Below, one piece after another: positions 1-64,000 of a stretch of DNA of 64,000 bases. The stretch comes from Candidatus Bathyarchaeota archaeon. GTDB lineage: Archaea; Thermoproteota; Bathyarchaeia; 40CM-2-53-6. Both the position numbers and the translations under genes were made by a program. Location: contig CAVPLU010000008.1 of the NCBI GenBank assembly GCA_963706285.1, forward strand, positions 8,435-72,434. The letters are read 5' to 3'. Positions within the stretch are counted from its first letter, which is position 1. Each line of letters starts with the position of its first letter. The notes under the pieces are model-generated. The model did no database searches, was not told the origin of the DNA, and saw only the letters and a program-made list of their open reading frames with translations.

Positions 1-138
1 AATGCGGCGTTGGCAGCTGTGAAGATACTCGGTGAGTGCGACGAGAACTTAGGCCGTAAAGTCAGAGAGTATCAGAGAGAGATGCAGCTGAAGAACGAGA
101 AGGCGGACCAAGAAATGCGTCAGGTCGGATCGAGTTAG
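1..138 (+). CDS. purE: N5-CAIR mutase (PurE), last 45 codons, truncated by window edge
   Basis: Frame-1 ORF is open from base 1 and ends at TAG 136-138. The ...AALAAVKILGECDENLGRKVREYQ... tail resembles the PurE C-terminal helix. It lies directly 5' of purC. Confidence 0.5.
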   Translation, partial: NAALAAVKILGECDENLGRKVREYQREMQLKNEKADQEMRQVGSS

Positions 139-1050
139 TTGGATCGCTCTTTGAAGCTCCTTCGAAGAGGCAAGGTCCGGGATGTCTACGATAAGGGTGA
201 AGAGCTGCTAATAGTCGCCTCGGACAGAGTCAGCGCATATGATGTCGTCTTACCGGACGAGATTCCTCGGAAAGGCGAATCGCTCACGAAACTGTCCGCC
301 TATTGGTTCACTAAGACGAACGGGATCGTACCTAATCACTTCCTAGAATGTGTGGATGACCGGTCGATCAGGGCGATCAAGGCTAAGCGAATAGATATCG
401 AATGGGTTGTCAGAAGCCGCCTCTATGGTTCCATGTGGAGAGCATACTCCAAAGGGAAAAGAGAGTTTGGAGGCGTCACGTTACCAGACGGGCTAGAGAT
501 GGCTGAGGAGCTACCGCAGACCATCCTTACTCCTACAACGAAGTCGGATGTCGGTCACGATCTCGACATAACCAAGAGTGAAGCCATCGGGCAGGGTCTA
601 CTGACCGGCGACGATTGGCGCGTCCTCGAGGAGGCATCCTTCAGGCTCTACGAGTTCTACCGCGATGAGGCAAGAGGGAGGGGCATAATACTGCCTGACT
701 TCAAGGTTGAGTATGGAAGAGCTAGGGGTGTCTTGATTCAGATCGATGAGCCTCCTACCCATGACTCAGCACGTTTTTGGGTTGAGAGATACTTCGAAGT
801 TGGAAAGGAGCAGGAGGCCCACGCTTTGGATAAGGAGTTCCTCCGAGTCTTCCTAAGAGAGTACCATGGGTTCACGGGAGAAGGGACTCCACCACGACTT
901 CCTCAGATGGTGATACAGGAAGTCTCAAAGAGATGTGTTGGAGCTTGCGAGGTTATTGATGGAAGCATGCAAATCGAAGATCTGCAGCTGAAAAGTTTGA
1001 ATGAGGTTATTGAAGAGTTGGGCGGTGAGGAGAGATCCCCGAAGACTTAG
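139..1050 (+). CDS. purC: SAICAR synthetase
   Basis: 303-aa ORF with RGKVRDVYD and ASDRVSAYD motifs. TTG 139 is the only in-frame start upstream of the conserved N-terminus, and it directly follows the purE stop. Confidence 0.93.
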   Translation: MDRSLKLLRRGKVRDVYDKGEELLIVASDRVSAYDVVLPDEIPRKGESLTKLSAYWFTKTNGIVPNHFLECVDDRSIRAIKAKRIDIEWVVRSRLYGSMWRAYSKGKREFGGVTLPDGLEMAEELPQTILTPTTKSDVGHDLDITKSEAIGQGLLTGDDWRVLEEASFRLYEFYRDEARGRGIILPDFKVEYGRARGVLIQIDEPPTHDSARFWVERYFEVGKEQEAHALDKEFLRVFLREYHGFTGEGTPPRLPQMVIQEVSKRCVGACEVIDGSMQIEDLQLKSLNEVIEELGGEERSPKT

Positions 1051-1103
1051 TTTCGAAATTCAGCGCTTGTTCTCCGACTGACTACAGGTATTCAGTAAAG
1101 GAC

Positions 1104-2430
1104 TTGGATCAGTACCTGTCAGCAGAGGCGTCTGTCAAGTATCAGGCAATTGTGGAAGGAGCTCTCGCTCAAGCTCTCGCACGCCAAGGCATTTGTCCGC
1201 CAAGTATCGCAGATGAGATCGCGAATGCAGCCAAAACCGTCACCGCGTCTGAAGTTGAGAGTGAGGAGAAGCGAGTAAGACATGACGTTCGTGCGCTTGT
1301 GAATGTTATCCAGCGAAAGGTTAGCGATGCCGCAAAACCTTACGTGCATCTGGGAGCAACATCCTACGACATTGTTGATACGGCCAGGGTTCTGAGATTT
1401 CGTAAGGCTGTCGAGGCCGTAATCATACCTGACATGGTCGCGCTTGAGAAAGTCTGGATCGATCTGGCAAGGCGTGAGAGAGATGAGGCCCAGATCGGCA
1501 GAACCCACGGTCAGTTTGCCGAGCCGATAACTTTCGGCTTCGCAATATCTCAATACGTTGACCGCTGGGGCTCACGGATCCTAGCACTCACACAGTCTGC
1601 ACGCGAACTGGTCGGGAAGTTCTCCGGAGCAGTTGGGGCTCACAACGCTCTGTCACTTCTTGACAGGCAAGCCAGAGGAACTGGAGAGGGACTTGCTGTC
1701 GTCATTGGGTCTCAAGCCGGCGCGCATATCAACTCAGATCGTCCCACCTGAGAGTTCCACAGATCTGATCCACGCCGTGATATCTGCATGGGGAGTTCTC
1801 GCGAACTTCGCGAGAGACATGCGTCATTTGCAGAGGTCAGAGATAGGCGAAGTTGGGGAACCCTTCGAGGAGGAGCAGGTCGGCTCGTCCACGATGCCCC
1901 AGAAACGCAACCCGATCACCTTCGAGAACGTCGAGAGTCTATGGAAAGAATTCGTTCCAAGAATGATTACGAAGTACCTGGATCAGGTCTCGGAGCATCA
2001 GAGGGATCTCACGAACTCGGCCTCGCAAAGATATGATGCCGAATTCCTTGTCGTATTCGACTTCTGCGTTAGGAGGATCACCAACGTGTCCCGAAAGCTC
2101 CGGGTTGACAGCAAGAACCTGAAGCGGAACCTTGAGCAAGCCTCTCCGTCGTTAGTGGCTGAGCCATTGTATGTTCTTCTTGCCTTGGCCGGTGATTCGC
2201 AGGCTCATGAACATGTCAGGAGGCTAAGTCTCGAATCATCCCGTGCAGGTCGACCGATAGTGGAGCTTGCATTATCGGACCAGTCCCTCAAACCATACCT
2301 GCAGAAGATCTCTCCTCTACAAATGGAAGCGATCCGGAACCCACTCAAGTACGTAGGAATTGCACCAGCGAAAGTGGACAAGGTTCTCGCATATTGGGAG
2401 GATAAACTGAAGCGAGAAGGGCTCTGGTGA
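1104..2430 (+). pseudogene. purB: Adenylosuccinate lyase, split by one +1 frame break near 1662 (true 5' end probably ~1067-1080)
   Basis: ORFs 1104-1751 (frame 0) and 1633-2430 (frame 1) together give a full-length PurB. Supporting motifs are DYRY, GATSYDIVDTA and the fumarate-lyase signature GSSTMPQKRNP. Homology switches frame at ...ALSLL|(T/D)GKPEELERDLL... Confidence 0.9.
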
Positions 2431-2472
2431 GGCCTCGACTCCCCAGATGCTGCTGAGAGACAGAATCCACCG

Positions 2473-3660
2473 ATGGGAGAATCTCCAAGAATGACCGAAT
2501 CGAAATACGAGAAGCTAGGCGTGGACATACACAAGAAAGGAATAGAGGTCTTCAAGCCGAGCATACGCGCACTGTTTTCGACCGCGTTCTGTGCCGTTAA
2601 GCAAGATCCACAATTCCCGGAATACGCGCTGATCGCTCACGCAGACGGTGCTGGTAGCAAACCAGTCCAGAGCTACCTCAACTACAAGGAGACTGGAGAG
2701 CTATCGGCATTCAGGGGGATCGGGCAAGATGTTGTCGCTATGAATCTGAATGACATAGCGTGTGTCGGCGCGGCTCCCATCAGCTTCGTTGACTACGTGG
2801 CGCTGAACAAATCCAAAATCCCCAAGGAGGATCTCCTCAGAATTCTCAACTCAGAATTCACTGAGCTGACCGAACTTCTACGAGCGCACGGCGTCACGTT
2901 GCCATTCGACGGCGGCGAGACTGCGGATCTTCCGGATCAGTTGTCGACGCTTGATGTTTCAGGATTCATGGAGGGCAGGGTCAAGTTGTCGAAGGTGATC
3001 ACGGGACAAGAAATCCGGTCAGGCAACAAGATCGTTGGGCTGCGAAGCGGAGGGAAGGCACGCTACGAGAGCAAGCTGAACAGCGGAATTATGTGCAATG
3101 GAATCACGCTAGCCAGACACTGCCTGATGGCTGGTGAGTACGAGAAGAAGTATCCGGAAATCCTAGGCAAGGATACGCCCGGATATTCTGGCCGTTACAG
3201 AGTCGGAGACTATGTGGATGAGCTGGAAATGACGGTTGATGCCGCAATCACTTCTCCAACGCGCATCTTCGCTCCAGTAGTTTTCAAAATCCTCGACACT
3301 GTCGGCTCCTCGGTAACTGGGCTCGTGCACAACACAGGCGGCGGACAGACGAAATGCCTCAAACTAGGAAAAGGACTACGATACGTCAAACACCCCAAAC
3401 ACCTCACCCAGCAACCAGATCCCATCTTCACTATCATACAGAAGGAGTCAGGCGAGTCGTGGCGAGACATGTATCAGAACTTCAACATGGGAGTCGGGTT
3501 CGAAGTCATTCTAGAGCAGGACGCCGTTGATCCGGTGCTCAGTATCGCTGAGAGCTTCGGAGTTGAAGCCAGAGAGATAGGTCACGTTGAATCTAGTCCT
3601 GATGGAAATCAGGTTGTCATCGAGAGCAATCTCGGGAAATTTGTTTACGACCAAATATAG
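2473..3660 (+). CDS. purM: AIR synthase (phosphoribosylformylglycinamidine cyclo-ligase), long form
   Basis: 395-aa ORF of the PurM superfamily (KYEKLGVD, AHADGAGSK, DVVAMNLNDIACVGA, GGETAD). Operon position is between purB and purS. ATG 2491 is an alternative start. Confidence 0.82.
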   Translation: MGESPRMTESKYEKLGVDIHKKGIEVFKPSIRALFSTAFCAVKQDPQFPEYALIAHADGAGSKPVQSYLNYKETGELSAFRGIGQDVVAMNLNDIACVGAAPISFVDYVALNKSKIPKEDLLRILNSEFTELTELLRAHGVTLPFDGGETADLPDQLSTLDVSGFMEGRVKLSKVITGQEIRSGNKIVGLRSGGKARYESKLNSGIMCNGITLARHCLMAGEYEKKYPEILGKDTPGYSGRYRVGDYVDELEMTVDAAITSPTRIFAPVVFKILDTVGSSVTGLVHNTGGGQTKCLKLGKGLRYVKHPKHLTQQPDPIFTIIQKESGESWRDMYQNFNMGVGFEVILEQDAVDPVLSIAESFGVEAREIGHVESSPDGNQVVIESNLGKFVYDQI

Positions 3661-3682
3661 TAGTCATGGTTAGGGTGTGAGT

Positions 3683-3943
3683 ATGCTCTATCGAGTCAAG
3701 ATCGTGGTGCGACCTCGTGAGGGTGTCTCTGATCCGGAAGGAGAGACGTTAAGCCTAAGACTGAAGCGGAAGGGAATCCAAGGACTGAGCAGAATCAGAT
3801 CCGGGAAGTATTGGGAAGTCTATCTCGAATCTAGCTCAAGAGAAGAAGCTGAAGAAAGAGCTCGACAGATCTACGGTGGCCCGCCAACCATGAATCCGGT
3901 GAAGGATGATGCTCAGGTCATAGCGATCGAGGAAGTCGGATGA
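3683..3943 (+). CDS. purS: FGAM synthase subunit PurS
   Basis: About 86 aa, MLYRVKIVVRPREGVSDPEG, a typical PurS N-terminus. GGTG lies 8 nt upstream of ATG 3683. The ORF track extends to GTG 3677. Confidence 0.88.
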   Translation: MLYRVKIVVRPREGVSDPEGETLSLRLKRKGIQGLSRIRSGKYWEVYLESSSREEAEERARQIYGGPPTMNPVKDDAQVIAIEEVG

Positions 3944-6342
3944 CCTTCGAAGCCTATACAAAAAGAGAAAACGCTCCTTTCCCCCTTTTCGAGATCGATC
4001 TTGGCAAATCAGACGAGAAACAACTCCTCACTCTGAGTGCCGAACTTGGCCTTGCTCTTTCTCTGAACGAGATGAAAGCGCTCAAGGCGTATTTCAGGAA
4101 ACTTGGCCGGAATCCAACAGACATTGAGCTTCAAACCTTCGGACAGACATGGTCGGAGCATTGTATTCACAAGACGTTCAAAGGAGAAGTAGTCACGCCA
4201 GACGGCCGCGTATTGGCTAAGAACCTGTTCAACACGTTCATCGCAAAACCTGTCAAAGAGCTTAAGCCGGCATGGTGCCTCGACACTTTTCGAGACAATG
4301 CAGGAATTGTTTCCTTCGAGAGAAGGAAAGGCGTCTCTTACGGAATCGCGGTGAAAGTTGAGACGCACAATCATCCGTCAGCCATTGAGCCTTTCGGAGG
4401 CGCCGCAACAGGAACCGGTGGCGTGATCCGTGACATCCTCGCGGTCTGGGCTAAACCAATCGCGTGCACTGACGTGCTGTGTTTCGGACCATTGGATTTC
4501 GATAAGAATGCCCTGCCTAAGGGAGTGAATCATCCTACCTACATATTCGACGGCGTCGTCGCTGGCGTAGGAGCATATGGGAACAACATGGGCATTCCGA
4601 CCGTTAACGGAGCGATCTTGTTTGACGAAAGCTACGTGGGTAATGTAGTCGTGTATTGCGGATGCGTCGGCATACTTCCAATGAACAGGTTCGTCAGGAA
4701 CACAAAACCCGGCGACGTGGTTCTCCTTGTTGGAGGCAAGACGGGAAGAGATGGGATCCATGGAGTAACATTTGCTTCCGCAGAGTTGGCTGAAAGCTCC
4801 GAAGTGACATCTCTCTCCGCAGTTCAGGTTCCGAATCCAATAGAAGAAGAGAAACTGAAACGAGCAATCCTAGAAATCAGAGACCGCAAACTCGCTTCCG
4901 GAATCACGGATCTTGGAGGCGGAGGTCTCTCATGCGCTGTCAGCGAGATGGCTCACAGATCCAACTGCGGCGCTGACGTGGAACTTGAGCATGTTCCTCT
5001 GAAAGAGACAGTTCCACCTATGGTGCCATGGGAGATCTGGGTTTCCGAGGCTCAAGAGAGGATGCTGCTCTCTGTTCCGGAGAGGAAACTCAGCAAGGCT
5101 CTCAGCGTCTTCGAAAGTGAAGACGTTGAAGCAACTGTGATGGGGAGATTTACTCGCGGTCGAACATTACACGTTCGTCATCAGAGCATTCCTGTCCTCA
5201 AGATTGATCTTGGCTTTCTATTCTCGCCTCCAATGGTAAGGAGAACCGCCCAAGTCAATGAAGCCCAGACAGTCGAGCCGAAATTTGATCCGCCAGACGA
5301 TCTTGAGGAGACAATCACTGGACTTCTCTCAACGCCAAACATCACAACCCGAGAACCGGTCATTCGCACATACGATCATGAGGTGCAGGGCAACACTGTG
5401 CTCAAGCCTCTTCAGGGAGCTTTCGCTGCGCCAAACGATGCTGCCGTCTTGAAGCCTCTGTCTGACTCGTATAGGGGAGTTGTAATTTCGTGCGGGATCA
5501 ATCCGAACTATGGAAAGCAGGATTCGTACTGGATGGCTGGCTCCGTCATTGACGAAGCGTTGAGAAACAATGTCGCAGTCGGAGGGAGAAGGATAGCTCT
5601 GCTCGACAACTTCACGTGGGGAAGCCCAGAGAAGCCTGACAGGATGGGAAGCCTTCTGCAGGCGTGTCGCGGATGCTACGACTTCGCAAAAGGTTACGGA
5701 ACTCCATTCGTTTCTGGAAAAGACAGCCTCTACAATGAGTCGCCGCTCGGCTCAGTAACGCCCACGCTCCTAGTGACCGCTCTCGGCATAATCCCCGACG
5801 TTCGCCAAGCGGTTTCTGTCGAACTGAAGAAGCCAGGCAACCACGTCTACTTGATCGGCGCAACTCATCCTGAACTGGGCGGTTCCGAATACTTCCGACT
5901 CAGAGGGATTACAGGAGGATCTGTTCCAAGAGTCAGGCTTCCGATCGCGAGAAGAGTGATGCAAACCGTCACTTCTGCGATCGACAGCGGATGTGTCAGG
6001 TCATGCCATGACCTCTCAGAGGGAGGCCTAGCAGTTGCCGCAGCCGAGATGACTCTCGGAACGAAGTATGGCCTAGATCTCGATCTAGATTTAGTTCCAT
6101 CTCCAGAGCAGCTTCGAGATGATGTGGTTCTATTTTCCGAGTCAAACACTAGATTCCTCGTTGAGGTCGACTCTAAGAAAGTACGAAAATTCGAGAGCCT
6201 GACGCGGAAGGTTCCGTGCAGCATGTTGGGTGAAGTCCGAAGGGACGAACGCTTCATCATCCGAAGAGGAAACCGTGTCGCAGTAAGCATGGATGTCGTG
6301 GACTTGCGTGCCGCTTGGAAGAAACCTATCGAGGCGACGTGA
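3940..6342 (+). CDS. purL: FGAM synthase II (PurL)
   Basis: 800 aa with VETHNHPSAIEPFGGAATGTGG and DLGGGGLSCA motifs. ATGA overlap with the purS stop. Confidence 0.95.
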   Translation: MTFEAYTKRENAPFPLFEIDLGKSDEKQLLTLSAELGLALSLNEMKALKAYFRKLGRNPTDIELQTFGQTWSEHCIHKTFKGEVVTPDGRVLAKNLFNTFIAKPVKELKPAWCLDTFRDNAGIVSFERRKGVSYGIAVKVETHNHPSAIEPFGGAATGTGGVIRDILAVWAKPIACTDVLCFGPLDFDKNALPKGVNHPTYIFDGVVAGVGAYGNNMGIPTVNGAILFDESYVGNVVVYCGCVGILPMNRFVRNTKPGDVVLLVGGKTGRDGIHGVTFASAELAESSEVTSLSAVQVPNPIEEEKLKRAILEIRDRKLASGITDLGGGGLSCAVSEMAHRSNCGADVELEHVPLKETVPPMVPWEIWVSEAQERMLLSVPERKLSKALSVFESEDVEATVMGRFTRGRTLHVRHQSIPVLKIDLGFLFSPPMVRRTAQVNEAQTVEPKFDPPDDLEETITGLLSTPNITTREPVIRTYDHEVQGNTVLKPLQGAFAAPNDAAVLKPLSDSYRGVVISCGINPNYGKQDSYWMAGSVIDEALRNNVAVGGRRIALLDNFTWGSPEKPDRMGSLLQACRGCYDFAKGYGTPFVSGKDSLYNESPLGSVTPTLLVTALGIIPDVRQAVSVELKKPGNHVYLIGATHPELGGSEYFRLRGITGGSVPRVRLPIARRVMQTVTSAIDSGCVRSCHDLSEGGLAVAAAEMTLGTKYGLDLDLDLVPSPEQLRDDVVLFSESNTRFLVEVDSKKVRKFESLTRKVPCSMLGEVRRDERFIIRRGNRVAVSMDVVDLRAAWKKPIEAT

Positions 6343-7179
6343 ATGCGGCGAAAGTCCATCCGCATATGCATCATGCGAGCTTGTGGCACCAATTGTGACG
6401 AAGAGACGCGAGCCGCCTTTGACGCGCTTGGAGTCAAAGCAGACATCGTTCACGTGAAGAGCGCAATTACGAATGGAGACCTACTCGACTATCATGGCAT
6501 AGTTTTTCCTGGCGGATTCGCTTACGGCGACTACGTGCGAGCTGGAGCGATTTGGGCAGATGTCCTTCGTGATGAGCTTGGAGAATCGCTACGACAATTC
6601 GCAGACGCGGGTCGTCCGATCCTAGGCATATGTAACGGCTTCCAAGTTCTGGTCGAGACAGGTCTGCTTCCGGGATTGGAGAATGCGGACGGTTCACTAG
6701 ACGCGGCGTTGGCGGGCAATGTGCCGGCTGGCTATCGTTGCACTTGGGTCTCATCGGATGATTATTTGTACGTTAGACAGGACAATTCCGGCAAATGCTT
6801 GTTCACTCGAGGAATCCCCAAAGCGAGTCTACTACGTCTGCCGATCGCGCATGCTGAAGGAAGGCTTCTTTTCCCGAGAGGAAGAGAGAAGGAATGCTTC
6901 CAGAAGCTTTTGGATAATGACCAGGTAGTATTCAGATTCGCCAAATCCGATGGAAAACTCGCCGAGGGGCTTTTCCCTCATAATCCGAATGGATCGATGT
7001 ATGATATTGCTGGAATATGCAACGACACCGGAACGGTGATGGGGTTGATGCCCCATCCTGAGAGAGCGTTCTTCGGGTACCAGCTGCCCGACTGGACGCA
7101 GTTGTCAAAAGTTCCTGAATACGCTGATGGCAAGCCGATCTTCGAATCTATGGTCAACCACATCGTCAAAATGGGCTGA
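6343..7179 (+). CDS. purQ: FGAM synthase I, glutamine amidotransferase (PurQ)
   Basis: 278 aa with the GICNGFQVL nucleophile elbow and MPHPERAF. It starts immediately after the purL stop. Confidence 0.94.
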   Translation: MRRKSIRICIMRACGTNCDEETRAAFDALGVKADIVHVKSAITNGDLLDYHGIVFPGGFAYGDYVRAGAIWADVLRDELGESLRQFADAGRPILGICNGFQVLVETGLLPGLENADGSLDAALAGNVPAGYRCTWVSSDDYLYVRQDNSGKCLFTRGIPKASLLRLPIAHAEGRLLFPRGREKECFQKLLDNDQVVFRFAKSDGKLAEGLFPHNPNGSMYDIAGICNDTGTVMGLMPHPERAFFGYQLPDWTQLSKVPEYADGKPIFESMVNHIVKMG

Positions 7180-7265
7180 CCTAGCTCGTTCCATTTTCCA
7201 GATTACATGCCGTGTATCAAGCAGAACTTCATGCAACTGATCGAATTCCGAACATGATCTGCTCT

Positions 7266-8177
7266 CTAGTACGGGTTGAGTAGGTTCTTCTCCAACCCAT
7301 GTGTGGTCAGGATAGTATTCCAGAGGAGCCTTCCGCGAGTCATCAGGCCAACCCCTTTCAGATTTGGCGTGATGTAGGAAGCCTTGGGTGCCACATCGTT
7401 AAAGTCGACATCGAAGTGTAGTCTTCCGGAAACGGGGTCTTTCTTTGCTCCTACCCCGACCACAACTGCGCCTTCCTTGATCATGCTTGAAGTCAACTGG
7501 AAAGTGTCTTCAAAGTAGAGTCCAGGGGGTCTTCCGGCCGCCGACACCACAATATCCGCCTCTTTGATCCTGTTAAGCGAGTTTCGTGTTGCCCGGTGGC
7601 AACATACTGGCGTCGCGTTGCGATCCATGAAAAGTTTCCAGAGAGGTTTCCCAACTAGGTCGCTGCGTCCAATGATGACTGCATTCGCGCCTTCGATCTC
7701 TACTTCGTATCGATCGAGAAGCTCGATCACGCCTGCAGCGGTGCAGGGCAGTATGTCGTTCTCGAAATCGTAGCGGCTCATGAGCTTCCCTTTGTTCTTA
7801 GGAGTTAGTCCGTCAACATCTTTTTCTGGGATGAGGATTTCGAATGGTCTGTGCTTATCGAAGGAGTCTGGTAGAGGCATCTGAACGAGAATACCTGTGA
7901 TGTCGTCTCTGATGTTCAACTCTTCTATCTTGGCGTATAGTTGCCTCTCCCTCTCTTCAGGTGCGTACTTGTAGATCTCTGACACTTCGGAGTAGATGCC
8001 GACTTCTTTGCAGTCCTGCTGCTTCATGGAGACGTACATTTTGGCTGTTGAGTCGTCTTTTGGAAGTATGGCTGCTAAGCCGGGGGTGATTCCCTTCTTC
8101 TTGAATTCTCGTACCTCGTTGGCTACTTTCTCTTTCGTCTGCTGGAAGATTAGCTCGGCAGTCATTATGACTGGCAA
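7266..8177 (-). CDS. folD: Methylene-THF dehydrogenase / methenyl-THF cyclohydrolase
   Basis: 303 aa with a FolD-like N-domain (PGLAAILPKDD...YVSMKQ) and the Rossmann motif IIGRSDLVGKP. Confidence 0.88.
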   Translation of the reverse strand: MPVIMTAELIFQQTKEKVANEVREFKKKGITPGLAAILPKDDSTAKMYVSMKQQDCKEVGIYSEVSEIYKYAPEERERQLYAKIEELNIRDDITGILVQMPLPDSFDKHRPFEILIPEKDVDGLTPKNKGKLMSRYDFENDILPCTAAGVIELLDRYEVEIEGANAVIIGRSDLVGKPLWKLFMDRNATPVCCHRATRNSLNRIKEADIVVSAAGRPPGLYFEDTFQLTSSMIKEGAVVVGVGAKKDPVSGRLHFDVDFNDVAPKASYITPNLKGVGLMTRGRLLWNTILTTHGLEKNLLNPY

Positions 8178-8179
8178 AT

Positions 8180-8965
8180 CTATTCCTCGTTCAAAGTTCT
8201 TCCACTATCAGTCCACTGTTTCCTTTGCCACTCGATGAATGCTCGTTGTCGCTGATTCCATTCATTCTCCCATTCATCGCTCAAGTCTATTGAAACAGCT
8301 CTGTAGGTTCGAATGTTGTGCTCGTCGTGTGTGGTGATTTCGTGCACTCGAAGTCTCTTATCTGCGTAAAGCTGGATTGCCTTTGAGTAGATTCTGTGCT
8401 CGTGGACTAGTACTCTCTCTGACAGCGACTGAATCGCCTCGTCTCTTTTGGTTGCAAACAATTCTCGTTCCGATTCTAAGACCCTGACAGGGTATTGAAG
8501 TATTATGGGGCCTTTCTCAACGCTTACGTCAACAAAGAATACTGTGCACCCTGTCAACTTCACGCCATATTCCAAAGCAGCTTCATGCACGTATCTTGCA
8601 TTCAGTCCCTTCGATCCGAATGAAGGAAGAAGCGCCGGGTGAATGTTCATCATTCTCCAGCGATACTTCTGAAACAGTTCAGATCCGATTACTCTATCCC
8701 AACCGGCAAAGCAGACCAGTTCCACGTCATGCGAATCGAGGACAGTGGCTAACTCATGTTCGAAGTCCGTCCGATCCTTGCCGGTGTGATCTACAAAATG
8801 GGTTGCGATTCCGAATTTCGTCGCAGTGTCTTTGACTCGGGCTTCAGGATTGTTGTAGACTAGTACGCTTAGGTTGACTCCCTGAAAGATGCCTAGTTCC
8901 TGATGTTGTAGCATTGCTTCGAAGTTTGATCCTCTTCCTGAGGCTAGGACGCCAATATTTACCAT
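8180..8965 (-). CDS. purN: GAR formyltransferase (PurN) with ~60-aa C-terminal extension
   Basis: IGVLASGRGSNFEAM, NIHPALLP and FFVDVSVEKGPII (N/H/D catalytic pattern). ATG 8965 avoids overlap with the upstream gene. The ORF track extends to 9001. Confidence 0.8.
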   Translation of the reverse strand: MVNIGVLASGRGSNFEAMLQHQELGIFQGVNLSVLVYNNPEARVKDTATKFGIATHFVDHTGKDRTDFEHELATVLDSHDVELVCFAGWDRVIGSELFQKYRWRMMNIHPALLPSFGSKGLNARYVHEAALEYGVKLTGCTVFFVDVSVEKGPIILQYPVRVLESERELFATKRDEAIQSLSERVLVHEHRIYSKAIQLYADKRLRVHEITTHDEHNIRTYRAVSIDLSDEWENEWNQRQRAFIEWQRKQWTDSGRTLNEE

Positions 8966-8984
8966 GTGACTTGTTTCACCATCT

Positions 8985-9800
8985 TCAGAGTCGAAATCCA
9001 TTAGGCATCAATACGTCATCAACGTAGACGTTTCCTTCTCCGTCGAGAGCGTATCGACCCTCACCAATCATCTCCAGAGTCTTCGGGTAGATTATCCAGT
9101 CACCATTCTTCTTAAGCTTGGTCTGATGTTCGTCGACAATTCGTTTCAAGATTTCAGCGTTTTCCGCCTTTAGAAGGTCATGAAGGCCAAGGTTTTCCGG
9201 CAGAATTACTTCTACGGGCGGTGATCGCATCAGAATCTCTCCGTAGTCCACTTCTGGTCTCACAATATGTGTCGTCGAATGAAGCGTCTTTTCACCTGCT
9301 AGTATGGCATCTCGGACAGCATTGATGCCAGTGTATTTTCTCTTTCCCGCTTCTTTCACGGATAGATCAGCAGGGTGCACATTTACGACGTGTGCTTCGT
9401 ACTTCTCAAGAAGACCGGTTGTCACGATGCTCATGTATCCACAGAGGGCAACAAGGTCGAGATCGTATTTGGCGATCAGGTCCGCGACTTTCCGATCGTA
9501 TTCAGGGCGAAGGGAAAGGTCTCTCTTTGTCTCATGGCCGTGCTGCCTGTAGAATTCCATGATGTCAATGCATTTGTAGTCGATTCCGTACTGCGATGAT
9601 ATTTGCTGCGCTTTGCATTTCTGGTTTGATGGGTCAAAGACGTCCGAGAATACTAGGATCACTTTGTAGGGGCATCTGCTACCTTTCTGGGATTGATTCT
9701 CAAGAATCTTGACAAGGTTCGTTCCTGAGCCTGACATGAAGCATGCTACTTTCATCGGACTCGCGCGGTGCTCAGGGTCGAAGACTCTCTCAAGCGGCAA
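8985..9800 (-). CDS. Second PurN-like formyltransferase-fold protein
   Basis: 271 aa with FMSGSGTNL, VNVHPADL and VRPEVDYGEIL. It has the same fold signature as PurN but is divergent. It sits in tandem between purD and purN. Confidence 0.7.
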   Translation of the reverse strand: MPLERVFDPEHRASPMKVACFMSGSGTNLVKILENQSQKGSRCPYKVILVFSDVFDPSNQKCKAQQISSQYGIDYKCIDIMEFYRQHGHETKRDLSLRPEYDRKVADLIAKYDLDLVALCGYMSIVTTGLLEKYEAHVVNVHPADLSVKEAGKRKYTGINAVRDAILAGEKTLHSTTHIVRPEVDYGEILMRSPPVEVILPENLGLHDLLKAENAEILKRIVDEHQTKLKKNGDWIIYPKTLEMIGEGRYALDGEGNVYVDDVLMPNGFRL

Positions 9801-11082
9801 GAATGTGCTTCAGCGCCTTTCTTCCAATATCCTTTCGGTGATATTCTCCTTCCCAGTGGATTAGGTCAACGGTTTGATAGGCTTCCTCGATCGCTCGCGG
9901 GATCGTGTCTCCTAACGCAGTGACTCCCAACACTCGCCCGCCGTTTGTGACTATGTCTGGTTCTTTGCGACTCGTTCCAGCGTGAAAGACAATTGCGTTC
10001 TTGGTTCGAGCAGCTGCTTTGTCAAGGCCCGTGATCACTTTCCCTTTCTCGTAAGGTCCAGGATAGCCCGATGATGCCATCACGACGCAGACTGCAGCTT
10101 GGGTTGACCATTCAGGATTGGTCATGTCGGTCAGTCGATCGTTGGCGCATGCGTCGAGGTACTGGAAAAGGTCTGATTTCATTCTGGCGAGTACTGGCTG
10201 AGTTTCAGGATCTCCAAACCGGACGTTGAACTCCAAAACATACGGGACACCTTCCGATATCATGAGGCCCAAGTAGAGGGTGCCCTTGTAGTCCAGATTT
10301 GCACTTCTCATTCCGTCGATGAACTTCTCTATTATGTCTCTCTGGATCTTCACCTGCATTTCGCTGTCGACGATAGGAGCGGGAGAGTAGGCGCCCATTC
10401 CTCCGGTGTTGGGTCCCTCGTCACCGTCTAGGATGGGTTTGTGATCTTGCGAGGATGCCAACGGGATGTACTTTCGTGCCTTTGTGTCGACGATCGCCAT
10501 GTATGATGCTTCTTCGCCAACCAGCATGTCTTCAACTATGACTCGTTCGCCTGAGTCGCCAAACCTCTTTTTCACCATCATGTCGTCGATTGCTTCCAGC
10601 GCCATCTTCTCTGTGCGACATACCGCCACGCCTTTTCCGGACGCTAATCCGTCAGCCTTGACAACGATTGGCATTCCTCTGCTCCTCACGTAGTCTGTGG
10701 CGGCTGAGGGGGTTTCGAAGCACTCGAAGTTCGGGTGTGGAATCTTGTTCTGCTTCATGAAACGTCTTGCCCAGATTTTGCTGCCCTCAGCTATTGCCGC
10801 TTCCTTCGTCACTCCATACGCTTTCAAGCCTTCTTTGAGGAAGTAATCGACGATGCCTTTCGTCAGCGGCTCTTCTGGTCCTACTACCGTGAAGCAATTA
10901 TTTCGTCGGGCGAATGCGGCTAGGCTCTCAAAATCTGATGCGTTAATCTGAACGCTGTTCGGTATACCGCCGTTGCCTGGAGCGCAGAAGACTTTCTCGA
11001 TTTGTTTGCTCTGCTGGAGCTTCCAGACCAATGCATGTTCTCTTCCTCCCGATCCTGTAACAAGCACATTGGTCTTACTCAT
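9790..11082 (-). CDS. purD: GAR synthetase
   Basis: 430 aa with VLVTGSGGREHAL and ATP-grasp core motifs. It overlaps the purF stop and the start of the purN-like gene. Confidence 0.94.
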   Translation of the reverse strand: MSKTNVLVTGSGGREHALVWKLQQSKQIEKVFCAPGNGGIPNSVQINASDFESLAAFARRNNCFTVVGPEEPLTKGIVDYFLKEGLKAYGVTKEAAIAEGSKIWARRFMKQNKIPHPNFECFETPSAATDYVRSRGMPIVVKADGLASGKGVAVCRTEKMALEAIDDMMVKKRFGDSGERVIVEDMLVGEEASYMAIVDTKARKYIPLASSQDHKPILDGDEGPNTGGMGAYSPAPIVDSEMQVKIQRDIIEKFIDGMRSANLDYKGTLYLGLMISEGVPYVLEFNVRFGDPETQPVLARMKSDLFQYLDACANDRLTDMTNPEWSTQAAVCVVMASSGYPGPYEKGKVITGLDKAAARTKNAIVFHAGTSRKEPDIVTNGGRVLGVTALGDTIPRAIEEAYQTVDLIHWEGEYHRKDIGRKALKHILAA

Positions 11083-12562
11083 TGGGAAGTTCGCGCTCCC
11101 AATATCTGCGCTTGTCTTCTCCTCCCATTTTCTTCTTCATCGTATCTGAAATCTTCTGTGCGAGAGGGGTTGGATATTCTCCTGTGAGGCAGGCCATGCA
11201 GAGTTTGTTTCGATCAAAGCCTATCGCATTCACCAGCCCCTCGATCCTTTGGTAGCAGACGCGATCGGCATTCAATGTCTTCTCAATCTCGGGAAGGGTC
11301 TTCGATACAGCGATGAGTTCTGCATGAGTGGAGATATCGATCCCGTAGAAGCATGGAGAGACTATTGGAGGGCAAGTAATCCAGAACTCTACGCTTTTTG
11401 GTTTCGCGGCTCTGACTAGGCTGAGGATTTTGCGGGAAGTTGTCCCTCTCACGACACTATCGTCAACAACTATCACTTTCTTATCTTTCAGGACAGACTT
11501 CACTGTGTTCAGTTTCAGGGCTACCCCGTTTTCTCTTCTGGTTTGACCAGGCATTATGAATGTGCGGCCGATGTAGCGGTTCTTGATCAGTCCCTCTGAT
11601 GCTTCTATTCCAGTGCTTCTCGCTATGCCTTCCACGGCCGGTCTGGCTGTGTCAGGTACTGGAACGACCACGTCCGCCTCAGTTTTGTAAGCCTTCGCCA
11701 GTTCTTCACCTAGTTTCACTCGGATGGGGTAGACTTCTTTGCCGTTTATGGTTGAGTCTGGTCTGCTGAAGTACACGTATTCGAACATGCAGTGTGCTGT
11801 TCTTTCGCAGGGCACAACTGCTTGTCTCTCAACTTCTCCGCATGCATTGGCTGTGACAAGTTCCCCTGGCTTCACGTCAGAAACTAATTCAGCTCCCACG
11901 GCGTCTAGGCCAACGCTCTCAGAGGCGAAGAAAGTTGTGTCTCCTCTCTTTCCGTAGCATAGTGGTCTGAAGCCGTAGGGATCTCTGAACGCAATTACTT
12001 CTTTCTCACCTGTAATCGCTACTGCAGAATATGCTCCTTCCATGGCCAACGCAAATCTCGAAACTGCCTTCTCCGTATCTCGTGTTTCAGACAGTTCCTT
12101 AGCTAGATATCCTAGGATGACCTCGGCGTCAGAGTCTGAATCCAAGAATCGCTTCTGATCCGTCAACCCCCGTCGCAAGTTGACATAGTTCACCAAGTTG
12201 CCGTTGTGACAAAGCGCTATCCCTCCCTTGGGATAATTGACAAAGAACGGTTGAAGCGCAGTCTCCATAAGCTCTTGGTGAGAGTCAGTACGCACTCTTG
12301 GGTCAAGCGGGGAAAGCCCGGTTGTAGAATACCTGACGTGTCCGATTCCATATGTGCCGCGCAACGACGCGAAATTGTCGATCTCATCTATCAGGCCAAG
12401 CGTCTTTCGATGGTGGAATTTGGATCCGTCGAAAGTGAAGACTCCATGTCCCTCTTGGCCTCTATGTTGAAGAGCTAACATCGCATGCCAGAGATCACCA
12501 ATCACTTCAGCGCTCCCGCTGCTGGCACCCACAACTCCACATGATTCCTTGGGGCCAGTCAT
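11075..12562 (-). CDS. purF: Amidophosphoribosyltransferase
   Basis: MTGPKES|CGVVG gives a propeptide plus the N-terminal nucleophile Cys if ATG 12562 is the start. PRPP loop VIVVDDSVVRGTT. The 61 codons upstream in the ORF track have no PurF-like sequence. Confidence 0.9.
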   Translation of the reverse strand: MTGPKESCGVVGASSGSAEVIGDLWHAMLALQHRGQEGHGVFTFDGSKFHHRKTLGLIDEIDNFASLRGTYGIGHVRYSTTGLSPLDPRVRTDSHQELMETALQPFFVNYPKGGIALCHNGNLVNYVNLRRGLTDQKRFLDSDSDAEVILGYLAKELSETRDTEKAVSRFALAMEGAYSAVAITGEKEVIAFRDPYGFRPLCYGKRGDTTFFASESVGLDAVGAELVSDVKPGELVTANACGEVERQAVVPCERTAHCMFEYVYFSRPDSTINGKEVYPIRVKLGEELAKAYKTEADVVVPVPDTARPAVEGIARSTGIEASEGLIKNRYIGRTFIMPGQTRRENGVALKLNTVKSVLKDKKVIVVDDSVVRGTTSRKILSLVRAAKPKSVEFWITCPPIVSPCFYGIDISTHAELIAVSKTLPEIEKTLNADRVCYQRIEGLVNAIGFDRNKLCMACLTGEYPTPLAQKISDTMKKKMGGEDKRRYWERELPNE

Positions 12563-13134
12563 CCATAGCACTTCGGTTGAGGTAATAGTCTGGGTAACAA
12601 TATTATCGCAACATTCCGTTCGAGGGCCCTCGGGTTTGTTCGCAGACTCAGAAAAGCTTTCTTCATACCGCAGAACGGTGTCAGCGATGTCATTGGAATG
12701 CGAAACAACAGATTTTGAATCTGCGTGTGCTGCATGAAGTTGCATGAAATGACTTTCTCTATACCGCGTGAGTAGATTAGGTCAAGATCATTTCTCGGAA
12801 CGGTACGTTTAGACGAGGAAGATGACGATTCAGGTTCAGGTGTCAGCAACAAAAAGTGCAACACCACGAATCGCAAATCAGAATCTCGTTGGCTTTTCGC
12901 CGTTCTAACAGAGTTGTCCTCACGCTGTCGAAAGCGTCGAGTAGTCGATGCGAGCACCCGGCGCTTCCGGGTCCGGGAATCTCAGAGTGACGGTCCGTGA
13001 GGATCATTGGCATGATCTTGTGTATATTCGAGTCATCTGATAAACTTTCTATGCAAAAACCTGTCTGCTGTCTATTCACAATCACAGGACTGGCGCCACC
13101 CAATACCGATGCTGTCTAGAATCCCTGTAATTGA

Positions 13135-13467
13135 GCTGGAACGCCCCTAGCGAGCATTGTAGGCGCGTATTTGGCCCTTTCACCCCACGCATTTCAGGCA
13201 GAGAATATTACCGCCGGAAGAGGTTTCATCGCTGTCGCAATGGTATACTTTGAGAAATGGCGTCCAGCAAGAGCGTTCTTTGGAACTCTCCTCTTCGGCG
13301 CAGCATACCTGCTTGGTGCTTTCTTCCAAGTTGTCGGATCAATCATTCCCTACTATTTCCTCCTAATGGTGCCCTATGTTCTCACTCTAGTGGCCCTGGT
13401 CGGTATCGCTCGGGGTGCACGAGCCCCCTCAGCACTTCGTGTACCTTACAACAGAGAGGGCGGATAA
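13135..13467 (+). pseudogene. 3' remnant of a BMP-family (nucleoside/sugar) ABC transporter permease
   Basis: Only the last ~110 codons are present (...GAYLALSPHAFQAENITAGRGFIAVAMVYFEKWRP...PYVLTLVALVG...). The frame is closed by TGA at 13132. I found no permease-like sequence in any frame upstream. Confidence 0.6.
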
Positions 13468-13575
13468 CCACACTCAAATCGTTCAACAAAACTGGATCCA
13501 GCACCGATCAGCTAGAATACTCTCAAGTCCTCGTAGAGAAGTGGAGATCTCGACCAAGTCACGGAGCTGAAACAG

Positions 13576-14826
13576 ATGGCGTATGTGACTGGACTCATTT
13601 GTACAAGATGCGGGAGATCGTACTCGCCGAAGGATCATGTGCTCACATGCAGGGAAGATGAAGGAAGACTAGACGTAGAGTACGATTACGATTCGATGGC
13701 GAACAAGATCAGTCGAGAAGCATTTGAACGCCGCAAAGGCGGGCTGTGGAAATATCATGAGCTTCTGCCGATTGAGAATGAAGAGAATATTGTGACTCTT
13801 GGAGAAGTCCAGACTCCGCTCATTCGATGTAAGAATTTGGGCAAGATTCTTGGAATGAGGCGCCTGTACCTCAAGGATGAGACAAAGAACCCGACAGCCT
13901 CATTCAAGGATCGCCCTATGACGGTTGGCGTATCGAAGGCTGTTGAGCTGGGATTCAATACGACCGTCTCAGCTTCGAGCGGGAACGCGGCCGCGGCGCT
14001 AGCAGCCTACTCCGCTCGGGCAGGACTCGCATGCTACACCTTTGTCCCGGAGAAAGCGAGTCAGGGCAAGATAGCTCAGCTCAGTATGTTCGGTGCACAC
14101 GTCGTCAGACTGAGAGGACTAGAAAGCGGTGTCGACCCCACAGTCACCATGTTAAGACTCGTCTGCAAACGGTTCGGTTGGTATCCCTGCCCAAGCTTTG
14201 CGCTCTTCAATCCATATCAGGCGGAGGGACCGAAGACCATGTCATACGAGATTGCTGAACAGCTTGGCTGGACGACACCTGACTGGGTGTTCGCGGGAGT
14301 CGGCAGCGGCGCCCTGCTCGCCGGAAACTGGAAGGGTTTCCGTGAATTCAAACGCCTTGGTCTCGTGAAAGGTGCACCTCGCATGGTTGCTGTCCAATCT
14401 ACTGGGTGTGCACCAGTTGTCAGGGCATTTGAGGAGCAGATGGACCCAAACAAGATAGTGCCATGGGAACATCCAGATTCAATCGCGACGGGCTTGATGG
14501 ATCCTCTTCCGTGGGACGGGGATGCCGCACTGAAAGCGCTGCACGATTCATCAGGCACGGCCGTGAAAGTCACGAACGAAGAGATACTTGACGCACAGAG
14601 AACCCTAGCAAAGACCGAAGGAATATTCGCAGAACCCTCTGGAGTCGCAGTCCTGGCAGGTCTTACAAGACTGAGAAATCAGGGCGCGGTCGCAAGCGAT
14701 GACTGCGTAGTACTCGAGATTACAGGTAGTGGTTTGAAAGACTTGAACGTGATCGGATCAGCAGAGGCTCCGTTGATTGATCCAAACATCGAAGACCTGA
14801 AGAGAGTCCTCAAGCTGAGGGCGTAA
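13576..14826 (+). CDS. thrC: Threonine synthase
   Basis: 416 aa with an N-terminal CxxC Zn-ribbon-like segment, PLP-lysine context SFKDRPM, and SASSGNAAAALAAY. GGAG lies upstream of the ATG. Confidence 0.88.
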   Translation: MAYVTGLICTRCGRSYSPKDHVLTCREDEGRLDVEYDYDSMANKISREAFERRKGGLWKYHELLPIENEENIVTLGEVQTPLIRCKNLGKILGMRRLYLKDETKNPTASFKDRPMTVGVSKAVELGFNTTVSASSGNAAAALAAYSARAGLACYTFVPEKASQGKIAQLSMFGAHVVRLRGLESGVDPTVTMLRLVCKRFGWYPCPSFALFNPYQAEGPKTMSYEIAEQLGWTTPDWVFAGVGSGALLAGNWKGFREFKRLGLVKGAPRMVAVQSTGCAPVVRAFEEQMDPNKIVPWEHPDSIATGLMDPLPWDGDAALKALHDSSGTAVKVTNEEILDAQRTLAKTEGIFAEPSGVAVLAGLTRLRNQGAVASDDCVVLEITGSGLKDLNVIGSAEAPLIDPNIEDLKRVLKLRA

Positions 14827-14857
14827 CGGTCACAGGTTCCTCGCGTCTGCTCATCTC

Positions 14858-14885
14858 GATTTTCTCTTCTAAGAATAGGTTTTTT
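14858..14885 (+). terminator. Pyrimidine-rich tract ending in T6, candidate archaeal terminator after thrC
   Basis: gattttctcttct...ggtttttt lies 30-60 nt after the thrC stop. Archaeal termination commonly uses oligo-T. Confidence 0.3.
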
Positions 14886-14932
14886 GATGAGCGCTCTAAA
14901 AGCGGCACCTCTTTCCCGGAGGGCGGCACCTC

Positions 14933-15946
14933 TTATTTCTCATCCATCGTCAGGGCAAGCACGGCCATTTTTGTGTAGAGGCCGTTTTCGGCTTGCGGAT
15001 AGATCCGAGAATGAGGTCCGTCCATGACGGCGTCGCTTGCCTCCTCTCCCCTCAGCACTGGGAGAACATGCAGGACTATCGCTCGTTTGCTGGCTAGGTC
15101 TAGGGTTTGCTCGGTTAGCGACCAGTGTCTGTATTTTTCATGCAATGCTGCTTCGCGTCCCTTTCCGAAGTTGGTGGCTCCAACTTGGAGTAGTTCCTTG
15201 CTCGCCCAGTTTCTAGGAAATATCGCGTCTGCGCCTTCGAGTGCGGTCTTCAGATCATGTGAAATGTTGAAGCTTCCGCCGGATGCTGCCGCGTTCTCTG
15301 AGCATGTAGCAATTATCTTTTCGTCAATTTCGAATCCTTCAGGGTGCGCCAACACCACGTCATAACCAAAACGAGAGGTGATGAGGGCGTCTTCTTGTAT
15401 GCTGCATCTTCCGCGAAAGCCCTTCGAGTAGGCCCACATTATGACATACTTCTTGCGTTTCTTTGTGCCAAATTCGTCACGCAATGTCATCAGGTCAGCG
15501 AGCCCTTGAGTCGGATGGTATGTGCAACAGGCCATGTTGATTACTGGGATGCTCGCGTGTTTGGCATATTCTCTTACGACAGCGATCCCGCGTCCGTAGA
15601 CATAGTCGATCACATCGTCAAGAATCCTTACGCCCAATCCATGACCGTACCGCTCGTACATCTTCGCAACATCTCTGACAGCTTCCCCCGAACCGAGACG
15701 AGTGGTGGAAGCATCGATGTACTGAGCGTGGCCGCCAAGGTAGGTCATTCCAGCTTCGAAAGCGGCTCGCGTACGCGTAGAGGACGCATAGAACAATGCA
15801 AAGAACGTCTTGTTTCGTAACAATGGAGTAGTGTGATTCTTCCGGTGTTTCTCTCTGAAGCTGCGTGCGAGACGCAGACTCGTCTCAAGCTCCTCTATGC
15901 TCCAGTCCTGAGTCGTTATCAAGTCTCGACCTGAGAGATCTGCCAA
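14933..15946 (-). CDS. Carbamoyltransferase of the knotted AOTCase/SOTCase/YgeW clade; substrate not assignable
   Basis: 337 aa with SSTRTR and HPTQ. It has IFPRNWAS in place of the OTCase DxxxSMG motif and HVLP in place of HCLP. TTG start preceded by GAGAGG. Confidence 0.85.
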   Translation of the reverse strand: MADLSGRDLITTQDWSIEELETSLRLARSFREKHRKNHTTPLLRNKTFFALFYASSTRTRAAFEAGMTYLGGHAQYIDASTTRLGSGEAVRDVAKMYERYGHGLGVRILDDVIDYVYGRGIAVVREYAKHASIPVINMACCTYHPTQGLADLMTLRDEFGTKKRKKYVIMWAYSKGFRGRCSIQEDALITSRFGYDVVLAHPEGFEIDEKIIATCSENAAASGGSFNISHDLKTALEGADAIFPRNWASKELLQVGATNFGKGREAALHEKYRHWSLTEQTLDLASKRAIVLHVLPVLRGEEASDAVMDGPHSRIYPQAENGLYTKMAVLALTMDEK

Positions 15947-16099
15947 CGTCCTCTCATTCTCCTACTGGCTCTGGTGTGGAACGCCCAGCTGTCTCGCTCT
16001 AAAGAATTGCGTGAAATCTATGATCGATGTAGGGAGTGGATGCAAGCTTGATAAGTGGTACTAGCTCAATCTGAGCACTCCCTCGGAGTGCGGGTCTGG

Positions 16100-17059
16100 T
16101 TGCCCGGTAATGGCATAGTAGTTGTAGCGCTCGGCGGCAACGCGATTCTCAGACGAGGCGAGAAGGGTACATTCGAAGAGCAGTACCGGAACGTCTGCGA
16201 CACTGTGAAGCGCATCGCGGATCTTGTGCAGAGCGGGTACCAGGTCGTAGTGACTCATGGCAATGGGCCGCAAGTCGGAGCAACAGTCCTGAGACATGAA
16301 GCTGCGAAGAATATTGTCCCTCCGTTTCCTTTGGATGCGTGTGGTGCGGAGACGCAGGGTTTCATCGGTTACATGATCCAGCAGGCTCTTCGAAACGAGC
16401 TGAAAGAAGCGCGGCTTGGACAGGTACATTGTGACACTGGTTACTAGAGTCATTGTCGATCCAGACGACGAGGCGTTCAAGAATCCAACAAAGCCCGTCG
16501 GTCCGTTCTATACGAAGGAAGAAGCGGAGAAGATCCGCTCTCAGCGGCCCGATCTTGTTGTGAAAGAAGACGCCGGCAGAGGCTACCGCAGGATGGTCCC
16601 GTCTCCAGATCCGAAGATAATTGCCGAGCGACTCGCCATAAGAGCCTTGGTTGACAAAGGTTTCGTTGTCGTCGCGTGTGGCGGTGGAGGTATCCCAATC
16701 GTGGAGGAAGGCACTCAGGCTCGAGGTGTTGAGGCCGTAATCGACAAGGATCTTGCAGGACAGAGATTGGCCACACTTGATAGGTGCTTCAGTTTTTGTG
16801 ATTCTCACCGATATTGACGGTGCATATCTGAACTTTGGCACTCCTGAGCAAACGTTGATCGAGCATGCAACTCCTGAACAATTGGAGCAGTACACGAAAG
16901 AAGGCCACTTCAAAGAAGGCAGTATGTCACCTAAGATCGCGGCCGTCACTGAGATTTGTTCAAGAGGGTGGGCAGAGAGCCATCATAGCTGAACTGAGCA
17001 AGCTCAGGGAAGCTATGCAGGGAAAAAGTGGAACTCAGGTAACGCGAGCAAGAACGTAA
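16100..17059 (+). pseudogene. arcC: Carbamate kinase interrupted by three +1 frame breaks
   Basis: Four consecutive frames (2,0,1,2) carry VVVALGGNAI...THGNGPQVG | [28 protein letters not shown]...GGGGIP | [19 protein letters not shown]...GSMSPKIAAVT | RFVQEGGQRAIIAEL. The breaks are at about 16425, 16779 and 16951. Confidence 0.85.
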
Positions 17060-17150
17060 GCCATCTCACGGCCGGTTACAGGCCGTCAGAGCAACGATTG
17101 TACTGGTCGCTCGCGATTCTCTGACTAGTACTGGAATTGGGACACAATCA

Positions 17151-17420
17151 TCAGCAGATGAGCAAGCATCGCCCGACATGATACTCGCCACGCGGAGGCG
17201 AGGGTGCAGGGCAACAATATGGCTCGTATGCAAACGGCGCACCATACATCATAGGCGAGCAACAATTCATCGGCCCCATGAACGCGGTAGGTGGAGGACA
17301 GCAAGTCGGTTGGGCATAGTATTGTGGGGTTGTTGGCATATAGTACTGTGGGACGGTATAGTATGTCGCCGTGGTTGGAACTGGAGTCGCGAACGCTGAA
17401 AGCGGGGTAACCCACATCAT
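17151..17420 (-). CDS. Hypothetical small Pro/Tyr/Thr-rich protein with three Cys-Cys doublets
   Basis: 89-aa ORF in an otherwise empty 570-nt gap. It has low complexity (CCPPP, NCCSP, YCCPAP). I recognise no homologue. Confidence 0.25.
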   Translation of the reverse strand: MMWVTPLSAFATPVPTTATYYTVPQYYMPTTPQYYAQPTCCPPPTAFMGPMNCCSPMMYGAPFAYEPYCCPAPSPPRGEYHVGRCLLIC

Positions 17421-17732
17421 TGGTCCTGTGAAAAGTAGTACATGATTATCAATCTCTGATGTTAGGCATCCCGCGTCGAAAGTTAAAGATATCTGGACAT
17501 GTTCTCGGAACCCTGCTATTCCAACTCAAAAAAAATATGGTTCGATGCGGCCATTGACACACCTCAGTAAATGACCATTCCCAGACGATGCAAACTTTTT
17601 CTCAGGAACATCCTCGGCCGAAGTTAGCGAGCTGCAATGCATGGATTCTTCAGAAGCTGTCGATGTCCTAATAGCCGAGAACATCATCTGCTGGCTGGAT
17701 CAAATCTGACCGAGCAACAGCAGGCGTCAGTA

Positions 17733-18401
17733 ATGCCTTTGAAAGCGATACTCATTGACATGGATGGAACGATCACCAAATTCAACCTCGACTACATGTG
17801 GATGCGCCGAGCCGCATTGCAGATGCTTGAAGAGGCAGGTCTCTCGCGTCCGAACTTCGGCGACCAAATGAGCATCTACGCTATGCTCAATGAACTACGA
17901 GGTTCAATCCCTGACGAGAAATTCGACGAGATGAGGAAACGCATCTATGACAGGGTTAGGACGATCGAGGTTAATGCGGCTGGGCATGCTGAGGTGATGC
18001 CAGGCGCGAAAGAGGCTCTAAACGAACTCAGGCAAATGAAGAAGAAGATAGTCATCGTCACAAACAACGGAAGGTTGGGCACAGATCGAACCCTTGAGAG
18101 ACTAGATCTGCTTGCTATGTTCGACGCGGTCCTTACGAGGGACGACGTTGATGAACTGAAGCCGGATCCAAGGATGTTGTTGAAGGCCTTGAATTTGGCG
18201 GGCGTGAAGGCAGATGAGGCCATCTTTGTTGGCGACGCTATCATCGACATTAAGGCCGCCAAGGCGGCGTCGGTCAGGTGTGTAGCTGTTCCAAGTGGCC
18301 CCTTTCCTGCAACTCGGCTAATGCAGGAAGAGCCAGATTTCATCGTTGGGTCCTTGCTGGATGTCCCTGAGCTCGTGCGGCGCCTCGACCAAAGCGCCTA
18401 G
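17733..18401 (+). CDS. HAD-superfamily phosphatase (phosphoglycolate-phosphatase-like)
   Basis: MPLKAILIDMDGTIT (DxDGT), VTNNG and VGDAIIDIKAAKAA motifs. ATG 17733 is preferred over the longer ORF from 17637. Confidence 0.8.
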   Translation: MPLKAILIDMDGTITKFNLDYMWMRRAALQMLEEAGLSRPNFGDQMSIYAMLNELRGSIPDEKFDEMRKRIYDRVRTIEVNAAGHAEVMPGAKEALNELRQMKKKIVIVTNNGRLGTDRTLERLDLLAMFDAVLTRDDVDELKPDPRMLLKALNLAGVKADEAIFVGDAIIDIKAAKAASVRCVAVPSGPFPATRLMQEEPDFIVGSLLDVPELVRRLDQSA

Positions 18402-18474
18402 GCCGTAGCCATCGTGTAGGGTGGCAAGGCATATTCTTATCTTGATACTTGATACGAATTTACCTGAGATAACT

Positions 18475-18909
18475 TTGTTCTCCAAGATTCTGGTAGCCCT
18501 TGACGGCTCCGAGTTTTCCCTGAAGGCTTTAGAATTCGCCATCGACCTCGGAAAGAAGTACCGAAGTCAACTGATTCTGGTTCATGTTGTTATCCGGCAG
18601 ATATACGCGATTAACCCTCCCGAGGCGGGTATCCTGGCCGGCACCGCCATCGTTCGGGAGCTTGAGACGGAAGGAAAAGCGATTCTTGCAAGAGGGGAAG
18701 AGACTGTGAAAGCCCAAGGGATTCCGGTGGAGACTCGATTGAAACAGGGAGTGCCCGCGGAAGAGCTCCTCCATGCAGCCGCCGACGAAAAAGTGGATCT
18801 CATAGTGTTAGGCAGCCGCGGACTCTCTCAGGTCAAGGCTTTCCTGCTCGGGAGCGTTTCAGACAAGGTAAGTCACCACGCGAAGTGCCCAGCCCTGATT
18901 GTACGGTAG
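18475..18909 (+). CDS. Universal stress protein (UspA family)
   Basis: KILVALDGSEFS...LIVLGSRGLS...GSVSDKVSHHAKCPALIV. TTG 18475 gives a typical 144-aa length. The ORF track starts at GTG 18421. Confidence 0.85.
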   Translation: MFSKILVALDGSEFSLKALEFAIDLGKKYRSQLILVHVVIRQIYAINPPEAGILAGTAIVRELETEGKAILARGEETVKAQGIPVETRLKQGVPAEELLHAAADEKVDLIVLGSRGLSQVKAFLLGSVSDKVSHHAKCPALIVR

Positions 18910-19001
18910 CCCAGCAGGAAACAGGCTTCAGATTCCAAGCCCGGAAACCTATCCTGCTCCGTTTTCCCTCAATATGATGCCTCAACGCGTTCTTGGCTTT
19001 C

Positions 19002-19015
19002 AAAAAACTTAATAC
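19002..19015 (+). promoter_or_regulatory. Candidate BRE/TATA element for the thermosome gene
   Basis: aaaaaacttaatac lies about 50 nt upstream of ATG 19062. GGTGA lies 5 nt before the ATG. Confidence 0.25.
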
Positions 19016-19061
19016 GGCCGCCCTTAGGCGATCATGTCTCATCATTTCATAGGTGAATAAA

Positions 19062-20720
19062 ATGGCGCAAGCAGGCGGGAATATCCCCATACTAATCCTT
19101 AAAGAAGGAACCGGCAGATCAACCGGCAAAGATGCTCAAAGAAATAACATAATGGCGGCTAAGGTCGTCGCAGAAACCGTAGCCTCTTCGCTTGGACCGC
19201 GCGGCATGGACAAGATGCTTGTCAGTGGCATTGGTGATGTCGTCATCACTAACGACGGTGCCACAATAATGAAGGAGCTCGATGTCCAGCACCCGGCTGC
19301 CAAGATGCTTGTCGAGGTTGCAAAGACGCAAGACAACGAGGTCGGCGACGGAACCACCACAGCCGTCATCCTGGCAGGTCAACTTCTATCGAAGGCAGAG
19401 AAACTCCTAGACCTAGACGTTCATCCCACCGTAATCGTGGACGGCTACAAGAAAGCCGCCGATAGAGCCTCAGAGTATCTCAGCAAGATTGCCCTTACAT
19501 TAGATCCCAAGGACGAGCAGCGTTTGCGCCAAGTTGCAGCCACTTCAATGGCAACCAAGGATATCGCCGCTGAGAAGGAGTTCTTCGCGAAGCTCGCTGT
19601 CAAAGCCGTGGAGCAGATCAAGGAAGAGCGAGATGGCAAGGTCAAGGCCGACATCGATCTGATCAAGGTAGTCAAGAAGCACGGTAAGAGCGTTGAAGAG
19701 ACTGAATTGGTCGAAGGAGTCGTAATCGACAAAGAAATCTCTCACAGCCAGATGCCAAAACGGGTTGAGAAGGCCAAGATCGCTCTACTGAACCAGAAGA
19801 TAGAGATCGAGAAAACTGAGTTTGACGCGAAGATCAACATCGAAAACCCAGAGCAGATGCACATGTTCCTCGACGAAGAGGAACGAATGCTCAAGGAAAT
19901 GGTAGAACAGGTCGCAAGCTCAGGCGCCAACGTCATTCTATGCGAGAAAGGCATAGACGATATGGCGCTGCATTTTCTTGCGAAGAAAGGAATTCTGACA
20001 GCCAAGAACTTGAGTAGCGGCGACATGGAGAAGCTCGCGAAAGCGACCGGAGCCAAGATCCTAGCCAGCACAAAGGACATGGCACGTGAGGCGCTCGGTG
20101 AAGCGAAGCTGGTTGAGGAAGTCAAGATCGGAGATGACAAGCTGATCTACGTGAGAGAATGCAAAGACCCTAGAGCAGTCACAATAGTCCTCCGTGGAGG
20201 ATCCGAGCATGTTGTGGACGAAGCTGAGCGGTCCTTGCATGACGGCCTCTGCGTTGTCAGAAATGCAGTAGAAGATGGGAAGATAGTTGCGGGCGGCGGA
20301 GCTTCTGAAGCGGAAGCTGCGAAAGAGCTCAAGAGCTATGCGAAAACTGTCGGCGGAAGAGAACAACTCGGCATCGAAGCCTTTGCAGAAGCGCTTGAAG
20401 CAATCCCTATGGCACTTGCCGCGAACGCGGGTCTTGATCCAATCGATATCATGGTCGACTTGAGAGCGAAGCACGAAAAGTCTGAGAACACGTGGATGGG
20501 CGTCGACGCAGTATCAGGCAAGGTTGAGGACATGCTGAAGCAGAACGTTGTTGAGCCTCTGCGTACGAAGCTGCAGGTCATTCGTTCTGCAACCGAAGCT
20601 GCTTGTATGATCTTGCGAATCGACGATGTCGTGTCTTCGAAAGGATCCGGTCCTATGGGTAAGCCTCCTGGTATGCCAGGTGGTATGCCTGGCGGCATGG
20701 GTGGCGGGGAAGACTACTAG
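19062..20720 (+). CDS. ths: Thermosome subunit (group II chaperonin)
   Basis: LGPRGMDKM and [16 protein letters not shown]-binding motifs, plus a C-terminal [16 protein letters not shown] tail. Confidence 0.95.
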
Positions 20721-20725
20721 ACCAA

Positions 20726-20750
20726 CTCTTCCACCCCTCTTCCTTTTTCT
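20726..20750 (+). terminator. Pyrimidine/T5 tract after the thermosome gene
   Basis: ctcttccacccctcttcctttttct begins 6 nt after the stop codon. Confidence 0.25.
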
Positions 20751-20849
20751 GCGGCACACAAGAACCGTAGGTGCCGGTCCGTCTGAATTAAGCCATATAG
20801 CGAAGCCTATCTTCTAGAACGATGCTCAGACTACCAGGGTGGTCTATCC

Positions 20850-21407
20850 ATGCTGTTTGTCGTCGCGGTGACCGGGGCTAGTGGATCCATCTATGCAAGG
20901 CGACTTCTTGAAGAATTGAAACGTGGCGGACACGAGACGCTTCTTCTGGTGAGCGACGAAGCGAAGAACGTTATGAACCAAGAGAATGAGGATCCGCGGA
21001 GATTCGAGGAGCTGGCAACTCGGTCCTTCTCGGAGCATGATTTGGACTCTCCGACCTCAAGCGGTTCAGTGAAGACTGCCGGAATGATAATTGTGCCGTG
21101 CAGTATGAAGACCGTTTCATCCATTGCCCACGGCTTGTCTGGCAATACGATAACAAGAGCGGCGGATGTGACACTGAAGGAACATAGACCACTAATCATA
21201 GTGCCCAGAGAGACTCCGCTGAGCACAATTCAGCTCAGAAACCTTCTGCAGGTGGCAGAAGCTGGTGCTATCGTTCTTCCAGCAATGCCAGCGTTTTACA
21301 CGAACCCGAAGTCCATTGACGATATGGTGAACTTCATCGTGGGCAGAATCTTGGACCTAGTGAACGTGCCTCACCACCTGTTCCGCCGCTGGGGCGAAAC
21401 TGCCTAA
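20850..21407 (+). CDS. ubiX: Flavin prenyltransferase UbiX
   Basis: 185 aa with VAVTGASGSIYARRLL and IVPCSMKTVSSIAHG, typical of UbiX/Pad1. GGTGG lies upstream. Confidence 0.88.
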   Translation: MLFVVAVTGASGSIYARRLLEELKRGGHETLLLVSDEAKNVMNQENEDPRRFEELATRSFSEHDLDSPTSSGSVKTAGMIIVPCSMKTVSSIAHGLSGNTITRAADVTLKEHRPLIIVPRETPLSTIQLRNLLQVAEAGAIVLPAMPAFYTNPKSIDDMVNFIVGRILDLVNVPHHLFRRWGETA

Positions 21408-21444
21408 TCTAGCACAAGTTCACTTGCACTGGATCAACGGAGTC

Positions 21445-21957
21445 TCAATTCTTGTCTCTGTAGAGCTTGACAAGTCCTACGTACGCTTCGGCAGCGTGTT
21501 TGATGGCCGCTAGGTCTGAATCATTCAGATTCCTCATGACTTTCGCTGGCACGCCAGCCAAGAGAACTCCTGGCGGCATCTTCTCTCCCTCCAAGACTAC
21601 AGATCCCGCTCCAACTATCGAGTCAGGTCCAACCTCGGATCCCTCTAGGAGAGTGGAATTCATGCCCACAATTACATGGTCACGGACGGTCGACCCGTGA
21701 ATGACTGCGTTGTGGCCGACGGTCACGTAGTCGCCGATAATGCATTGACCACTAGCATCCGTGTGAATCGTGCAATTGTCTTGGACGCTGCTCCGCCTTC
21801 CAACTCTTATTCGACCTATATCGCCGCGAAGCACCGCATTCTCCCAGATACTGCTACCTTCGCCAACTTCGACATCTCCTATGAGAATCGCGCTTGGAGA
21901 GACATACGCATCAGAGCTGATCTTTGGCTTAGTTCCGCGAAACTCAATCAACGCCAT
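21445..21957 (-). CDS. Gamma-carbonic-anhydrase-like / hexapeptide-repeat protein
   Basis: Left-handed beta-helix repeats (IGDVEVGEGSSIWENAVLRGD...) with a His pattern as in the Cam/YrdA family. ATG 21957 has GAGGA upstream. Confidence 0.83.
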   Translation of the reverse strand: MALIEFRGTKPKISSDAYVSPSAILIGDVEVGEGSSIWENAVLRGDIGRIRVGRRSSVQDNCTIHTDASGQCIIGDYVTVGHNAVIHGSTVRDHVIVGMNSTLLEGSEVGPDSIVGAGSVVLEGEKMPPGVLLAGVPAKVMRNLNDSDLAAIKHAAEAYVGLVKLYRDKN

Positions 21958-22108
21958 ACTAGCCAATCCTCATGAGATCTGAAGGATGCTATGAGATCTT
22001 CCTGCAATTAACATCTGGTCAGGAGATCTGTCTGGAAGTAGGAGACGTACTCTTATCTATTTCACCTGCGAACGAATCGAACATTATCCCTTGGGTCGTC
22101 TGGGCCGA

Positions 22109-23053
22109 ATGACCAACAACGTGATCCAGACCTCTGGCCTTACGAAGAGCTTTGGTGGTCTGGTCGCAATCGATCACATGGATCTATCGGTCAAGACTGG
22201 TGAGATATTCGGGTTTCTCGGCCCAAACGGAGCAGGTAAGACCACAACGGTGAGGATTCTGTGCGGTCTCATGATGCCGACATCAGGGAGGGCACTGGTC
22301 GTTGGTCATGATGTCGTCAAGGAGCCTGAGGAAGTCAAGCAGCGAATCGGGTACATGCCTCAAGCATACGGGCTCTATGATGATCTAACCGTTGACGAGA
22401 ACTTGGAGTTCTTTGGAAGCGTGTACCGCGTCCCTGAAGACGAAAGACGGAGACGCGCAGTCGAGATCCTCCAACTAGTGCGATTGGAAGGGTTTCGCAA
22501 GCAATTCGCCGGGAAGCTCTCTGGAGGTATGAAGCGCAGATTGTCTCTTGCTGTCTCCTTGATCCACAACCCGGAACTACTCATATTGGACGAGCCCACC
22601 GCGGGAATCGACCCGCCTCTTCGAAGAGCATTCTGGCAGTATTTCAGACAACTCAACAAGCTTGGTGTGACATTCTTCATCAACACGCACTACATGGACG
22701 AAGCGGAACTCTGCGACAGACTCGCTCTAATCAGCTACGGGCACCTCGTGTCGATCGGTACACCGACGGAACTGAAGAGGAAGGCGGTAGGTGGTGAACG
22801 GATTGAGCTTGTCACTGCGGACCTGGCAAGGACCGAAACGATGCTGAAGGATTCGGACTTTGTTCGAGAGATTATCGTCGCGAATGGTGCCGTGCAGGTT
22901 GTCGTCAATGAAGCAGCTTCGGCCATACCTAGACTCACAACCTTGCTTGGGGAACATGGAATCGAAGTTCTACAAGTAAGACAGTTGCAGCCCAGCCTGG
23001 AGGACGTATTCATCAAGCTTGTCGAAGACGCAGGTGAGAGAGAACGGCATTAG
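22109..23053 (+). CDS. ABC transporter ATP-binding protein (ABC-2 type exporter)
   Basis: Walker A GPNGAGKTT, signature LSGGMKRRL, Walker B LLILDEP. Confidence 0.9.
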   Translation: MTNNVIQTSGLTKSFGGLVAIDHMDLSVKTGEIFGFLGPNGAGKTTTVRILCGLMMPTSGRALVVGHDVVKEPEEVKQRIGYMPQAYGLYDDLTVDENLEFFGSVYRVPEDERRRRAVEILQLVRLEGFRKQFAGKLSGGMKRRLSLAVSLIHNPELLILDEPTAGIDPPLRRAFWQYFRQLNKLGVTFFINTHYMDEAELCDRLALISYGHLVSIGTPTELKRKAVGGERIELVTADLARTETMLKDSDFVREIIVANGAVQVVVNEAASAIPRLTTLLGEHGIEVLQVRQLQPSLEDVFIKLVEDAGERERH

Positions 23054-23067
23054 ACAGAATTCTCCTG

Positions 23068-24126
23068 ATGGCGAAGAAGGAAGTAACGCACCTCATCAGG
23101 AACCGTCGCGTCTTTGCCCTTACACTGTTCATGCCACTTCTATTGATGACCATAGTTGGACTTGCCTTTACAGGCGAGGTCAAACACATCACGACAGTGA
23201 TTGTCAACAAGGACGGCGGACCAGCAAGTCAGACGTTCATTGATGCGCTGAAGGTGAGCGAGACACTCCGCGTAAGATACTACGCAGAAGACGAGCCTCA
23301 AGCAGAAGCGCTCGTTCGAGAAGGCTTAGCGAAGGTAGTGATCGTCATTCCATCAACCTTCGAGGATGATATGAAATCATTCAACGGAATCGTGTACGTA
23401 ATGGTGGACGGGTCCGATCCCGTCTCAGCAGGCGCAGTAGCTCCAGTAGTCCAGGGGATAGCACTTGGTTTCACGCCGAAGCTGCGCGTGCAAGTCGAAC
23501 TGTTGGTGTTGTACAATCCGTCGCTCAGATACATAGACTTCATAGCGCCCGCGATCGTTGGAATCTTCCTCCAGATATTTCCAATGATCCTGATTTCCAT
23601 GGCGATCGCTGGAGAACGGGAAAGAGGGACAATAGAACAACTGATCGCGACCCCTGTCAGTGGATTCGAGATACTGATCGGCAAGCTCATGGTCTACATG
23701 GGATTCGGATTTCTCAGCGCAACAACCATGCTCGTTGTCGCTGTCTACGCCTTCAATCTCGTAGTTCGAGGTAGCGTTCTACTGATTGCGCTATTCTTAG
23801 CCGTCTTTCTGACAGCGTCCTTGAGCTTGGGTACGCTTGTTTCTGCGGCCTCAAGAACTCAAATGCAGGCCGTACAAACCATAATGCCGGTGATCTACAT
23901 CATGATATTCCTGTCGGGAACATTCTACCCCATAGAAGCCATGTCACCGCTAGTACAGCCGATATCCTACGTGCTTCCGCTCACGTATATGATTCACGCG
24001 CTCAGATCTATCATAGTAAAAGGGGCTGGCCTAGGGGTCGTGGCAGGAGACTTCATCTTTCTTTCAGTGTACACAATCATTATGCTCGTACTCGCCGTCG
24101 TTGTGTTCCACAAGAAGCTCGAGTAG
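23068..24126 (+). CDS. ABC-2 family permease
   Basis: 352 aa with an N-terminal TM, a large extracytoplasmic loop and then 5 TM segments. It is adjacent to the ATPase gene. Confidence 0.83.
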   Translation: MAKKEVTHLIRNRRVFALTLFMPLLLMTIVGLAFTGEVKHITTVIVNKDGGPASQTFIDALKVSETLRVRYYAEDEPQAEALVREGLAKVVIVIPSTFEDDMKSFNGIVYVMVDGSDPVSAGAVAPVVQGIALGFTPKLRVQVELLVLYNPSLRYIDFIAPAIVGIFLQIFPMILISMAIAGERERGTIEQLIATPVSGFEILIGKLMVYMGFGFLSATTMLVVAVYAFNLVVRGSVLLIALFLAVFLTASLSLGTLVSAASRTQMQAVQTIMPVIYIMIFLSGTFYPIEAMSPLVQPISYVLPLTYMIHALRSIIVKGAGLGVVAGDFIFLSVYTIIMLVLAVVVFHKKLE

Positions 24127-24136
24127 GTGGGGAGAC

Positions 24137-25546
24137 ATGGCCGCTAGGGAAGATCCTCCTAAGCTCTTCGGAACATCCGGCATACGCGGAAACATTCAGA
24201 ACAGAGTGACAGAGAAGTTTGCACTCGATCTGGCGCGAGCAATGAGTACCATGCTCGCGAATGAAGGGCAAGTCGTCGTAGGATCAGACTTCAGGACCAC
24301 TTCAGCCGAGCTTAGGGTAACCGTGCTCGGCGGCCTGTTGGGCGGAGGCATAGACGTGTTTGAAGCGGGACCACTGCCAACGCCAGTCATGGCTTTTGGT
24401 GTCCAGACCTTAGGAGCCAACGCCGGCATGATGGTAACCGCATCCCATAATCCGCCGGAAGACAATGGAGTGAAATGTTACTCGCATGAGGGAAGAGAGT
24501 ACGTTCCCGAGGAAGAGCAAATACTCGAACATCTCATCTCTAAACGAGCGTTTACGGACGTTCCTTGGGATCAAATGGGAACGCCGATAGTAACACCCGA
24601 TCTCATTGAGATGTATTCCCAGCGCGTCTTAGATCGATTGGGATCGTTACGAAGAAAGCTGAAAGTTGTGGTTGACTGTGCAAACGGTACAACTTACAAC
24701 CTTACTCCTCTGATCCTATCGAAGTTGGGCTGCGAAGTTGTTTCGTTGAATGCTCATCCTGACGGTCGTTTTCCCGGAAGGCCAGCCGAGCCAACCCCTG
24801 AACATCTTGCAAGAACATGCCACATCGTGAAGAACCTGAAAGCTGACTTGGGAATAGCTCACGATGGCGACGGTGACCGTCTAGCAGTGATCGACGAGAA
24901 AGGCAAGTACGTCAACAATGACACTGTGCTCGCCTTCTTTGCTCGCCTATTGCTTGCAGAAAAGGGGCCGGGTAGAATCATCACGAGCGTGGACACGTCT
25001 TCACGCATCTACAGAGTCGCTCGCTCATCGGGAGGAACCGTCGAGCGCACGAGGCTAGGAAAAACGCATGCGCTGCTCGATGAGGAGAATCGGGCAGGCA
25101 TCAGGCTGTGCTGTGAACCGTGGAAGATTATTGATCCCGCTTGGGGATTTTGGGGAGATGCAATCTACGCTGCATGCAGACTCGTCCAAGCTCTGGATGA
25201 GAGCAAGGGGGCTGTCAGTCGCCTCTTTCGCGGAATACCCGAGAATCCTCAGGAGAGATTCTTTTTCCGATGTCCAGACGAGTTGAAGGATATTGTCATG
25301 ACTAAGGTCACGGAGGCATTGACAGCATGGAAAGGAGTCGGCGAGGTCTGGACTTTTGATGGCGTGAGAGCCAACTTCAGCGACGACAGCTGGGTACTTG
25401 TCAGAAAGTCCGGGACAGAGGGCAAGATCAGAATCTATTGCGAAGGTCCATCGCTTAAGCGATTGAAGCAGCTTATCCAGGAGTCTTCACGAATTGTCAG
25501 AAATGCGATCAGAAGTGCTCAGAGATCACGCGTGAATCCCACCTAG
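24137..25546 (+). CDS. Phosphohexomutase (phosphoglucosamine/phosphomannomutase family)
   Basis: FGTSGIRG, phosphoserine loop TASHNPPEDNG and metal loop HDGDGDR. ATG 24137 has GGTGGGGA upstream. Confidence 0.86.
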   Translation: MAAREDPPKLFGTSGIRGNIQNRVTEKFALDLARAMSTMLANEGQVVVGSDFRTTSAELRVTVLGGLLGGGIDVFEAGPLPTPVMAFGVQTLGANAGMMVTASHNPPEDNGVKCYSHEGREYVPEEEQILEHLISKRAFTDVPWDQMGTPIVTPDLIEMYSQRVLDRLGSLRRKLKVVVDCANGTTYNLTPLILSKLGCEVVSLNAHPDGRFPGRPAEPTPEHLARTCHIVKNLKADLGIAHDGDGDRLAVIDEKGKYVNNDTVLAFFARLLLAEKGPGRIITSVDTSSRIYRVARSSGGTVERTRLGKTHALLDEENRAGIRLCCEPWKIIDPAWGFWGDAIYAACRLVQALDESKGAVSRLFRGIPENPQERFFFRCPDELKDIVMTKVTEALTAWKGVGEVWTFDGVRANFSDDSWVLVRKSGTEGKIRIYCEGPSLKRLKQLIQESSRIVRNAIRSAQRSRVNPT

Positions 25547-25645
25547 AGCGGACGAGTATCGATGGAAGGCTTTCATAGAAGTAGGGAAAAGTCTGTAGTG
25601 AGATCTATACTAAGATACGAATGAATTGGCAGGAGCGCTACTCGC

Positions 25646-26929
25646 ATGCTTGAGATGAAGTTCATCCGGGAACACGCGGATATCGTGAAGGCAGATCTGA
25701 ATAGACGCGGGGCCGTCGACAAGCTAGCTTGGGTTGACGAACTACTACAACAAGACCAGAGGTGGAGATCGCTGCAGGCTCAAGCGAACGCTTTGAGGCA
25801 GCAGCGGAACAAGCTCACCGAACAGATCGCCAAGCTACGGAAAGAAGGCGGTGACGCGGCGCCGGTTATGCGTGAAGCCGAAGCTATCCCTGACCAAATC
25901 CGAGAATTGGAGCAGGAAACAGGGAACATTCGCGAAAGGATCAGCCAAATTCTGATGCAGCTCCCAAACATCATGCACGAGAGTGTTCCCACAGGAAAAG
26001 ATGACCATGACAATGTCGAGGTTAGAAAATGGGGCACGCCGCCTCGTTTCTCCTTCAAGCCTCTTGATCACATCGATCTCGCCTTCAAGCTCGATCTAAT
26101 CGACCTAGAAAGGGCCGCGAAAGTCGCCGGTGCGAGGTTCTACTATCTTAAGAAGGATCTAGTGAAGCTGAACTATGCTCTGATCAGTTATGCTCTCGAT
26201 TTCTTAGCACGAAAAGGTTACACACTCATACAGCCGCCCTACCTTCTGAGAAGAGAAGTCCTTTCAGGTGCTGTTGCGCTCTCAGACTTTGAGGAAACGA
26301 TCTACAAGATCGAGGGCGAAGACCTCTATCTGCTCGCCACATCTGAACATGCACTGAACGCACTACACTTTGGAGAAATTATCGATGGAAAGACCTTGCC
26401 GGTGAAGTATGGAGGAGTGAGTCCATGCTTCAGAAAAGAGGCAGGAGCCCACGGGCGAGACACGAAAGGGATCTTCCGAGTCCATCAATTCGAGAAAGTG
26501 GAGCAGTTCGTCTTCTGCAAACCTGAAGACTCATGGAATGAACATGAGCAACTCATCTCAAATGCCGAAGAACTCTTCCAAGCCCTGAATCTGCCGTACA
26601 GAATAGTCAATGTCTGCAGCGGAGATCTCGGAACAGTCGCCGCCAAGAAGTACGATCTTGAGGTCTGGCTGCCAGGGCAGGATAGCTACCGAGAAGCAGT
26701 ATCCTGCAGCAACTGCACATCATATCAAGCGGTGAGATCAAATGTCCGTTACAGGGACAAGACAAGCGATCCGACCGAGTACGTGCACACGCTCAACAGC
26801 ACCTTCGTGGCCACCGAACGAACTCTGATAGCGATTATGGAGAACTTTCAACAAAGCGACGGCTCGATAGTGATCCCTGACGTTCTTAGACCCTACATGA
26901 ACGGGCAGGACGCCATTAGAGTGAAGTGA
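25646..26929 (+). CDS. serS: Seryl-tRNA synthetase
   Basis: 427 aa with an N-terminal coiled-coil arm and class II motifs (FRKEAGAHGRDTKGIFRVHQFEKVEQF). Confidence 0.94.
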   Translation: MLEMKFIREHADIVKADLNRRGAVDKLAWVDELLQQDQRWRSLQAQANALRQQRNKLTEQIAKLRKEGGDAAPVMREAEAIPDQIRELEQETGNIRERISQILMQLPNIMHESVPTGKDDHDNVEVRKWGTPPRFSFKPLDHIDLAFKLDLIDLERAAKVAGARFYYLKKDLVKLNYALISYALDFLARKGYTLIQPPYLLRREVLSGAVALSDFEETIYKIEGEDLYLLATSEHALNALHFGEIIDGKTLPVKYGGVSPCFRKEAGAHGRDTKGIFRVHQFEKVEQFVFCKPEDSWNEHEQLISNAEELFQALNLPYRIVNVCSGDLGTVAAKKYDLEVWLPGQDSYREAVSCSNCTSYQAVRSNVRYRDKTSDPTEYVHTLNSTFVATERTLIAIMENFQQSDGSIVIPDVLRPYMNGQDAIRVK

Positions 26930-26971
26930 ATTCTCAGCTCGTTCCGAACGCGAGACTGTATCCATGTGAGG

Positions 26972-29629
26972 TTAGCTGCATGCGCCCCAGCCGCACTCGG
27001 GGCAGATGTAGCATCCTTCTTGGAAGACAACGAATCCGTAGCATTGTGGGCAGTAACTGGGTTTCTCGCCGTTCTGTCCCTTTCCCATAAAGTAGTTCGC
27101 TGAATCCGGGCTGGCTATGGGAGCACCAATCGCCATGACCTGCAGGCGCTGCCTCGTCCCTGTTGCGAAAGTCCGTGTTCCGCTCGGTGGCTTGCTTGTA
27201 TGAGTCGGGTTTTCACTGGTTTGCGTCTTTCCAGGCGTGACGAGCACTTGGCCTTTGATTGAGGTGTCTCTGAACACCGTTACGTCCTTGCATCCGAGCT
27301 TGTAGGCAAGTAGGTAGCTTTCACGCATATCGTCTACGGTAGCGTCGGCTGGGAAGTTGTTCGTTTTCGATATTGAGGAGTCTACCCATTTCTGGAATCC
27401 AGCTAGGGCTCGTATGTGGTCTTCGGGGTTGACGTCCATGGCTGTAACAAAGGCGCGTTTGATGTTGCTTGGAATGTAGTTGATGGATTGGACTGTGCCG
27501 CCTGCTCCGCTGATGTCTCTGATCAGTTCTTCATCGTAGAGTCCTTGTGATGTCATTACTTTCTCGAAGACGGGGTCAACGTAGTAGAAGCTTCCAACCT
27601 TCACGTTCTTTTCGTATACAAGGCTGTATACAGGTTCGATTCCGCTGCTGCATCCTGCAATCATGGAGATGCTTCCAGTTGGAGCGATCACAGTCGTGTA
27701 GCTGTTCCTCAAGCCTGATTTCTTGATCTCTTGCATCACTTTGTCCCAAGGCAGTTTCCATTGGTCCTTTTGCTCGGATCCTTTGAATGGGAGCCTTCCC
27801 TCGGGATAGAAGGTTCTATCGTAGTATGGGAACGGTCCTCTTTCTTTCGCAAGTTGTATTGATGCGAGTTTGGAATGGTAGTTGATGAATTCCATCAGTT
27901 GCTCCATGAACTCGCGAGCGTCTTCACTATTGTATGGCTTCTTCAATTCGTAGAGGAGGTCGGCAAGGCCCATTACGCCGAGGCCTATCTTCCTTGTGTT
28001 CAAGGTCATCTCCTCGATATCCTTCAGAGGGAACCTATTCACGTCAATGACATTGTCAAGGAAGCGAGTTGCCAACTCAACCGTTTGCCTCAGGGCATCC
28101 CAATCAAGTAGAACCTGTCCATCGGATTGTTCCTTGACGAAGGACCAGACGTTGATGCTGCCAAGATTGCACGACTCGTTGGGGTAGAGAAGGACTTCCC
28201 CACATGGGTTAGTCGTGACTATGGGCCCAAGTGATTTCAGGAAAGGATTGTACTTGTTCACGTGGTCATAGAATATTACCCCTGGCTCCGCGCTCTCCCA
28301 GGCTTGGAAGACTATCATGTCGAAGAGTCGCCTTGCGTTCGTCGTTCGCACGACCTCCTTTGTTCGAGGGTTCACTAGAGGGTAGGGTTTGTCTTTCTCA
28401 TAGTACTCCCAGAAGTCTGGCATGATGAGAACGGAGATGTTGAAATTTCTTAACGCGCGGTTTCCTTTCTTTGCAGTGATGAACTTCTCGATATCAGGAT
28501 GATTGCTATTCAGTATGCCCATGTTGGCGCCGCGTCGTATTCCACCCTGCTTGATGACCTCCGTCATCGTATCGAAGAGAGTCATGAAGCTTATCGGGCC
28601 TGAGGCAATCCCTGAAGTAGAGCTGACATAGTCGCCCTCAGGTCTCAATTTCGAGAAGTTGTACCCCATTCCTCCTCCTGCTTTGAAAACTATGGCTGTT
28701 TTCTTGAGAGCATCCATGATGCTCTCAATGGAGTCATCGACGTCAAGCACAAAACAGGCGGATCCCATTCCTAGTACGTTGCCAAAGTTTGCAACTGCTG
28801 GTGTGTTCGGTATGAATCGTTTGGAAACCATCAGATCGTAGAACGCTTTCACTTCGCTCTCATGGCTGCTAAGCTTCCCTTCACGCAGGAACGCGAGGAA
28901 ATTGTCCCATGAAAGCTTCGCACGCCCTTCACTATTGAAGCGATCATACATTCTTTTCAGCGCTTCGAGGTGGAACCTGTTGAGCGTGTACTTACCAATC
29001 GAGAATTTGCTCTCGTTTGCCACAGTGTCGAAATTCTCGACAGGATGCTCGGGGGTCTTCCCAGATCTGTCGAAGACTGCTTCATCATAGAGCAGGCTCG
29101 GAAGGCATGCATGGACTGCAACTCTCTCAAACAGTTGTTTCGGAGTTTCAATGAGTTTGCCATCGGAATCCTTCCTGAGATATCGCGCCTTTAGCACTCG
29201 GAGAGCGTTCAGGTCGAAGCGTTTGTCGACCTCATCGATCTCCTCTTTCTCGAGTATGCGCTGTTTCTCTCTTCTTACCTCTGCTCTCTTCTGTCGGTAG
29301 ATGATGTATGACTTCGCTGTCTTGGCTTGACCGTTGTCAAGCAAGATCTTCTCAACAGTATCTTGGACTTCCTCTACAGTCGGAACAGTGCGTCCGTCGT
29401 ACTTTTCTTCGAGGATCTTGACGACTTGGTCGGACAGGCGTTGAGCTAGGGTCTGGTCCTTTCCAACAGTTTGAGAGATAGCCCTGGCCAAGGCGCATGT
29501 GATCTTGTCCTGGTCGAAGGTTACGAGTCGTCCGTCACGTTTTCGAATCTGTTTTATCGTGCTCAATGGGTGACCGTCCGTGGTTCCTGCTGGGTGGGTG
29601 CTGTCCTCTACCAAGGTCTCTTGCTCCAA
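26972..29629 (-). CDS. nrdJ: Class II (adenosylcobalamin-dependent) ribonucleotide reductase with ATP-cone and C-terminal Zn-ribbon
   Basis: 885 aa with an ATP-cone (IRKRDGRLVTFDQDKI) and the active-site motif TTNPCGEV. The C-terminus is CPQC...CPEC. TTG start. Confidence 0.9.
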   Translation of the reverse strand: MEQETLVEDSTHPAGTTDGHPLSTIKQIRKRDGRLVTFDQDKITCALARAISQTVGKDQTLAQRLSDQVVKILEEKYDGRTVPTVEEVQDTVEKILLDNGQAKTAKSYIIYRQKRAEVRREKQRILEKEEIDEVDKRFDLNALRVLKARYLRKDSDGKLIETPKQLFERVAVHACLPSLLYDEAVFDRSGKTPEHPVENFDTVANESKFSIGKYTLNRFHLEALKRMYDRFNSEGRAKLSWDNFLAFLREGKLSSHESEVKAFYDLMVSKRFIPNTPAVANFGNVLGMGSACFVLDVDDSIESIMDALKKTAIVFKAGGGMGYNFSKLRPEGDYVSSTSGIASGPISFMTLFDTMTEVIKQGGIRRGANMGILNSNHPDIEKFITAKKGNRALRNFNISVLIMPDFWEYYEKDKPYPLVNPRTKEVVRTTNARRLFDMIVFQAWESAEPGVIFYDHVNKYNPFLKSLGPIVTTNPCGEVLLYPNESCNLGSINVWSFVKEQSDGQVLLDWDALRQTVELATRFLDNVIDVNRFPLKDIEEMTLNTRKIGLGVMGLADLLYELKKPYNSEDAREFMEQLMEFINYHSKLASIQLAKERGPFPYYDRTFYPEGRLPFKGSEQKDQWKLPWDKVMQEIKKSGLRNSYTTVIAPTGSISMIAGCSSGIEPVYSLVYEKNVKVGSFYYVDPVFEKVMTSQGLYDEELIRDISGAGGTVQSINYIPSNIKRAFVTAMDVNPEDHIRALAGFQKWVDSSISKTNNFPADATVDDMRESYLLAYKLGCKDVTVFRDTSIKGQVLVTPGKTQTSENPTHTSKPPSGTRTFATGTRQRLQVMAIGAPIASPDSANYFMGKGQNGEKPSYCPQCYGFVVFQEGCYICPECGWGACS

Positions 29630-30010
29630 AAGTGTGAAGCAAGTGTACCGGCGCTTCGTACGACTTTAATAGTTTTCGACAAATGTGTATATAATCCTGT
29701 ACTAGAGGTTGGCAGATCATATTTACCCACGTCAACGGGCGCACCACTCAGTCCAATGCAGCGTCGGCCGACAACGTTGGCTTCCATCATAGTCTTCTGA
29801 AAAGTCTTTTATGACAGATGCGACGGCCCCCGGCGAGCATCTTAACGAAGACATATTTGCTGAAATGCTCTATACGGCGACCTGATTCTATTCTCGTATT
29901 TTTCCCAACAGAGATCGAAGAAAAGGACTCGCAATGTGTGTCTGTGCGCAGTCCACCTTGCTTCGTTGAGGCAACCTCAATCGAGTCACGTCTGCCAGCG
30001 AGAAAGAGCT

Positions 30011-30421
30011 TCAGTCCGGAAATGTCTTCACAGTTTCTGGGAGGAGTTGTCTTCCATCAAAATAGAATGATTCAATCATTTTTCTCGGGATCGAGTAGAT
30101 GACGTATGAGAGGCCCGGGTAGTTTGCTCGTGCTTTGTCAACGTCTGATGCGTTGGGCGAAGAGAATGGATGACTGTGATAGAAACCTATGACTTCAAGT
30201 CCATTGCGTTCTGAGTAGGAGAAGGCGCGAAAGAGCGTATCGGGGTCAATCTCATATGAAGATTCAGAGGAAAGCTGATTCTTGGCGGGCCAGACCTCTG
30301 TGACAGTGCGTACATCGCCATCGATTGTTCCAATTAGTACTCCGCAGGCTTCGATCGGAGAGGATTCATTGGAATGAGAAGAAATCCGTGCGGTGTGCTC
30401 TGCTGAGATCTTGAGAGTCAA
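30011..30421 (-). CDS. JAB1/MPN/JAMM metalloprotease (Rpn11/deSAMPylase-like)
   Basis: 136 aa with PIEACGVLIG and the JAMM motif FYHSHPFSSPNASDVD. Confidence 0.85.
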   Translation of the reverse strand: MTLKISAEHTARISSHSNESSPIEACGVLIGTIDGDVRTVTEVWPAKNQLSSESSYEIDPDTLFRAFSYSERNGLEVIGFYHSHPFSSPNASDVDKARANYPGLSYVIYSIPRKMIESFYFDGRQLLPETVKTFPD

Positions 30422-30482
30422 TCGATAAGATACCCATGTGCATGGATAGGTTCTAACTAGGAGAGTGCTCTGGGTGTCCTTT

Positions 30483-30656
30483 CTAGAGTTCGCCCTTTAG
30501 GAAGGCGTCGATGGTTGCTTTCCTGCATTTTGGGCAGATTCGCAGGTGATATCGTTCATTAGGTAAGGGTTGGTGGCACCACTCACACTTTCTGATTTGA
30601 TTCTGCCTGAGTTCCTGGAATTCTTCTATCAGGAGCCTGGTCGTGCTGTCGTTCAT
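30483..30656 (-). CDS. Small Zn-ribbon protein (57 aa), absent from the ORF track
   Basis: ATG 30656 to TAG 30483: MNDSTTRLLIEEFQELRQNQIRKCEWCHQPLPNERYHLRICPKCRKATIDAFLKGEL. It has CxxC-13-CxxC spacing and lies 61 nt upstream of, and co-oriented with, the JAMM gene. Confidence 0.45.
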   Translation of the reverse strand: MNDSTTRLLIEEFQELRQNQIRKCEWCHQPLPNERYHLRICPKCRKATIDAFLKGEL

Positions 30657-30717
30657 CAATCTGGTTTTCCTCTTTTCTTTTGTTGCGGGGGTTTCGCGTT
30701 GTCTAATGCTACTGTGT

Positions 30718-30784
30718 TAAGCATCTTAAGACATTTAACAAGATTTATAAGCAACATATGTAAGCAATGTAAGCAAGTAAGCAA
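30718..30784. promoter_or_regulatory. Array of TAAGCAA heptamers in a divergent promoter region
   Basis: Exact TAAGCAA at 30748, 30761, 30770 and 30778, plus TAAGCAT at 30718. The array lies between the Zn-ribbon gene start (30656, -) and the RHH gene start (30809/30818, +). Confidence 0.45.
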
Positions 30785-30808
30785 GTTATACAGAATTACT
30801 GTTGTGGG

Positions 30809-31228
30809 TTGTTTTGCTTGGCTAACAATGCTGTCCTGATACGCGGGTTGGACAGGAACCTCTACAACAAAATCGTAGCACGCTCTAAGGAGCAGGGCAA
30901 GAACGTCGCCGAAATAGTCAACGATGCGATGCGGGCCTACATGGACGAAGGAGCTGCCCTACCCCCGAGCGTCTTCGACACGAAGAAGCTTGTCTTCACA
31001 GGCTCCGTGAGCCTCTCAAAGTCAGACATCCTCGGCCTTCACGATGAGCTAGGGCAATTTCAACTGGAAAACAGTGGCACCCTGACCCTTGACAGGGACA
31101 TTGACAAAGAAGCCTTTCACCGAATCGAAAGAATACACAATACTGGAAAACTCCGAGTACCTTCGAACGTGCATCACTTAGCCCTGCTTAAGGTAGGTCA
31201 GGTGCACGGTGAAGTCGAGAAGTACTGA
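30809..31228 (+). CDS. Ribbon-helix-helix (CopG/Arc-like) DNA-binding protein with ~95-aa uncharacterised C-terminal domain
   Basis: The N-terminus AVLIRGLDRNLYNKIVARSKEQGKNVAEIVNDAMRAYM fits a beta-strand plus two helices. Start is TTG 30809 or 30818. A T5 tract lies 20 nt after the stop. Confidence 0.6.
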   Translation: MFCLANNAVLIRGLDRNLYNKIVARSKEQGKNVAEIVNDAMRAYMDEGAALPPSVFDTKKLVFTGSVSLSKSDILGLHDELGQFQLENSGTLTLDRDIDKEAFHRIERIHNTGKLRVPSNVHHLALLKVGQVHGEVEKY

Positions 31229-31373
31229 CTTCATCTACACATGCCCGTTTTTCACCAATCGCCGTTTGACAATTCTTACCTCAAATTTCACCTGAGTACC
31301 ATTGCTTTTGGCCGGAAGCCTGCCGGAGTTTATTCTTTCGTTGCCTCGGTTACGTCCAGACTTGGGTCAACTG

Positions 31374-31985
31374 TTACCGCTTAGAGACGTATGGGTTGTC
31401 TTTGACGAAGAAACGCCATGGTTTCTCGCTACCTGATCTAATTCCTATTCTGGTCCCAATCGTAATGTTGAGCGGTATCTGATGGGAAGTTTTAGTGATG
31501 TACAATTTCTTTCTTGATGTGAGGTCATGACCGTTCAGGGTTTTGGTGACAGCAAACGCTTGTGTGAGCTTCGCCGGTCCATTGCATAGATCCTTCACAT
31601 GCTCAGTCCCGCGTCGTCTTTTCATTTCCACCAGACCTTTGACAGGTTGGACTGCGCGGATTAGCACTGCTCCTGCTTGCCCTGCGGTTTCCGTCGTTAC
31701 GTTGAGGCAATAGTGCATTCCGTAGGTGAAGTAGACGTAAGCGTGTCCAGGCTCGCCGAACATGACTTCGTTCCTTCGGGTAGGGCCTCTGTAGGCGTGG
31801 CTGGCAGGGTCGTCGGCCCCTCGATATGCTTCGGTCTCGACGATTATTCCTTCCAGGACCGTGGATCCGAGTTTTCTAACGAGGGTTTTTCCGAGGAGTT
31901 CCTCTGCAACTTTGACCGTGTTTCTTTCATAGAAGCCTCTTGTGAGTGACGCTCCAGAGTTGTTGGCATGGTGAGGCTTTCGCAT
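31374..31985 (-). CDS. mpg: DNA-3-methyladenine glycosylase (MPG/AAG family)
   Basis: 203 aa with VAEELLGKTLV...IVETEAYRGADDPASHAYRG.T.RN..MFG.PGHAYVYF.YGMH.CLNV. Confidence 0.9.
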   Translation of the reverse strand: MRKPHHANNSGASLTRGFYERNTVKVAEELLGKTLVRKLGSTVLEGIIVETEAYRGADDPASHAYRGPTRRNEVMFGEPGHAYVYFTYGMHYCLNVTTETAGQAGAVLIRAVQPVKGLVEMKRRRGTEHVKDLCNGPAKLTQAFAVTKTLNGHDLTSRKKLYITKTSHQIPLNITIGTRIGIRSGSEKPWRFFVKDNPYVSKR

Positions 31986-32015
31986 TTTTTGCTCCAGCTT
32001 GGCAATGGTAGGTGG

Positions 32016-32699
32016 TCAGTCACGATGTCTCAACGACATTATGTATTTCAAGGCAAAGTACAGGCTCCTTATTCTCAGTAGGAAGGTGAATTTTGTCTTA
32101 CCCTCTGTTCTTTTTCGAATGCTCACAGGGACCTCTTTGAGTTTCAGCCCAAGCAGTCTTGCTTTGTAGATAATCTCCAATTCGATTTCGAATCCCGTAG
32201 ACTTCAGACGAGGAAGTATTCGGCGGATCGCAGCCTTGCTGAATGCTCGGTACCCGGTTTGAACATCCGTGAAGTCACCGCCATACCTTGCTGATAGCAG
32301 CCAGGAGACGAGACGGTTTGATGCGAATGTTACAAGGCCCATGGATTTCAGAGCCTTCATGTTCATTGTTCTGGATCCAATCACAATGTCGGCCTCAGAT
32401 GCCTGTATTGGGATGACTAGGCTTGGGATATCGTCGGGATCATGCTGCCCGTCCGCATCTAGCGTGACGACGATGTCACTCCCTCTCTTCCTTGCTAGGT
32501 CAAAGCAGTGCCTCAAAGCGGCTCCTTTTCCAAGATTCTGAGAGTGATGAATCACGAGGGCTCCATGGCTTTCTGCTATGAGACCGGTATTGTCCTCGCT
32601 GCCATCATCGATCACGACCAATTCACTAACGTGAGGAATAACGTTGACCAGAACGTCTGCGATCGTGTTCTCTTCGTTATAGGCAGCGACGCAAGCCAT
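32016..32699 (-). CDS. Family 2 glycosyltransferase (dolichyl-phosphate hexose synthase-like)
   Basis: AAYNEENTI, VIDDGSEDNT and LDADGQHDP (DxD) motifs. 227 aa. Confidence 0.85.
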   Translation of the reverse strand: MACVAAYNEENTIADVLVNVIPHVSELVVIDDGSEDNTGLIAESHGALVIHHSQNLGKGAALRHCFDLARKRGSDIVVTLDADGQHDPDDIPSLVIPIQASEADIVIGSRTMNMKALKSMGLVTFASNRLVSWLLSARYGGDFTDVQTGYRAFSKAAIRRILPRLKSTGFEIELEIIYKARLLGLKLKEVPVSIRKRTEGKTKFTFLLRIRSLYFALKYIMSLRHRD

Positions 32700-32783
32700 G
32701 ATTTTTGCAGTTTTTTGGATCGTGGCTGCTCACCGGTAGTGTTCTTATCGTTTGGGAATCTGCAAGTGAAATTCGCGTAGAAT

Positions 32784-34136
32784 CTATTTTGTGGCTCTCG
32801 TAATTCCAACGTCCTCGACGATCATGTGAGGGAGATAGACCGGAGTGGGGACTTCCCACCATTTGATCCATTTCCTTTCTTTTGAGAGCGAGGTGATTGA
32901 CTGCAATATGCGGGGCATGTTATCGCTGATGCGAAGTCCTTTCAGTGATCGTTCAATTCTGCCGTTCTTGATCTCGAACGCGCCGTCTCTGCAGATCGAT
33001 GAGAAATCACCTGTCTGATAGTTTTGGAATCGCGTGTACCAGTTGTTGGTCAGGTACAGTCCATTTTGTACGTGCTCAAAGAGTTCTTCTTGACGGTATT
33101 CTCCAGGTTCAACGACTACGTTGAGGGCCACTGGAGCTATCCCCCATGATCCCCCGACATAGAATGCGCTCCCGGTTAGCGTCCCACCGTACTTGGCAAC
33201 GCTATACGAACTGTGCAGGTACGTCTTCAGAATGCCATGGTCGATAATGATAGTCCGTTGCGTCGGGTATCCCTCGTCGTCGAGCGTGCAGGAGTTTATG
33301 CCCCAAGGCATACGTCGATCATCAGTCAACGTGAGCTTCTCGGAAGTGACTTTCTGACCTACCTTTCCCGTGAGAAAGGATAGGCCGAGATCTACGGAGT
33401 AGGCCGATGCAGAGTCTGCCGTTCTGTTGAGAAACTCTGCCATTATGGAGGGGCCGAACAGTACTGTGTATTTGCCTTCGTTTCCGAAGGTCGGGTTCTT
33501 AGCCTGGTTCGCGATCTTGCCCGCTTCCGTTCCTGCAAGTTTGGGATTGAAGTCTTCAAGTCGGGTTGCGCAGCTGTTGCCCTGGCCGCTCGAATCCTCG
33601 GTGACAAACGCTCGTATCGATATGTCGATGTTCGTTCCTTTGTCTCGGCCTTCAGTTCCCGCAGAGGTTTTCACATATCTCTCCGATTCACTAGTCACGA
33701 TTACGCCGGAGGATCGCTTCGCTCCCTCGGCGTGAGCTGCATTAATGGCTTCTTCGGCGAAATCCACCAGCTCGTCTGTCATCTTAGGGATGCGAGCGTC
33801 GTAAGTCTGCGGAGCAGGATCATATTTGAACGGTCCTTTGGGAAGAGTAGATTTGACTTCGCCTGGTTTCGTGATATCCATCGCGGCCTTTAGTGTCTTC
33901 ATGACTTCTTTCAATGCGTCAATGTTGGGATTCTCCACGCGGGCTCCTGCACGTTTACGTTCTGAGAGCAGGTAGACGCTCGGAATTATCTGATCCCACG
34001 ATTGCACAATTGTGACAGAGTCGTTCGCGAACTTTAGCATCTTACGCTTTTCATGAGTTACAGTCGCGGCTACTTCTCTCACTCCGAGTTTCTGGCCGTA
34101 GTCGACAGCCTGATCTACAATCTGTTCTAGGTTCAC
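32784..34136 (-). CDS. pmbA: PmbA/TldE-family modulator protein
   Basis: TldD/PmbA fold without the HExxxH site. GTG 34136 sits 4 nt after the tldD stop and has GGGAGG upstream. The ORF track extends to 34271, inside tldD. Confidence 0.83.
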   Translation of the reverse strand: MNLEQIVDQAVDYGQKLGVREVAATVTHEKRKMLKFANDSVTIVQSWDQIIPSVYLLSERKRAGARVENPNIDALKEVMKTLKAAMDITKPGEVKSTLPKGPFKYDPAPQTYDARIPKMTDELVDFAEEAINAAHAEGAKRSSGVIVTSESERYVKTSAGTEGRDKGTNIDISIRAFVTEDSSGQGNSCATRLEDFNPKLAGTEAGKIANQAKNPTFGNEGKYTVLFGPSIMAEFLNRTADSASAYSVDLGLSFLTGKVGQKVTSEKLTLTDDRRMPWGINSCTLDDEGYPTQRTIIIDHGILKTYLHSSYSVAKYGGTLTGSAFYVGGSWGIAPVALNVVVEPGEYRQEELFEHVQNGLYLTNNWYTRFQNYQTGDFSSICRDGAFEIKNGRIERSLKGLRISDNMPRILQSITSLSKERKWIKWWEVPTPVYLPHMIVEDVGITRATK

Positions 34137-34140
34137 GGAG

Positions 34141-35566
34141 CTAGCCTCCCAGTTTGACTTTTCGAAGACGTATTGGTGGTCCCCCATGCCATACTGGAGC
34201 TCCTTGCATTGGTTCGCCTTTTCCACATGTGGCCGCCTCGTATTCCACGGTCTTTCCAACAGCATCCACACTGCCGTAGAGTCCCGGTGTAGTGATCTCG
34301 AGAATCGGGTTCCTTAGGGGGCTTGTGATCTCTCCTTTCTCGATCAGGTATGCTTCGAGTCCTACGTATCTCTGATTGTAGCGTCTGTCGTCAATATTCC
34401 ATTCCATGAATGTCTTGATGAAAACGCCCTTGCTGATGTCTTCGATCAACTCTTCGTCAGTGTGGTCGCCTGGAAGCATGTACGTGTTCGCCATTCTGAT
34501 GATAGGTTCCCTATCGTAGCTTACGGCTCTAGCCGCTCCGTTGCTGCTCACACCGAGTTCTGCAGCTGTTTCGCGATTCTGTAAGAATCCTGCGATAATT
34601 CCATTCTTGATTAGAGTTCTTCTGCTTGCTCGCACGCCCTCTTCATCGTACTGGTAGAAGCCGTACGAGTTTGGAACGGTAGGGTCATCTACAACGGTGA
34701 CGGCTTCCGTGCCAATTCGATGCCCGATCATGTCGGGCTTGATGTAGGATTCTCCAGCCTGGGCGGCTTCTCTGCCTAAGATTCTGTCTGCTTCCTGAGG
34801 ATGTCCACAGGATTCGTGGCAAATGATGCCAGTGACCTCCGATCCGAGAACTAGATCCATCTCCTCTTGGGCGGCTGGTTTTGCTTCACGAAGAATCTTC
34901 CCCAGCGTTGCCGCCTCTTCGGAAACATACTTCGAGGGATTCCATTCCTCGAGTCGTTCCCATCCGCCCGTCTCGCCTTTCTCGCCGATTCTCTGGATCG
35001 TTCCTTTCCCGGGCACAGTTGCAGTAAGGAGAAACAGCAAACCGATCCTGGAGGCTACCCCGTGAATCTTCGAGCCTTCGCTGTTAGCGAAGTATCGGTC
35101 GGTCATGTCGTCCATCAGAACAAGCGTCCGAGAAGGAAGATCTCACCTTCACAACATCAGGGCTTAGGTTCTTTTCGATGTCTTCGAGGACCCGTACTTT
35201 CTCCTCGATCGTAATATCGAGAAGTGATCTTCGCGCTTTCGTCTCCCAGTTTGCCTGCTCTGCCTTCTCCTCTGACAGGCGTATTGGTTTGGTGACAAGT
35301 CTCTTCGACGCTTTCGCCGTTCTGCATGCGATATCAACAACTTCACTCAAAGATTCCCTAGAGAGATCGTTTGTGGACGCAAATCCGAGCGCACCATCGA
35401 CAAGCACGCGGACCCCGATACCTTCCGCCTTGGCCAGCTGAACCGGCTCTGGCGCTCCGTTGGTTAGAGTGACTCCGCTGCCCGAGTCGATGTGAAGCCT
35501 TGCTTCAGCATATTCCACTCCTCTCGCAGAAGCAGAATCAACCGCATAGCGAACAAGTTCTTCCAT
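34141..35566 (-). pseudogene. tldD: TldD metalloprotease split by one +1 frame break (~35125)
   Basis: ORF 35084-35566 is the TldD N-terminus and ORF 34141-35115 is the remainder with the HESCGHPQEAD metal site. Homology is continuous as ...VVKVRSSFS(D/T)LVLMDDMTDRYFANSEG... if one nt is skipped. Confidence 0.85.
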
Positions 35567-35719
35567 GAACGAGACCGGGCTCTGAGCGTGGGAGAACTTG
35601 ATTTAAGGGTAGCGAAGCTTTGAAGGCAATTTTCATCTCTTCGAAACGTCGAGTCCAGAGTTCGCACTACTCTGCGAAGCAACTCAAGCTCTACGGTTGG
35701 AACTTCGAGTGGCTCGTTC

Positions 35720-36217
35720 CTAGTATCTTCCTCGGCGACCGCCGCCGTATCCTCTGCCTCGTCCTCTGTCTCCGTAGCCTTCGTCCCGGTTTCTAGGTCT
35801 GAAACTCGGGTATCTTCGCCTTTCAGGCATGGGGAACTCCTTGTTGGAAAGGTTGTTGTCAGCATTGACGTTCTCAATCGGCGGAGCGCCGGTCTCCAAC
35901 GAACCGTAGCGGCCTATGTTTAGCCGCATCGATCCGCGGAAGAGCGAGATGTAGCCGTTCTTGACGTTTATCGTGTCATTCTCATTGACTTTGTCGATGT
36001 TGTCGTCCCACAAGGTGAGGTAGACCGAGCCGGTCTCATCTCCGACGAGAGCATCTACAACTCGATGCGTCGAGCCATCTCTCCGAGAAACAGTCTCGCG
36101 GGCTTGGCCCTTTGAGACTACCTTCACGGTAACGTTCACTTGTCTGGATTCTGGGCCAAGGCCCTCGACCTTGACGTTCACAGCAGCAGGTGGCTGTCCT
36201 TCTCCTTCCGTTGACAT
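35720..36217 (-). CDS. ssb: Single-OB-fold ssDNA-binding protein with RGG-rich C-terminal tail
   Basis: 165 aa with an OB core (VNVTVKVVS...GDETGSVYLTLWDD...FRGSMRLNIG), as in crenarchaeal/thaumarchaeal SSBs. The tail is GYGDRGRGRGYGGGRRGRY. Confidence 0.72.
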   Translation of the reverse strand: MSTEGEGQPPAAVNVKVEGLGPESRQVNVTVKVVSKGQARETVSRRDGSTHRVVDALVGDETGSVYLTLWDDNIDKVNENDTINVKNGYISLFRGSMRLNIGRYGSLETGAPPIENVNADNNLSNKEFPMPERRRYPSFRPRNRDEGYGDRGRGRGYGGGRRGRY

Positions 36218-36453
36218 CTACTTCACACTCGGCTTAACATATCCGACAATAGGTCGTATCTTAAGCATTGCGATTCCATCCAAGGGAGTGGGACAAGTAG
36301 CAGCAAGTGTGAGACCGGACAAGTGTCTAGACCAAAAACCGTCCTGAGAATAGCTGCTTTCGCCCTTTCTACAACACATACATAATCCAACCCGCCCTCT
36401 TGTTGGTACAGGCAAGCTGAGAAGACCCACGATAATAATCGGACGGAGCATGT

Positions 36454-37458
36454 TTGAATAAGCGACTGGATGAATTGCTGCTCACAACTACGGACACCGG
36501 TAGCCTGCCGATCTTCGACGATTTCAATGGTGACCGAACGAACTTCGAGGGGGCGATACTCGACAAGCTTTCGGTAGGCTTGGACTATCCATGCTATCCT
36601 CAGCTTCAAGGCTCGCCCTCCGATCCCACGAATATGGGTCTACAGTTTCTGATCCCGCTCTCCAAACTTGAGCCTAAGATTCAGATCAGAGGAGAGGAGG
36701 CTACGCTTCTGTCAGACGAGATCAAGTCTCCGTCTGAGCCGATCGGCGTGGAACGAGCGGAGCACTATGTGACGTTTCTTCGTGAGCACGATCTTCTCTC
36801 TAGGGTAAAGGGTCTGAAGGCCTGTATTACTGGTCCTTTCACACTTGCCAGTTATCTCAACAGAAGGAACCTGATGACATGTGGCACGTCAAAGCCCGAA
36901 GTCGTCAAAGTCCTCACCGAGGCTCTCAGCAACTCATGCAAACGCCTCAACGAGCTTGGATTCGACTTGGTCAACGTGGACGAGCCTTTCCTCTCAGTAA
37001 TGCTGGGACGCAAAGTGCTGTTCAAGTACGACGAGAAATTCGTCGTTGAGATGCTTGACACCATGATAGGTGAAATATCGGGGTTCTCCGCGATTCATGT
37101 CTGTGGCACGATAACTCCATTGGTCAAGAAGGTTCTACTGGAAAGCAAAGTCAACATCGTCGACCACGAGTTCGCAGGTTCTCCCAATAATCTACATGCA
37201 TACACCAGAGATGAGCTAGAAGGCTCCGGCAAGTTCCTTGCCTATGGCTGTGTTTCCTCAGTGAAGCCTCAAGTGGAGACCGTAGAAGAGATCTCAGCCT
37301 CGATACGCAATGCAATGAAGACCTTCGGTTCGCGGATAATCGTGAAGCCTGACTGTGGTTTTGGAGGCATGTTCGGCGTCTCAGGTGCCTATGAGGCTGT
37401 TCTGAAGAAACTTGAGAATATGGTAAAGGCGGCTCGAATGGTTGCGGAGTCAGGTTAA
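36454..37458 (+). CDS. Core-MetE-like (cobalamin-independent methionine synthase catalytic-domain-only) methyltransferase
   Basis: 334 aa with UROD/MetE-like TIM barrel motifs NVDEPFL, IHVCG and KPDCGFGGM (His/Cys/Cys Zn ligand pattern). TTG start. Confidence 0.68.
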   Translation: MNKRLDELLLTTTDTGSLPIFDDFNGDRTNFEGAILDKLSVGLDYPCYPQLQGSPSDPTNMGLQFLIPLSKLEPKIQIRGEEATLLSDEIKSPSEPIGVERAEHYVTFLREHDLLSRVKGLKACITGPFTLASYLNRRNLMTCGTSKPEVVKVLTEALSNSCKRLNELGFDLVNVDEPFLSVMLGRKVLFKYDEKFVVEMLDTMIGEISGFSAIHVCGTITPLVKKVLLESKVNIVDHEFAGSPNNLHAYTRDELEGSGKFLAYGCVSSVKPQVETVEEISASIRNAMKTFGSRIIVKPDCGFGGMFGVSGAYEAVLKKLENMVKAARMVAESG

Positions 37459-37602
37459 GCGTATCTGAGTCAGGAACTTGTACACTATCAAGGCGACAAG
37501 GAAGATCAAGTAGAATCTGAGGAAAATAAGTGCGGCTCTGACTGTTCTAGTTGTTTTCACTCGTGGCACATTTGCTCACTCTCACATCTGAGTTTTCTCT
37601 TG

Positions 37603-38673
37603 CTACTCTCCCGCTAGGAACACGTCTTTCTCTCTAATCACGCCGACGATCTTGTTCGATTCATCGGTGATGGGGATTGCTCTGAAACGATACTTCCGGA
37701 ATAGTGATTCGATGTCTCCTCGCATGGTAGTGGGTGCGACTGATACAACGTTCTTAGTCATGATGTCCTCGAGCTTCCTCGTAGGATCTGCCTGCAAGAG
37801 TTCGTTGATGTCTATGACGCCTCTCAGATTTTTCTCATCGTCGACAACGTAGATGTACATCGTGACATCGCAGCTGCGTGCTTCTTGTCGGAATCTCGTG
37901 AAAGCTTCTTCAACCGGTAGGTCGCCTGGGAATCCCAGGAAGCAATGCATGGCAAGAGTCGACGCTGGAACATCGTGTTGACTGAGGAGCTGATGGACTT
38001 TGGAAGCAACATCTCCTTTCAGTATCTTCAGGAATTCCTCAGAATCGTCTCGTGGAAGAATCGAGATTATGTTAGCGATTTCAGCGGGGGATAGATGAGC
38101 GAAGATTTGAGCGGCTCGTTCCGTGCTTGTTGAGGCTAGGATTTCTCTCTGGACTCTTGGTTCCGTTGCGTCAAGAGCGCCAGCGGCAACTCCACTATCC
38201 AGTGTGCTGAAGATGTGGATTCTCTCTTCATGGCTGAGTTCCTCAAGTATGTCAGCCAAGTCTTCAGGGTGAATGTCTTTGAGTCCGTCTCTTGTTATTG
38301 TGAGTTTCACGTCGCCCTTGGTGCCTGTGAGGTCTGTCGGCAAGGATTGTACATACCGCCATGGGATGATATCATCACATGAACCGTTTTCAAGAACAGA
38401 CTTGACAATTCTACCAAGTCCCAATCGGCGCATGAATGCGTGTCGGCCTACATCCGCTCCGACAACAAACAGCTTACTTTCCACGAAAAGAAGTTGTACG
38501 TCGTAGACAACTTCTACATCGAATCCTTCTGTGTCAAGGATTCTCTTATCAAGAATCTTATCTCTAAGCAGGAGCTGATCATTGCCGTGTTTGATCTCAG
38601 GATACTTGCCTTCAGGGGGATCTTGCACGAGAGTCTTCTCGGTCGTCACGCTAGACAACATTACTCCAAGCAA
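37603..38673 (-). CDS. Soluble PRC-barrel + MgtE N-domain + CBS-pair protein (no membrane domain)
   Basis: The sequence runs ILDKRILDTEGFDVEVVYDV (PRC-like), DLADILEELSHEERIHIFSTL...AEIANIISILP (MgtE_N), then two CBS motifs. The ORF is in frame with ORF 38677-38901 across a single TAA. Confidence 0.75.
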   Translation of the reverse strand: MLGVMLSSVTTEKTLVQDPPEGKYPEIKHGNDQLLLRDKILDKRILDTEGFDVEVVYDVQLLFVESKLFVVGADVGRHAFMRRLGLGRIVKSVLENGSCDDIIPWRYVQSLPTDLTGTKGDVKLTITRDGLKDIHPEDLADILEELSHEERIHIFSTLDSGVAAGALDATEPRVQREILASTSTERAAQIFAHLSPAEIANIISILPRDDSEEFLKILKGDVASKVHQLLSQHDVPASTLAMHCFLGFPGDLPVEEAFTRFRQEARSCDVTMYIYVVDDEKNLRGVIDINELLQADPTRKLEDIMTKNVVSVAPTTMRGDIESLFRKYRFRAIPITDESNKIVGVIREKDVFLAGE

Positions 38674-38676
38674 TGT

Positions 38677-38901
38677 TTAGGGAGGACGACCCAACGAGCG
38701 TTCGATGATCAGGCTTGTCACTTCAGCGTAGTGTGGATCGTCTCTGATGACTAGATCTTTCAGCTTGCCAATCGTGATGCCGCTCTGAGTTTTCACTTTC
38801 TTGTCAAGGATCTCAGTGAGGAGGAGATATCGTGCAGCCTTGTTTTCTCCGAGGGACGCCTTCTGAATGTACTCTCTGATCTGACTTGACTTCGTCGACA
38901 C
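38677..38901 (-). CDS. Small PRC-barrel-like protein (or N-terminal part of the downstream gene)
   Basis: 74 aa, ILDKKVKTQSGITIGKLKDLVIRDDPHYAEVTSLIIE. Same frame as 37603-38673, separated by TAA 38677-38679 plus one codon. Confidence 0.5.
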   Translation of the reverse strand: MSTKSSQIREYIQKASLGENKAARYLLLTEILDKKVKTQSGITIGKLKDLVIRDDPHYAEVTSLIIERSLGRPP

Positions 38902-38954
38902 TAATTCCCGCCTCGAGGTGTTCCTGCTCTGCTGGATCAGTCAACTGACGGGCC

Positions 38955-40235
38955 CTACCCTCCTAATAAGTTCGGAAAGATCGTGGAGATGCCGTACAGA
39001 GACGAAACCGCGATCACAGCTACCACGATTGCCCAGTCTATTACGTTCTGAAACCTAGTGTTTACGTACGGCCCCATCAGTTCTTTCTGGTTCAACAGTA
39101 GAATCAAGAACACCAGAGCGGCAGGAAGTAGAGTCACAGCTATGATCTGCACAAAGAGCGTGATCAACACAAACGGTGCGTTGGGAATGAGCACTATGGC
39201 CCCGGCAAGCGCCACATTGAGGAAGTAGAACAGGTAGAACCAAGGAGAGCTCTTCACTTTCACGTTGAGAGTGTGCGCCCATCCGAAGACTTCTCCAAAC
39301 GCCCATGACGACGACAAAGAAATACAGATCGCGCCCAGAAGCCCCGCGTCGAAGAGACCAATGGCAAACAGCGCTCCCGCATATTGCCCCGCAAACGGGA
39401 CTAGCGCAAGGGCAGCTTCAGACGCTTCTGTGATGTTCAGGCCGATTACGTGGAGAGTTGATCCGGTTGCGATCATTATGAATGCGGCCCCTAGCCCTGT
39501 TAGAACCGAGCCGAGCGCGGTATCGATTTTAGCATACGGGATGTCCTTTTCGTCAAGTTCTTTGTCGACGACTGCACTTTGCTGGAAGAAGAGCATCCAG
39601 GGGGCTATTGTGGTTCCGATATTCGCCATTATCAATGTCAGCAAAGGGGTAGTGAGGCCCCCGGAGAATGTCGGAAGAAAAATGTCGTGAGCGATCACGT
39701 GCCAATCGGGCTTTGCTAGGAAGGCGGCAGGTATGTACACTAGGTTGAGGATACAGAAGACCATTGTTATTCTCTCAAAGGTCCAGTATGTCCCCGAGGA
39801 TACGAGTAAGGTTAGGAAGACGACTGCTGCCACGATCGTCAATATGGGAGGTACTCCAAAGATCTTTGCCGCCGCGACCATGCCAATGAATTCAGTCACA
39901 ATCGTTAGGAAGTTAACGAATGTCAGATCTATGAGCGAGAACCAGCCCCAAAACGGGCCGAATCCGTCGAAGATCGCCTCCGCATGTCCTCTCTTCGTTA
40001 CCGCTCCCAGCCGTACAGTCATCTCTTGGACAAAGTAGGCGAGTATGCAGAAGACTATGATCAGCCAGACGAGATTGAACCCGTAGCGTGAACCTGTGAT
40101 CGCATAGGTGGTAATTCCACCAGCGTCGTTGTCTGCAACCATCACTATGATGCCCGGTCCTGCGATAGCGGAGAAAATGGCAAGCCGTTTCCAGATGCGT
40201 CTATAGAGGTAATACGCTCGCGGCAACAACTTCAT
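38955..40235 (-). CDS. NRAMP/SLC11-family transporter with NRMT-like (putative Mg2+) binding-site substitutions
   Basis: 426 aa and about 11 TM. The TM1 motif is VADNDAGGITT where MntH has DPGN (Asn->Gly). The TM6 motif is IGTTIAPWM where MntH has GATVMPH (Ala->Thr, Met->Ala, His->Trp). Confidence 0.85.
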   Translation of the reverse strand: MKLLPRAYYLYRRIWKRLAIFSAIAGPGIIVMVADNDAGGITTYAITGSRYGFNLVWLIIVFCILAYFVQEMTVRLGAVTKRGHAEAIFDGFGPFWGWFSLIDLTFVNFLTIVTEFIGMVAAAKIFGVPPILTIVAAVVFLTLLVSSGTYWTFERITMVFCILNLVYIPAAFLAKPDWHVIAHDIFLPTFSGGLTTPLLTLIMANIGTTIAPWMLFFQQSAVVDKELDEKDIPYAKIDTALGSVLTGLGAAFIMIATGSTLHVIGLNITEASEAALALVPFAGQYAGALFAIGLFDAGLLGAICISLSSSWAFGEVFGWAHTLNVKVKSSPWFYLFYFLNVALAGAIVLIPNAPFVLITLFVQIIAVTLLPAALVFLILLLNQKELMGPYVNTRFQNVIDWAIVVAVIAVSSLYGISTIFPNLLGG

Positions 40236-40369
40236 TCTACTTCACCGCCATGCAATCTCAGTCGGATTCTTCTCAGGCCAGTCTGCTCTCTCTTCTCGTA
40301 ATGTCGCAACTGCCGCAACAGTATCGGAATTAAGGTTTGCTACGGTTCAAAACTTGCGATCGTTTTCGT

Positions 40370-41632
40370 TCATGAAGCGATTGCTGGCAGAGTGTTCATT
40401 GCGTAGGGCATCAGGAGAATTGAGGCGTCTTTTCCACGCGAGCGCCAGGCATCCTCCAGCACTTCTTGTGGCTTCTTGCAGGTCTTCAGGATGATGGAGT
40501 TTGTCTGTAACTTGTTTGATGCAAGAATGATCTCAGCTCGTCTGGCGATCTTGCTGAGGGCGAAAGCTTTGTGAGCGCCCAGAATGAATTGCCTGCTAAG
40601 TTTCTCTCTTATCTCGTCAAGACTGGAGGTGGTCGTCATCCAGTTCTCGAAGGTGGTGTTTCCGAAGCCTTCGTTGCATTCGGCAACTAGTATTATTGTG
40701 CCGCCATCCTTGACGGCGTGGGAGGCGTTCTCTATCGCCTTGTGCGCTTGATAGAGGTTGATATCTCTTGGATATCCACCAGCGCTTGCAAGCACAATAT
40801 CCGCCGGTTCTTTGATGGGTACCTTCTCTTGGTCATCAACGATTTTCGACGCGGCTCGTTGCGCAGCTATTGGATCTCCGGCGAATCCGCTGATGATTCG
40901 ATTTGACTCGTCTAGGACAACGTTAACGACGTATCGTAGTCCCGTCAGTCGTCCTGCTTCTTCGAAGTCTTCACGAACCGGGTTGGAATCGATGACTCCT
41001 GGTTCTGCGTTGGGAAGAGTCATGAGGCTGTGATTTCTCTCGATCGTCTCTTTGCCCGCGAGACCAGGCACCACTGCCTTGTAGCCGCCTGTGTAGCCGG
41101 CGAAATAGTGCACATCGACGTTTCCGATGGCAAGAGCAAAATCTGCTTCGAGAAGAAGCGGGTTGACAGATACTCGTGTGCCGCGGGTGGTGGTTCCGAT
41201 GTATTGCACGGAATCCACTGTGTGATCGATGACTTTCGGAATTGAAGTCGAGTACGAGCCTAGAAGAACGCGTTTCTCTGCGGCTGTATGGCCCCTATGT
41301 GTTCCTGTTCCGATGAGGACTCGCATGTTGTCGCGGGGAACGCCTGCTGCCTTGAACGATCGCATGACATGGGGGAGGATTGTCCGTGTCGGGCAAGGCC
41401 TCGTGATGTCACTCACTACAATCGCGACTTTGTCCTTACGGTCAAGAAGTTTCTGGAGAGGTTCTGCGCCTCTAGGCGCAGCTAATGCTTGAGGAACGCT
41501 TGGGCCACGGTGGACTGAAGGTCTCGGTCTCACGATCTCGAGTAGACGACTCTTCGGGATCTCAAGTTTGATTGAACCTTTTCCGTACCTGAGAGAAACC
41601 TGCAACCGACAGCCCTCACAGTGGTCGGTCAT
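40370..41632 (-). CDS. larA: LarA-family (nickel-pincer-dependent lactate racemase-like) protein
   Basis: VAIVVSDITRPCPT, IGTGTHRGHT and HYFAGYTGGYKAVVPG motifs (DUF2088 N-domain). ATG 41632. Confidence 0.83.
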   Translation of the reverse strand: MTDHCEGCRLQVSLRYGKGSIKLEIPKSRLLEIVRPRPSVHRGPSVPQALAAPRGAEPLQKLLDRKDKVAIVVSDITRPCPTRTILPHVMRSFKAAGVPRDNMRVLIGTGTHRGHTAAEKRVLLGSYSTSIPKVIDHTVDSVQYIGTTTRGTRVSVNPLLLEADFALAIGNVDVHYFAGYTGGYKAVVPGLAGKETIERNHSLMTLPNAEPGVIDSNPVREDFEEAGRLTGLRYVVNVVLDESNRIISGFAGDPIAAQRAASKIVDDQEKVPIKEPADIVLASAGGYPRDINLYQAHKAIENASHAVKDGGTIILVAECNEGFGNTTFENWMTTTSSLDEIREKLSRQFILGAHKAFALSKIARRAEIILASNKLQTNSIILKTCKKPQEVLEDAWRSRGKDASILLMPYAMNTLPAIAS

Positions 41633-41730
41633 GCTCAAAGCGTCTCATAGAAGTTTTGTTGAAGCGCAGCTTCGCAAAATCGTTAACTAGAGGCAACCGA
41701 AGTAGCAGAGACTGAGCGGGGGTACCCGAG

Positions 41731-41753
41731 GCCAGCCGTCGTGCTGGCGGGAA
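41731..41753 (+). other. tRNA intron 1 (23 nt) in the D-loop
   Basis: Bulge-helix-bulge fold: H = CCCG/CGGG, bulges AG|G and AA|C, outer helix CCAGC/GCTGG. The predicted cuts restore a 13-nt D-loop, GAGCCAGGTCTAA. Confidence 0.8.
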
Positions 41754-41770
41754 CCAGGTCTAAGGGGTAG

Positions 41771-41791
41771 AAGCGTCCAGACGCTGCCTCA
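41771..41791 (+). other. tRNA intron 2 (21 nt) inside the anticodon stem (between nt 29 and 30)
   Basis: BHB-like fold: H = GGGT/GCCT (2 GC + 2 GU), bulges AG|A and CA|G, outer helix AGCGT/ACGCT. The predicted cuts create a perfect TAGGC/GCCTA anticodon stem. Confidence 0.75.
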
Positions 41792-42741
41792 GCTTCAGGA
41801 GCCTATGGCGTAGGCCTTCGGGGGTTCGAATCCCCCCTCCCGCACCACTCTTGAGTGACGGCAAGATCTAATCACTGCAAAGTGGCCCATGAAATAGATG
41901 CAAGATTCATGATGTGCGCCACAGGAATGTCGTATGGGAGAATTCCTTAGTCGATTCGCCATATCATGGCCCAGAAAGCGGAGAAGGTTCCAACAACAAG
42001 AAGAGACAAGTGTGAACGAGCAGCATCAGAAAAATCACGGGCCTGACTTCAGTCTAGGTAAATGATATTTAGCACGCGAGAATGAGCTACTATTGCTGAG
42101 ACATGTCCACACGTCCGGAAAGAAGACTTGAATACGAACTGGAACAGCTGCTCCTACACATCGTGCAACATGAGCCTTCCAACATCGGTAAACGAACTTT
42201 AGTCGCAGCAATTGCTAGATGATGTAAGATCCCCTGATCAGATTCGAAGAAAGAGAGCTGAAGACTCGGCCAAGAAGGATCTGGGAATTGGGAGTTTTGG
42301 GAATTCTTAGCAACTATGCGTCAGAATCGAACTCATGTAGGCAACTCTAGATTCGATTGATATTTGAATCGTGGCCTGATGTGTTATGTCTAGAAGAAGA
42401 GCAAGAAGAAGGAGAAGAATACGAGCTAGAAGAACACAGCAGAAGAGCAGGCGAGCAAGGAGCCAACCTGAAAAGGAAAGAAGAACAGGGCACCGGCGTG
42501 CCAAAAGATAATAGCATCATTTGCATCTTTACAATTACCCGCAGCTTGCATCTTGCTTGTCTCAATGTTGATCAGTCGGTGGCGGATTCGCACAGTCCAA
42601 GGCAGCCATCGGTCAAACACCTGCCCGACATGGACAACGCATCGGTCGGATGTTGCTGGCGGAATCCTTCTGGTGCAGGAGATGAGTACCCACCGAAACT
42701 TTCATAGGCCGAAGCCGCACATCGGGAGCGGACAATCAGTC

Positions 42742-43827
42742 ATGTCACTCAAAGTCTTCGTAAGTAGTAGGATCAAGAACGGAGAACTAGCCGAGGAGCG
42801 CAACCTGGCGCGGAAAACAATCGAAGAATTGAAGCTAGAGCCTATAATGTGGGAGTTCCTCCCACCATCCACGTCATTGGATGCCGAAGACGCCTACCTA
42901 GACGGAGTCCGGCTTTGCGAAGTATATGTGGGAATAATCGGTGTGGAGGGCTCCCCCGCATCGCTTCGGGAATTCGAAGAAGCCGTGAAACTCGACAAGA
43001 AATGTTTCATGTTTGTGAAGAAAGTGCCCCAGCGACAACCAGGTGAAGATGAGTTCCTAGAGCATGCCAGAAAATCCAAGTGCGATGAATACTCGGATCC
43101 CCAAGAATTCTCGTCACAATTGGAGAAGATGCTTCTTGCCTTCATAGCTGAACAAACGCTGAGACGACTAGAAACAAAGGGTGAGTCCCGGGAGAACGTT
43201 GTTCACGCTTATCTTGAAGAATATGTTAGACCTGTGTTTGACGAAGTCAAGGAAATTGCTCTTTCTTTGAGCGACAGACGATATGTTGAGCTCCCTACTA
43301 ATGCTTGGAGTAGTGCCAGCAGAAGCGAGTTCTTTGGCACAGACGCTAGTGCGGATCAGCGGCTAGCAGAATTCTACTCCAGGGTGCACAGCCTCAACGA
43401 CTTGCGCAACGCTGCCATCGATGACCACAGACAGAACGTTGTTTCGGCAATGGAAGAAACGTTCCTTGAGACCGCCCAACCTCTCAATGAGTACGTCGTT
43501 GTCGAACGTCTACTAAATGAGAGCTTCGAATTCTTTCTAACCCGCGTGGATCCTTACAGTGAGCTTGCCAAGCCGTTGTTAAATCGGCTTGATGGCCCAC
43601 TCAAGTCTATTGCGCCTGAATATTGGAAAATACCATATGTGTCCGCACTGTGGCTTGTCAATAGGGCGTTCGTGCGGAGCCATCCTCCCGTTCTGGAAGA
43701 GAAGGGTGTATTGAAAGGAGGCAGAATGGCTACATATCTTGATGCATTCGGGGCCCTTCATCCCGTGGCAAGACGGATCTGTGAAATGCTACAAGAAATC
43801 TATCAAGGAAAGATCCAAGGCTCATGA
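42742..43827 (+). CDS. DUF4062 (TIR-like/deoxyribosyltransferase-like) N-terminal domain protein with unknown ~240-aa helical C-terminal region
   Basis: The N-terminus KVFVSSRIKNGELAEERNLARKTIEELKLEPIMWEF...EDAYLDGVRLCEVYVGIIG matches the DUF4062 pattern VFISS..L.eER....i...g..P...E.f......cl..v..cDiyigiiG. ATG 42742; the upstream ORF extension is not supported. Confidence 0.68.
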   Translation: MSLKVFVSSRIKNGELAEERNLARKTIEELKLEPIMWEFLPPSTSLDAEDAYLDGVRLCEVYVGIIGVEGSPASLREFEEAVKLDKKCFMFVKKVPQRQPGEDEFLEHARKSKCDEYSDPQEFSSQLEKMLLAFIAEQTLRRLETKGESRENVVHAYLEEYVRPVFDEVKEIALSLSDRRYVELPTNAWSSASRSEFFGTDASADQRLAEFYSRVHSLNDLRNAAIDDHRQNVVSAMEETFLETAQPLNEYVVVERLLNESFEFFLTRVDPYSELAKPLLNRLDGPLKSIAPEYWKIPYVSALWLVNRAFVRSHPPVLEEKGVLKGGRMATYLDAFGALHPVARRICEMLQEIYQGKIQGS

Positions 43828-43861
43828 CAACATTTGGAACGCAGTACGACATATCACTTCT

Positions 43862-44086
43862 TCATTTCGATTCACCTTGAATTAGACTCTCGACTGATCC
43901 CAAGCCCTTTTTTGTCACACGAAGGATCTTCCGACCTATTTCCTGCCGCCTTGAAAGACAGAATAGATACTCGATCTTGAGGGAAGCTTTGAATTCATCT
44001 TTTCTCCTTATGGGACCGCAGCTGGCCGCGTAGAAGATACCGTGAACCTGAGAATGATCGAAATCAGTTTCGACGATGGTTGTCAT
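43862..44086 (-). CDS. Hypothetical 74-aa protein filling the DUF4062-Pol intergenic gap
   Basis: ATG 44086 (MTTIVETDFDHSQVHGIFYAASCGPIRRKDEF...). Composition is balanced and I recognise no homologue. It overlaps the Pol start by 11 nt on the opposite strand. Confidence 0.25.
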   Translation of the reverse strand: MTTIVETDFDHSQVHGIFYAASCGPIRRKDEFKASLKIEYLFCLSRRQEIGRKILRVTKKGLGSVESLIQGESK

Positions 44087-44942
44087 GCCGGAACCGCTCA
44101 CCAAAGTGGATTTCACGAATTTGAACAAAGTGCTGTATCCAGAGCATGGAGTCACGAAAGCTCAGGTTATTGAGTACTACATCAGAATTGCCCCAAAGAT
44201 GCTCGGCCTGTTGGCGAAAAGGCCGCTTTCTCTGACCAGGTTTCCTAATGGCGTCGATAAGCTTGGCTTCTACGAGAAGGACACCCCAACGGGTACGCCA
44301 TCGTGGGTAGAGACTTTCAAGAGATACTCCGAAACAGCGCAACGGGAAATCAATTACATAGTCTGCAATGATTTGGACACACTCCTTTGGCTCGCCAACC
44401 TCGCCGCCTTGGAGATCCACATGACGCTTTCCCAGACAGACTCCTTCGAAAGTCCGGATCTCGCCCTAATTGACCTAGATCCGGAACCACCGGTAGGCTA
44501 CGATGATGTCGTCGAAGTCGCGCTCTTGCTGAAAGAAAAACTAGAGGCATCAGATCTCAGATCCTACGTCAAGACATCTGGCAGGAAGGGATTGCATGTT
44601 GTAGTCCCCATTTGTGAGGGATACACGTTTCGAGAGACACGAGAATTCGTCCATCAGATCGGAAGAAGCCTAGAGAAAGAATCCGATATCGTCGTCGCAG
44701 AGTTCTCCAGGTCACGAGACTCCGGAACGGTCTTCATAGATTACTTGCAGAATTCCCACGGAAGAACAATGGTTTGCCCTTACAGTTTGAGAGCTACTCC
44801 CAACGCGACCTTGTCAATGCCTCTGGAATGGAGCGACGTAAGGAAGGGTTTGAATCCCGAAGAGTTTAACATACTCACCGCGCGAGGAATTGACAGCAAC
44901 CCGTGGAAGGATCTGCTTCAGGACAAGCAGAGACTGGCGTGA
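44076..44942 (+). CDS. NHEJ polymerase/primase (LigD Pol domain, AEP superfamily), stand-alone
   Basis: 288 aa with LNKVLYPEHGVTKAQVIEYY, LIDLDP and YVKTSGRKGLHVVVPI motifs. Confidence 0.9.
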   Translation: MVVMPEPLTKVDFTNLNKVLYPEHGVTKAQVIEYYIRIAPKMLGLLAKRPLSLTRFPNGVDKLGFYEKDTPTGTPSWVETFKRYSETAQREINYIVCNDLDTLLWLANLAALEIHMTLSQTDSFESPDLALIDLDPEPPVGYDDVVEVALLLKEKLEASDLRSYVKTSGRKGLHVVVPICEGYTFRETREFVHQIGRSLEKESDIVVAEFSRSRDSGTVFIDYLQNSHGRTMVCPYSLRATPNATLSMPLEWSDVRKGLNPEEFNILTARGIDSNPWKDLLQDKQRLA

Positions 44943-44948
44943 GCTGGG

Positions 44949-45743
44949 ATGGTTAAAGAGAAGAGGGAAATATCCAGCAGACCGATTTGGACTGGAAGAA
45001 TTAGTATCGGTCTAGTGAATGTTCCAGTCAAACTCCATACGATGGTATTTGATAGGGGTGTCTCTTTCCATTTTCTGCACAAGGACGATGGCCAACCGCT
45101 GAAGTACGAGAGGGTTTGCACTAAAGACGGTCAAGTCGTTGCTTGGGAGAATGTCGTGAAGGGGTACGAGGTCAGCAAGGGTCGGTTTGTAGTCTTCCAG
45201 AAAGACGAATTGAATGCGGCAAGGCCGGAGTCAAATCAGACGATCCGCCTTCAGAAGTTTGTAGACTTCCTTTCGATCGATCCGATCTACCTCGATAGAT
45301 CCTACATTCTGGCGCCTGACAAGAGCGATGACGCCTACAGCCTTCTCTTGGGGACTCTTCAGAAAATGGGCAAGGCGGGTGTCGGGAGGATCACATTGCG
45401 GGAGAAGGAGTGTCCAGTTCTTGTGCATCCCTACAAGAACGCCCTAGTCTTGACCACTCTGCGATACGCAAGCGAGATCGCAGACCCCGCCCGGCTCGAA
45501 GAGCTGAAGACGCTTAAACAACCTAACCAGGAAGAGATCGCCCTCGCCAAGAAGATAGTATCAGATCTCTCAGGAGAATTCGACATAACAGAGTACAAAG
45601 ACGCCTACCAAGAAAAAGTGAAGGCTCTGATAGAGAAGAAGATGAAAGGTGAAACAATCGTCTACGAACAGCCCGTGAAGGAAGAAGCAAAGGAACTCAT
45701 GGTGGCCCTCCAGGAAACTCTCAAACAACTGAAGAAGAAATGA
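44949..45743 (+). CDS. ku: Ku DNA end-binding protein
   Basis: RPIWTGRISIGLVNVPVKLH...KGYEVSKGRFVVFQKDEL, a typical prokaryotic Ku core. 264 aa. Confidence 0.94.
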   Translation: MVKEKREISSRPIWTGRISIGLVNVPVKLHTMVFDRGVSFHFLHKDDGQPLKYERVCTKDGQVVAWENVVKGYEVSKGRFVVFQKDELNAARPESNQTIRLQKFVDFLSIDPIYLDRSYILAPDKSDDAYSLLLGTLQKMGKAGVGRITLREKECPVLVHPYKNALVLTTLRYASEIADPARLEELKTLKQPNQEEIALAKKIVSDLSGEFDITEYKDAYQEKVKALIEKKMKGETIVYEQPVKEEAKELMVALQETLKQLKKK

Positions 45744-47138
45744 GCCCCAACCGATACAGACCAATGCTCGCACAATCCGTGCCAGCACCCTTCACCTCCA
45801 AAGACTGGATCTTCGAGATCAAATGGGATGGCTTTAGGGCGATCAGCTACGTGGACGATGAGCTGAGAATAACGAGTAGAAATGGCACGGAGTTGAAGCA
45901 CAACTTCCCCGAACTTCAAGAATTGAAAGATCTAGCTCGCAACGTTGTGCTCGACGGCGAAATAGTTGTAATGAAAAATGGGAAAGCGGATTTCCAAGCA
46001 GTCTTAGAACGAAACAGAAGAACAACTTCTCTCGACATTGAATATCGATCCCAAGAATCTCCCGCAACATACGTAATCTTTGACATACTCGAAAAGGACG
46101 GCAATGCCCTCATCGGTCTTCCCTTAGTCGAAAGAAAACGAATCCTGAAAGAATCCGTAAGAGAAGGTCAACATGTCATACTATCGATCTATGAAGAAGA
46201 GGATGGAAGATCATACTACGATGCTGCCCTCAAACAGGGCATAGAAGGCGTAATAGCGAAGCGAAAAGATAGTCCATACGAACCTGGCGCTAGAAGCAAC
46301 AACTGGCTGAAGATAAAGTCCCTCACGTCCTGTGACTGTGTAATCTTCGGATATACGAGCGGAGAAGGCCGCAGGAAAGAGCGCTTTCGGGGCAATGATC
46401 CTGGGACTCTATGATGGCGGAACGCCAGTCTATGTTGGAAAGGTGGGTACAGGGTTCTCGGACGACGCAATGGAACTTCTGATGCAAGCATTTCAGGACT
46501 TGCGAATGAAGGAACCAACTCTCAGTAATGTTGACGTTTCACAACAGATTACTTGGCTTAAGCCGATTCTTGTTTGCGAGATCGTCTATCAAACAGTCAC
46601 GAAAGACCATAGACTCCGCATGCCAAGGTTCAGCAGATTGCGATCCGACAAAGCTCCGCTTGAATGCACGTTAGATCAAATAATGCCTACGGGCTTGCAG
46701 GAATACGTCTCTAAACGGGACTTTGGTCTCACCCCTGAACCCGCGGGTACTTTAGTGAGAGAGGAAGGCATGGCATTCGTTGTGCAGGAGCATCATGCCA
46801 GAAGGCTTCACTATGACTTCAGGCTGGAGAGGTTGGGAGTTCTGAAGAGCTGGGCCGTTCCAAAAGGAGTTCCCGAAAAACCCGGTGACAAGAGACTCGC
46901 GGTGGAGACTGAAGATCATCCGCTAGAATACAAAGAATTCGAAGGCACGATTCCTCAGGGGCAATATGGCGCCGGAACCGTCAAGACATGGGATAAAGGT
47001 TCATACAAACTCCTTGTATGGGATAAAGAAAAGATCGAGTTCATTCTCACTGGAGAAAGGCTTGACGGCAGATATGTCCTTGCGAGATTCAAGAAGGCAG
47101 GGCCGAAGCAGTGGCTTCTGATTAGAGCGAGGAATTGA
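45740..47138 (+). pseudogene. ligD: ATP-dependent DNA ligase fused to 3'-phosphoesterase (LigD Lig-PE), split by one +1 frame break (~46370-46392)
   Basis: ORF 45740-46414 has the adenylation motif EIKWDGFR, LDGEIV and GVIAKRKDSPY. ORF 46395-47138 continues with the OB domain (AMILGLYD...VGKVGTGF) and then the PE domain (FVVQEHHARRLHYDFRLE...WAVPKG). ATGA overlap with ku. Confidence 0.9.
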
Positions 47139-47139
47139 A

Positions 47140-47898
47140 TTGGCAGCCAAGGTTCACATCGGCACAATGGGCTGGAGCTACAACTTCTGGACGAGTGGAT
47201 TCTATCCAACAGACCTAGCGCCGGAGAACTTTCTTTCCGAATATGCGAAACACTTCGACACGGTCGAGGTAGACAACACGTTCTACAGGATCCCCAGCAA
47301 AGAGACAGTGGAGAAATGGAGAGATCAGACCCCGCCAAATTTCTTGTTCTCAGCGAAATTTCCCAGACGCATAACTCACGAAAAAATGCTAAAGGACTGC
47401 GAAGAAGTCGTGAAGGTGTTCCTTGATCGAATATCCTGTCTGCAAGACAAGCTTGGCCCCTTGCTGCTTCAATTCCCCTACGCATTCAAGCCCGAGCACG
47501 TCGAGCTCCTAAGAGATCTACTAGCTAGACTACCCAGGGCGCATCGCTACGTCGTAGAGGTCAGAAACAAGAAGCTGCTGCAGGAAGAATTCTACTCCTT
47601 ACTCAAAGAAAACAAAACGGCCTTAGCCCTCGTGGAACAGCCTTTCATGCCCACCATTGAAGTCATGGCTTCTGACTTCACCTACATCCGCTTGGAAGGC
47701 GACAGGAGAAGAGTGACGGGGACTCTGGGCAAGGTGGAGATCGACAAGAGTGACGGCATTAGAGGTTGGGCGGAAAGGATCAAGAAATATTTGGATCTCT
47801 CAATGGAGGTGTTCGTGTACTTCAGCAAATACTACTCAGGCTACCCTCCCGAAGATGCGGCGCAACTCGTCAAGCTGCTGAGTCAAGTAGAAACCTAA
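47140..47898 (+). CDS. DUF72 (YecE/UPF0759) TIM-barrel protein
   Basis: IGTMGWSYNFWTSGFYP...YAKHFDTVEVDNTFYR, a typical DUF72 N-terminus. TTG 47140 lies 1 nt after the ligD stop. Confidence 0.85.
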   Translation: MAAKVHIGTMGWSYNFWTSGFYPTDLAPENFLSEYAKHFDTVEVDNTFYRIPSKETVEKWRDQTPPNFLFSAKFPRRITHEKMLKDCEEVVKVFLDRISCLQDKLGPLLLQFPYAFKPEHVELLRDLLARLPRAHRYVVEVRNKKLLQEEFYSLLKENKTALALVEQPFMPTIEVMASDFTYIRLEGDRRRVTGTLGKVEIDKSDGIRGWAERIKKYLDLSMEVFVYFSKYYSGYPPEDAAQLVKLLSQVET

Positions 47899-48129
47899 GG
47901 TTCCAAAGCCGGCAGTCGAAGCCGAATCAATTCGCGCGGTCGTATCTCCTCCCACACCGTTCGGGGCAGACAATTATCTAGCTAGCGAGACTCCACCCAT
48001 TCCAGTATGAGTTGCATTCGACCGATCGCATTGTGATGATGCTCGTCTCTGCTATGTCAGTAAGGTGACTAACCCATGCCTTGGAAAGTCTTATCTGCAG
48101 AGTAAAGGAAACGCTCGCGAGGCCGGATT

Positions 48130-49377
48130 ATGCTTCATTTGAAACCGAGTAGAATGAAGAGGTTGTTTCTCACACTTGTCTTGGCGTTTGTCATATCTAC
48201 AGGTGCAAGTTCCGCGGCGGTGTCAATGCAGCCTGCATGGGCTGACTTTCCGGGGGATAATGGTAAGATCGTTTTCCACAGCACCCGCGCTGGCAACTAT
48301 GACATCTATACGATGAATACTGATGGCTCAGGAACAGTCAGACTAACAGATAACCCAAAAGATGACTATGACGCTGCGTACTCTTCGGACGGGAAGAAGA
48401 TAGCGTTCACAAGTACCCGAGACAATCCGAAAGGCCAGATCTACGTCATGAATGCTGACGGCTCAGGGGTAAACCGGCTGACGAACAACGCAGCAAGCGA
48501 TGGTTACGCCGTCTGGTCTCCTGACGGATCACGGCTCGCCTTTGAGAGTAACCGAACCGGCAACTTTGAGGTCTACGTCATGAATGCTGATGGTTCAGGG
48601 CAGATCAACCTGACGAATAATCCAGCGATCGATGGCTCCCCCGCTTGGTCTCCTGACGGCCAGAAGATAGCTTTCCACACGAATAGAGATGGCAACTGGC
48701 AGATCTACGCTATGAATGCTGATGGTTCAGGCCAGATCAACCTTACGAAGAAGTCGTCAAATGATCTCGACCCCAATTGGTCTCCAGACGGGTCAAGGTT
48801 AGTGTTCGGTAGCGGTAGGGATGGGAACTGGGAGATCTACGCTATGAATGCCGATGGTTCAAACCAAACGAGACTCACAGGCAATCCTGCATATGATAGG
48901 TGGCCAGCTTGGTCTCCTGACGGCCAGAAGATAGCTTTCCAAACGAATAGGGATAGTAACGATTGGGAGATCTATGTGATGAACGCTGCAGATGGTGCAG
49001 TGGTAAACAGGCTGACTAACTGGACGGGAGCCGACGGGAACCCGGCCTGGCAGCCACTCCCGACCTCCACTACAACCACTGCCACTACCAGTACCGAAGA
49101 GCAGGGGGACTACGTGAGTAGAGGCGAATTGTTCCTGTATTTGGGGATTCTGACAGCAGCATTTCTGGCAATAGCGCTCATAGGCAGAAGGGGAAGCCGT
49201 AGGCCCGCTCCGACACCCTCGATATTTCCAGCTGCTGCGCCCGTCACACCGACAGCCGCTCCTTACACGGTTTCGCAACCGTCGACCACAACCAAACACT
49301 GCAGCCAGTGTGGCTCAGAAATACCTGAAACAGCGAAATTCTGCACAATATGTGGCGCATCCCAACCCAGGAAATGA
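48130..49377 (+). CDS. Secreted/membrane-anchored PD40 (TolB-like) beta-propeller repeat protein with C-terminal TM helix and cytoplasmic Zn-ribbon
   Basis: Order of elements: signal peptide, about six repeats of SPDG..IAF.S.RDGN.EIY.MNADGSG...LT, a Thr-rich linker, TM LFLYLGILTAAFLAIALIG, and then CSQCGSEIPETAKFCTICG. Confidence 0.8.
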   Translation: MLHLKPSRMKRLFLTLVLAFVISTGASSAAVSMQPAWADFPGDNGKIVFHSTRAGNYDIYTMNTDGSGTVRLTDNPKDDYDAAYSSDGKKIAFTSTRDNPKGQIYVMNADGSGVNRLTNNAASDGYAVWSPDGSRLAFESNRTGNFEVYVMNADGSGQINLTNNPAIDGSPAWSPDGQKIAFHTNRDGNWQIYAMNADGSGQINLTKKSSNDLDPNWSPDGSRLVFGSGRDGNWEIYAMNADGSNQTRLTGNPAYDRWPAWSPDGQKIAFQTNRDSNDWEIYVMNAADGAVVNRLTNWTGADGNPAWQPLPTSTTTTATTSTEEQGDYVSRGELFLYLGILTAAFLAIALIGRRGSRRPAPTPSIFPAAAPVTPTAAPYTVSQPSTTTKHCSQCGSEIPETAKFCTICGASQPRK

Positions 49378-49408
49378 TATCGAAGGATGTCGCTAGTTCG
49401 GTGATGCG

Positions 49409-50350
49409 TTAGGTTAGGAACAGGATTGAGACTCCAACTACAGCCATGACTGCGCCTATTATTCCTCGCAGACTAGTCCTTTGCTTGTATAGTACCCATA
49501 CCACTGGAATTATGAAGATTGGCATCAAGGACAATAGGGTCTGAGCGACGCCGGCATCAGTGTAGGTTACCGCGACCATAGACAATGTCACACCCATAAA
49601 AGGTCCAATGAATGCACCAGCAGCAGTGCGGCTGATTCCTTCTTTGTTGTTTACTGCATTGCGAAGTTCAGGCAGTTTCCTTGCAGCTGCTGCCACAATC
49701 CACACAGATAATGCTCCAAGAATCATTCGCATCAAGGTTGCAGATAGTGGATTCAGCGCTATTCCTGGATTTGCGTAGATTCCCTTTTTTGCTAGAACCA
49801 AGCCTAGTCCCTGACCAATCGCTCCAATTAACGCAAGCAAGAGACCGTAGTTTCTTTGCTTCTTTGAAACGAGTTCTTCTCCAGAGCACTCTTCCTCTTC
49901 TAGTATGACGATGACGACACCGCCTAGAGTCACGGCTATTCCAATTACGGCCAACGTCGGGATTATCTCTCCCAACATCAGGTAAGCAGCTACGGACGCG
50001 AATATTGGAGACAAAGCCATCAGAAGAACTGAACGCCGGGGTCCAATCTCAACAAGCGCACCGAAGTATCCAAAATCACCTATGCATAGCCCAACAACCC
50101 CGCTCATTCCCATCCAGAACCACTGCTGATTGTTCGCCATGGGCAATATGGTTCCTAGGAGAATGATATGCGAAACCGCAAGGAAGCCCACCGCCATGAT
50201 CAAACGATAAGCGTTGACACTGAGTGAACCAATCCTCTTTCCAGCTGAAGCGAAGAACAAGGAGTTGACTGTCCAAAGGAATGAAGTAGCTACTGCGGCG
50301 ATCTCTCCAACAATGTTAGGGTCCAAATCATTCACTGCGCTCGTGTTCAA
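49409..50350 (-). CDS. EamA/DMT-family transporter
   Basis: 313 aa, about 10 TM, with a duplicated EamA architecture. Confidence 0.83.
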   Translation of the reverse strand: MNTSAVNDLDPNIVGEIAAVATSFLWTVNSLFFASAGKRIGSLSVNAYRLIMAVGFLAVSHIILLGTILPMANNQQWFWMGMSGVVGLCIGDFGYFGALVEIGPRRSVLLMALSPIFASVAAYLMLGEIIPTLAVIGIAVTLGGVVIVILEEEECSGEELVSKKQRNYGLLLALIGAIGQGLGLVLAKKGIYANPGIALNPLSATLMRMILGALSVWIVAAAARKLPELRNAVNNKEGISRTAAGAFIGPFMGVTLSMVAVTYTDAGVAQTLLSLMPIFIIPVVWVLYKQRTSLRGIIGAVMAVVGVSILFLT

Positions 50351-50633
50351 TACGTGTAGCTAGGGAAACGCAGGGGTCCTTTTCGTCTTTGGTCTGCAAG
50401 CCTCATGGTGCGCCCTGCCAGAAGGAGGCATGGAGCAGCGGGAGAAAAATAAAAGATCATGGGTTCGGCAACTATGAATTCGATATCAATAGTGCTCTAG
50501 TGTTAGGAAGAAGCCCTTTCGCTTCATCCGCGCCGTCGTTCCGGTTCAAGTGAAGGTTGCCGGTGACGTGAATCAAGACTAGTGAAGTCGTTCCAGCAAG
50601 ATTATCAGAGACACTGTGGTCCAGGTCGTTCAG

Positions 50634-50984
50634 ATGTTTCCGATGAACTTCTCAAAGGTGAACGTTGAAGCGAAAGAGGATGCACCGGTTCAAGAAGAGG
50701 GAGCAGTGGGCGTCAAGATCAAGTGGCTACTTGACAAGTCGGTGGGGGCTCCAACCTTTGCTATGAGACATTTCTCTATCCAGCCCGGAGGACATACGCC
50801 GCTTCATAGTCACGACTGGGAACATGAGGTCTACGTTCTAGAAGGTGAAGGTTTTGTGAGGCATGAGGACAAGGAATATCCAATTCGACCTGGAGACGCC
50901 ATCTTTGTACCTCCGAACCAAGTACATCAGTTTCGCAGCACCGAGCTCAGCCATCTGAGGTTCCTATGTATGGTCCCGCTGTAA
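50634..50984 (+). CDS. Cupin-domain protein
   Basis: GGHTPLHSHDWEHEVYVLEG...GDAIFVPPNQVHQF, the two cupin motifs. Confidence 0.75.
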   Translation: MFPMNFSKVNVEAKEDAPVQEEGAVGVKIKWLLDKSVGAPTFAMRHFSIQPGGHTPLHSHDWEHEVYVLEGEGFVRHEDKEYPIRPGDAIFVPPNQVHQFRSTELSHLRFLCMVPL

Positions 50985-51063
50985 TCTTGCAGTATTGCTG
51001 TTCTATTGCATGAGTCATAGGAGCAAAGTCAACAAGTTTGTTCTTCTCGAAACCTATTGGGCC

Positions 51064-51747
51064 TCATTTGCTCGTGCAGGTGATTCTTGTTACGTACTTC
51101 ACCCAGTCCAAGCCAGGTCTTGTAGGTGCGACGAGTCTTGCGGGATATCCGTGTTCTACGGTCAATGGGAAATCTTCCGGCTTTCAGCGCAATAATGTTA
51201 TCCGCGTTTGCCACCTCATCCGAATTGAGCGTCATCTCGTATCCTGTGATGCTCTTGATTGTGACGTTAGCTAGGTTCTCGAGGGACACTCCCGCTTGGT
51301 TCAGAAGATAGATGAGCGGTATGCCTTCCCAGAGAACGTCGGCTGCCCACCCTGTTACGCATTGGATCTCTCAGAGTCTTCTGGACACTAGGCATAGCCT
51401 GCAAATCTTCTAAGGTGAATTCCAGCGACTTCGATACGTCTCCATCGATGGTCAGTCTGTAGTCGTTCGAGTCTATCGTGGTCGGTTCGATCTCCGTTCC
51501 ACGTCACTGGGAAACTGAAAGCCTCAGTTGTCGATGTAATTGGAGGAACTGTCGATATTGTCGATGTAGTCTGGGGTGCTGTTGAGATTGTCGATGTAGC
51601 CTGCGATGCGTTGATTGTCGTTGCTGTAGTCTGAGATGCAATAGGTACCTCTCCTGTCGTTTGTTCAAAAAACCACCATGACCCAGTCACAATAGCCACA
51701 GCCGCCAGGGGAATTAGCTTGACGAATTCTCTTCTTTCAAGTTTCAT
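51064..51747 (-). pseudogene. Tat-exported molybdopterin-binding (SUOX-fold, MsrP/YedY-like) oxidoreductase domain protein with three +1 frame breaks
   Basis: Four frames (0,2,1,0) read: MKLERREFVKL (RR signal), a Thr/Ser linker, ...PVTWN | EIEPTTIDSNDYRLTIDGDVSKSLEFTLEDLQAMPSVQKTL | (E/R)IQCVTGWAADVLWEGIPLIYLLNQAG...ALKA | [32 protein letters not shown]. The stop is at 51064. Confidence 0.75.
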
Positions 51748-52090
51748 GAGTCACACCAGCTCGCATTATGCGTGCCCAATCGCTGTTCGGAGAACAAATC
51801 GTGTAGCTATGAAGGTTGAGCCTCTCAACTTGCACGTCTCTACGATTCTGTTTTGCTTTCTCGGAGACTCAGTTGGCAGATGTTTCCATTACACGAAGAA
51901 CGGGAAACGTGGTTGCTTGTCTTCTCAGACTAGTACATACTACGAATAGTGGTGGTCTCAGCATTCTGGTAGCCATTCCCATCGTCAAACGTGACCTGAG
52001 CTGGCTCTTGGCCATTGTCAGGATTCTAAGTTGGTGCGTCGTCTTGAGCGTTTCATCCTTTCTATTTCGCAGTCGACGTAGCAGCGTTTC

Positions 52091-53059
52091 TCATCTGTTG
52101 GCATATTTGGTTGGAACGCATTTTCGAGATCTTGTATCAACACGAAACAGAGTCTTAACATTGAACCCGGTTGCTTTCCTCACATTTCTGACGCCTTGGT
52201 ATTCCGGTTTCTCGAGAACACAGAATACGTCTGAGATGTTGACATCTCGTTCCTTCAGCAGGGACACGAGAGGAGCAAGGGTTCCTCCAGTTGATATGGC
52301 ATCATCAATGAGGAGAATCTTGTCTCCCTTTGAAACGCCGTAGACCCAGTAGGTTCCGTGCTCGAATCCGGATGCGTAACTTGTTTTCGCAAGAAGTTTT
52401 GACGAGTCATGGAGGTTTCTCTTTCTGACAACTGCGAGCGGTTTGCCCTTGAGACTCGCGACCAGCTGAGCAATCGGAAGCCCAAACGATTCTGCCGTCA
52501 GAACTTTGTCTATGTCGTTCGGCGTTTGTTGGTGAATCATGTTTGCGATCCATTCCGACCAGAGAGGATTCGGCGGCGGAATGTTCTCGGTCAACGGGTT
52601 CACTATGTATCTGTACACTCGTCTTGAGCCTCCTCTATGCCACTTCAGTTCGACGACCTTGCTTTGCGAATAAGCTTCAACAATTTGCGTGATCATAGTT
52701 CTATCAAATTTCTTTTTCGTAGCGGCCGATTCTTGGAGTGGGCGATGGAAGCATGTTCGTGTTCCTAGGTGACAAGCGGGGCCTGTCTGATCGACCAAGT
52801 ACAGCAGAGTGTCTGCGTCACAGTCTACGAGAATCTCGATGATTCTCTGCACATTCCCGGATGTCTGCCCTTTCTTCCACAACTCCTGTCGCGATCTGCT
52901 CCAGTAGTGCGCGAAACCGGTTCTCACGGTCTCGTTGAGGGCTTTGGCATTCGCGTAGGCGACCATCAGAACTTCGCGTGTTGCATAGTCCTGCACCACA
53001 ACCGGGATAAGTCTCTGTTTCTCGAAAACCGTCTTGTATGCCAGTTGATCTATCTTCAA
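52091..53059 (-). CDS. hisI: Phosphoribosyl-AMP cyclohydrolase fused to a type I phosphoribosyltransferase (APRT-like) domain
   Basis: The N-domain has IPVVVQD...WSRSR..LW.KG.TSG and [25 protein letters not shown]. The C-domain has [10 protein letters not shown]...AVVRK and the PRPP loop [16 protein letters not shown] 53059 overlaps the hisF TGA. Confidence 0.85.
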
Positions 53060-53826
53060 AGTCTCATCTCGACTCCGTTCTGCTTTAGGTAGTTCTTCAC
53101 AGTGGGGATCGTGAAGGTTCCGTAGTGGAAGATAGACGCAGCCAGCGCTGCATCTGCGGACGTTTGATTGAACACTGCGAGGAAATGCTCCAGCATGCCG
53201 CATCCACCGCTGGCGATCACCGGCACCCTAACAGATGAACAGACCGCGTTCGTAAGCGGAAGGTCGAAGCCATCCAAGGTTCCATCGCGATCAATCGAGG
53301 TAAGCAGTATCTCGCCTGCGCCTGCTTGTTCGCATCGACGCGCCCATTCCAGCGCGTCCAGCTGAGTTTTGGTTCTAGCGCCGTAAGTTTGAACTTGGAA
53401 CCACTCCTTCCCGTCACGGAGAACCCGGGTCGCATCTATGGCAACTACAACGCATTGTTGTCCGAAGATGTCAGCGATCTCAGTGATAAGCGAAGGTTTC
53501 TCAACGGCGGCGGTGTTCACAGCCACCTTATCTGCTCCTGAGCATAGAATCTCTCTCACGTCATCCAGATCTCGAATACCGCCGCCTACTGTGAATGGTA
53601 TGTCTAGCACGCGTGCGGCGTCCTTGACTAGGTTGATGCGGATCTCCCTCTTTTCAACGGACGCCGTTATGTCCAAGAAGACAAGTTCGTCGGCTCCTTG
53701 GTCGCGGTAGAGGGAGGCAAGCTCAACTGGGTCGCCTGCATCCCTTAGGTCAACGAAATGTTTCCCCTTCACGACGCGTCCATCTCTAACGTCGAGACAT
53801 GGAATGATGCGTTTCGCCAGAGGCAT
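53056..53826 (-). CDS. hisF: Imidazole glycerol phosphate synthase cyclase subunit
   Basis: [17 protein letters not shown] and [11 protein letters not shown]. 256 aa. Confidence 0.95.
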
Positions 53827-53830
53827 GCGG

Positions 53831-54550
53831 CTAGCCAGCTCCTGCTTTGACCGCGTCTGAAATCGGCAGAGTCCCTTCCAGGATGGCCTTGCCTACTATG
53901 ACGGCGTAGGCTCCGGCATCTCTCAGCGCACCTATGTCGGTCGTGGATCTTACGCCGCCGCTCGCGAAAATCCTTGCCGCGTCATATCGTTGGCAGACTT
54001 GTCTGATCGTATCAACATCAGTCCCATCCATCATGCCATCTCGTTCTACGCAAGTGAGGAGGAAGCTGGACACATTCGCATGCATGAGATGTTGCAGGGC
54101 TTGATCCAGTTTGATGCCTGAGAGTTGTCGCCAACCATCGATGAGTACATCTTCACCGCGATAGTCAAGTGCGACGACAATCCTCGGCAGCGTAACGATT
54201 TCTACGATGTGATTGAATGTGGTTTCATCCGTTAAGGCAACTGTCCCGACTACAAGTGCGTCCGCCTCAGCTTCGATCAGTTCGCGTGCAATCGTCGCGG
54301 TTCGTATGCCGCCTCCAACTTGAATTGGCATTTCTGTCGATCGGGCGATCTGTCTGATTGCGTCGAGGTTGTTTCCTTGGCCGAAAGCTCCGTCTAGGTC
54401 TACAACATGAATTCCGTCTATTCCGGTTCCTGACCAAGACCGAGCTAAAGCAGCGGGATCGGTTGAGTAGATCTTAGCATCACTCGCTCGGCCTTTTGTT
54501 AGTCTGACAACCTTTCCTCCCATAAGGTCGATTGCAGGGTACACTCTCAT
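53831..54550 (-). CDS. hisA: ProFAR isomerase
   Basis: MRVYPAIDLMGGKVVRL and VGGGIRT. 239 aa. Confidence 0.92.
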   Translation of the reverse strand: MRVYPAIDLMGGKVVRLTKGRASDAKIYSTDPAALARSWSGTGIDGIHVVDLDGAFGQGNNLDAIRQIARSTEMPIQVGGGIRTATIARELIEAEADALVVGTVALTDETTFNHIVEIVTLPRIVVALDYRGEDVLIDGWRQLSGIKLDQALQHLMHANVSSFLLTCVERDGMMDGTDVDTIRQVCQRYDAARIFASGGVRSTTDIGALRDAGAYAVIVGKAILEGTLPISDAVKAGAG

Positions 54551-54557
54551 CGTTAGG

Positions 54558-55157
54558 TTACCTTCTCAGGATCTTCGCAAAGTTGCGAAGCAACATCGCG
54601 CCCACTTTCCCAGATTTCTCCGGGTGGAACTGAGTACCAATCAGGTTCCCGGACTCGATGACCGACGGAAACGTTACTCCGTAGTCTGTTTTTGCTACAA
54701 CTATCGATTCATCCGTGCGCGGGTAGTACGAATGGACGAAGTAGCACCAGGAGCCTTCATTCACTCCTTCAAGGATCACATTAGGCTTGATGAATTCCAG
54801 TTGGTTCCATCCCATGTGCGGTATCTTCACTGAATCCGGCAGCCGCACAACCTCACCTTTGATTAGGCTCAACCCGTCGGACGGCCCCTCCTCGCTTGAG
54901 TCGAGAATCAGCTGCATGCCGAGGCAGATCCCGAGGACGGGTCGTCCTTGCGCTGCAATTTCAGAGATTCGATTCCGATACGGTCTCAGTCTCATCATTG
55001 CAGGTTTGAAGTTGCCAACACCCGGCAGAACTAGGCCGTCAAATTCAGAGCTTTCTGGGATTTCGTCAACGACTTTGGCGTCGAGCCCTTGGCGTCTTAG
55101 GGCTAGGGCTATGTTGAACAGGTTTCCAGCACCGTAGTCGAAGACTGCGACGCTCAA
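54558..55157 (-). CDS. hisH: Imidazole glycerol phosphate synthase glutaminase subunit
   Basis: VAVFDYGAGNLFN, GICLGMQL and QFHPEKS. TTG start abuts the hisB stop. Confidence 0.94.
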   Translation of the reverse strand: MSVAVFDYGAGNLFNIALALRRQGLDAKVVDEIPESSEFDGLVLPGVGNFKPAMMRLRPYRNRISEIAAQGRPVLGICLGMQLILDSSEEGPSDGLSLIKGEVVRLPDSVKIPHMGWNQLEFIKPNVILEGVNEGSWCYFVHSYYPRTDESIVVAKTDYGVTFPSVIESGNLIGTQFHPEKSGKVGAMLLRNFAKILRR

Positions 55158-55745
55158 CTACACTGCTCCCTTTGAGCTTGCAGGCCCGCTTTGACGCGGG
55201 TCGATCGTGCATGCTTGTCTGAGGGAAAGGGCAAGCGCCTTGAACGCCGCCTCGACATTGTGGTGGTCGTTCTCGCCGTACTGGACTCTGATATGCAGGC
55301 TGGCTTTGAGCGATGTCGCGAACGATTGGATGAAGTGGGCTATGTCCTCGTTCTTCAGTCCCTCGATCGCTGCGTTCGCGATCTTCAACTCAACAGATGA
55401 ATACGGACGACGCGCCAAGTCCACGGACGCGAGAGCTAATGCATCATCCATTGGCACCAAAGCCCAGCCAAAGCGTGTAATCCCGTTTCTTTCGCCGAGC
55501 GCCTTGGATATGGTTTCTCCAAGCGTGATCGCCGTATCCTCCACGATGTGGTGTGAGAGATCGCCGGAAGCCTCGACTTGGATATCCACAAGACTGTGAG
55601 TTGCAAGTGTAACGAGAAGATGATCGAGGAACGGGATCGTAGTCCTAACCTGTGCCTTTCCAGTTCCGTCAATTTCGACCTTTGCGTCCACTTTGGTCTC
55701 TCTTGTGGTTCTCACCAGACTTCCTGTTCGAGACAAATCAATCAC
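55158..55745 (-). CDS. hisB: Imidazoleglycerol-phosphate dehydratase
   Basis: RTTRETKV...DHHIVEDTAI...GENDHHNVEA. GTG start overlaps the upstream TGA (GTGA). Confidence 0.94.
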   Translation of the reverse strand: MIDLSRTGSLVRTTRETKVDAKVEIDGTGKAQVRTTIPFLDHLLVTLATHSLVDIQVEASGDLSHHIVEDTAITLGETISKALGERNGITRFGWALVPMDDALALASVDLARRPYSSVELKIANAAIEGLKNEDIAHFIQSFATSLKASLHIRVQYGENDHHNVEAAFKALALSLRQACTIDPRQSGPASSKGAV

Positions 55746-56795
55746 CTAACACTCGACAGAAGAAAGGGCAGATCATTTACCGACTGCAGGATAGCGTCAG
55801 CACCGAGTTTCGCAAGTGCGGCCGCTCTATGCGGGCTATTGGCCAGGGGTGTTACACCGCAGAATGTGAACTTGCCAAGTGCCCGATTCGCGTTATTGGT
55901 CATCATTAGGTCTTCCACGGAATCGCCGACATAGAGGATACTTTTGGAGGCTTTCGCATGGTCAGCTGCGAGCAAGAGAGATTCCGGACTGGGTTTGCCT
56001 GGAATTGGTTGTTTCGCGTTGATATGTGGGTCGTGGTCCTCAAGGAAGATCATCGGCCCATCCTGAAAGAATCTCATTAGTTCGCCGAGGGTTTGTTCGG
56101 TCCCTAGGCGTGACCTGCCCGATACAATACCTATCGTACCCTTCGGCACAAGTGAGGACAACAGCTGCAACGTTTCCGCTGATACGATGACCTTTTCGGA
56201 ATCTATCAGACCTCTCTTGCAGCCAACGACGGGGTCTAGCCCGTGAAGTTGCTTGATGAGTTCAGGACCATAGTAGTATTCGTCGAAGACTCTGCTAAGC
56301 GAACTTGACACCGGCCCGCCTGGATAACCTAGTCTCTCGAGAAGTTCGTGTATGTTTGCTGCCGATTTCGCGGACTTCCGCTTTGATTTCATCCGCGAAT
56401 GAGGCGAATCCATGCGAAGCTCTGTTCAATAGACCCAACACTCGGGCGGGAAACGCTTCAGAGTCAAGCACTTCTTGGAGTCCTACGACTCTCTTGCTCT
56501 GATCATGAAGGCATTTCTTGACTTCCTCGCTTGGAAGATTGGCTACGATGCTGACTAGGATGGCTGCCGTCGCGTCGATGTCATTGTTGTATTGCCCTGT
56601 TGCTCTAAGAGCTTCAACAAGTTGCTGCGTTGGGAAAGTCGGACTAAGCTTCAGCCCAAGAATGCTGGAAAGGAAATGGGAGACGGTAACCTCTATCGCT
56701 CGGTCATATGAGCCACTTGAATCGATCAGGACGCCGTCTACATCAAAGATGACTGCGTCAGTGAGTCCAAGCGCGTCCATCTTTGAGACACGCAA
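55742..56795 (-). pseudogene. HAD-superfamily phosphatase embedded in the his operon (candidate histidinol-phosphate phosphatase), split by one +1 frame break
   Basis: ORF 56295-56795 carries motif I VIFDVDGVLIDS. ORF 55742-56413 carries IVSGRS and YVGDSVEDL. The frames differ by +1 and the overlap window is 56295-56413. Confidence 0.7.
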
Positions 56796-56835
56796 TAATC
56801 CATTGTTACCGTTCGCGCCCAGATGCTTGTATCCG

Positions 56836-57936
56836 TCAAATCTGTCCGTCGCTCATGACCTCCTCAAGTGCGCTCAGCAACTTTTCGTTCATGGGTCTCG
56901 TGCCAACAGTTGCTCGGAAACAACCCCTGTAACCAAGCACGTCACCGATGTCCTTGACAGATACCCCTAGCAATCGAAGTCCGGCGGATATCTTGGCAGA
57001 GTTCTGGCCAGTGCAAACGAGAATGAAATTCGTTTCCGAATTGAAAATCCTGAATCCCTTGATTCGCGTGAGACGTTCCATTAGCCAGTTGCGCTCTTGT
57101 TTCATCTTGGAGACGCCGTCTCGTATAGCCTCAAGATTTCGTAGACACTCTATCCCAAGTCTAGCCGTGAATCTGCTGATGGGATAGGGGAGCTGCGCTT
57201 TCTCTGCTAAGGCTTTGCTGAGTTCTGCGTTTGCGACCATATAGCCAAGGCGAGCGCCTGCCATTCCGAACGCTTTGGAAAACGTTCGAATCAGTGCCAA
57301 GTTTGGATGCGTTCTGATCAATGGAACAAGAGAACGCTCAGTAAACTCCACATAAGCTTCATCCACAACGACGAGTCCAGGATATTTGTTGAGCACTTCC
57401 ACGATATCGGTCTCAGAGAACTGATTGCCTGTTGGATTATTTGGCGAGCAAAGGAACATAATTGATGCTTGGGCTTGGTCGGCTGCGGAGATAAGGCGCG
57501 GAACATCGAGTGAGAAGTCCTCCTGCAGAGGAACCTGAATGACCTTGCCTCCAACTAGCTCTACGCGGAGCCTATACATCGAATAAGTCGGTGAGATGGA
57601 AATCGCGGATCCTTGCCTCAATAGTATGGTTGCCGCTAGGTCGATGAGCTGATCTTCACCATTGGCGAGTACTATGCATTTGGGGTCAATTTGGAGCCAT
57701 TGTCCGAGCATCTTGCGTAGCTCGATGGTTTCCTCTCGTGGGTAGACTCTGAGATCGCAGCGAGCGGCATCTTCAGCCATTTTTCGGACGAGGCCGACGT
57801 CAACAAAGTAGTTTTCGTTGCTGTCAAGGCCTACAAGGCGACTATCATCTGCCTCGCCGGCTCGAACAAGAGCGTAGCCTTCTGACGCCTGAAGCCTAGA
57901 AAGGATCTCTTCGAGTCCACTGTATTTTCGGTTCAA
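56836..57936 (-). CDS. hisC: Histidinol-phosphate aminotransferase
   Basis: LDSNENYF, PNNPTGN and the PLP-lysine context RTFSKAFGMAGARLGY. TTG 57936 overlaps the hisD TGA. The longer ORF-track start lies inside hisD. Confidence 0.9.
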   Translation of the reverse strand: MNRKYSGLEEILSRLQASEGYALVRAGEADDSRLVGLDSNENYFVDVGLVRKMAEDAARCDLRVYPREETIELRKMLGQWLQIDPKCIVLANGEDQLIDLAATILLRQGSAISISPTYSMYRLRVELVGGKVIQVPLQEDFSLDVPRLISAADQAQASIMFLCSPNNPTGNQFSETDIVEVLNKYPGLVVVDEAYVEFTERSLVPLIRTHPNLALIRTFSKAFGMAGARLGYMVANAELSKALAEKAQLPYPISRFTARLGIECLRNLEAIRDGVSKMKQERNWLMERLTRIKGFRIFNSETNFILVCTGQNSAKISAGLRLLGVSVKDIGDVLGYRGCFRATVGTRPMNEKLLSALEEVMSDGQI

Positions 57937-59261
57937 GTTTTCAGACGCTCCATTACTGCGAGGGCGTGATTCTCCAAGCCCTCGGCTTTTGCAAGGACAA
58001 TTGCGGGTTTTGCAATGTTGCGAAGGCCCTCTCGACTGCAGCTGACAGTCTCCAAGCGTCGCATGAAGTCCCAGACGCAAAGGCCGGAGTATGATCTCGC
58101 AAGTCCTCCGGTTGGAAGTATGTGGTTGCTTCCAACTGAATAGTCACTGACGGCGCTCGGCGAGTGATCTCCCACAAGCAGCAGTCCGCAATTCTTGATG
58201 TTTCCTGAAATTCTTTGAGCGAACCCCATCAACTGGACGTGTTCAGGGGCGAAGGCATTTGCGAACGCCGTTGCCTCGCGTAGATTCTTGGCGATGCAGA
58301 TGAAGAAGCTGCGCTCCAACGCCTTACCCGCTATCTCACGTTCGGCTCTTTCCGCGAGGATTTCTGATAGCGTTGAGATGATGCGTTGGGCGTTTCGCGC
58401 GGAATCGGTAACGACCCCACATATGCTCCACGGCGAGTGCTCGGCCTGCGCCACCAGATCTCGGGCAACAAAGTTTCTGTCGAAATTCCCGAAAGCCACG
58501 ACGAGTAGCTCCGTCGGGCCTGCAGGCAGATCTATTGCGACATCTTTGGAGACGATCTCTTTTGCTGCCAATACGTATGGTCCGCCTGGTCCAACTATCT
58601 TGTCTACCGGTTTGATCGATGCCGTTCCGTATGCCATCGCAGCGACGGCTTGGGCGCCGCCCACCTTGTAAACCTCGTCAACACCGCAGAATTGCGCGGC
58701 GGCAGCTACGAGAGGATTAAGCTTTCCATTGGGCAGCGGTGGCGAACAGACCACAGTTCGGGCAACACCTGCTGTCTCTGCCAAGACCGCGCCCATGATA
58801 AGCGAACTTGGGTAGGCGACGCGACCTCCTGGAACATAGCATCCTACGCTATCGAAGGGGTGGAAGGCTCTGCTAATTCGGACGCCTCTTCGCACCGATG
58901 TGAACCCCCTCAGCATTTTCAGGTCCAAGGCCGTTTGACTACGGAGCTGTTCAGCGGCAAACCTCAAAGCCCTAGACTCCTCAGCAGGAACCCTTGCAGA
59001 TGCCGCGTGTATCTCGTGTTTCGATGCTAAGAACTTGGACGGACACGTTCCATCGAGCAGCTGCGACCATCGTCGAAGTGCTGCATCTCCATGCTTTCTT
59101 ACGTCGAGCACAATCTTTGCGGCGACACGTGTGACAGATGGCTCCAGCGTTGTCTTCTGGCGCAGGAATTTTGCGGTCTCACATGCGTTTCTGGATGTGA
59201 GATAGATAATCTTAGCCTTGAGGCGGCGCTCCATTGCTCTCCTCTCGGCCGATCTGCTCAA
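57933..59261 (-). CDS. hisD: Histidinol dehydrogenase
   Basis: PAGPTELLVVA, AQAEHSP, APEHVQL and GSNHILPTGG. The start (59261 or ATG 59234) overlaps the 3' end of hisG. Confidence 0.9.
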   Translation of the reverse strand: MSRSAERRAMERRLKAKIIYLTSRNACETAKFLRQKTTLEPSVTRVAAKIVLDVRKHGDAALRRWSQLLDGTCPSKFLASKHEIHAASARVPAEESRALRFAAEQLRSQTALDLKMLRGFTSVRRGVRISRAFHPFDSVGCYVPGGRVAYPSSLIMGAVLAETAGVARTVVCSPPLPNGKLNPLVAAAAQFCGVDEVYKVGGAQAVAAMAYGTASIKPVDKIVGPGGPYVLAAKEIVSKDVAIDLPAGPTELLVVAFGNFDRNFVARDLVAQAEHSPWSICGVVTDSARNAQRIISTLSEILAERAEREIAGKALERSFFICIAKNLREATAFANAFAPEHVQLMGFAQRISGNIKNCGLLLVGDHSPSAVSDYSVGSNHILPTGGLARSYSGLCVWDFMRRLETVSCSREGLRNIAKPAIVLAKAEGLENHALAVMERLKT

Positions 59262-60210
59262 GCGGCAGGATTTGTTGAGGCTCGTGCACTACGAGCCCTT
59301 GTGCGAGTTTGCGTAGAGTTGGCAGTAGTTTGAAGAGTTCTGATTTGTCGATTATTGTGTTGATCGAGAACCAGTTGGGATCAGAAAGTGAGCTGATCGT
59401 GGGACGCTTGAGTGCTGGAAGTCGAGAGAGGAGTTCATTCAAGTTCTCTTTCTTTACATTCAAGAATATGTGCAGCTTACCTTCGGCTTCGACAACTCCT
59501 TTCAGTAGGGTGAGGATGTCGTAGATCTTCTCGCGCTTCCCGCTATCCTTGAGCGAGTCTCGATTAACGATCAGTACAGTCGTGGAATGTAGGACAGTGT
59601 CCAGGATTTTGAGCTTGTTCGCCTGCAGAGTCGTTCCGGTTTCAACAACGTCCAAGATGGCGTCTGCCTCTTCAGGGGGTTTCGCTTCTGTAGCCCCGAA
59701 TGAGAGATAGACTCTCGCGGCCGCGTTATCGCCCTTGGTCCACCACGGCGTTATCACCAAAGGAGATTTCTCTCCAAACCTCCGACGATAAGACGCCAGA
59801 GAACTCAGGTATCTCGCTGCAATGTTGAGATACTCCGTTGAGATTCGGACCGGTCTGCCCGAGTTCCATATTTCTTCTACGTACTCGTCAGCTGATGTTG
59901 AGTGCGTTGATTCAGGAGCCGCAAAAACGAGCCTCACCGCACCGTATCTAAGGTCGAAGAGTGTCTCAACGTCAACGTTTGTCTCTTTGACCCAGTCTTG
60001 TCCCGTTATTCCAACGTCGTAGGCGCCCTCATTCACAACGATTGGTATCTCTTGGGGCCGAAGAAGCTTCACCTCTACCTCTTGGTCACTCAGGACTGGG
60101 CGATAGGTGCGGCTCTTACCGTAGACTCTGTACCACGCCCGCTCCAGAAGATTGAAGGTATCCTTCTCAAGGGAGCCTTTTGGAATTGCCAACTTAACTC
60201 TTGTAGTCAA
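59212..60210 (-). CDS. hisG: ATP phosphoribosyltransferase, long form with C-terminal regulatory domain
   Basis: KLAIPKGSL, DVGITGQDW, VETGTTL and a HisG_C-like tail (LNVKKENL...LPALKRPTISSL). TTG start. Confidence 0.9.
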   Translation of the reverse strand: MTTRVKLAIPKGSLEKDTFNLLERAWYRVYGKSRTYRPVLSDQEVEVKLLRPQEIPIVVNEGAYDVGITGQDWVKETNVDVETLFDLRYGAVRLVFAAPESTHSTSADEYVEEIWNSGRPVRISTEYLNIAARYLSSLASYRRRFGEKSPLVITPWWTKGDNAAARVYLSFGATEAKPPEEADAILDVVETGTTLQANKLKILDTVLHSTTVLIVNRDSLKDSGKREKIYDILTLLKGVVEAEGKLHIFLNVKKENLNELLSRLPALKRPTISSLSDPNWFSINTIIDKSELFKLLPTLRKLAQGLVVHEPQQILPLEQIGREESNGAPPQG

Positions 60211-60530
60211 ATCAAATTTCTCCTTAGGAACGCTCTAACGCCAAAAAGATCTGATACGATCTTATCAGAAAGTCGTCGCTCGATCAACGAACGGTCTGGC
60301 ATCCTACGAATGAACGCAATCGCCTGTTGTGAACTGAATCCCTCATTTTGGCCACGACCAGCGGTCTCCAGACTCGGCCTGTTATTTAACCGTTAGGACA
60401 GGTGCGAGCATCACATGACTTGAGACGACTCGATGTGAACACTACACGCAATTGTGTTGCTCCCTTCCACAGTGTCTCTTTTCTAGCCGATACCACAATC
60501 TGGTGCCTGCTAACGGAGACGATTCAATTT

Positions 60531-60975
60531 ATGCAACGCATCTTCTACCCCAACAGCATCGTCGTCATAGGAGAGTCAGAACGACCAGAAAACCTGGCTC
60601 GCACCATCATCGCCAACCTGTTTGCATTCGGCTACAAGGGCAAGCTATTCGCGGTAGGACGAAAGGAAGGAAGTTTTCAGGGAATCACAATTGCGACTTC
60701 ACCAGATCAGGTTCCAGATGGCCTTGACCTGGCAGTGATCCTTACGCCAGCAGCTACAGTGCCTAGTCTTATGGAGGCGTGCGGTCGAAAAGGCATCAGC
60801 CACCTCGTCATCGAATCAGGTGGCTTCAGCGAGTTCTCCGAAGAGGGGGAAGCTTAGAGCAGCAGCTCCTGAAGATTGCTCGTCGACTCGACATGCGCAC
60901 GTCGGTCCCAACTGCATCAGCGTCATCAATTTTGAAACTGGACTCTGTCTGCCCTTTGGGTCCATGTCTCCTGTC
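60531..60975 (+). pseudogene. 5' fragment of an ADP-forming acetyl-CoA synthetase / CoA-binding-domain gene, with two -1 frame breaks, then truncated
   Basis: Frames 0,2,1 read MQRIFYPNSIVVIGESERP...LVIESGGFSEFSEEG | SLEQQLLKIARRLDMR | VGPNCISVINFETGL. Homology stops at about 60970, where the converging glpK fragment begins. Confidence 0.6.
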
Positions 60976-61276
60976 AATGCCCGACTATCGCATTGTGTAT
61001 TGGTTTGCCTGTACGCCGGTCCCAGACAATCGTCGTTTCTCGCTGGTTTGTTGCACCGATTGCGGCTATCTTGGTTTTGTGACCACTAGCTGCTTTCTTG
61101 GCGGTGAGTATCTGAGTCGACCATATGACGTTCGGGTCATGCTCAACCCATCTTGGGCGAGGAAAGATCTGGCGAAATTCTTGTCTTCCGGACCGCACTA
61201 GTCTACAATGTTCGTCGAACAGAGTTGCACGTGAGCTAGTGGTTCCCTGATCAAGCGAGAGGACGTATCGCTTCAA
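60974..61276 (-). pseudogene. glpK: 5' fragment (~100 codons) of glycerol kinase
   Basis: [20 protein letters not shown]...[10 protein letters not shown]...[29 protein letters not shown], then G-H-stop where GlpK continues WQD. Confidence 0.7.
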
Positions 61277-61419
61277 TATGAACGCTACTAGCTTGCTATC
61301 TCCTAGATATCTCACTTGTCAAAACGATCCTCTGGATACATCGCTGTGGTCGCAAGTGTTTTGAATCTCCACCCTGCAGACTTGCCGCATTCCAGAGCGG
61401 ATCATGACGATGATGAACG

Positions 61420-61656
61420 ATGATTGATTCCATGTTCAGAAAACCCGACCGAGTTAGCGACTGTGAGATCTGTCAGAAAAAGCCGGCAACTAGAAGAGCA
61501 CATTTCACAGCACATTTCCTCCAAGAAGATCCTACACCTCTAATGGTAGAGGAGAAGGTTGCGAAGGTCGAGATCGAGAAAAGAGTGTGCGATGGCTGCG
61601 CAGATAAGCTTCAGAATATGAAGAATGTTACCGACCTAGCGTTCGAGAATCTCTAA
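61420..61656 (+). CDS. Hypothetical small CxxC...CxxC protein
   Basis: 78 aa with CEIC at residues 15-18 and CDGC near residue 58. No recognised family. Confidence 0.4.
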   Translation: MIDSMFRKPDRVSDCEICQKKPATRRAHFTAHFLQEDPTPLMVEEKVAKVEIEKRVCDGCADKLQNMKNVTDLAFENL

Positions 61657-61695
61657 GATGGACCAGATGAGTGGACGAGTCTTGCACAGCAATTC

Positions 61696-62253
61696 TTACG
61701 GGTTGAGCAGTTGTTGGTCAACTTGCTTGACGATACCTGTGACAGCTCGTTTATTGATAATGCCCTTTGCCATCTGTTTCGCTGCTTCGAGCTTGTCTAT
61801 GTAGTAGCGTATCTGATTGATCTTACCATTGCTCAGTTCCATCACAACCACTGCTGGGATCTGTCCCTCGCGGCCATCCTGCAATCGAACTTCGTGAATG
61901 TATTCGTGGGTCAGCATGTCTCCAGAAACAATTGGCGGATGGATGTCTTTCGTAACAGACTTCGGGAAGTTCTTCATAGCTTTCTCTAGGTACTCCCTAA
62001 TCTCCTGTTTGTTGTACATTGTGGCACCCGGCATCACGATCCAACTGGCGTCGTCTGCGAACATCGACATTGCCTTGTCTATGTCTCGGTTGTTGAGGGC
62101 AGCATGAAAGTCCCAAGCGATCTTTCTATTCGTCTCTATCGACAAGCGAATACTCTTCGGAAGATCGACCTTGACGTGAGTGAGATTCACGTCTATTGAG
62201 AGATAGCGCTTTTGATGGAAGTCAGAGGTTTCTGCGCGGAGTGACCCAATCAC
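61696..62253 (-). CDS. SnoaL/NTF2-like fold protein
   Basis: NRKIAWDFHAALNNRDIDKAMSMFADDASW...GKINQIRYYID, a typical SnoaL-like polyketide-cyclase/ketosteroid-isomerase-like pattern. The N-terminal boundary is uncertain. Confidence 0.55.
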   Translation of the reverse strand: MIGSLRAETSDFHQKRYLSIDVNLTHVKVDLPKSIRLSIETNRKIAWDFHAALNNRDIDKAMSMFADDASWIVMPGATMYNKQEIREYLEKAMKNFPKSVTKDIHPPIVSGDMLTHEYIHEVRLQDGREGQIPAVVVMELSNGKINQIRYYIDKLEAAKQMAKGIINKRAVTGIVKQVDQQLLNP

Positions 62254-63095
62254 GAGAATTTTGCGTGGCTCATTCCCTCTTTTCCGTAGATGATTTGATT
62301 GCTGAAGAGGCCTCTTAGGCTGCTCGCGTCCTTCGGTTCATGAGCGGACGGGTTGAGTAGGAAAATGGCAGTTATCTTCGTGTCCGAGAGTTGCTCTAGT
62401 GCGTTGAGCGTGAATTTGTAGGCTGTTCGAGGATCTGTAGACAACATTAGATCGGTGAGGCTGTCGTAGACCATGTTGAGCGGTCTCTCTTGATGGTCGT
62501 CCAGAATCGAAGAGAGCATTAGATCGTGGGTAAGGTGAATGGTCTTCACATGTTCATCTCCGCTGAGAGCCTGTTCTAGAACGCTTCCGTGGGGTGTAAG
62601 AACGAGCACTTTTTCTTTGTTGGTCGTGCATTCAAGAGCGAAGTCTCTTAGGGCGGTTTGATAGGGCATGGACGGGTCGAACTCGAGCAGCATCTTCTTG
62701 CCGGTCAAGGTGCTATGATCGATCCCGAGCTGTCCCGAGAATCTGGTCTTTCGTGATGGTTCGGTGCTCCTAGACATAGATGGAGGAGTTGCACGTCGAA
62801 GTGGCAGTCCTCCAAGGTAACTTACCAGTCCAGAGATCACAAGGACAATTCCCAAACCCGCCACCGAATATGCGATCCATGTCTGAGTAGGCATTGCAGT
62901 CGACTGCGACAGCAAGAAGAGAACGCCAATCAGGACAACTATCAGGCCGAGAGCAAGCCAATGCACTGGGTGTCGCTTGTGATCAGGCGCCATTGTTACT
63001 GTCAAGTCCGTGATTGCACCACACTTGACACAGCATTCAGCGTTCTCTTCAAGTGGTGCCCCACATTTGCTGCAGAACTTGGCGTTCGTTGTCAT
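62250..63095 (-). CDS. Zn-ribbon + 2 TM + RecA/KaiC-like domain lacking a Walker A loop
   Basis: KFCSKCGAPLEENAECCVKCG, then two hydrophobic helices, then LLEFDPSMPYQ...VYDSLTDLML...ITAIFLLNP. This resembles KaiC/RadA-like signalling ATPase domains, but no GxxGxGKT is present. Confidence 0.5.
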   Translation of the reverse strand: MTTNAKFCSKCGAPLEENAECCVKCGAITDLTVTMAPDHKRHPVHWLALGLIVVLIGVLFLLSQSTAMPTQTWIAYSVAGLGIVLVISGLVSYLGGLPLRRATPPSMSRSTEPSRKTRFSGQLGIDHSTLTGKKMLLEFDPSMPYQTALRDFALECTTNKEKVLVLTPHGSVLEQALSGDEHVKTIHLTHDLMLSSILDDHQERPLNMVYDSLTDLMLSTDPRTAYKFTLNALEQLSDTKITAIFLLNPSAHEPKDASSLRGLFSNQIIYGKEGMSHAKFS

Positions 63096-63243
63096 CGGCA
63101 GTCGGCAAGACGAGTTTCTCTAGTTACGGGAAAAGAGTTTCGGTTCGTCAGGGGTAATAGTATGGGTCATTAAGATCGAGTCTATTTGTGAACGCTTCAG
63201 TCACGCGCTAGCCGGATACCTTCAGATGTGACTAGATCGGGTC

Positions 63244-63573
63244 TTATCTGTGTCGACTGTTTCTCCGATCCTTAGTGTCTCTTTGCTGCCAGTCTCTCTT
63301 TCTCTGAGTCTGAATCCTCATCCTTCCGGATCTGAATCCCATGCCATCTCTTCTGTACTCTTGTATCCCAGAATAGAATGCGTAATAGCTGTCTTCGCTA
63401 TCATCTTTCGAGAGAGCGGATATCAGCTCGTTCAGCTTGTTCCTGGCAGTCTCAGATCCGTTATCTTCCCATGCCCGAGAATAGACGCCATAGGCCACGT
63501 GAAATTTGAAATCCTGCGGCCTATCGATATCAAGCTTCACTGGAGCCTTGATTTCTGAGCTCTCTTCCGACAA
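63244..63573 (-). CDS. Hypothetical protein with strongly basic C-terminal tail
   Basis: 109-aa ORF with an acidic/aromatic core and the tail RMRIQTQRKRDWQQRDTKDRRNSRHR. No recognised family. Confidence 0.35.
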   Translation of the reverse strand: MSEESSEIKAPVKLDIDRPQDFKFHVAYGVYSRAWEDNGSETARNKLNELISALSKDDSEDSYYAFYSGIQEYRRDGMGFRSGRMRIQTQRKRDWQQRDTKDRRNSRHR

Positions 63574-63662
63574 GTCTGCTAGACTCTCTTAAACGCTGAC
63601 CGGACTGGTGTCGTCGTATTTAGGTCCTGCTGAAAACTTCGAGAACACAAAAGCACTCTCGG

Positions 63663-63950
63663 CTATTGAGCGATTCTTTCCGTGGATTGAACAGTTGAGA
63701 TGCTTCCTGTCTTCCACGGCAGTGACAGTTGCATTTCTCCTCTGAAGTGCTTGACAGTCGCATCGTGGATTACTACTGTGTCATCCTTTGCTATGGATTC
63801 AATCTGGCGGTTCCAGAGAGGTAATCGGACTTCTCCTGTGCCGTCGGACAGGGTTGCAATGCATACTGCAAGCGGTGAGCCGTTTCTTGACTCGACCGCC
63901 CTAACCTCAGATTTGTCCGTAACACGAGCTTTCAGGCTCACATGTTTCAA
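63663..63950 (-). CDS. Short single-OB-fold SSB paralogue (no tail)
   Basis: 95 aa. VSLKARVTDKSEVRAV.SR.G...LSDGTGEVRLPLWNRQI...FRGEMQLSL aligns motif-for-motif with the OB core of the SSB at 35720-36217. Confidence 0.6.
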   Translation of the reverse strand: MKHVSLKARVTDKSEVRAVESRNGSPLAVCIATLSDGTGEVRLPLWNRQIESIAKDDTVVIHDATVKHFRGEMQLSLPWKTGSISTVQSTERIAQ

Positions 63951-64000
63951 GCCGAATTGAAGATCCGCGATGCGCCTCTTGAAGTCGGCACTATTGCCAA

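Follow-up and report, generated by a model that had tools for sequence, protein, structure and literature searches.

Probable consensus errors behind ten single-base interruptions of six genes in a wetland Bathyarchaeia genome fragment

Programmed +1 frameshifting, with examples in prfB (CUU-UGA-C), antizyme, yeast Ty1 (CUU-AGG-C), and Euplotes (AAA-UAA), takes place at sites that are conserved among orthologs and are marked by a defined slippery or pause context, in which the A site is usually occupied by a stop or a rare codon. Transcriptional slippage and the instability of mononucleotide runs, such as the poly-A tracts of endosymbionts or the mutator phenotype of Pyrobaculum aerophilum, need long homopolymers. 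Pseudogenes of decaying genomes, e.g., those of Mycobacterium leprae and of recent symbionts, carry mixed deletions, insertions, and nonsense mutations and show relaxed dN/dS. Gene-fragmenting indel errors in draft long-read and hybrid assemblies have been found by comparison with relatives (e.g., Kastor, PMC12007338). Residual Nanopore and HiFi errors are deletion-rich and linked to homopolymers, and ∼92% of the HiFi errors are indels in homopolymers (PMC12007338).

The window analyzed here, a stretch of 64,000 nucleotides, comes from a genome fragment of a wetland member of the Bathyarchaeia and contains six otherwise healthy genes that are split. It resembles the draft assemblies with indel errors in that conserved genes are broken into overlapping open reading frames (ORFs), the relatives are intact, removal of a base restores the protein, and the breaks are unevenly spread. 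Single skipped nucleotides followed by a conserved and selected downstream frame are also seen in programmed +1 frameshifting. Slippage and run instability likewise give apparent frameshifts of one base in genes that are otherwise good, and decaying genomes likewise have many broken genes close together and several lesions within a single gene. A sequence-only reading had named insertion errors in weak patches, gene decay, and +1 recoding as possible causes and had chosen none of them. The first is best supported, owing to the absence of the extra bases from relatives, their single polarity, their patchiness, the spill into non-coding DNA, and the lack of decay, whereas recoding found no support. 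Since all relatives lack the extra bases and the genes show no signs of decay, the ten extra bases are probably consensus errors of the deposited assembly and not a feature of the biology of this organism.

Ten positions with one extra base

The window was compared with contigs of 12 independent metagenome runs (X-numbered below), 80 carbamate kinase loci, more than 120 oxidoreductase orthologs, three assembled relatives of 92 to 96% nucleotide identity (labels L009, L001, L089, L091, and L092), and further relatives with TldD orthologs of 474 aa that are up to 98% identical. All ten breaks proposed in the sequence-only reading are present, within ∼25 nt of the places given there, and the split ORFs and frame arithmetic are as it described. 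At 10 of 10 sites, the window has exactly one extra base relative to all relatives, i.e., requires a +1 step:

1657 (1656-1661), plus strand: purB (adenylosuccinate lyase, ∼1035-2430), one extra T in CACTTCTTG
16402 (16402-16406), plus strand: carbamate kinase (arcC, ∼16091-17059), first break, extra base in CTGAAAGAAG
16778 (16774-16778), plus strand: carbamate kinase, second break, extra base in CACACTTGAT
16951 (16949-16951), plus strand: carbamate kinase, third break, extra base in GTCACTGAGA
35143/35144, minus strand: tldD (34141-35566), extra base, coding strand GGT[G]AGATCT
46379 (46376-46380), plus strand: ligD (ligase and phosphoesterase domains, 45740-47138), extra base in AGGAAAGAGC
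51489/51490, minus strand: molybdopterin oxidoreductase (MsrP/YedY-like, 51067-51747), first break, coding strand GAT[C]GAACCG
51368-51371, minus strand: molybdopterin oxidoreductase, second break, coding strand CTGAGA[G]ATCC
51167-51175, minus strand: molybdopterin oxidoreductase, third break, coding strand TTTCCCATTG
56371/56372, minus strand: his-operon HAD-type hydrolase (TIGR01548 family, 55742-56795), extra base, coding strand GTCCGCGAA

Skipping one base per break yields six proteins that match full-length family profiles and are under purifying selection. The purB break separates ORFs 1104-1751 and 1633-2430; the base at 1657 is left out in runs X2 and X4, and loose contig ends in X3 and X25 continue without the extra T. 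The reconstructed protein (...GAHNALSLLTGKPEELE) matches the 464-aa orthologs P0305 and P0306, as well as TIGR00928 over positions 2 to 435 of 436. In carbamate kinase, the first extra base is missing in all contigs of X1 to X4 and in L009 and L092, and the second and third were located against metagenome contigs and the same two relatives. Once the three bases are left out, TIGR00746 is matched over positions 3 to 308 of 309 (427 bits), and of 313 residues no more than 10 differ from L009 in spite of the three breaks; the gene is single-frame in all 80 metagenome loci. Residues 1 to 141 of the TldD ortholog P0001 (474 aa, 98% identical) align to 35566-35144 and residues 142 to 474 to 35142-34144, with the same gap in L089, L090, and L091 and in runs X2 and X4.

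All site-spanning contigs of X2, X4, X25, and X19 lack one base of ligD, including one X25 contig that differs by just 2 mismatches and the gap; the reconstruction (...GEGRRKSAFGAMILG) matches P0320 and covers positions 1 to 301 of 302 in the ligase domain profile and 1 to 154 of 156 in the phosphoesterase one. The third oxidoreductase break appears as a frame change in tblastn with P0121 and as one base left out at 51173/51175 in X37 and X19, and more than 100 orthologs of this gene, each in a single frame, align along the entire reconstruction. For the HAD gene, whose reconstruction matches TIGR01548 over positions 1 to 197 of 197, the gap is seen in L001 and in run X3; a depth-3 X4 contig that overlaps 56372 has no gap listed, which was counted against an assembly error.

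Placement of the junctions at the nucleotide level against relatives left no site with a −1 or +2 step, in agreement with the proposed uniform polarity of the ten. The lesions in the six genes are ten insertions, zero deletions, and zero stops, a 10:0 ratio with p = 0.001 if insertions and deletions are equally likely, and the corrected frames are free of stop codons in all six genes, as had been stated. Long homopolymers are likewise absent from the breaks, none of which has a run of 4 or more; the window contains 72 runs of 5, nine of 6, and one of 8, but only at other places. The described patchiness is borne out: the three breaks in carbamate kinase and the three in the molybdopterin oxidoreductase form two disjoint triples, each within 1 kb, for which uniform placement gives p = 0.0015. 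The described freedom from breaks of purL, nrdJ, and the thermosome gene also agrees with the comparison: the latter two have no frame break against relatives, and no unpaired indel is listed for purL. An eleventh break suspected at the purB start (∼1076) did not hold up, as 984-1333 is covered without gaps by four contigs, which come from three runs; the window has ATC at this start, where the orthologs begin with M. Three other candidates were set aside: indels at 13552 in thrC and at 17692 in the HAD gene 17637-18401 are both upstream of the likely true starts, and an apparent break of opposite polarity at 60402-61201 consists of a complete CoA-binding gene overlapped by an unrelated ORF.

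The statement that no gene needs a −1 step is true of the six named genes but not of the whole window, which contains a seventh interrupted gene, overlooked earlier, for an MgtE_N/CBS-domain protein (37603-38901, minus strand):

38677-38680 and 38653, minus strand: MgtE_N/CBS gene, one base lacking at the former and one extra at the latter, possibly a related lesion

The 27 nt between these two indels are out of frame and start with TAA (38679-38677), so that the window encodes RPP*, then LNIAWSNVV in another frame, and then VTT, where the 432-aa ortholog of L090 has RPPLNVPWSNVINVTT. Both indels are seen against X2 and X3; a depth-3 X4 contig overlaps the region, with neither listed.

Selection on the interrupted genes

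The dN/dS values are 0.107 for carbamate kinase (0.05 after its first break), 0.124 for tldD, and 0.17 for the part of the HAD gene after the break, compared to 0.05 to 0.22 for intact neighbor genes. Relaxed selection, sought as raised dN/dS in carbamate kinase, tldD, and the C-terminal part of the HAD gene, was not found in these three. Higher values in the oxidoreductase (0.62) and in the HAD part before the break (0.95) come with small counts and fast-evolving or less conserved segments. The earlier argument that the location of purB and the HAD gene in coupled operons speaks against pseudogenization agrees with this result.

Such constraint makes it unlikely that the extra bases are real, recent frameshifts of this strain and that the six genes have newly lost their function, whether as pseudogenes or as deleterious variants caught by the assembly. 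In carbamate kinase, tldD, and the C-terminal part of the HAD gene, dN/dS equals that of intact neighbors even past the breaks, and both purB and the HAD gene reside in pur and his operons that are otherwise intact and constrained. With the usual indel-to-substitution ratio of ∼1:10 or lower, three neutral insertions in the 0.95 kb of carbamate kinase should bring along dozens of mostly non-synonymous substitutions; L009 and the window differ by only 11 non-synonymous changes, both branches taken together. Unlike those of decaying genomes, the lesions of the six genes are of one type, insertions without a single deletion, in genes under normal constraint, and they are absent from strains that are 96 to 98% identical. 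With ∼10% of its genes broken, a free-living archaeon of sediments would be highly exceptional. On the other hand, the breaks do stand in the deposited record, where they are called as separate fragment genes, and natural one-base indels are frequent in this population in DNA that does not code for protein (see below). The window also carries three other lesions that look real or may be so: a truncated glycerol kinase remnant (60974-61315), a Meth_synt_2 gene with a premature TAA at 37456, 24 codons before the stop of the relative, and, in the MgtE_N/CBS gene, the −1/+1 pair that encloses a stop. In addition, X4 contigs for which no gap is listed overlap both 56372 and 38653-38680.

Sequence contexts and decoding

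All six named genes need a +1 step, and their frames, once corrected, contain no stops and show normal purifying selection, just as would be expected if the extra bases were real and were decoded by +1 frameshifting or quadruplet reading, or if the mRNA lost the base, leading to full-length proteins. This explanation is nevertheless highly improbable, because the ten sites share no context. The codon, skipped base, and next codon are CTT-C-TTG, CTG-A-AAG, CTT-G-ATA, ACT-G-AGA, and GTG-A-GAT at the first five sites and AAA-G-AGC, GAT-C-GAA, AGA-G-ATC, CCC-A-TTG, and GTC-C-GCG at the other five. No shared k-mer near the sites survived multiple testing; the candidate motifs GAGATC/GATCTC, close to four of the sites, and TCGA, close to five, both dropped out when the count of k-mers was corrected for. 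Whereas programmed +1 sites have a defined slippery or pause context and are conserved in orthologs, neither property is seen here: at the nine of the ten breaks for which the end of the upstream ORF was measured, the 0 frame continues for 11 to 33 codons with no stop or pause signal, and no site is conserved even in relatives that are 96 to 98% identical, so that ten newly born sites would be required. Transcriptional slippage would have to operate without any homopolymer at the sites: unlike the known slippage-prone or unstable runs, the contexts are runs of 1 to 3, with no long A/T homopolymer. The MgtE_N/CBS gene would need a −1 step as well, and similar extra bases occur in the non-coding DNA beside the oxidoreductase. 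A suppressor tRNA was considered, and no tRNA gene is encoded within the window; this is a weak point, as a suppressor could reside elsewhere in the genome.

We regard it as just as improbable that this strain truly has the extra bases and obtains full-length proteins by skipping single bases at many unrelated, non-slippery sites, whether through a context-free, genome-wide +1 tolerance or through single-base deletion editing of mRNA. To our knowledge, neither is known in archaea.

Extra bases in non-coding DNA and the deposited contig

The dense patch of the oxidoreductase does not end with the gene:

51755, 51828/9, 51835/6, 51844, and 51855: non-coding DNA upstream of the oxidoreductase, one extra base each

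Another extra base at 52077 brings the number in the non-coding stretch 51755-52077 to six. The same five one-base gaps at 51755-51855 are found in contigs of X2, X25, X37, and X19; the X19 contig shows 5 mismatches and 5 gaps over 51722-51928, a substitution difference of only 2.4%. The extra bases at 51755-51855 form one patch with the three breaks of the oxidoreductase, and a translational mechanism cannot explain these non-coding bases. The idea that extra bases dominate all non-coding DNA was dropped and retained only for this patch after comparison with a relative contig, CAYGWT010000091.1 (29.9 kb), which gave ∼13 extra and ∼13 lacking bases among the non-coding one-base indels. Because of this balance, most intergenic differences are natural, which counts against an error, as does the modest size of the excess of extra bases near the broken genes (11:2 versus 8:11, p = 0.03).

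The extra bases probably entered while the DNA was sequenced or the consensus was built, and not in the cell, as judged from these sequence comparisons. They would be single-base insertions in the consensus of the 113-kb metagenome-assembled contig, gathered in a few poorly supported patches of the assembly, and the organism itself would most likely have intact purB, arcC, tldD, ligD, MsrP-like molybdoenzyme, and his-operon HAD hydrolase genes. The error profile is not that of Nanopore or HiFi data, since the breaks are all insertions and none lies in a homopolymer of 4 or more, which was counted against an error; homopolymer-linked indels typical of a known platform were not seen at the ten breaks, and a literature search on the platform returned nothing decisive. 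Also counted against it is that all the relatives examined are strains other than that of the window. Counted in favor of an error was a 31-mer search, in which none of the public sequencing runs held more than 51% of the 31-mers of the window. For the dense oxidoreductase patch, this fraction was at most 14% in any run, and none of the five words sampled from its core (51801-51882) was held by any run.

If the extra bases are errors, the public record under-reports purine synthesis, carbamate kinase, TldD, the NHEJ ligase, the molybdoenzyme, and the his-operon phosphatase; fragment proteins are already present in protein databases, and metabolic reconstructions or pseudogene counts that draw on the record would be wrong. 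If they are real, the ten +1 lesions would be young and lie in genes under constraint, which would call for decoding by a mechanism not yet known or for a mutational process that is unusual in making insertions only. Also counted in favor of errors, the fragment proteins come from one contig only in the public collection, of 113,209 bp, and other assemblies of close relatives consist mostly of contigs of 1 to 30 kb.

The ten breaks and their placement

The window is a Bathyarchaeia genome fragment whose nearest named relative is the MAG "uncultured Candidatus Bathyarchaeia archaeon" (L001; 92% nucleotide identity). Its habitats are wetland, soil or sediment; every run that shares its 31-mers either lacks an organism label or is a metagenome from wetland, soil, sediment, peat, freshwater or groundwater.

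Gene content of the window
pur operon: purC, purB, purM-like, purS, purL, purQ
With the pur operon, opposite strand: folD, two PurN-like genes, purD, purF
Other genes: thrC, OTCase, carbamate kinase
Other genes: thermosome, serS, nrdJ, SSB-tldD-pmbA group
NHEJ cluster: LigD primase-polymerase, Ku, LigD ligase-phosphoesterase
his operon: present
37603-38901, minus strand: MgtE_N/CBS-domain gene, interrupted otherwise than the six genes named below

Every overlapping ORF pair listed by the sequence-only reading in purB, carbamate kinase, tldD, ligD, the Tat/Moco oxidoreductase and the his-operon HAD gene is present and +1-related, and the positions that it gave are good to about 25 nt. The ten breaks proved to be window-specific extra bases, lacking in relative contigs, assembled relatives and orthologs. 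Placed against real relatives, namely contigs from 12 metagenome runs (X1 to X4, X19, X25, X37 to X39 and others), the junctions fall where those contigs leave out one letter: at 1657, 16403/6, 16774/7, 16949/51, 35144, 46376-80, 51368, 51489/90, 51173/5 and 56372. The gap is found in the full depth of spanning contigs at nearly every site; where part of the depth lacks it, the contigs stop at the site and their loose end continues without the extra base (e.g., X25 at 1660). A depth-3 X4 contig overlapping the HAD break at 56372 has no gap listed and may either span the site or end there. The base is also absent from the assembled relatives L009 (92-93% nucleotide identity), L001 and L089 (96%), with the same result in a 29.9-kb relative contig (L091+L092; 91.5-95%). 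Carbamate kinase is single-frame in 80 of the 80 metagenome loci retrieved; TldD orthologs (474 aa) reach 98% identity, one mapping to the window with exactly one skipped base; more than 100 orthologs cover the three-skip oxidoreductase reconstruction end to end; and purB and ligD orthologs are continuous across the reconstructed junctions. Once reconstructed, the proteins of all six genes match family profiles in full.

A possible eleventh break, at the purB start, fell away: X3, X25 and X4 contigs cross 984-1333 without a gap, so there is no indel. The orthologs are 464 aa long, with the N-terminus MPEDL. Codon 1035-1037 is ATC in the window and ATG in the divergent X4 strain (1037 C>G); since X3 (depth 8) and X25 (depth 41) carry the same ATC, it is a natural variant and not a frameshift. 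Around it (1026-1040), no ATG, GTG or TTG lies 5' of the conserved SPTDYRY motif, and AGGAG stands just upstream of the codon. The ATC may be a non-canonical start or a start-codon loss polymorphic in the population.

Decay, recoding and slippage

As had been proposed, the homologous segments contain no stop codons once one base is skipped per site. Against a range of 0.05-0.22 in intact neighbors, carbamate kinase has a dN/dS of 0.107 (0.05 for the segment 3' of its first break) and tldD one of 0.124 (0.106 past its break); the part of the HAD gene beyond its break has 0.17. The values for the oxidoreductase (0.62; fast-evolving low-complexity linker) and for the less conserved N-terminal part of HAD before the break (0.95) come from small counts and were treated as uninformative. 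If three insertions had built up neutrally in one gene, many substitutions, most of them non-synonymous, would be expected beside them, on the assumption that substitutions outnumber indels as they usually do. No such substitutions were seen in the comparison of the triply broken carbamate kinase with L009, in which 10 of 313 residues differ, fewer than in intact neighbors. The breaks are not decay.

Comparison of flanking contexts and k-mer tests found nothing in common among the ten sites. The frame upstream of the break runs on for 11-33 codons beyond the junction at the breaks measured, and none of the breaks is kept in relatives, even at 96-98% local identity. The breaks are not programmed frameshifting, and recoding is a highly improbable explanation for them. 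Nor are they homopolymer slippage: the junctions indeed lack long homopolymers (runs of 1-3 at all breaks), and all 82 homopolymers of 5 or more in the window are untouched.

Origin of the extra bases

The ten breaks are probably consensus errors of the insertion type in a small number of weak patches of the deposited MAG contig, judging from sequence comparison. Their polarity is 10:0, extra versus lacking (p = 0.001), and the patchiness noted earlier holds: two sets of three breaks each fit within 1 kb (p = 0.0015). The oxidoreductase patch extends into non-coding DNA, with five more extra bases at 51755-51855 and one at 52077, identical against X2, X25, X37 and X19. Over 207 nt there, the X19 contig shows 5 substitutions and 5 one-base gaps; such a 1:1 ratio with a single polarity is not like natural divergence and is not explicable by translation. 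The share of the window's 31-mers found in the best run drops to 14% in this patch, from about 50% elsewhere, and none of five words sampled from its core occurs in any run. Real, recent frameshift mutations are an unlikely alternative, fitting poorly with the polarity, the constraint and the genes hit more than once. Weighing against consensus error, non-coding one-base indels in the 29.6 kb compared with one relative are even (about 13 extra, about 13 lacking), and most intergenic differences are therefore natural; the excess of extra bases near the broken genes is modest (11:2, versus 8:11 elsewhere; p = 0.03). The X4 contig at 56372 weakens the case as well.

Fragment proteins in the public protein collection (TldD, 160 + 324 aa; LigD, 224 + 247 aa; PurB, 215 aa) come from one contig only (NCBI/ENA, 113,209 bp); the breaks thus belong to the deposited record and are seen in no other assembly. 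Contigs of close relatives elsewhere are mostly 1-30 kb long, so that the 113-kb contig plausibly has a long-read or hybrid origin. Raw reads of the PacBio CLR type are rich in insertions. The published residual error profile of Nanopore and HiFi assemblies (PMC12007338) is not matched by the insertion-only, non-homopolymer breaks seen here, which weakens the case for consensus error. The practical gain is a warning about this record, with the suspect bases listed precisely.

The proposed uniform +1 polarity is true of the six named genes but fails window-wide, as the MgtE_N/CBS gene also needs a -1 shift. It is one base short at 38677-38680 and one base long at 38653, and the 27 nt between them, starting with TAA, are out of frame; X2 and X3 contigs have both differences and a depth-3 X4 contig has neither listed. 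A -1 and a +1 this near each other are typical of local consensus misalignment, although a natural split of the gene could be conceived, as a TTG stands 3 nt beyond the stop.

Other irregular genes in the window

The ORF at 60974-61315 (minus strand), with an N-terminus resembling glycerol kinase, is a truncated remnant. It covers only the first ~97 of 245 FGGY_N positions (FGGY carbohydrate kinase) before a stop, and no reading frame continues it. The next gene, on the opposite strand, is a CoA-binding one, and relatives show one-base insertions nearby, at 60898 and 61282. In the Meth_synt_2 (methionine-synthase-like) gene, TAA at 37456-37458 corresponds to CAG in L090, a relative that continues for 24 codons, and the tail beyond it is still alignable (AYLSQELVHYQGD versus SYLSKELVNYQGD); this is either a premature stop or natural C-terminal tail variation.

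The start region of a HAD hydrolase (17637-17735) was considered as a further break: over a relative's annotated start (MDSSEAVDVLIAENIVCLAGL) the window is in another frame because it is one base short at 17692. Since the likely real start (MPLKAILIDMDGT) is further downstream, the difference probably reflects variation in the 5' UTR and is not a break. In the thrC region at 13468-13576, the gene is called as 416 aa here whereas many relatives have it at 452 aa, and the 36-codon extension has three one-base indels (13513, 13530 and 13552); it is probably non-coding, since it lies outside the family profile and is poorly conserved in more distant relatives.

The N-terminal linker of the oxidoreductase (51540-51620, minus strand) is a Thr/Ser/Pro-rich repeat (TSTISTAPQTTSTISTVPPITSTT) differing in length from L001 by 30 nt (19 + 11). 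At 48130-49377, a PD40 beta-propeller repeat protein with a C-terminal zinc ribbon is encoded, and many of the metagenome contigs have joints that lead from one internal repeat to another, skipping 226-439 nt. The final his-operon gene (52091-53203, minus strand) is an apparent fusion of PRA-CH (hisI) and phosphoribosyltransferase domains; its real start is probably internal, because about 150 nt of the ORF overlap the end of the his gene before it.

Follow-up and report, generated by a model that had tools for sequence, protein, structure and literature searches.

The NRAMP-related Mg2+ transporters (NRMTs), a clade of the SLC11/NRAMP family, are recognized by an altered metal site, in which an alpha-1 DxxG motif and an alpha-6 TxxA/T motif replace DxxN and AxxM (PMC8806188). 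Uncoupled transport of Mg2+ and Mn2+ was demonstrated for EleNRMT (PDB 7QIA) by Ramanadane et al. 2022 (PMC8806188), and Mg2+ transport by NrmT was demonstrated by Shin et al. 2014 (PMC4072509). These proteins constitute the fourth known route of Mg2+ into prokaryotic cells, and the EleNRMT work, which found that they are not proton-coupled, leaves the question of how the flux is limited (PMC8806188). According to Shin et al. (PMC4072509), most NrmT genes adjoin a gene encoding MgtE's N-terminal cytoplasmic domain, cytoplasmic feedback regulation by this MgtE-like neighbour was put forward as a speculation, and the one co-expression of an NrmT with its MgtE-like partner that was tried had no effect. 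The same source describes an NrmT of Acidobacterium (A. capsulatum), encoded with an MgtE-like neighbour, which fully rescued a Mn2+ import mutant and partly rescued a Mg2+ mutant, the latter only at millimolar Mg2+ (PMC4072509). What the linked MgtE fragment does was left open in 2014, and the literature that we searched gives no answer.

The 64,000-nucleotide stretch of archaeal DNA analyzed here (the window) carries an archaeal copy of the described NrmT/MgtE-fragment pair and does not represent a new kind of system. The original prediction had regarded the arrangement as undescribed, a view superseded by the report of NrmT beside an MgtE cytoplasmic-domain gene in Shin et al. 2014 (PMC4072509). 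We read the locus as a module of three genes for cation uptake in a Bathyarchaeia-like archaeon, in which nrmT would import Mg2+, a PRC-MgtE_N-CBS partner would act as a sensor brake, and a small membrane protein would serve as an anchor, with a break in the frame of the partner gene ascribed to assembly error. The probability of this reading as a whole is estimated at about 0.6.

Metal site and clade of the transporter

The nrmT gene (38955 to 40235, minus strand) encodes a 426-aa putative divalent cation transporter, whose residues 41 to 393 match the Nramp family (PF01566) in Pfam at an E value of 8.8e-79. The top match in the PDB is EleNRMT (7QIA; E=1e-72, 249 bits), to which the protein is 36.8% identical, whereas Nramp/MntH structures score no more than 87 bits (E=1e-23 or weaker). 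The site residues of the transporter are D37, G40, E115, T208, A211, W213, and Q363, and six of them (D37/G40/E115/T208/A211/Q363) correspond to D55/G58/E133/T224/A227/Q379 of EleNRMT. The substitutions singled out in the original prediction, DPGN to DAGG (Asn to Gly) and the change of the TM6 motif from AxxMPH to TTIAPW, are found as D37-A-G-G40 and T208-T-I-A211-P-W213. Both D37-A-G-G40 and T208-T-I-A211 align gap-free to D55/G58 and T224/A227 of EleNRMT, and the NDAGGI and IGTTIAPWM stretches are letter-identical in the two proteins. The alpha-3 glutamate, E115, is retained as in EleNRMT, and the first His of alpha-6b in proton-coupled Nramps is replaced by W213, likewise a Trp in EleNRMT. 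The signature of the DxxG/TxxA type is kept throughout 80 related loci.

The phylogeny that had been proposed as a check was reconstructed by neighbour-joining, a simple distance-based method, with two outgroup sequences only, and it placed the transporter and EleNRMT in one clade (100% bootstrap) apart from DraNramp and BfraNramp. Signature, similarity to EleNRMT, and tree placement agree, and on these sequence grounds the transporter is assigned to the NRMT clade of SLC11/NRAMP, as originally proposed.

Having a widened DxxG/TxxA site similar to the one in EleNRMT, the transporter most likely imports largely hydrated Mg2+. It probably imports Mn2+ as well, and import would proceed without proton coupling, driven by the membrane potential. 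It appears quite unlikely that Mn2+ or another transition metal is the main substrate in place of Mg2+, with the MgtE-like partner serving some other regulatory purpose. Such a preference would fit the rescue pattern of the A. capsulatum NrmT (complete for the Mn2+ mutant, confined to millimolar Mg2+ for the Mg2+ mutant; PMC4072509) and the transport of Mn2+ besides Mg2+ by EleNRMT, but the transporter lacks the soft Met ligand by which transition metals are selected, and its widened site is the same as the one in EleNRMT, which transports Mg2+. The distribution of the M-box (RF00380) bears on both sides of the question: a scan of 22 related loci found it in just one, and it is absent upstream of the window transporter, but the single occurrence (L040) lies ahead of a transporter that is 60% identical to the one studied here. 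M-box control would not be expected in Archaea, and its absence from the window therefore says little. An Rfam scan of positions 36000 to 42500 gave no match up to E=1 except one chance miRNA match, and promoter and terminator scans of the window, the promoter model being that of bacterial sigma-70, performed no better than on shuffled sequence.

A partner gene related to the MgtE sensor

The partner gene (37603 to 38901, minus strand) follows the transporter gene on the same strand after a gap of 53 nt and consists of 432 codons in a single frame, interrupted in this assembly by one internal TAA and intact in relatives. Its product has the domain order PRC barrel, second beta domain, MgtE_N (PF03448, E=4e-19), and a pair of CBS domains (PF00571, E=2e-18); no membrane domain was found, and the protein ends 4 residues past CBS2. 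A downstream, co-oriented soluble protein with MgtE_N and a CBS pair is thus present as had been predicted. The C-terminal five-helix pore domain (PF01769) and the plug helix are absent; the partner is therefore related to the MgtE sensor but is no MgtE channel itself. At the sequence level it matches the Thermus MgtE cytosolic structure 2YVY with E=1.7e-25. Each of its homologues is one protein, in most cases 432 aa long, with PRC, MgtE_N, and CBS domains; PF05239, PF03448, and PF00571 are present in intact 432-aa relatives that reach 99% identity, and the PRC family (PF05239) matches their residues 27 to 96 at 22.8 and 33.5 bits, compared with a Pfam cut-off of 21.2 bits. In an AlphaFold2 model of an intact relative (pLDDT 77), the best Foldseek matches are MgtE cytosolic domains at E values of about 1e-19 (E=2e-19, with a TM-score of 0.64 to 0.71 on the target), and the other structural neighbours include many nucleotide-bound CBS proteins, e.g., AcuB and CBSX. 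Taken together, alignment and predicted fold show the partner to be homologous to the cytosolic domain of MgtE. Close relatives of the partner include proteins of about 600 aa that retain a C-terminal membrane domain, and the PRC-bearing sensor is kin to full-length PRC-MgtE proteins. An internal repeat that would make the second beta domain another PRC barrel gave a weak hint (hhalign E=0.066) and was not adopted.

The survey of co-occurrence that the original prediction had called for found the linkage strongly conserved: of 61 loci that have sequence downstream and a transporter above 50% identity, 60 carry the partner directly downstream of the transporter and in its orientation, and these loci span many bacterial and archaeal phyla. 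The native loci of the EleNRMT type (Eggerthellaceae) also have the partner, located 3 nt upstream of the transporter. A transporter-partner fusion suggested by an 863-codon open frame in L061 was rejected, as the transporter ends at 5403 and the long frame arises from high G+C content. The upstream LarA-like gene was likewise dismissed as a module member, as it recurs in a single Bathyarchaeia relative (L002) and nowhere else among the loci.

The break in the partner gene falls at 38653 to 38679 (minus strand), a stretch delimited by aligning the DNA to that of L081 (93.7% identical) and L082 (96%), close relatives that both have an intact frame here. Relative to both, the window lacks one base between 38679 and 38678 and carries one T too many at 38653; the segment read out of frame starts with an in-frame TAA (38677 to 38679), and the shifted frame of the window translates as LNIAWSNVV, matching partner homologues. 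The resulting ORFs of 74 aa (38677 to 38901) and 356 aa (37603 to 38673) lie in the same frame with one TAA and one codon between them. They had been taken for a separate small PRC-barrel gene and a complete gene for a soluble protein, but the former is the N-terminal piece of a single disrupted 432-codon gene and the latter its remainder, split off by the indel pair. The 74-aa fragment alone has no Pfam family match.

Three frame-breaking indels distinguish the window from its relatives within 6.5 kb, one of them in a nearby TldD gene that is intact in L082; the assemblies of the window and L082 differ by 29 indels over 6.5 kb, and L082 has indels of its own. Since two close relatives are intact at the break and the nearby TldD gene is also frameshifted, assembly error is the most likely cause, and the organism probably makes one 432-aa protein. 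We consider it unlikely that the break is real, with the locus producing the 74-aa fragment and a protein of about 351 to 356 aa restarted at TTG 38673 or ATG 38662, or else holding a pseudogene. The +1 insertion does restore the frame downstream, in-frame TTG and ATG codons occur within 15 nt after the stop, and split partners are known, both naturally in C. acetobutylicum (Shin et al. 2014, PMC4072509) and as two ORFs in L024, L031, and L082. However, the stop sits inside the PRC barrel (Pfam residues 28 to 92 of the intact relative) and not at an interdomain boundary, neither L081 nor L082 is broken at this spot, and the frameshifted TldD gene and the 29 indels between assemblies point to errors of consensus.

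The acidic ligands of the Mg2+ sites in the MgtE cytosolic domain are E59, D91, D95, D226, D247, and D250 (PMC5882242). When mapped through sequence alignment of the partner to the Thermus MgtE structure, E59 is replaced by G, D91 by A, D95 by N, D226 by R, and D250 by L, so that D247 alone is retained, and the plug-helix ligands E258 and D259 fall beyond the C-terminal end of the partner. With one of the six ligands within the partner kept and the last two beyond its end, the assumption of Mg2+ sensing is weaker than it first appears. The earlier description of the protein as the Mg2+-sensing part of MgtE accordingly holds for its homology and is weakened for its function.

It is nevertheless improbable, in our assessment, that the partner is something other than a Mg2+-sensing gate, such as a reporter of energy or nucleotide status acting through its CBS pair or a factor for assembly or stability of the transporter. 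Loss of most MgtE ligands speaks for such a role, as do the common binding of adenine nucleotides by CBS pairs, the presence of AcuB and CBSX among the structural neighbours, and the activity of NrmT transporters without the partner in heterologous hosts (PMC4072509). Set against these points, MgtE_N is specific to the regulation of Mg2+ channels and is strongly acidic in this partner (net charge -10 over 99 residues), the equivalent of D247 is invariant, and that of D95 is Asp in most partner relatives.

A small membrane protein gene beside the transporter

A third gene (37450 to 37569, minus strand; GTG start) begins 33 nt beyond the stop codon of the partner and encodes a 39-aa protein, (M)PRVKTTRTVRAALIFLRFYLIFLVALIVYKFLTQIRLT, predicted to span the membrane once. 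It is matched by an HMM of the small protein at E=6e-18, and a homologue adjoins the transporter, always on its strand, in all 77 related loci with enough flanking sequence. In a search of 20,224 six-frame ORF segments with this HMM, every match lay in the module except one weak match (E=0.008). Between the window and L001, the small gene shows 17 synonymous and 5 non-synonymous codon changes. The identical 39-aa sequence is present in a public protein collection, and the gene is annotated, with an ATG start, in the close relative contig L082. The small protein matched no Pfam or NCBIfam family, and no description of such a gene was found in the literature searched; a small gene beside NRMT-type transporters appears to be new. 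The gene sits just outside the interval 37603 to 40235 covered by the original prediction.

Four loci of the DAGG type have the small gene and no partner within 6 kb. The Eggerthellaceae loci yielded no separate small ORF; their partner ends in a single transmembrane helix with the same N-in orientation as the small protein. Homology between this fused helix and the small protein was not significant (E=2.5), and only position and orientation agree. The idea that the small protein is what remains of MgtE TM1 found no support, there being no Pfam match, the MgtE domain included, even at E<=10. A likeness between SQIREYIQK at the N terminus of Bathyarchaeia partners and KIREINxKY in the extension of long small proteins was treated as chance, because the motif is missing from other groups in which the small gene follows the partner.

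We tentatively suggest, as a possibility short of an even chance, that NRMT-type transporters work as three-part complexes with the single-pass microprotein (39 aa here) as an obligatory subunit in the membrane, where it would dock the MgtE-like sensor onto the transporter, and that the fused helix takes its place in Eggerthellaceae. If so, the need for the microprotein would explain the null effect of the sensor-only co-expression in 2014, and the functional and structural studies of NRMTs considered here would have examined the transporter without one or both of its partners.

Proposed mechanism and comparison with known systems

We take the homologies, the site signature, the conserved linkage, and the existence of the small gene as shown; the substrate, the physical contact among the three proteins, and the gating are inferred. 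An uncoupled Mg2+ pathway needs a brake, and the partner is a homologue of the sensor domain by which the MgtE channel is closed. Its likeliest role is to bind a signal in the cytoplasm (Mg2+, ATP, or Mg-ATP via the CBS pair) and to inhibit the transporter when supply is sufficient. The small single-pass protein most likely lies against the transporter in the membrane, where it would help to dock the partner. Conservation of the module itself extends over many phyla of bacteria and archaea.

The closest systems are the described NRMT/NrmT transporters (CabNRMT Ca_c0685, Shin et al. 2014; EleNRMT, PDB 7QIA), with which the window transporter shares Pfam family, signature, and clade. They agree in their motifs on alpha-1 and alpha-6, retain the Glu of alpha-3 and the Gln of alpha-10, carry Trp in place of the first alpha-6b His, and have an MgtE-like gene as neighbour. 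The window locus differs in being archaeal, with its nearest genomes in Bathyarchaeia, in having no M-box, and in that its substrate is predicted. Its gene order is transporter, partner, and small gene, whereas in Eggerthellaceae the partner precedes the transporter. The mgtE-nramp operon of Shin et al. 2014 (PLoS Genet 10:e1004429, Fig. S5) comprises the same pair with the same proposed feedback role; the accessible text of that paper mentions neither the PRC barrel of the partner nor the small membrane protein gene, and the one co-expression it describes combined transporter and partner only.

Thermus thermophilus MgtE (PDB 2YVX, 2YVY) has the N domain and the CBS pair in common with the partner. 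Unlike the MgtE channel, the partner is without the plug helix and the five-helix pore and does not keep most of the Mg2+ ligands, and it carries an additional N-terminal PRC barrel and second beta domain. Small single-pass proteins accompany other cation transporters, as MgtS, MgtR, and MgtU do with MgtA, MgtC, and MgtB, and as KdpF does in KdpFABC. The small protein of the window resembles these in size (30 to 60 aa), in its single membrane pass, in being encoded with a cation transporter, and plausibly in binding to that transporter in the membrane. It has no sequence relationship to them, and it occurs across many bacterial and archaeal phyla instead of being confined to enterobacteria.

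An NRMT-type transporter and the gene behind it

Three reading frames follow one another head to tail, all in minus-strand orientation. The first (38955-40235, 426 aa) is matched over its whole length by PF01566 (E=8.8e-79), the second (38677-38901, 74 aa) has no family match alone, and the third (37603-38673, 356 aa) combines MgtE_N with two CBS domains and lacks a membrane domain. The 426-aa transporter falls far short of the NCBI MntH models (115.6 bits against a cut-off of 430). Its clearly best match among solved structures is 7QIA, the NRAMP-related Mg2+ transporter (NRMT) of Eggerthella lenta (EleNRMT; E=1e-72, 249 bits), followed by a clade B Nramp (1e-23) and then DraNramp (about 1e-20). 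Both metal-site motifs, NDAGGI and IGTTIAPWM, are identical in the two proteins and align without gaps; D37, G40, T208, and A211 therefore correspond to EleNRMT D55, G58, T224, and A227, and alignment to 7QIA equates E115 and Q363 with E133 and Q379. The Trp that replaces the first alpha-6b histidine in EleNRMT is also found here. The original prediction gave the signature of this clade correctly: NRMTs are defined by DxxG-TxxA/T versus the DxxN-AxxM of classical NRAMPs (Ramanadane et al., PMC8806188), and their loss of proton-pathway residues was described by the same authors. Phylogenetic placement agrees: a bootstrapped neighbour-joining tree grouped EleNRMT with the window protein and 21 proteins of related loci at 100% support, leaving the two included Nramps, DraNramp and BfraNramp, outside. 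The window protein is 36.8% identical to EleNRMT and 22-25% identical to these two Nramps. Judged by its sequence, the transporter is an NRMT.

A LarA-like gene (40370-41638, minus strand) lies 134 nt upstream in the same orientation. NCBIfam places it closest to nickel-dependent malate racemases, with LarAH6 as the best model (460 bits, under the cut-off of 500). It was ruled out as a member of the module, the adjacency being common only to one Bathyarchaeia relative (L002).

The 74- and 356-aa frames, previously read as a separate small PRC-barrel ORF and a soluble protein, appear to form one gene. They share a phase, with TAA and one codon between them, and their homologues (up to 99% identical) are single proteins, mostly of 432 aa, with PRC, MgtE_N, and CBS domains. 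After 'GRPP', nine codons of the window read *TLLGVMLS where relatives have LNIAWNNVI; the window's +1 frame gives LNIAWSNVV. DNA alignment with the close relatives L081 (93.7% identical) and L082 (96%), in both of which the frame is intact at this spot, locates two changes: the window lacks one base between 38679 and 38678 and carries a surplus T at 38653. The break falls within the Pfam PRC barrel (residues 28-92 of the intact protein), which scores 22.8 and 33.5 bits in intact relatives against a cut-off of 21.2. Nearby, a TldD-type metallopeptidase gene (34141-35566, minus strand) that is whole in L082 (474 aa) is broken by an extra base at about 35143, leaving a 160-aa and a 324-aa frame that overlap; this suggests indel errors in the assembly. 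The L082 partner gene carries frame-breaking indels of its own, and 29 indels separate the window from L082 across 6.5 kb of mostly coding DNA. This pattern fits consensus errors, and so we think that the organism keeps an intact partner gene of 432 codons (37603-38901, minus strand).

The partner also lies in two reading frames at three other loci, at differing positions (L024 7513-8800, L031 7247-8627, and L082 125-1468). These splits are either errors or real, like the split in two of the gene for an MgtE cytoplasmic-domain homologue in C. acetobutylicum, described in the accessible text of Shin et al. (PMC4072509).

Fold and relatives of the partner

An AlphaFold2 model of an intact relative (mean pLDDT, 77) contains four parts: a beta domain (residues 23-92), a second beta domain (∼112-180), a helical domain (212-307), and a CBS pair (313-427). 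Its top structural matches are the MgtE cytosolic domains 2YVY, 2OUX, and 8GPV (E about 1e-19), and the MgtE_N part of the partner is strongly acidic (net charge, -10). The Mg2+-binding residues of Thermus MgtE (listed in PMC5882242) were mapped onto the partner by sequence alignment. Five are replaced (E59 by G, D91 by A, D95 by N, D226 by R, and D250 by L), the equivalent of D95 being Asp in most relatives. D247 alone is retained as Asp and is invariant across the family, and the partner protein ends before any counterpart of the plug-helix ligands E258 and D259. Taken together, the ligand mapping and structural matches indicate that the partner, as modeled, has the fold of the MgtE sensor but need not have identical Mg2+ sites.

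Among the 140 most similar partner cluster representatives that reach the end of CBS2, 13 (P0403, P0412, P0413, P0421, P0430, P0432, P0446, P0468, P0484, P0491, P0496, P0501, and P0512) are ∼600-aa proteins with all the domains of the partner (PRC, second beta domain, MgtE_N, and CBS) and, C-terminal to these, a membrane domain of ∼200 aa. In appearance they are complete PRC-MgtE-type proteins and resemble MgtE-type channels that bear a PRC barrel at the N terminus; because of them, the partner family appears to be a shortened branch of an MgtE lineage with PRC barrels. Instead of stopping after CBS2, 24 of the 140 carry a Lys/Arg-rich polybasic tail of 17-54 residues (P0391, P0408, P0416, P0419, P0436, P0442, and others), which might be an alternative mode of membrane attachment.

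Genomic linkage and a conserved small membrane protein

Scanning one genome per species for related transporters yielded 80 loci, from Bathyarchaeia (the nearest, 81-82% identical), methanogens, Thermoplasmata, Nitrospirota, Desulfobacterota, Acidobacteriota, Chlorobia, Planctomycetota, and others. The proposed co-occurrence of NRMT-type and MgtE_N/CBS genes was borne out as conserved synteny: in 60 loci, a partner profile search placed the partner directly 3′ of the transporter in the same orientation, and in every other locus with a transporter of >50% identity except L063 the contig stops short. At Eggerthellaceae loci of close EleNRMT homologues, the partner (L083 3636-4994; L085 3641-4993) lies 3 nt upstream of the transporter. 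A subgroup of NRMT-clade transporters of ∼45% identity, mostly from Acidobacteriota (L064-L071, L073-L075, L077, and L080; transporter at about 6001-7260), has the site D-G/A-P-S plus A-T-V-T, with Asn at the Q363 position; a search reaching 6 kb out and E values as high as 10 found no partner.

The transporter-partner gap of 150-220 nt in many loci encodes a conserved protein of 55-70 aa that has a single hydrophobic helix. A profile of these proteins showed that the window, too, holds such a gene behind the partner, for a 39-aa single-pass membrane protein (start codon GTG at 37569, stop codon 37450-37452, minus strand); its end overlaps by a few bases that of a convergent MetE-like gene ending at 37458. 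The small gene also follows the partner in a Bathyarchaeia relative and in the TxxT subgroup, and directly follows the transporter in the partner-less Acidobacteriota subgroup. After one profile iteration, it was present in 77 of 81 sources; in each of the other four, the contig edge precedes its expected place. Against 20,224 six-frame segments, the profile gave one weak match outside the module (E=0.008), the rest lying inside. The protein has the core P-R-[IV]-x-[MT]-T-x-x-x-[KR]-x-x-L-x-x-L-R-x-Y-L-x-x-L-x-x-L-x-x-Y-K-F, and its basic N-terminal flank suggests, by the positive-inside rule, a cytoplasmic N terminus. Within this frame, the window differs from L001 by 17 synonymous codon changes against 5 nonsynonymous ones. 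Gene callers report the gene, named only 'hypothetical protein' in public records, and Pfam and NCBIfam searches returned no family matches. Most small proteins of the Acidobacteriota subgroup have a His/Cys-rich N terminus (e.g., KHHCPRRRLT), which suggests a different metal or sensing mode.

Profiles found no separate small frame at the Eggerthellaceae loci. There, the partner (450 aa) has a tail in which an acidic plug-like segment leads into a basic stretch and then a single hydrophobic helix (...DAIEEDVSGDKTKTTVLKAVGIALAAVLFLALYTLVLFQIMGF); in the 54 other loci with a partner ORF reaching the C terminus, the partner ends ≤16 residues from CBS2. The separate gene and the partner-fused helix are complementary states with the same orientation (two distinct Eggerthellaceae loci), a hint that small protein and partner act together, although the sequence similarity of the two is not significant (E=2.5).

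Substrate and comparison with described NrmT systems

An M-box Mg2+ riboswitch (115.9 bits) lies at L040 5187-5366 (plus strand) before a 60%-identical NRMT gene, with no gene between; it is the sole case among 22 loci scanned, none being found in the window or the other 21. This element and the EleNRMT-identical site would speak in favor of Mg2+ as substrate. Against a strict Mg2+ role are the Mn2+ carriage of EleNRMT (Ramanadane et al., PMC8806188) and the A. capsulatum NrmT, which, according to the accessible text of Shin et al. (PMC4072509), behaved as a Mn2+ transporter.

The coupling of transporter and detached MgtE sensor, proposed as undescribed, was already published in 2014: the same text describes an MgtE cytoplasmic-domain gene adjoining most NrmT genes, speculates on cytoplasmic feedback regulation by the MgtE fragment, and reports that coexpressing A. 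capsulatum NrmT and partner did not improve rescue. The partner is not discussed in Ramanadane 2022, Cellier 2022, or a 2026 review. No mention of the small protein was found in that text or the other literature searched, and it is the sole element that we did not find described. The original observation is real, though partly misread, and its sensor-transporter hypothesis, while reasonable, had been proposed before. The locus represents a new archaeal example of the known system of NrmT and MgtE fragment.
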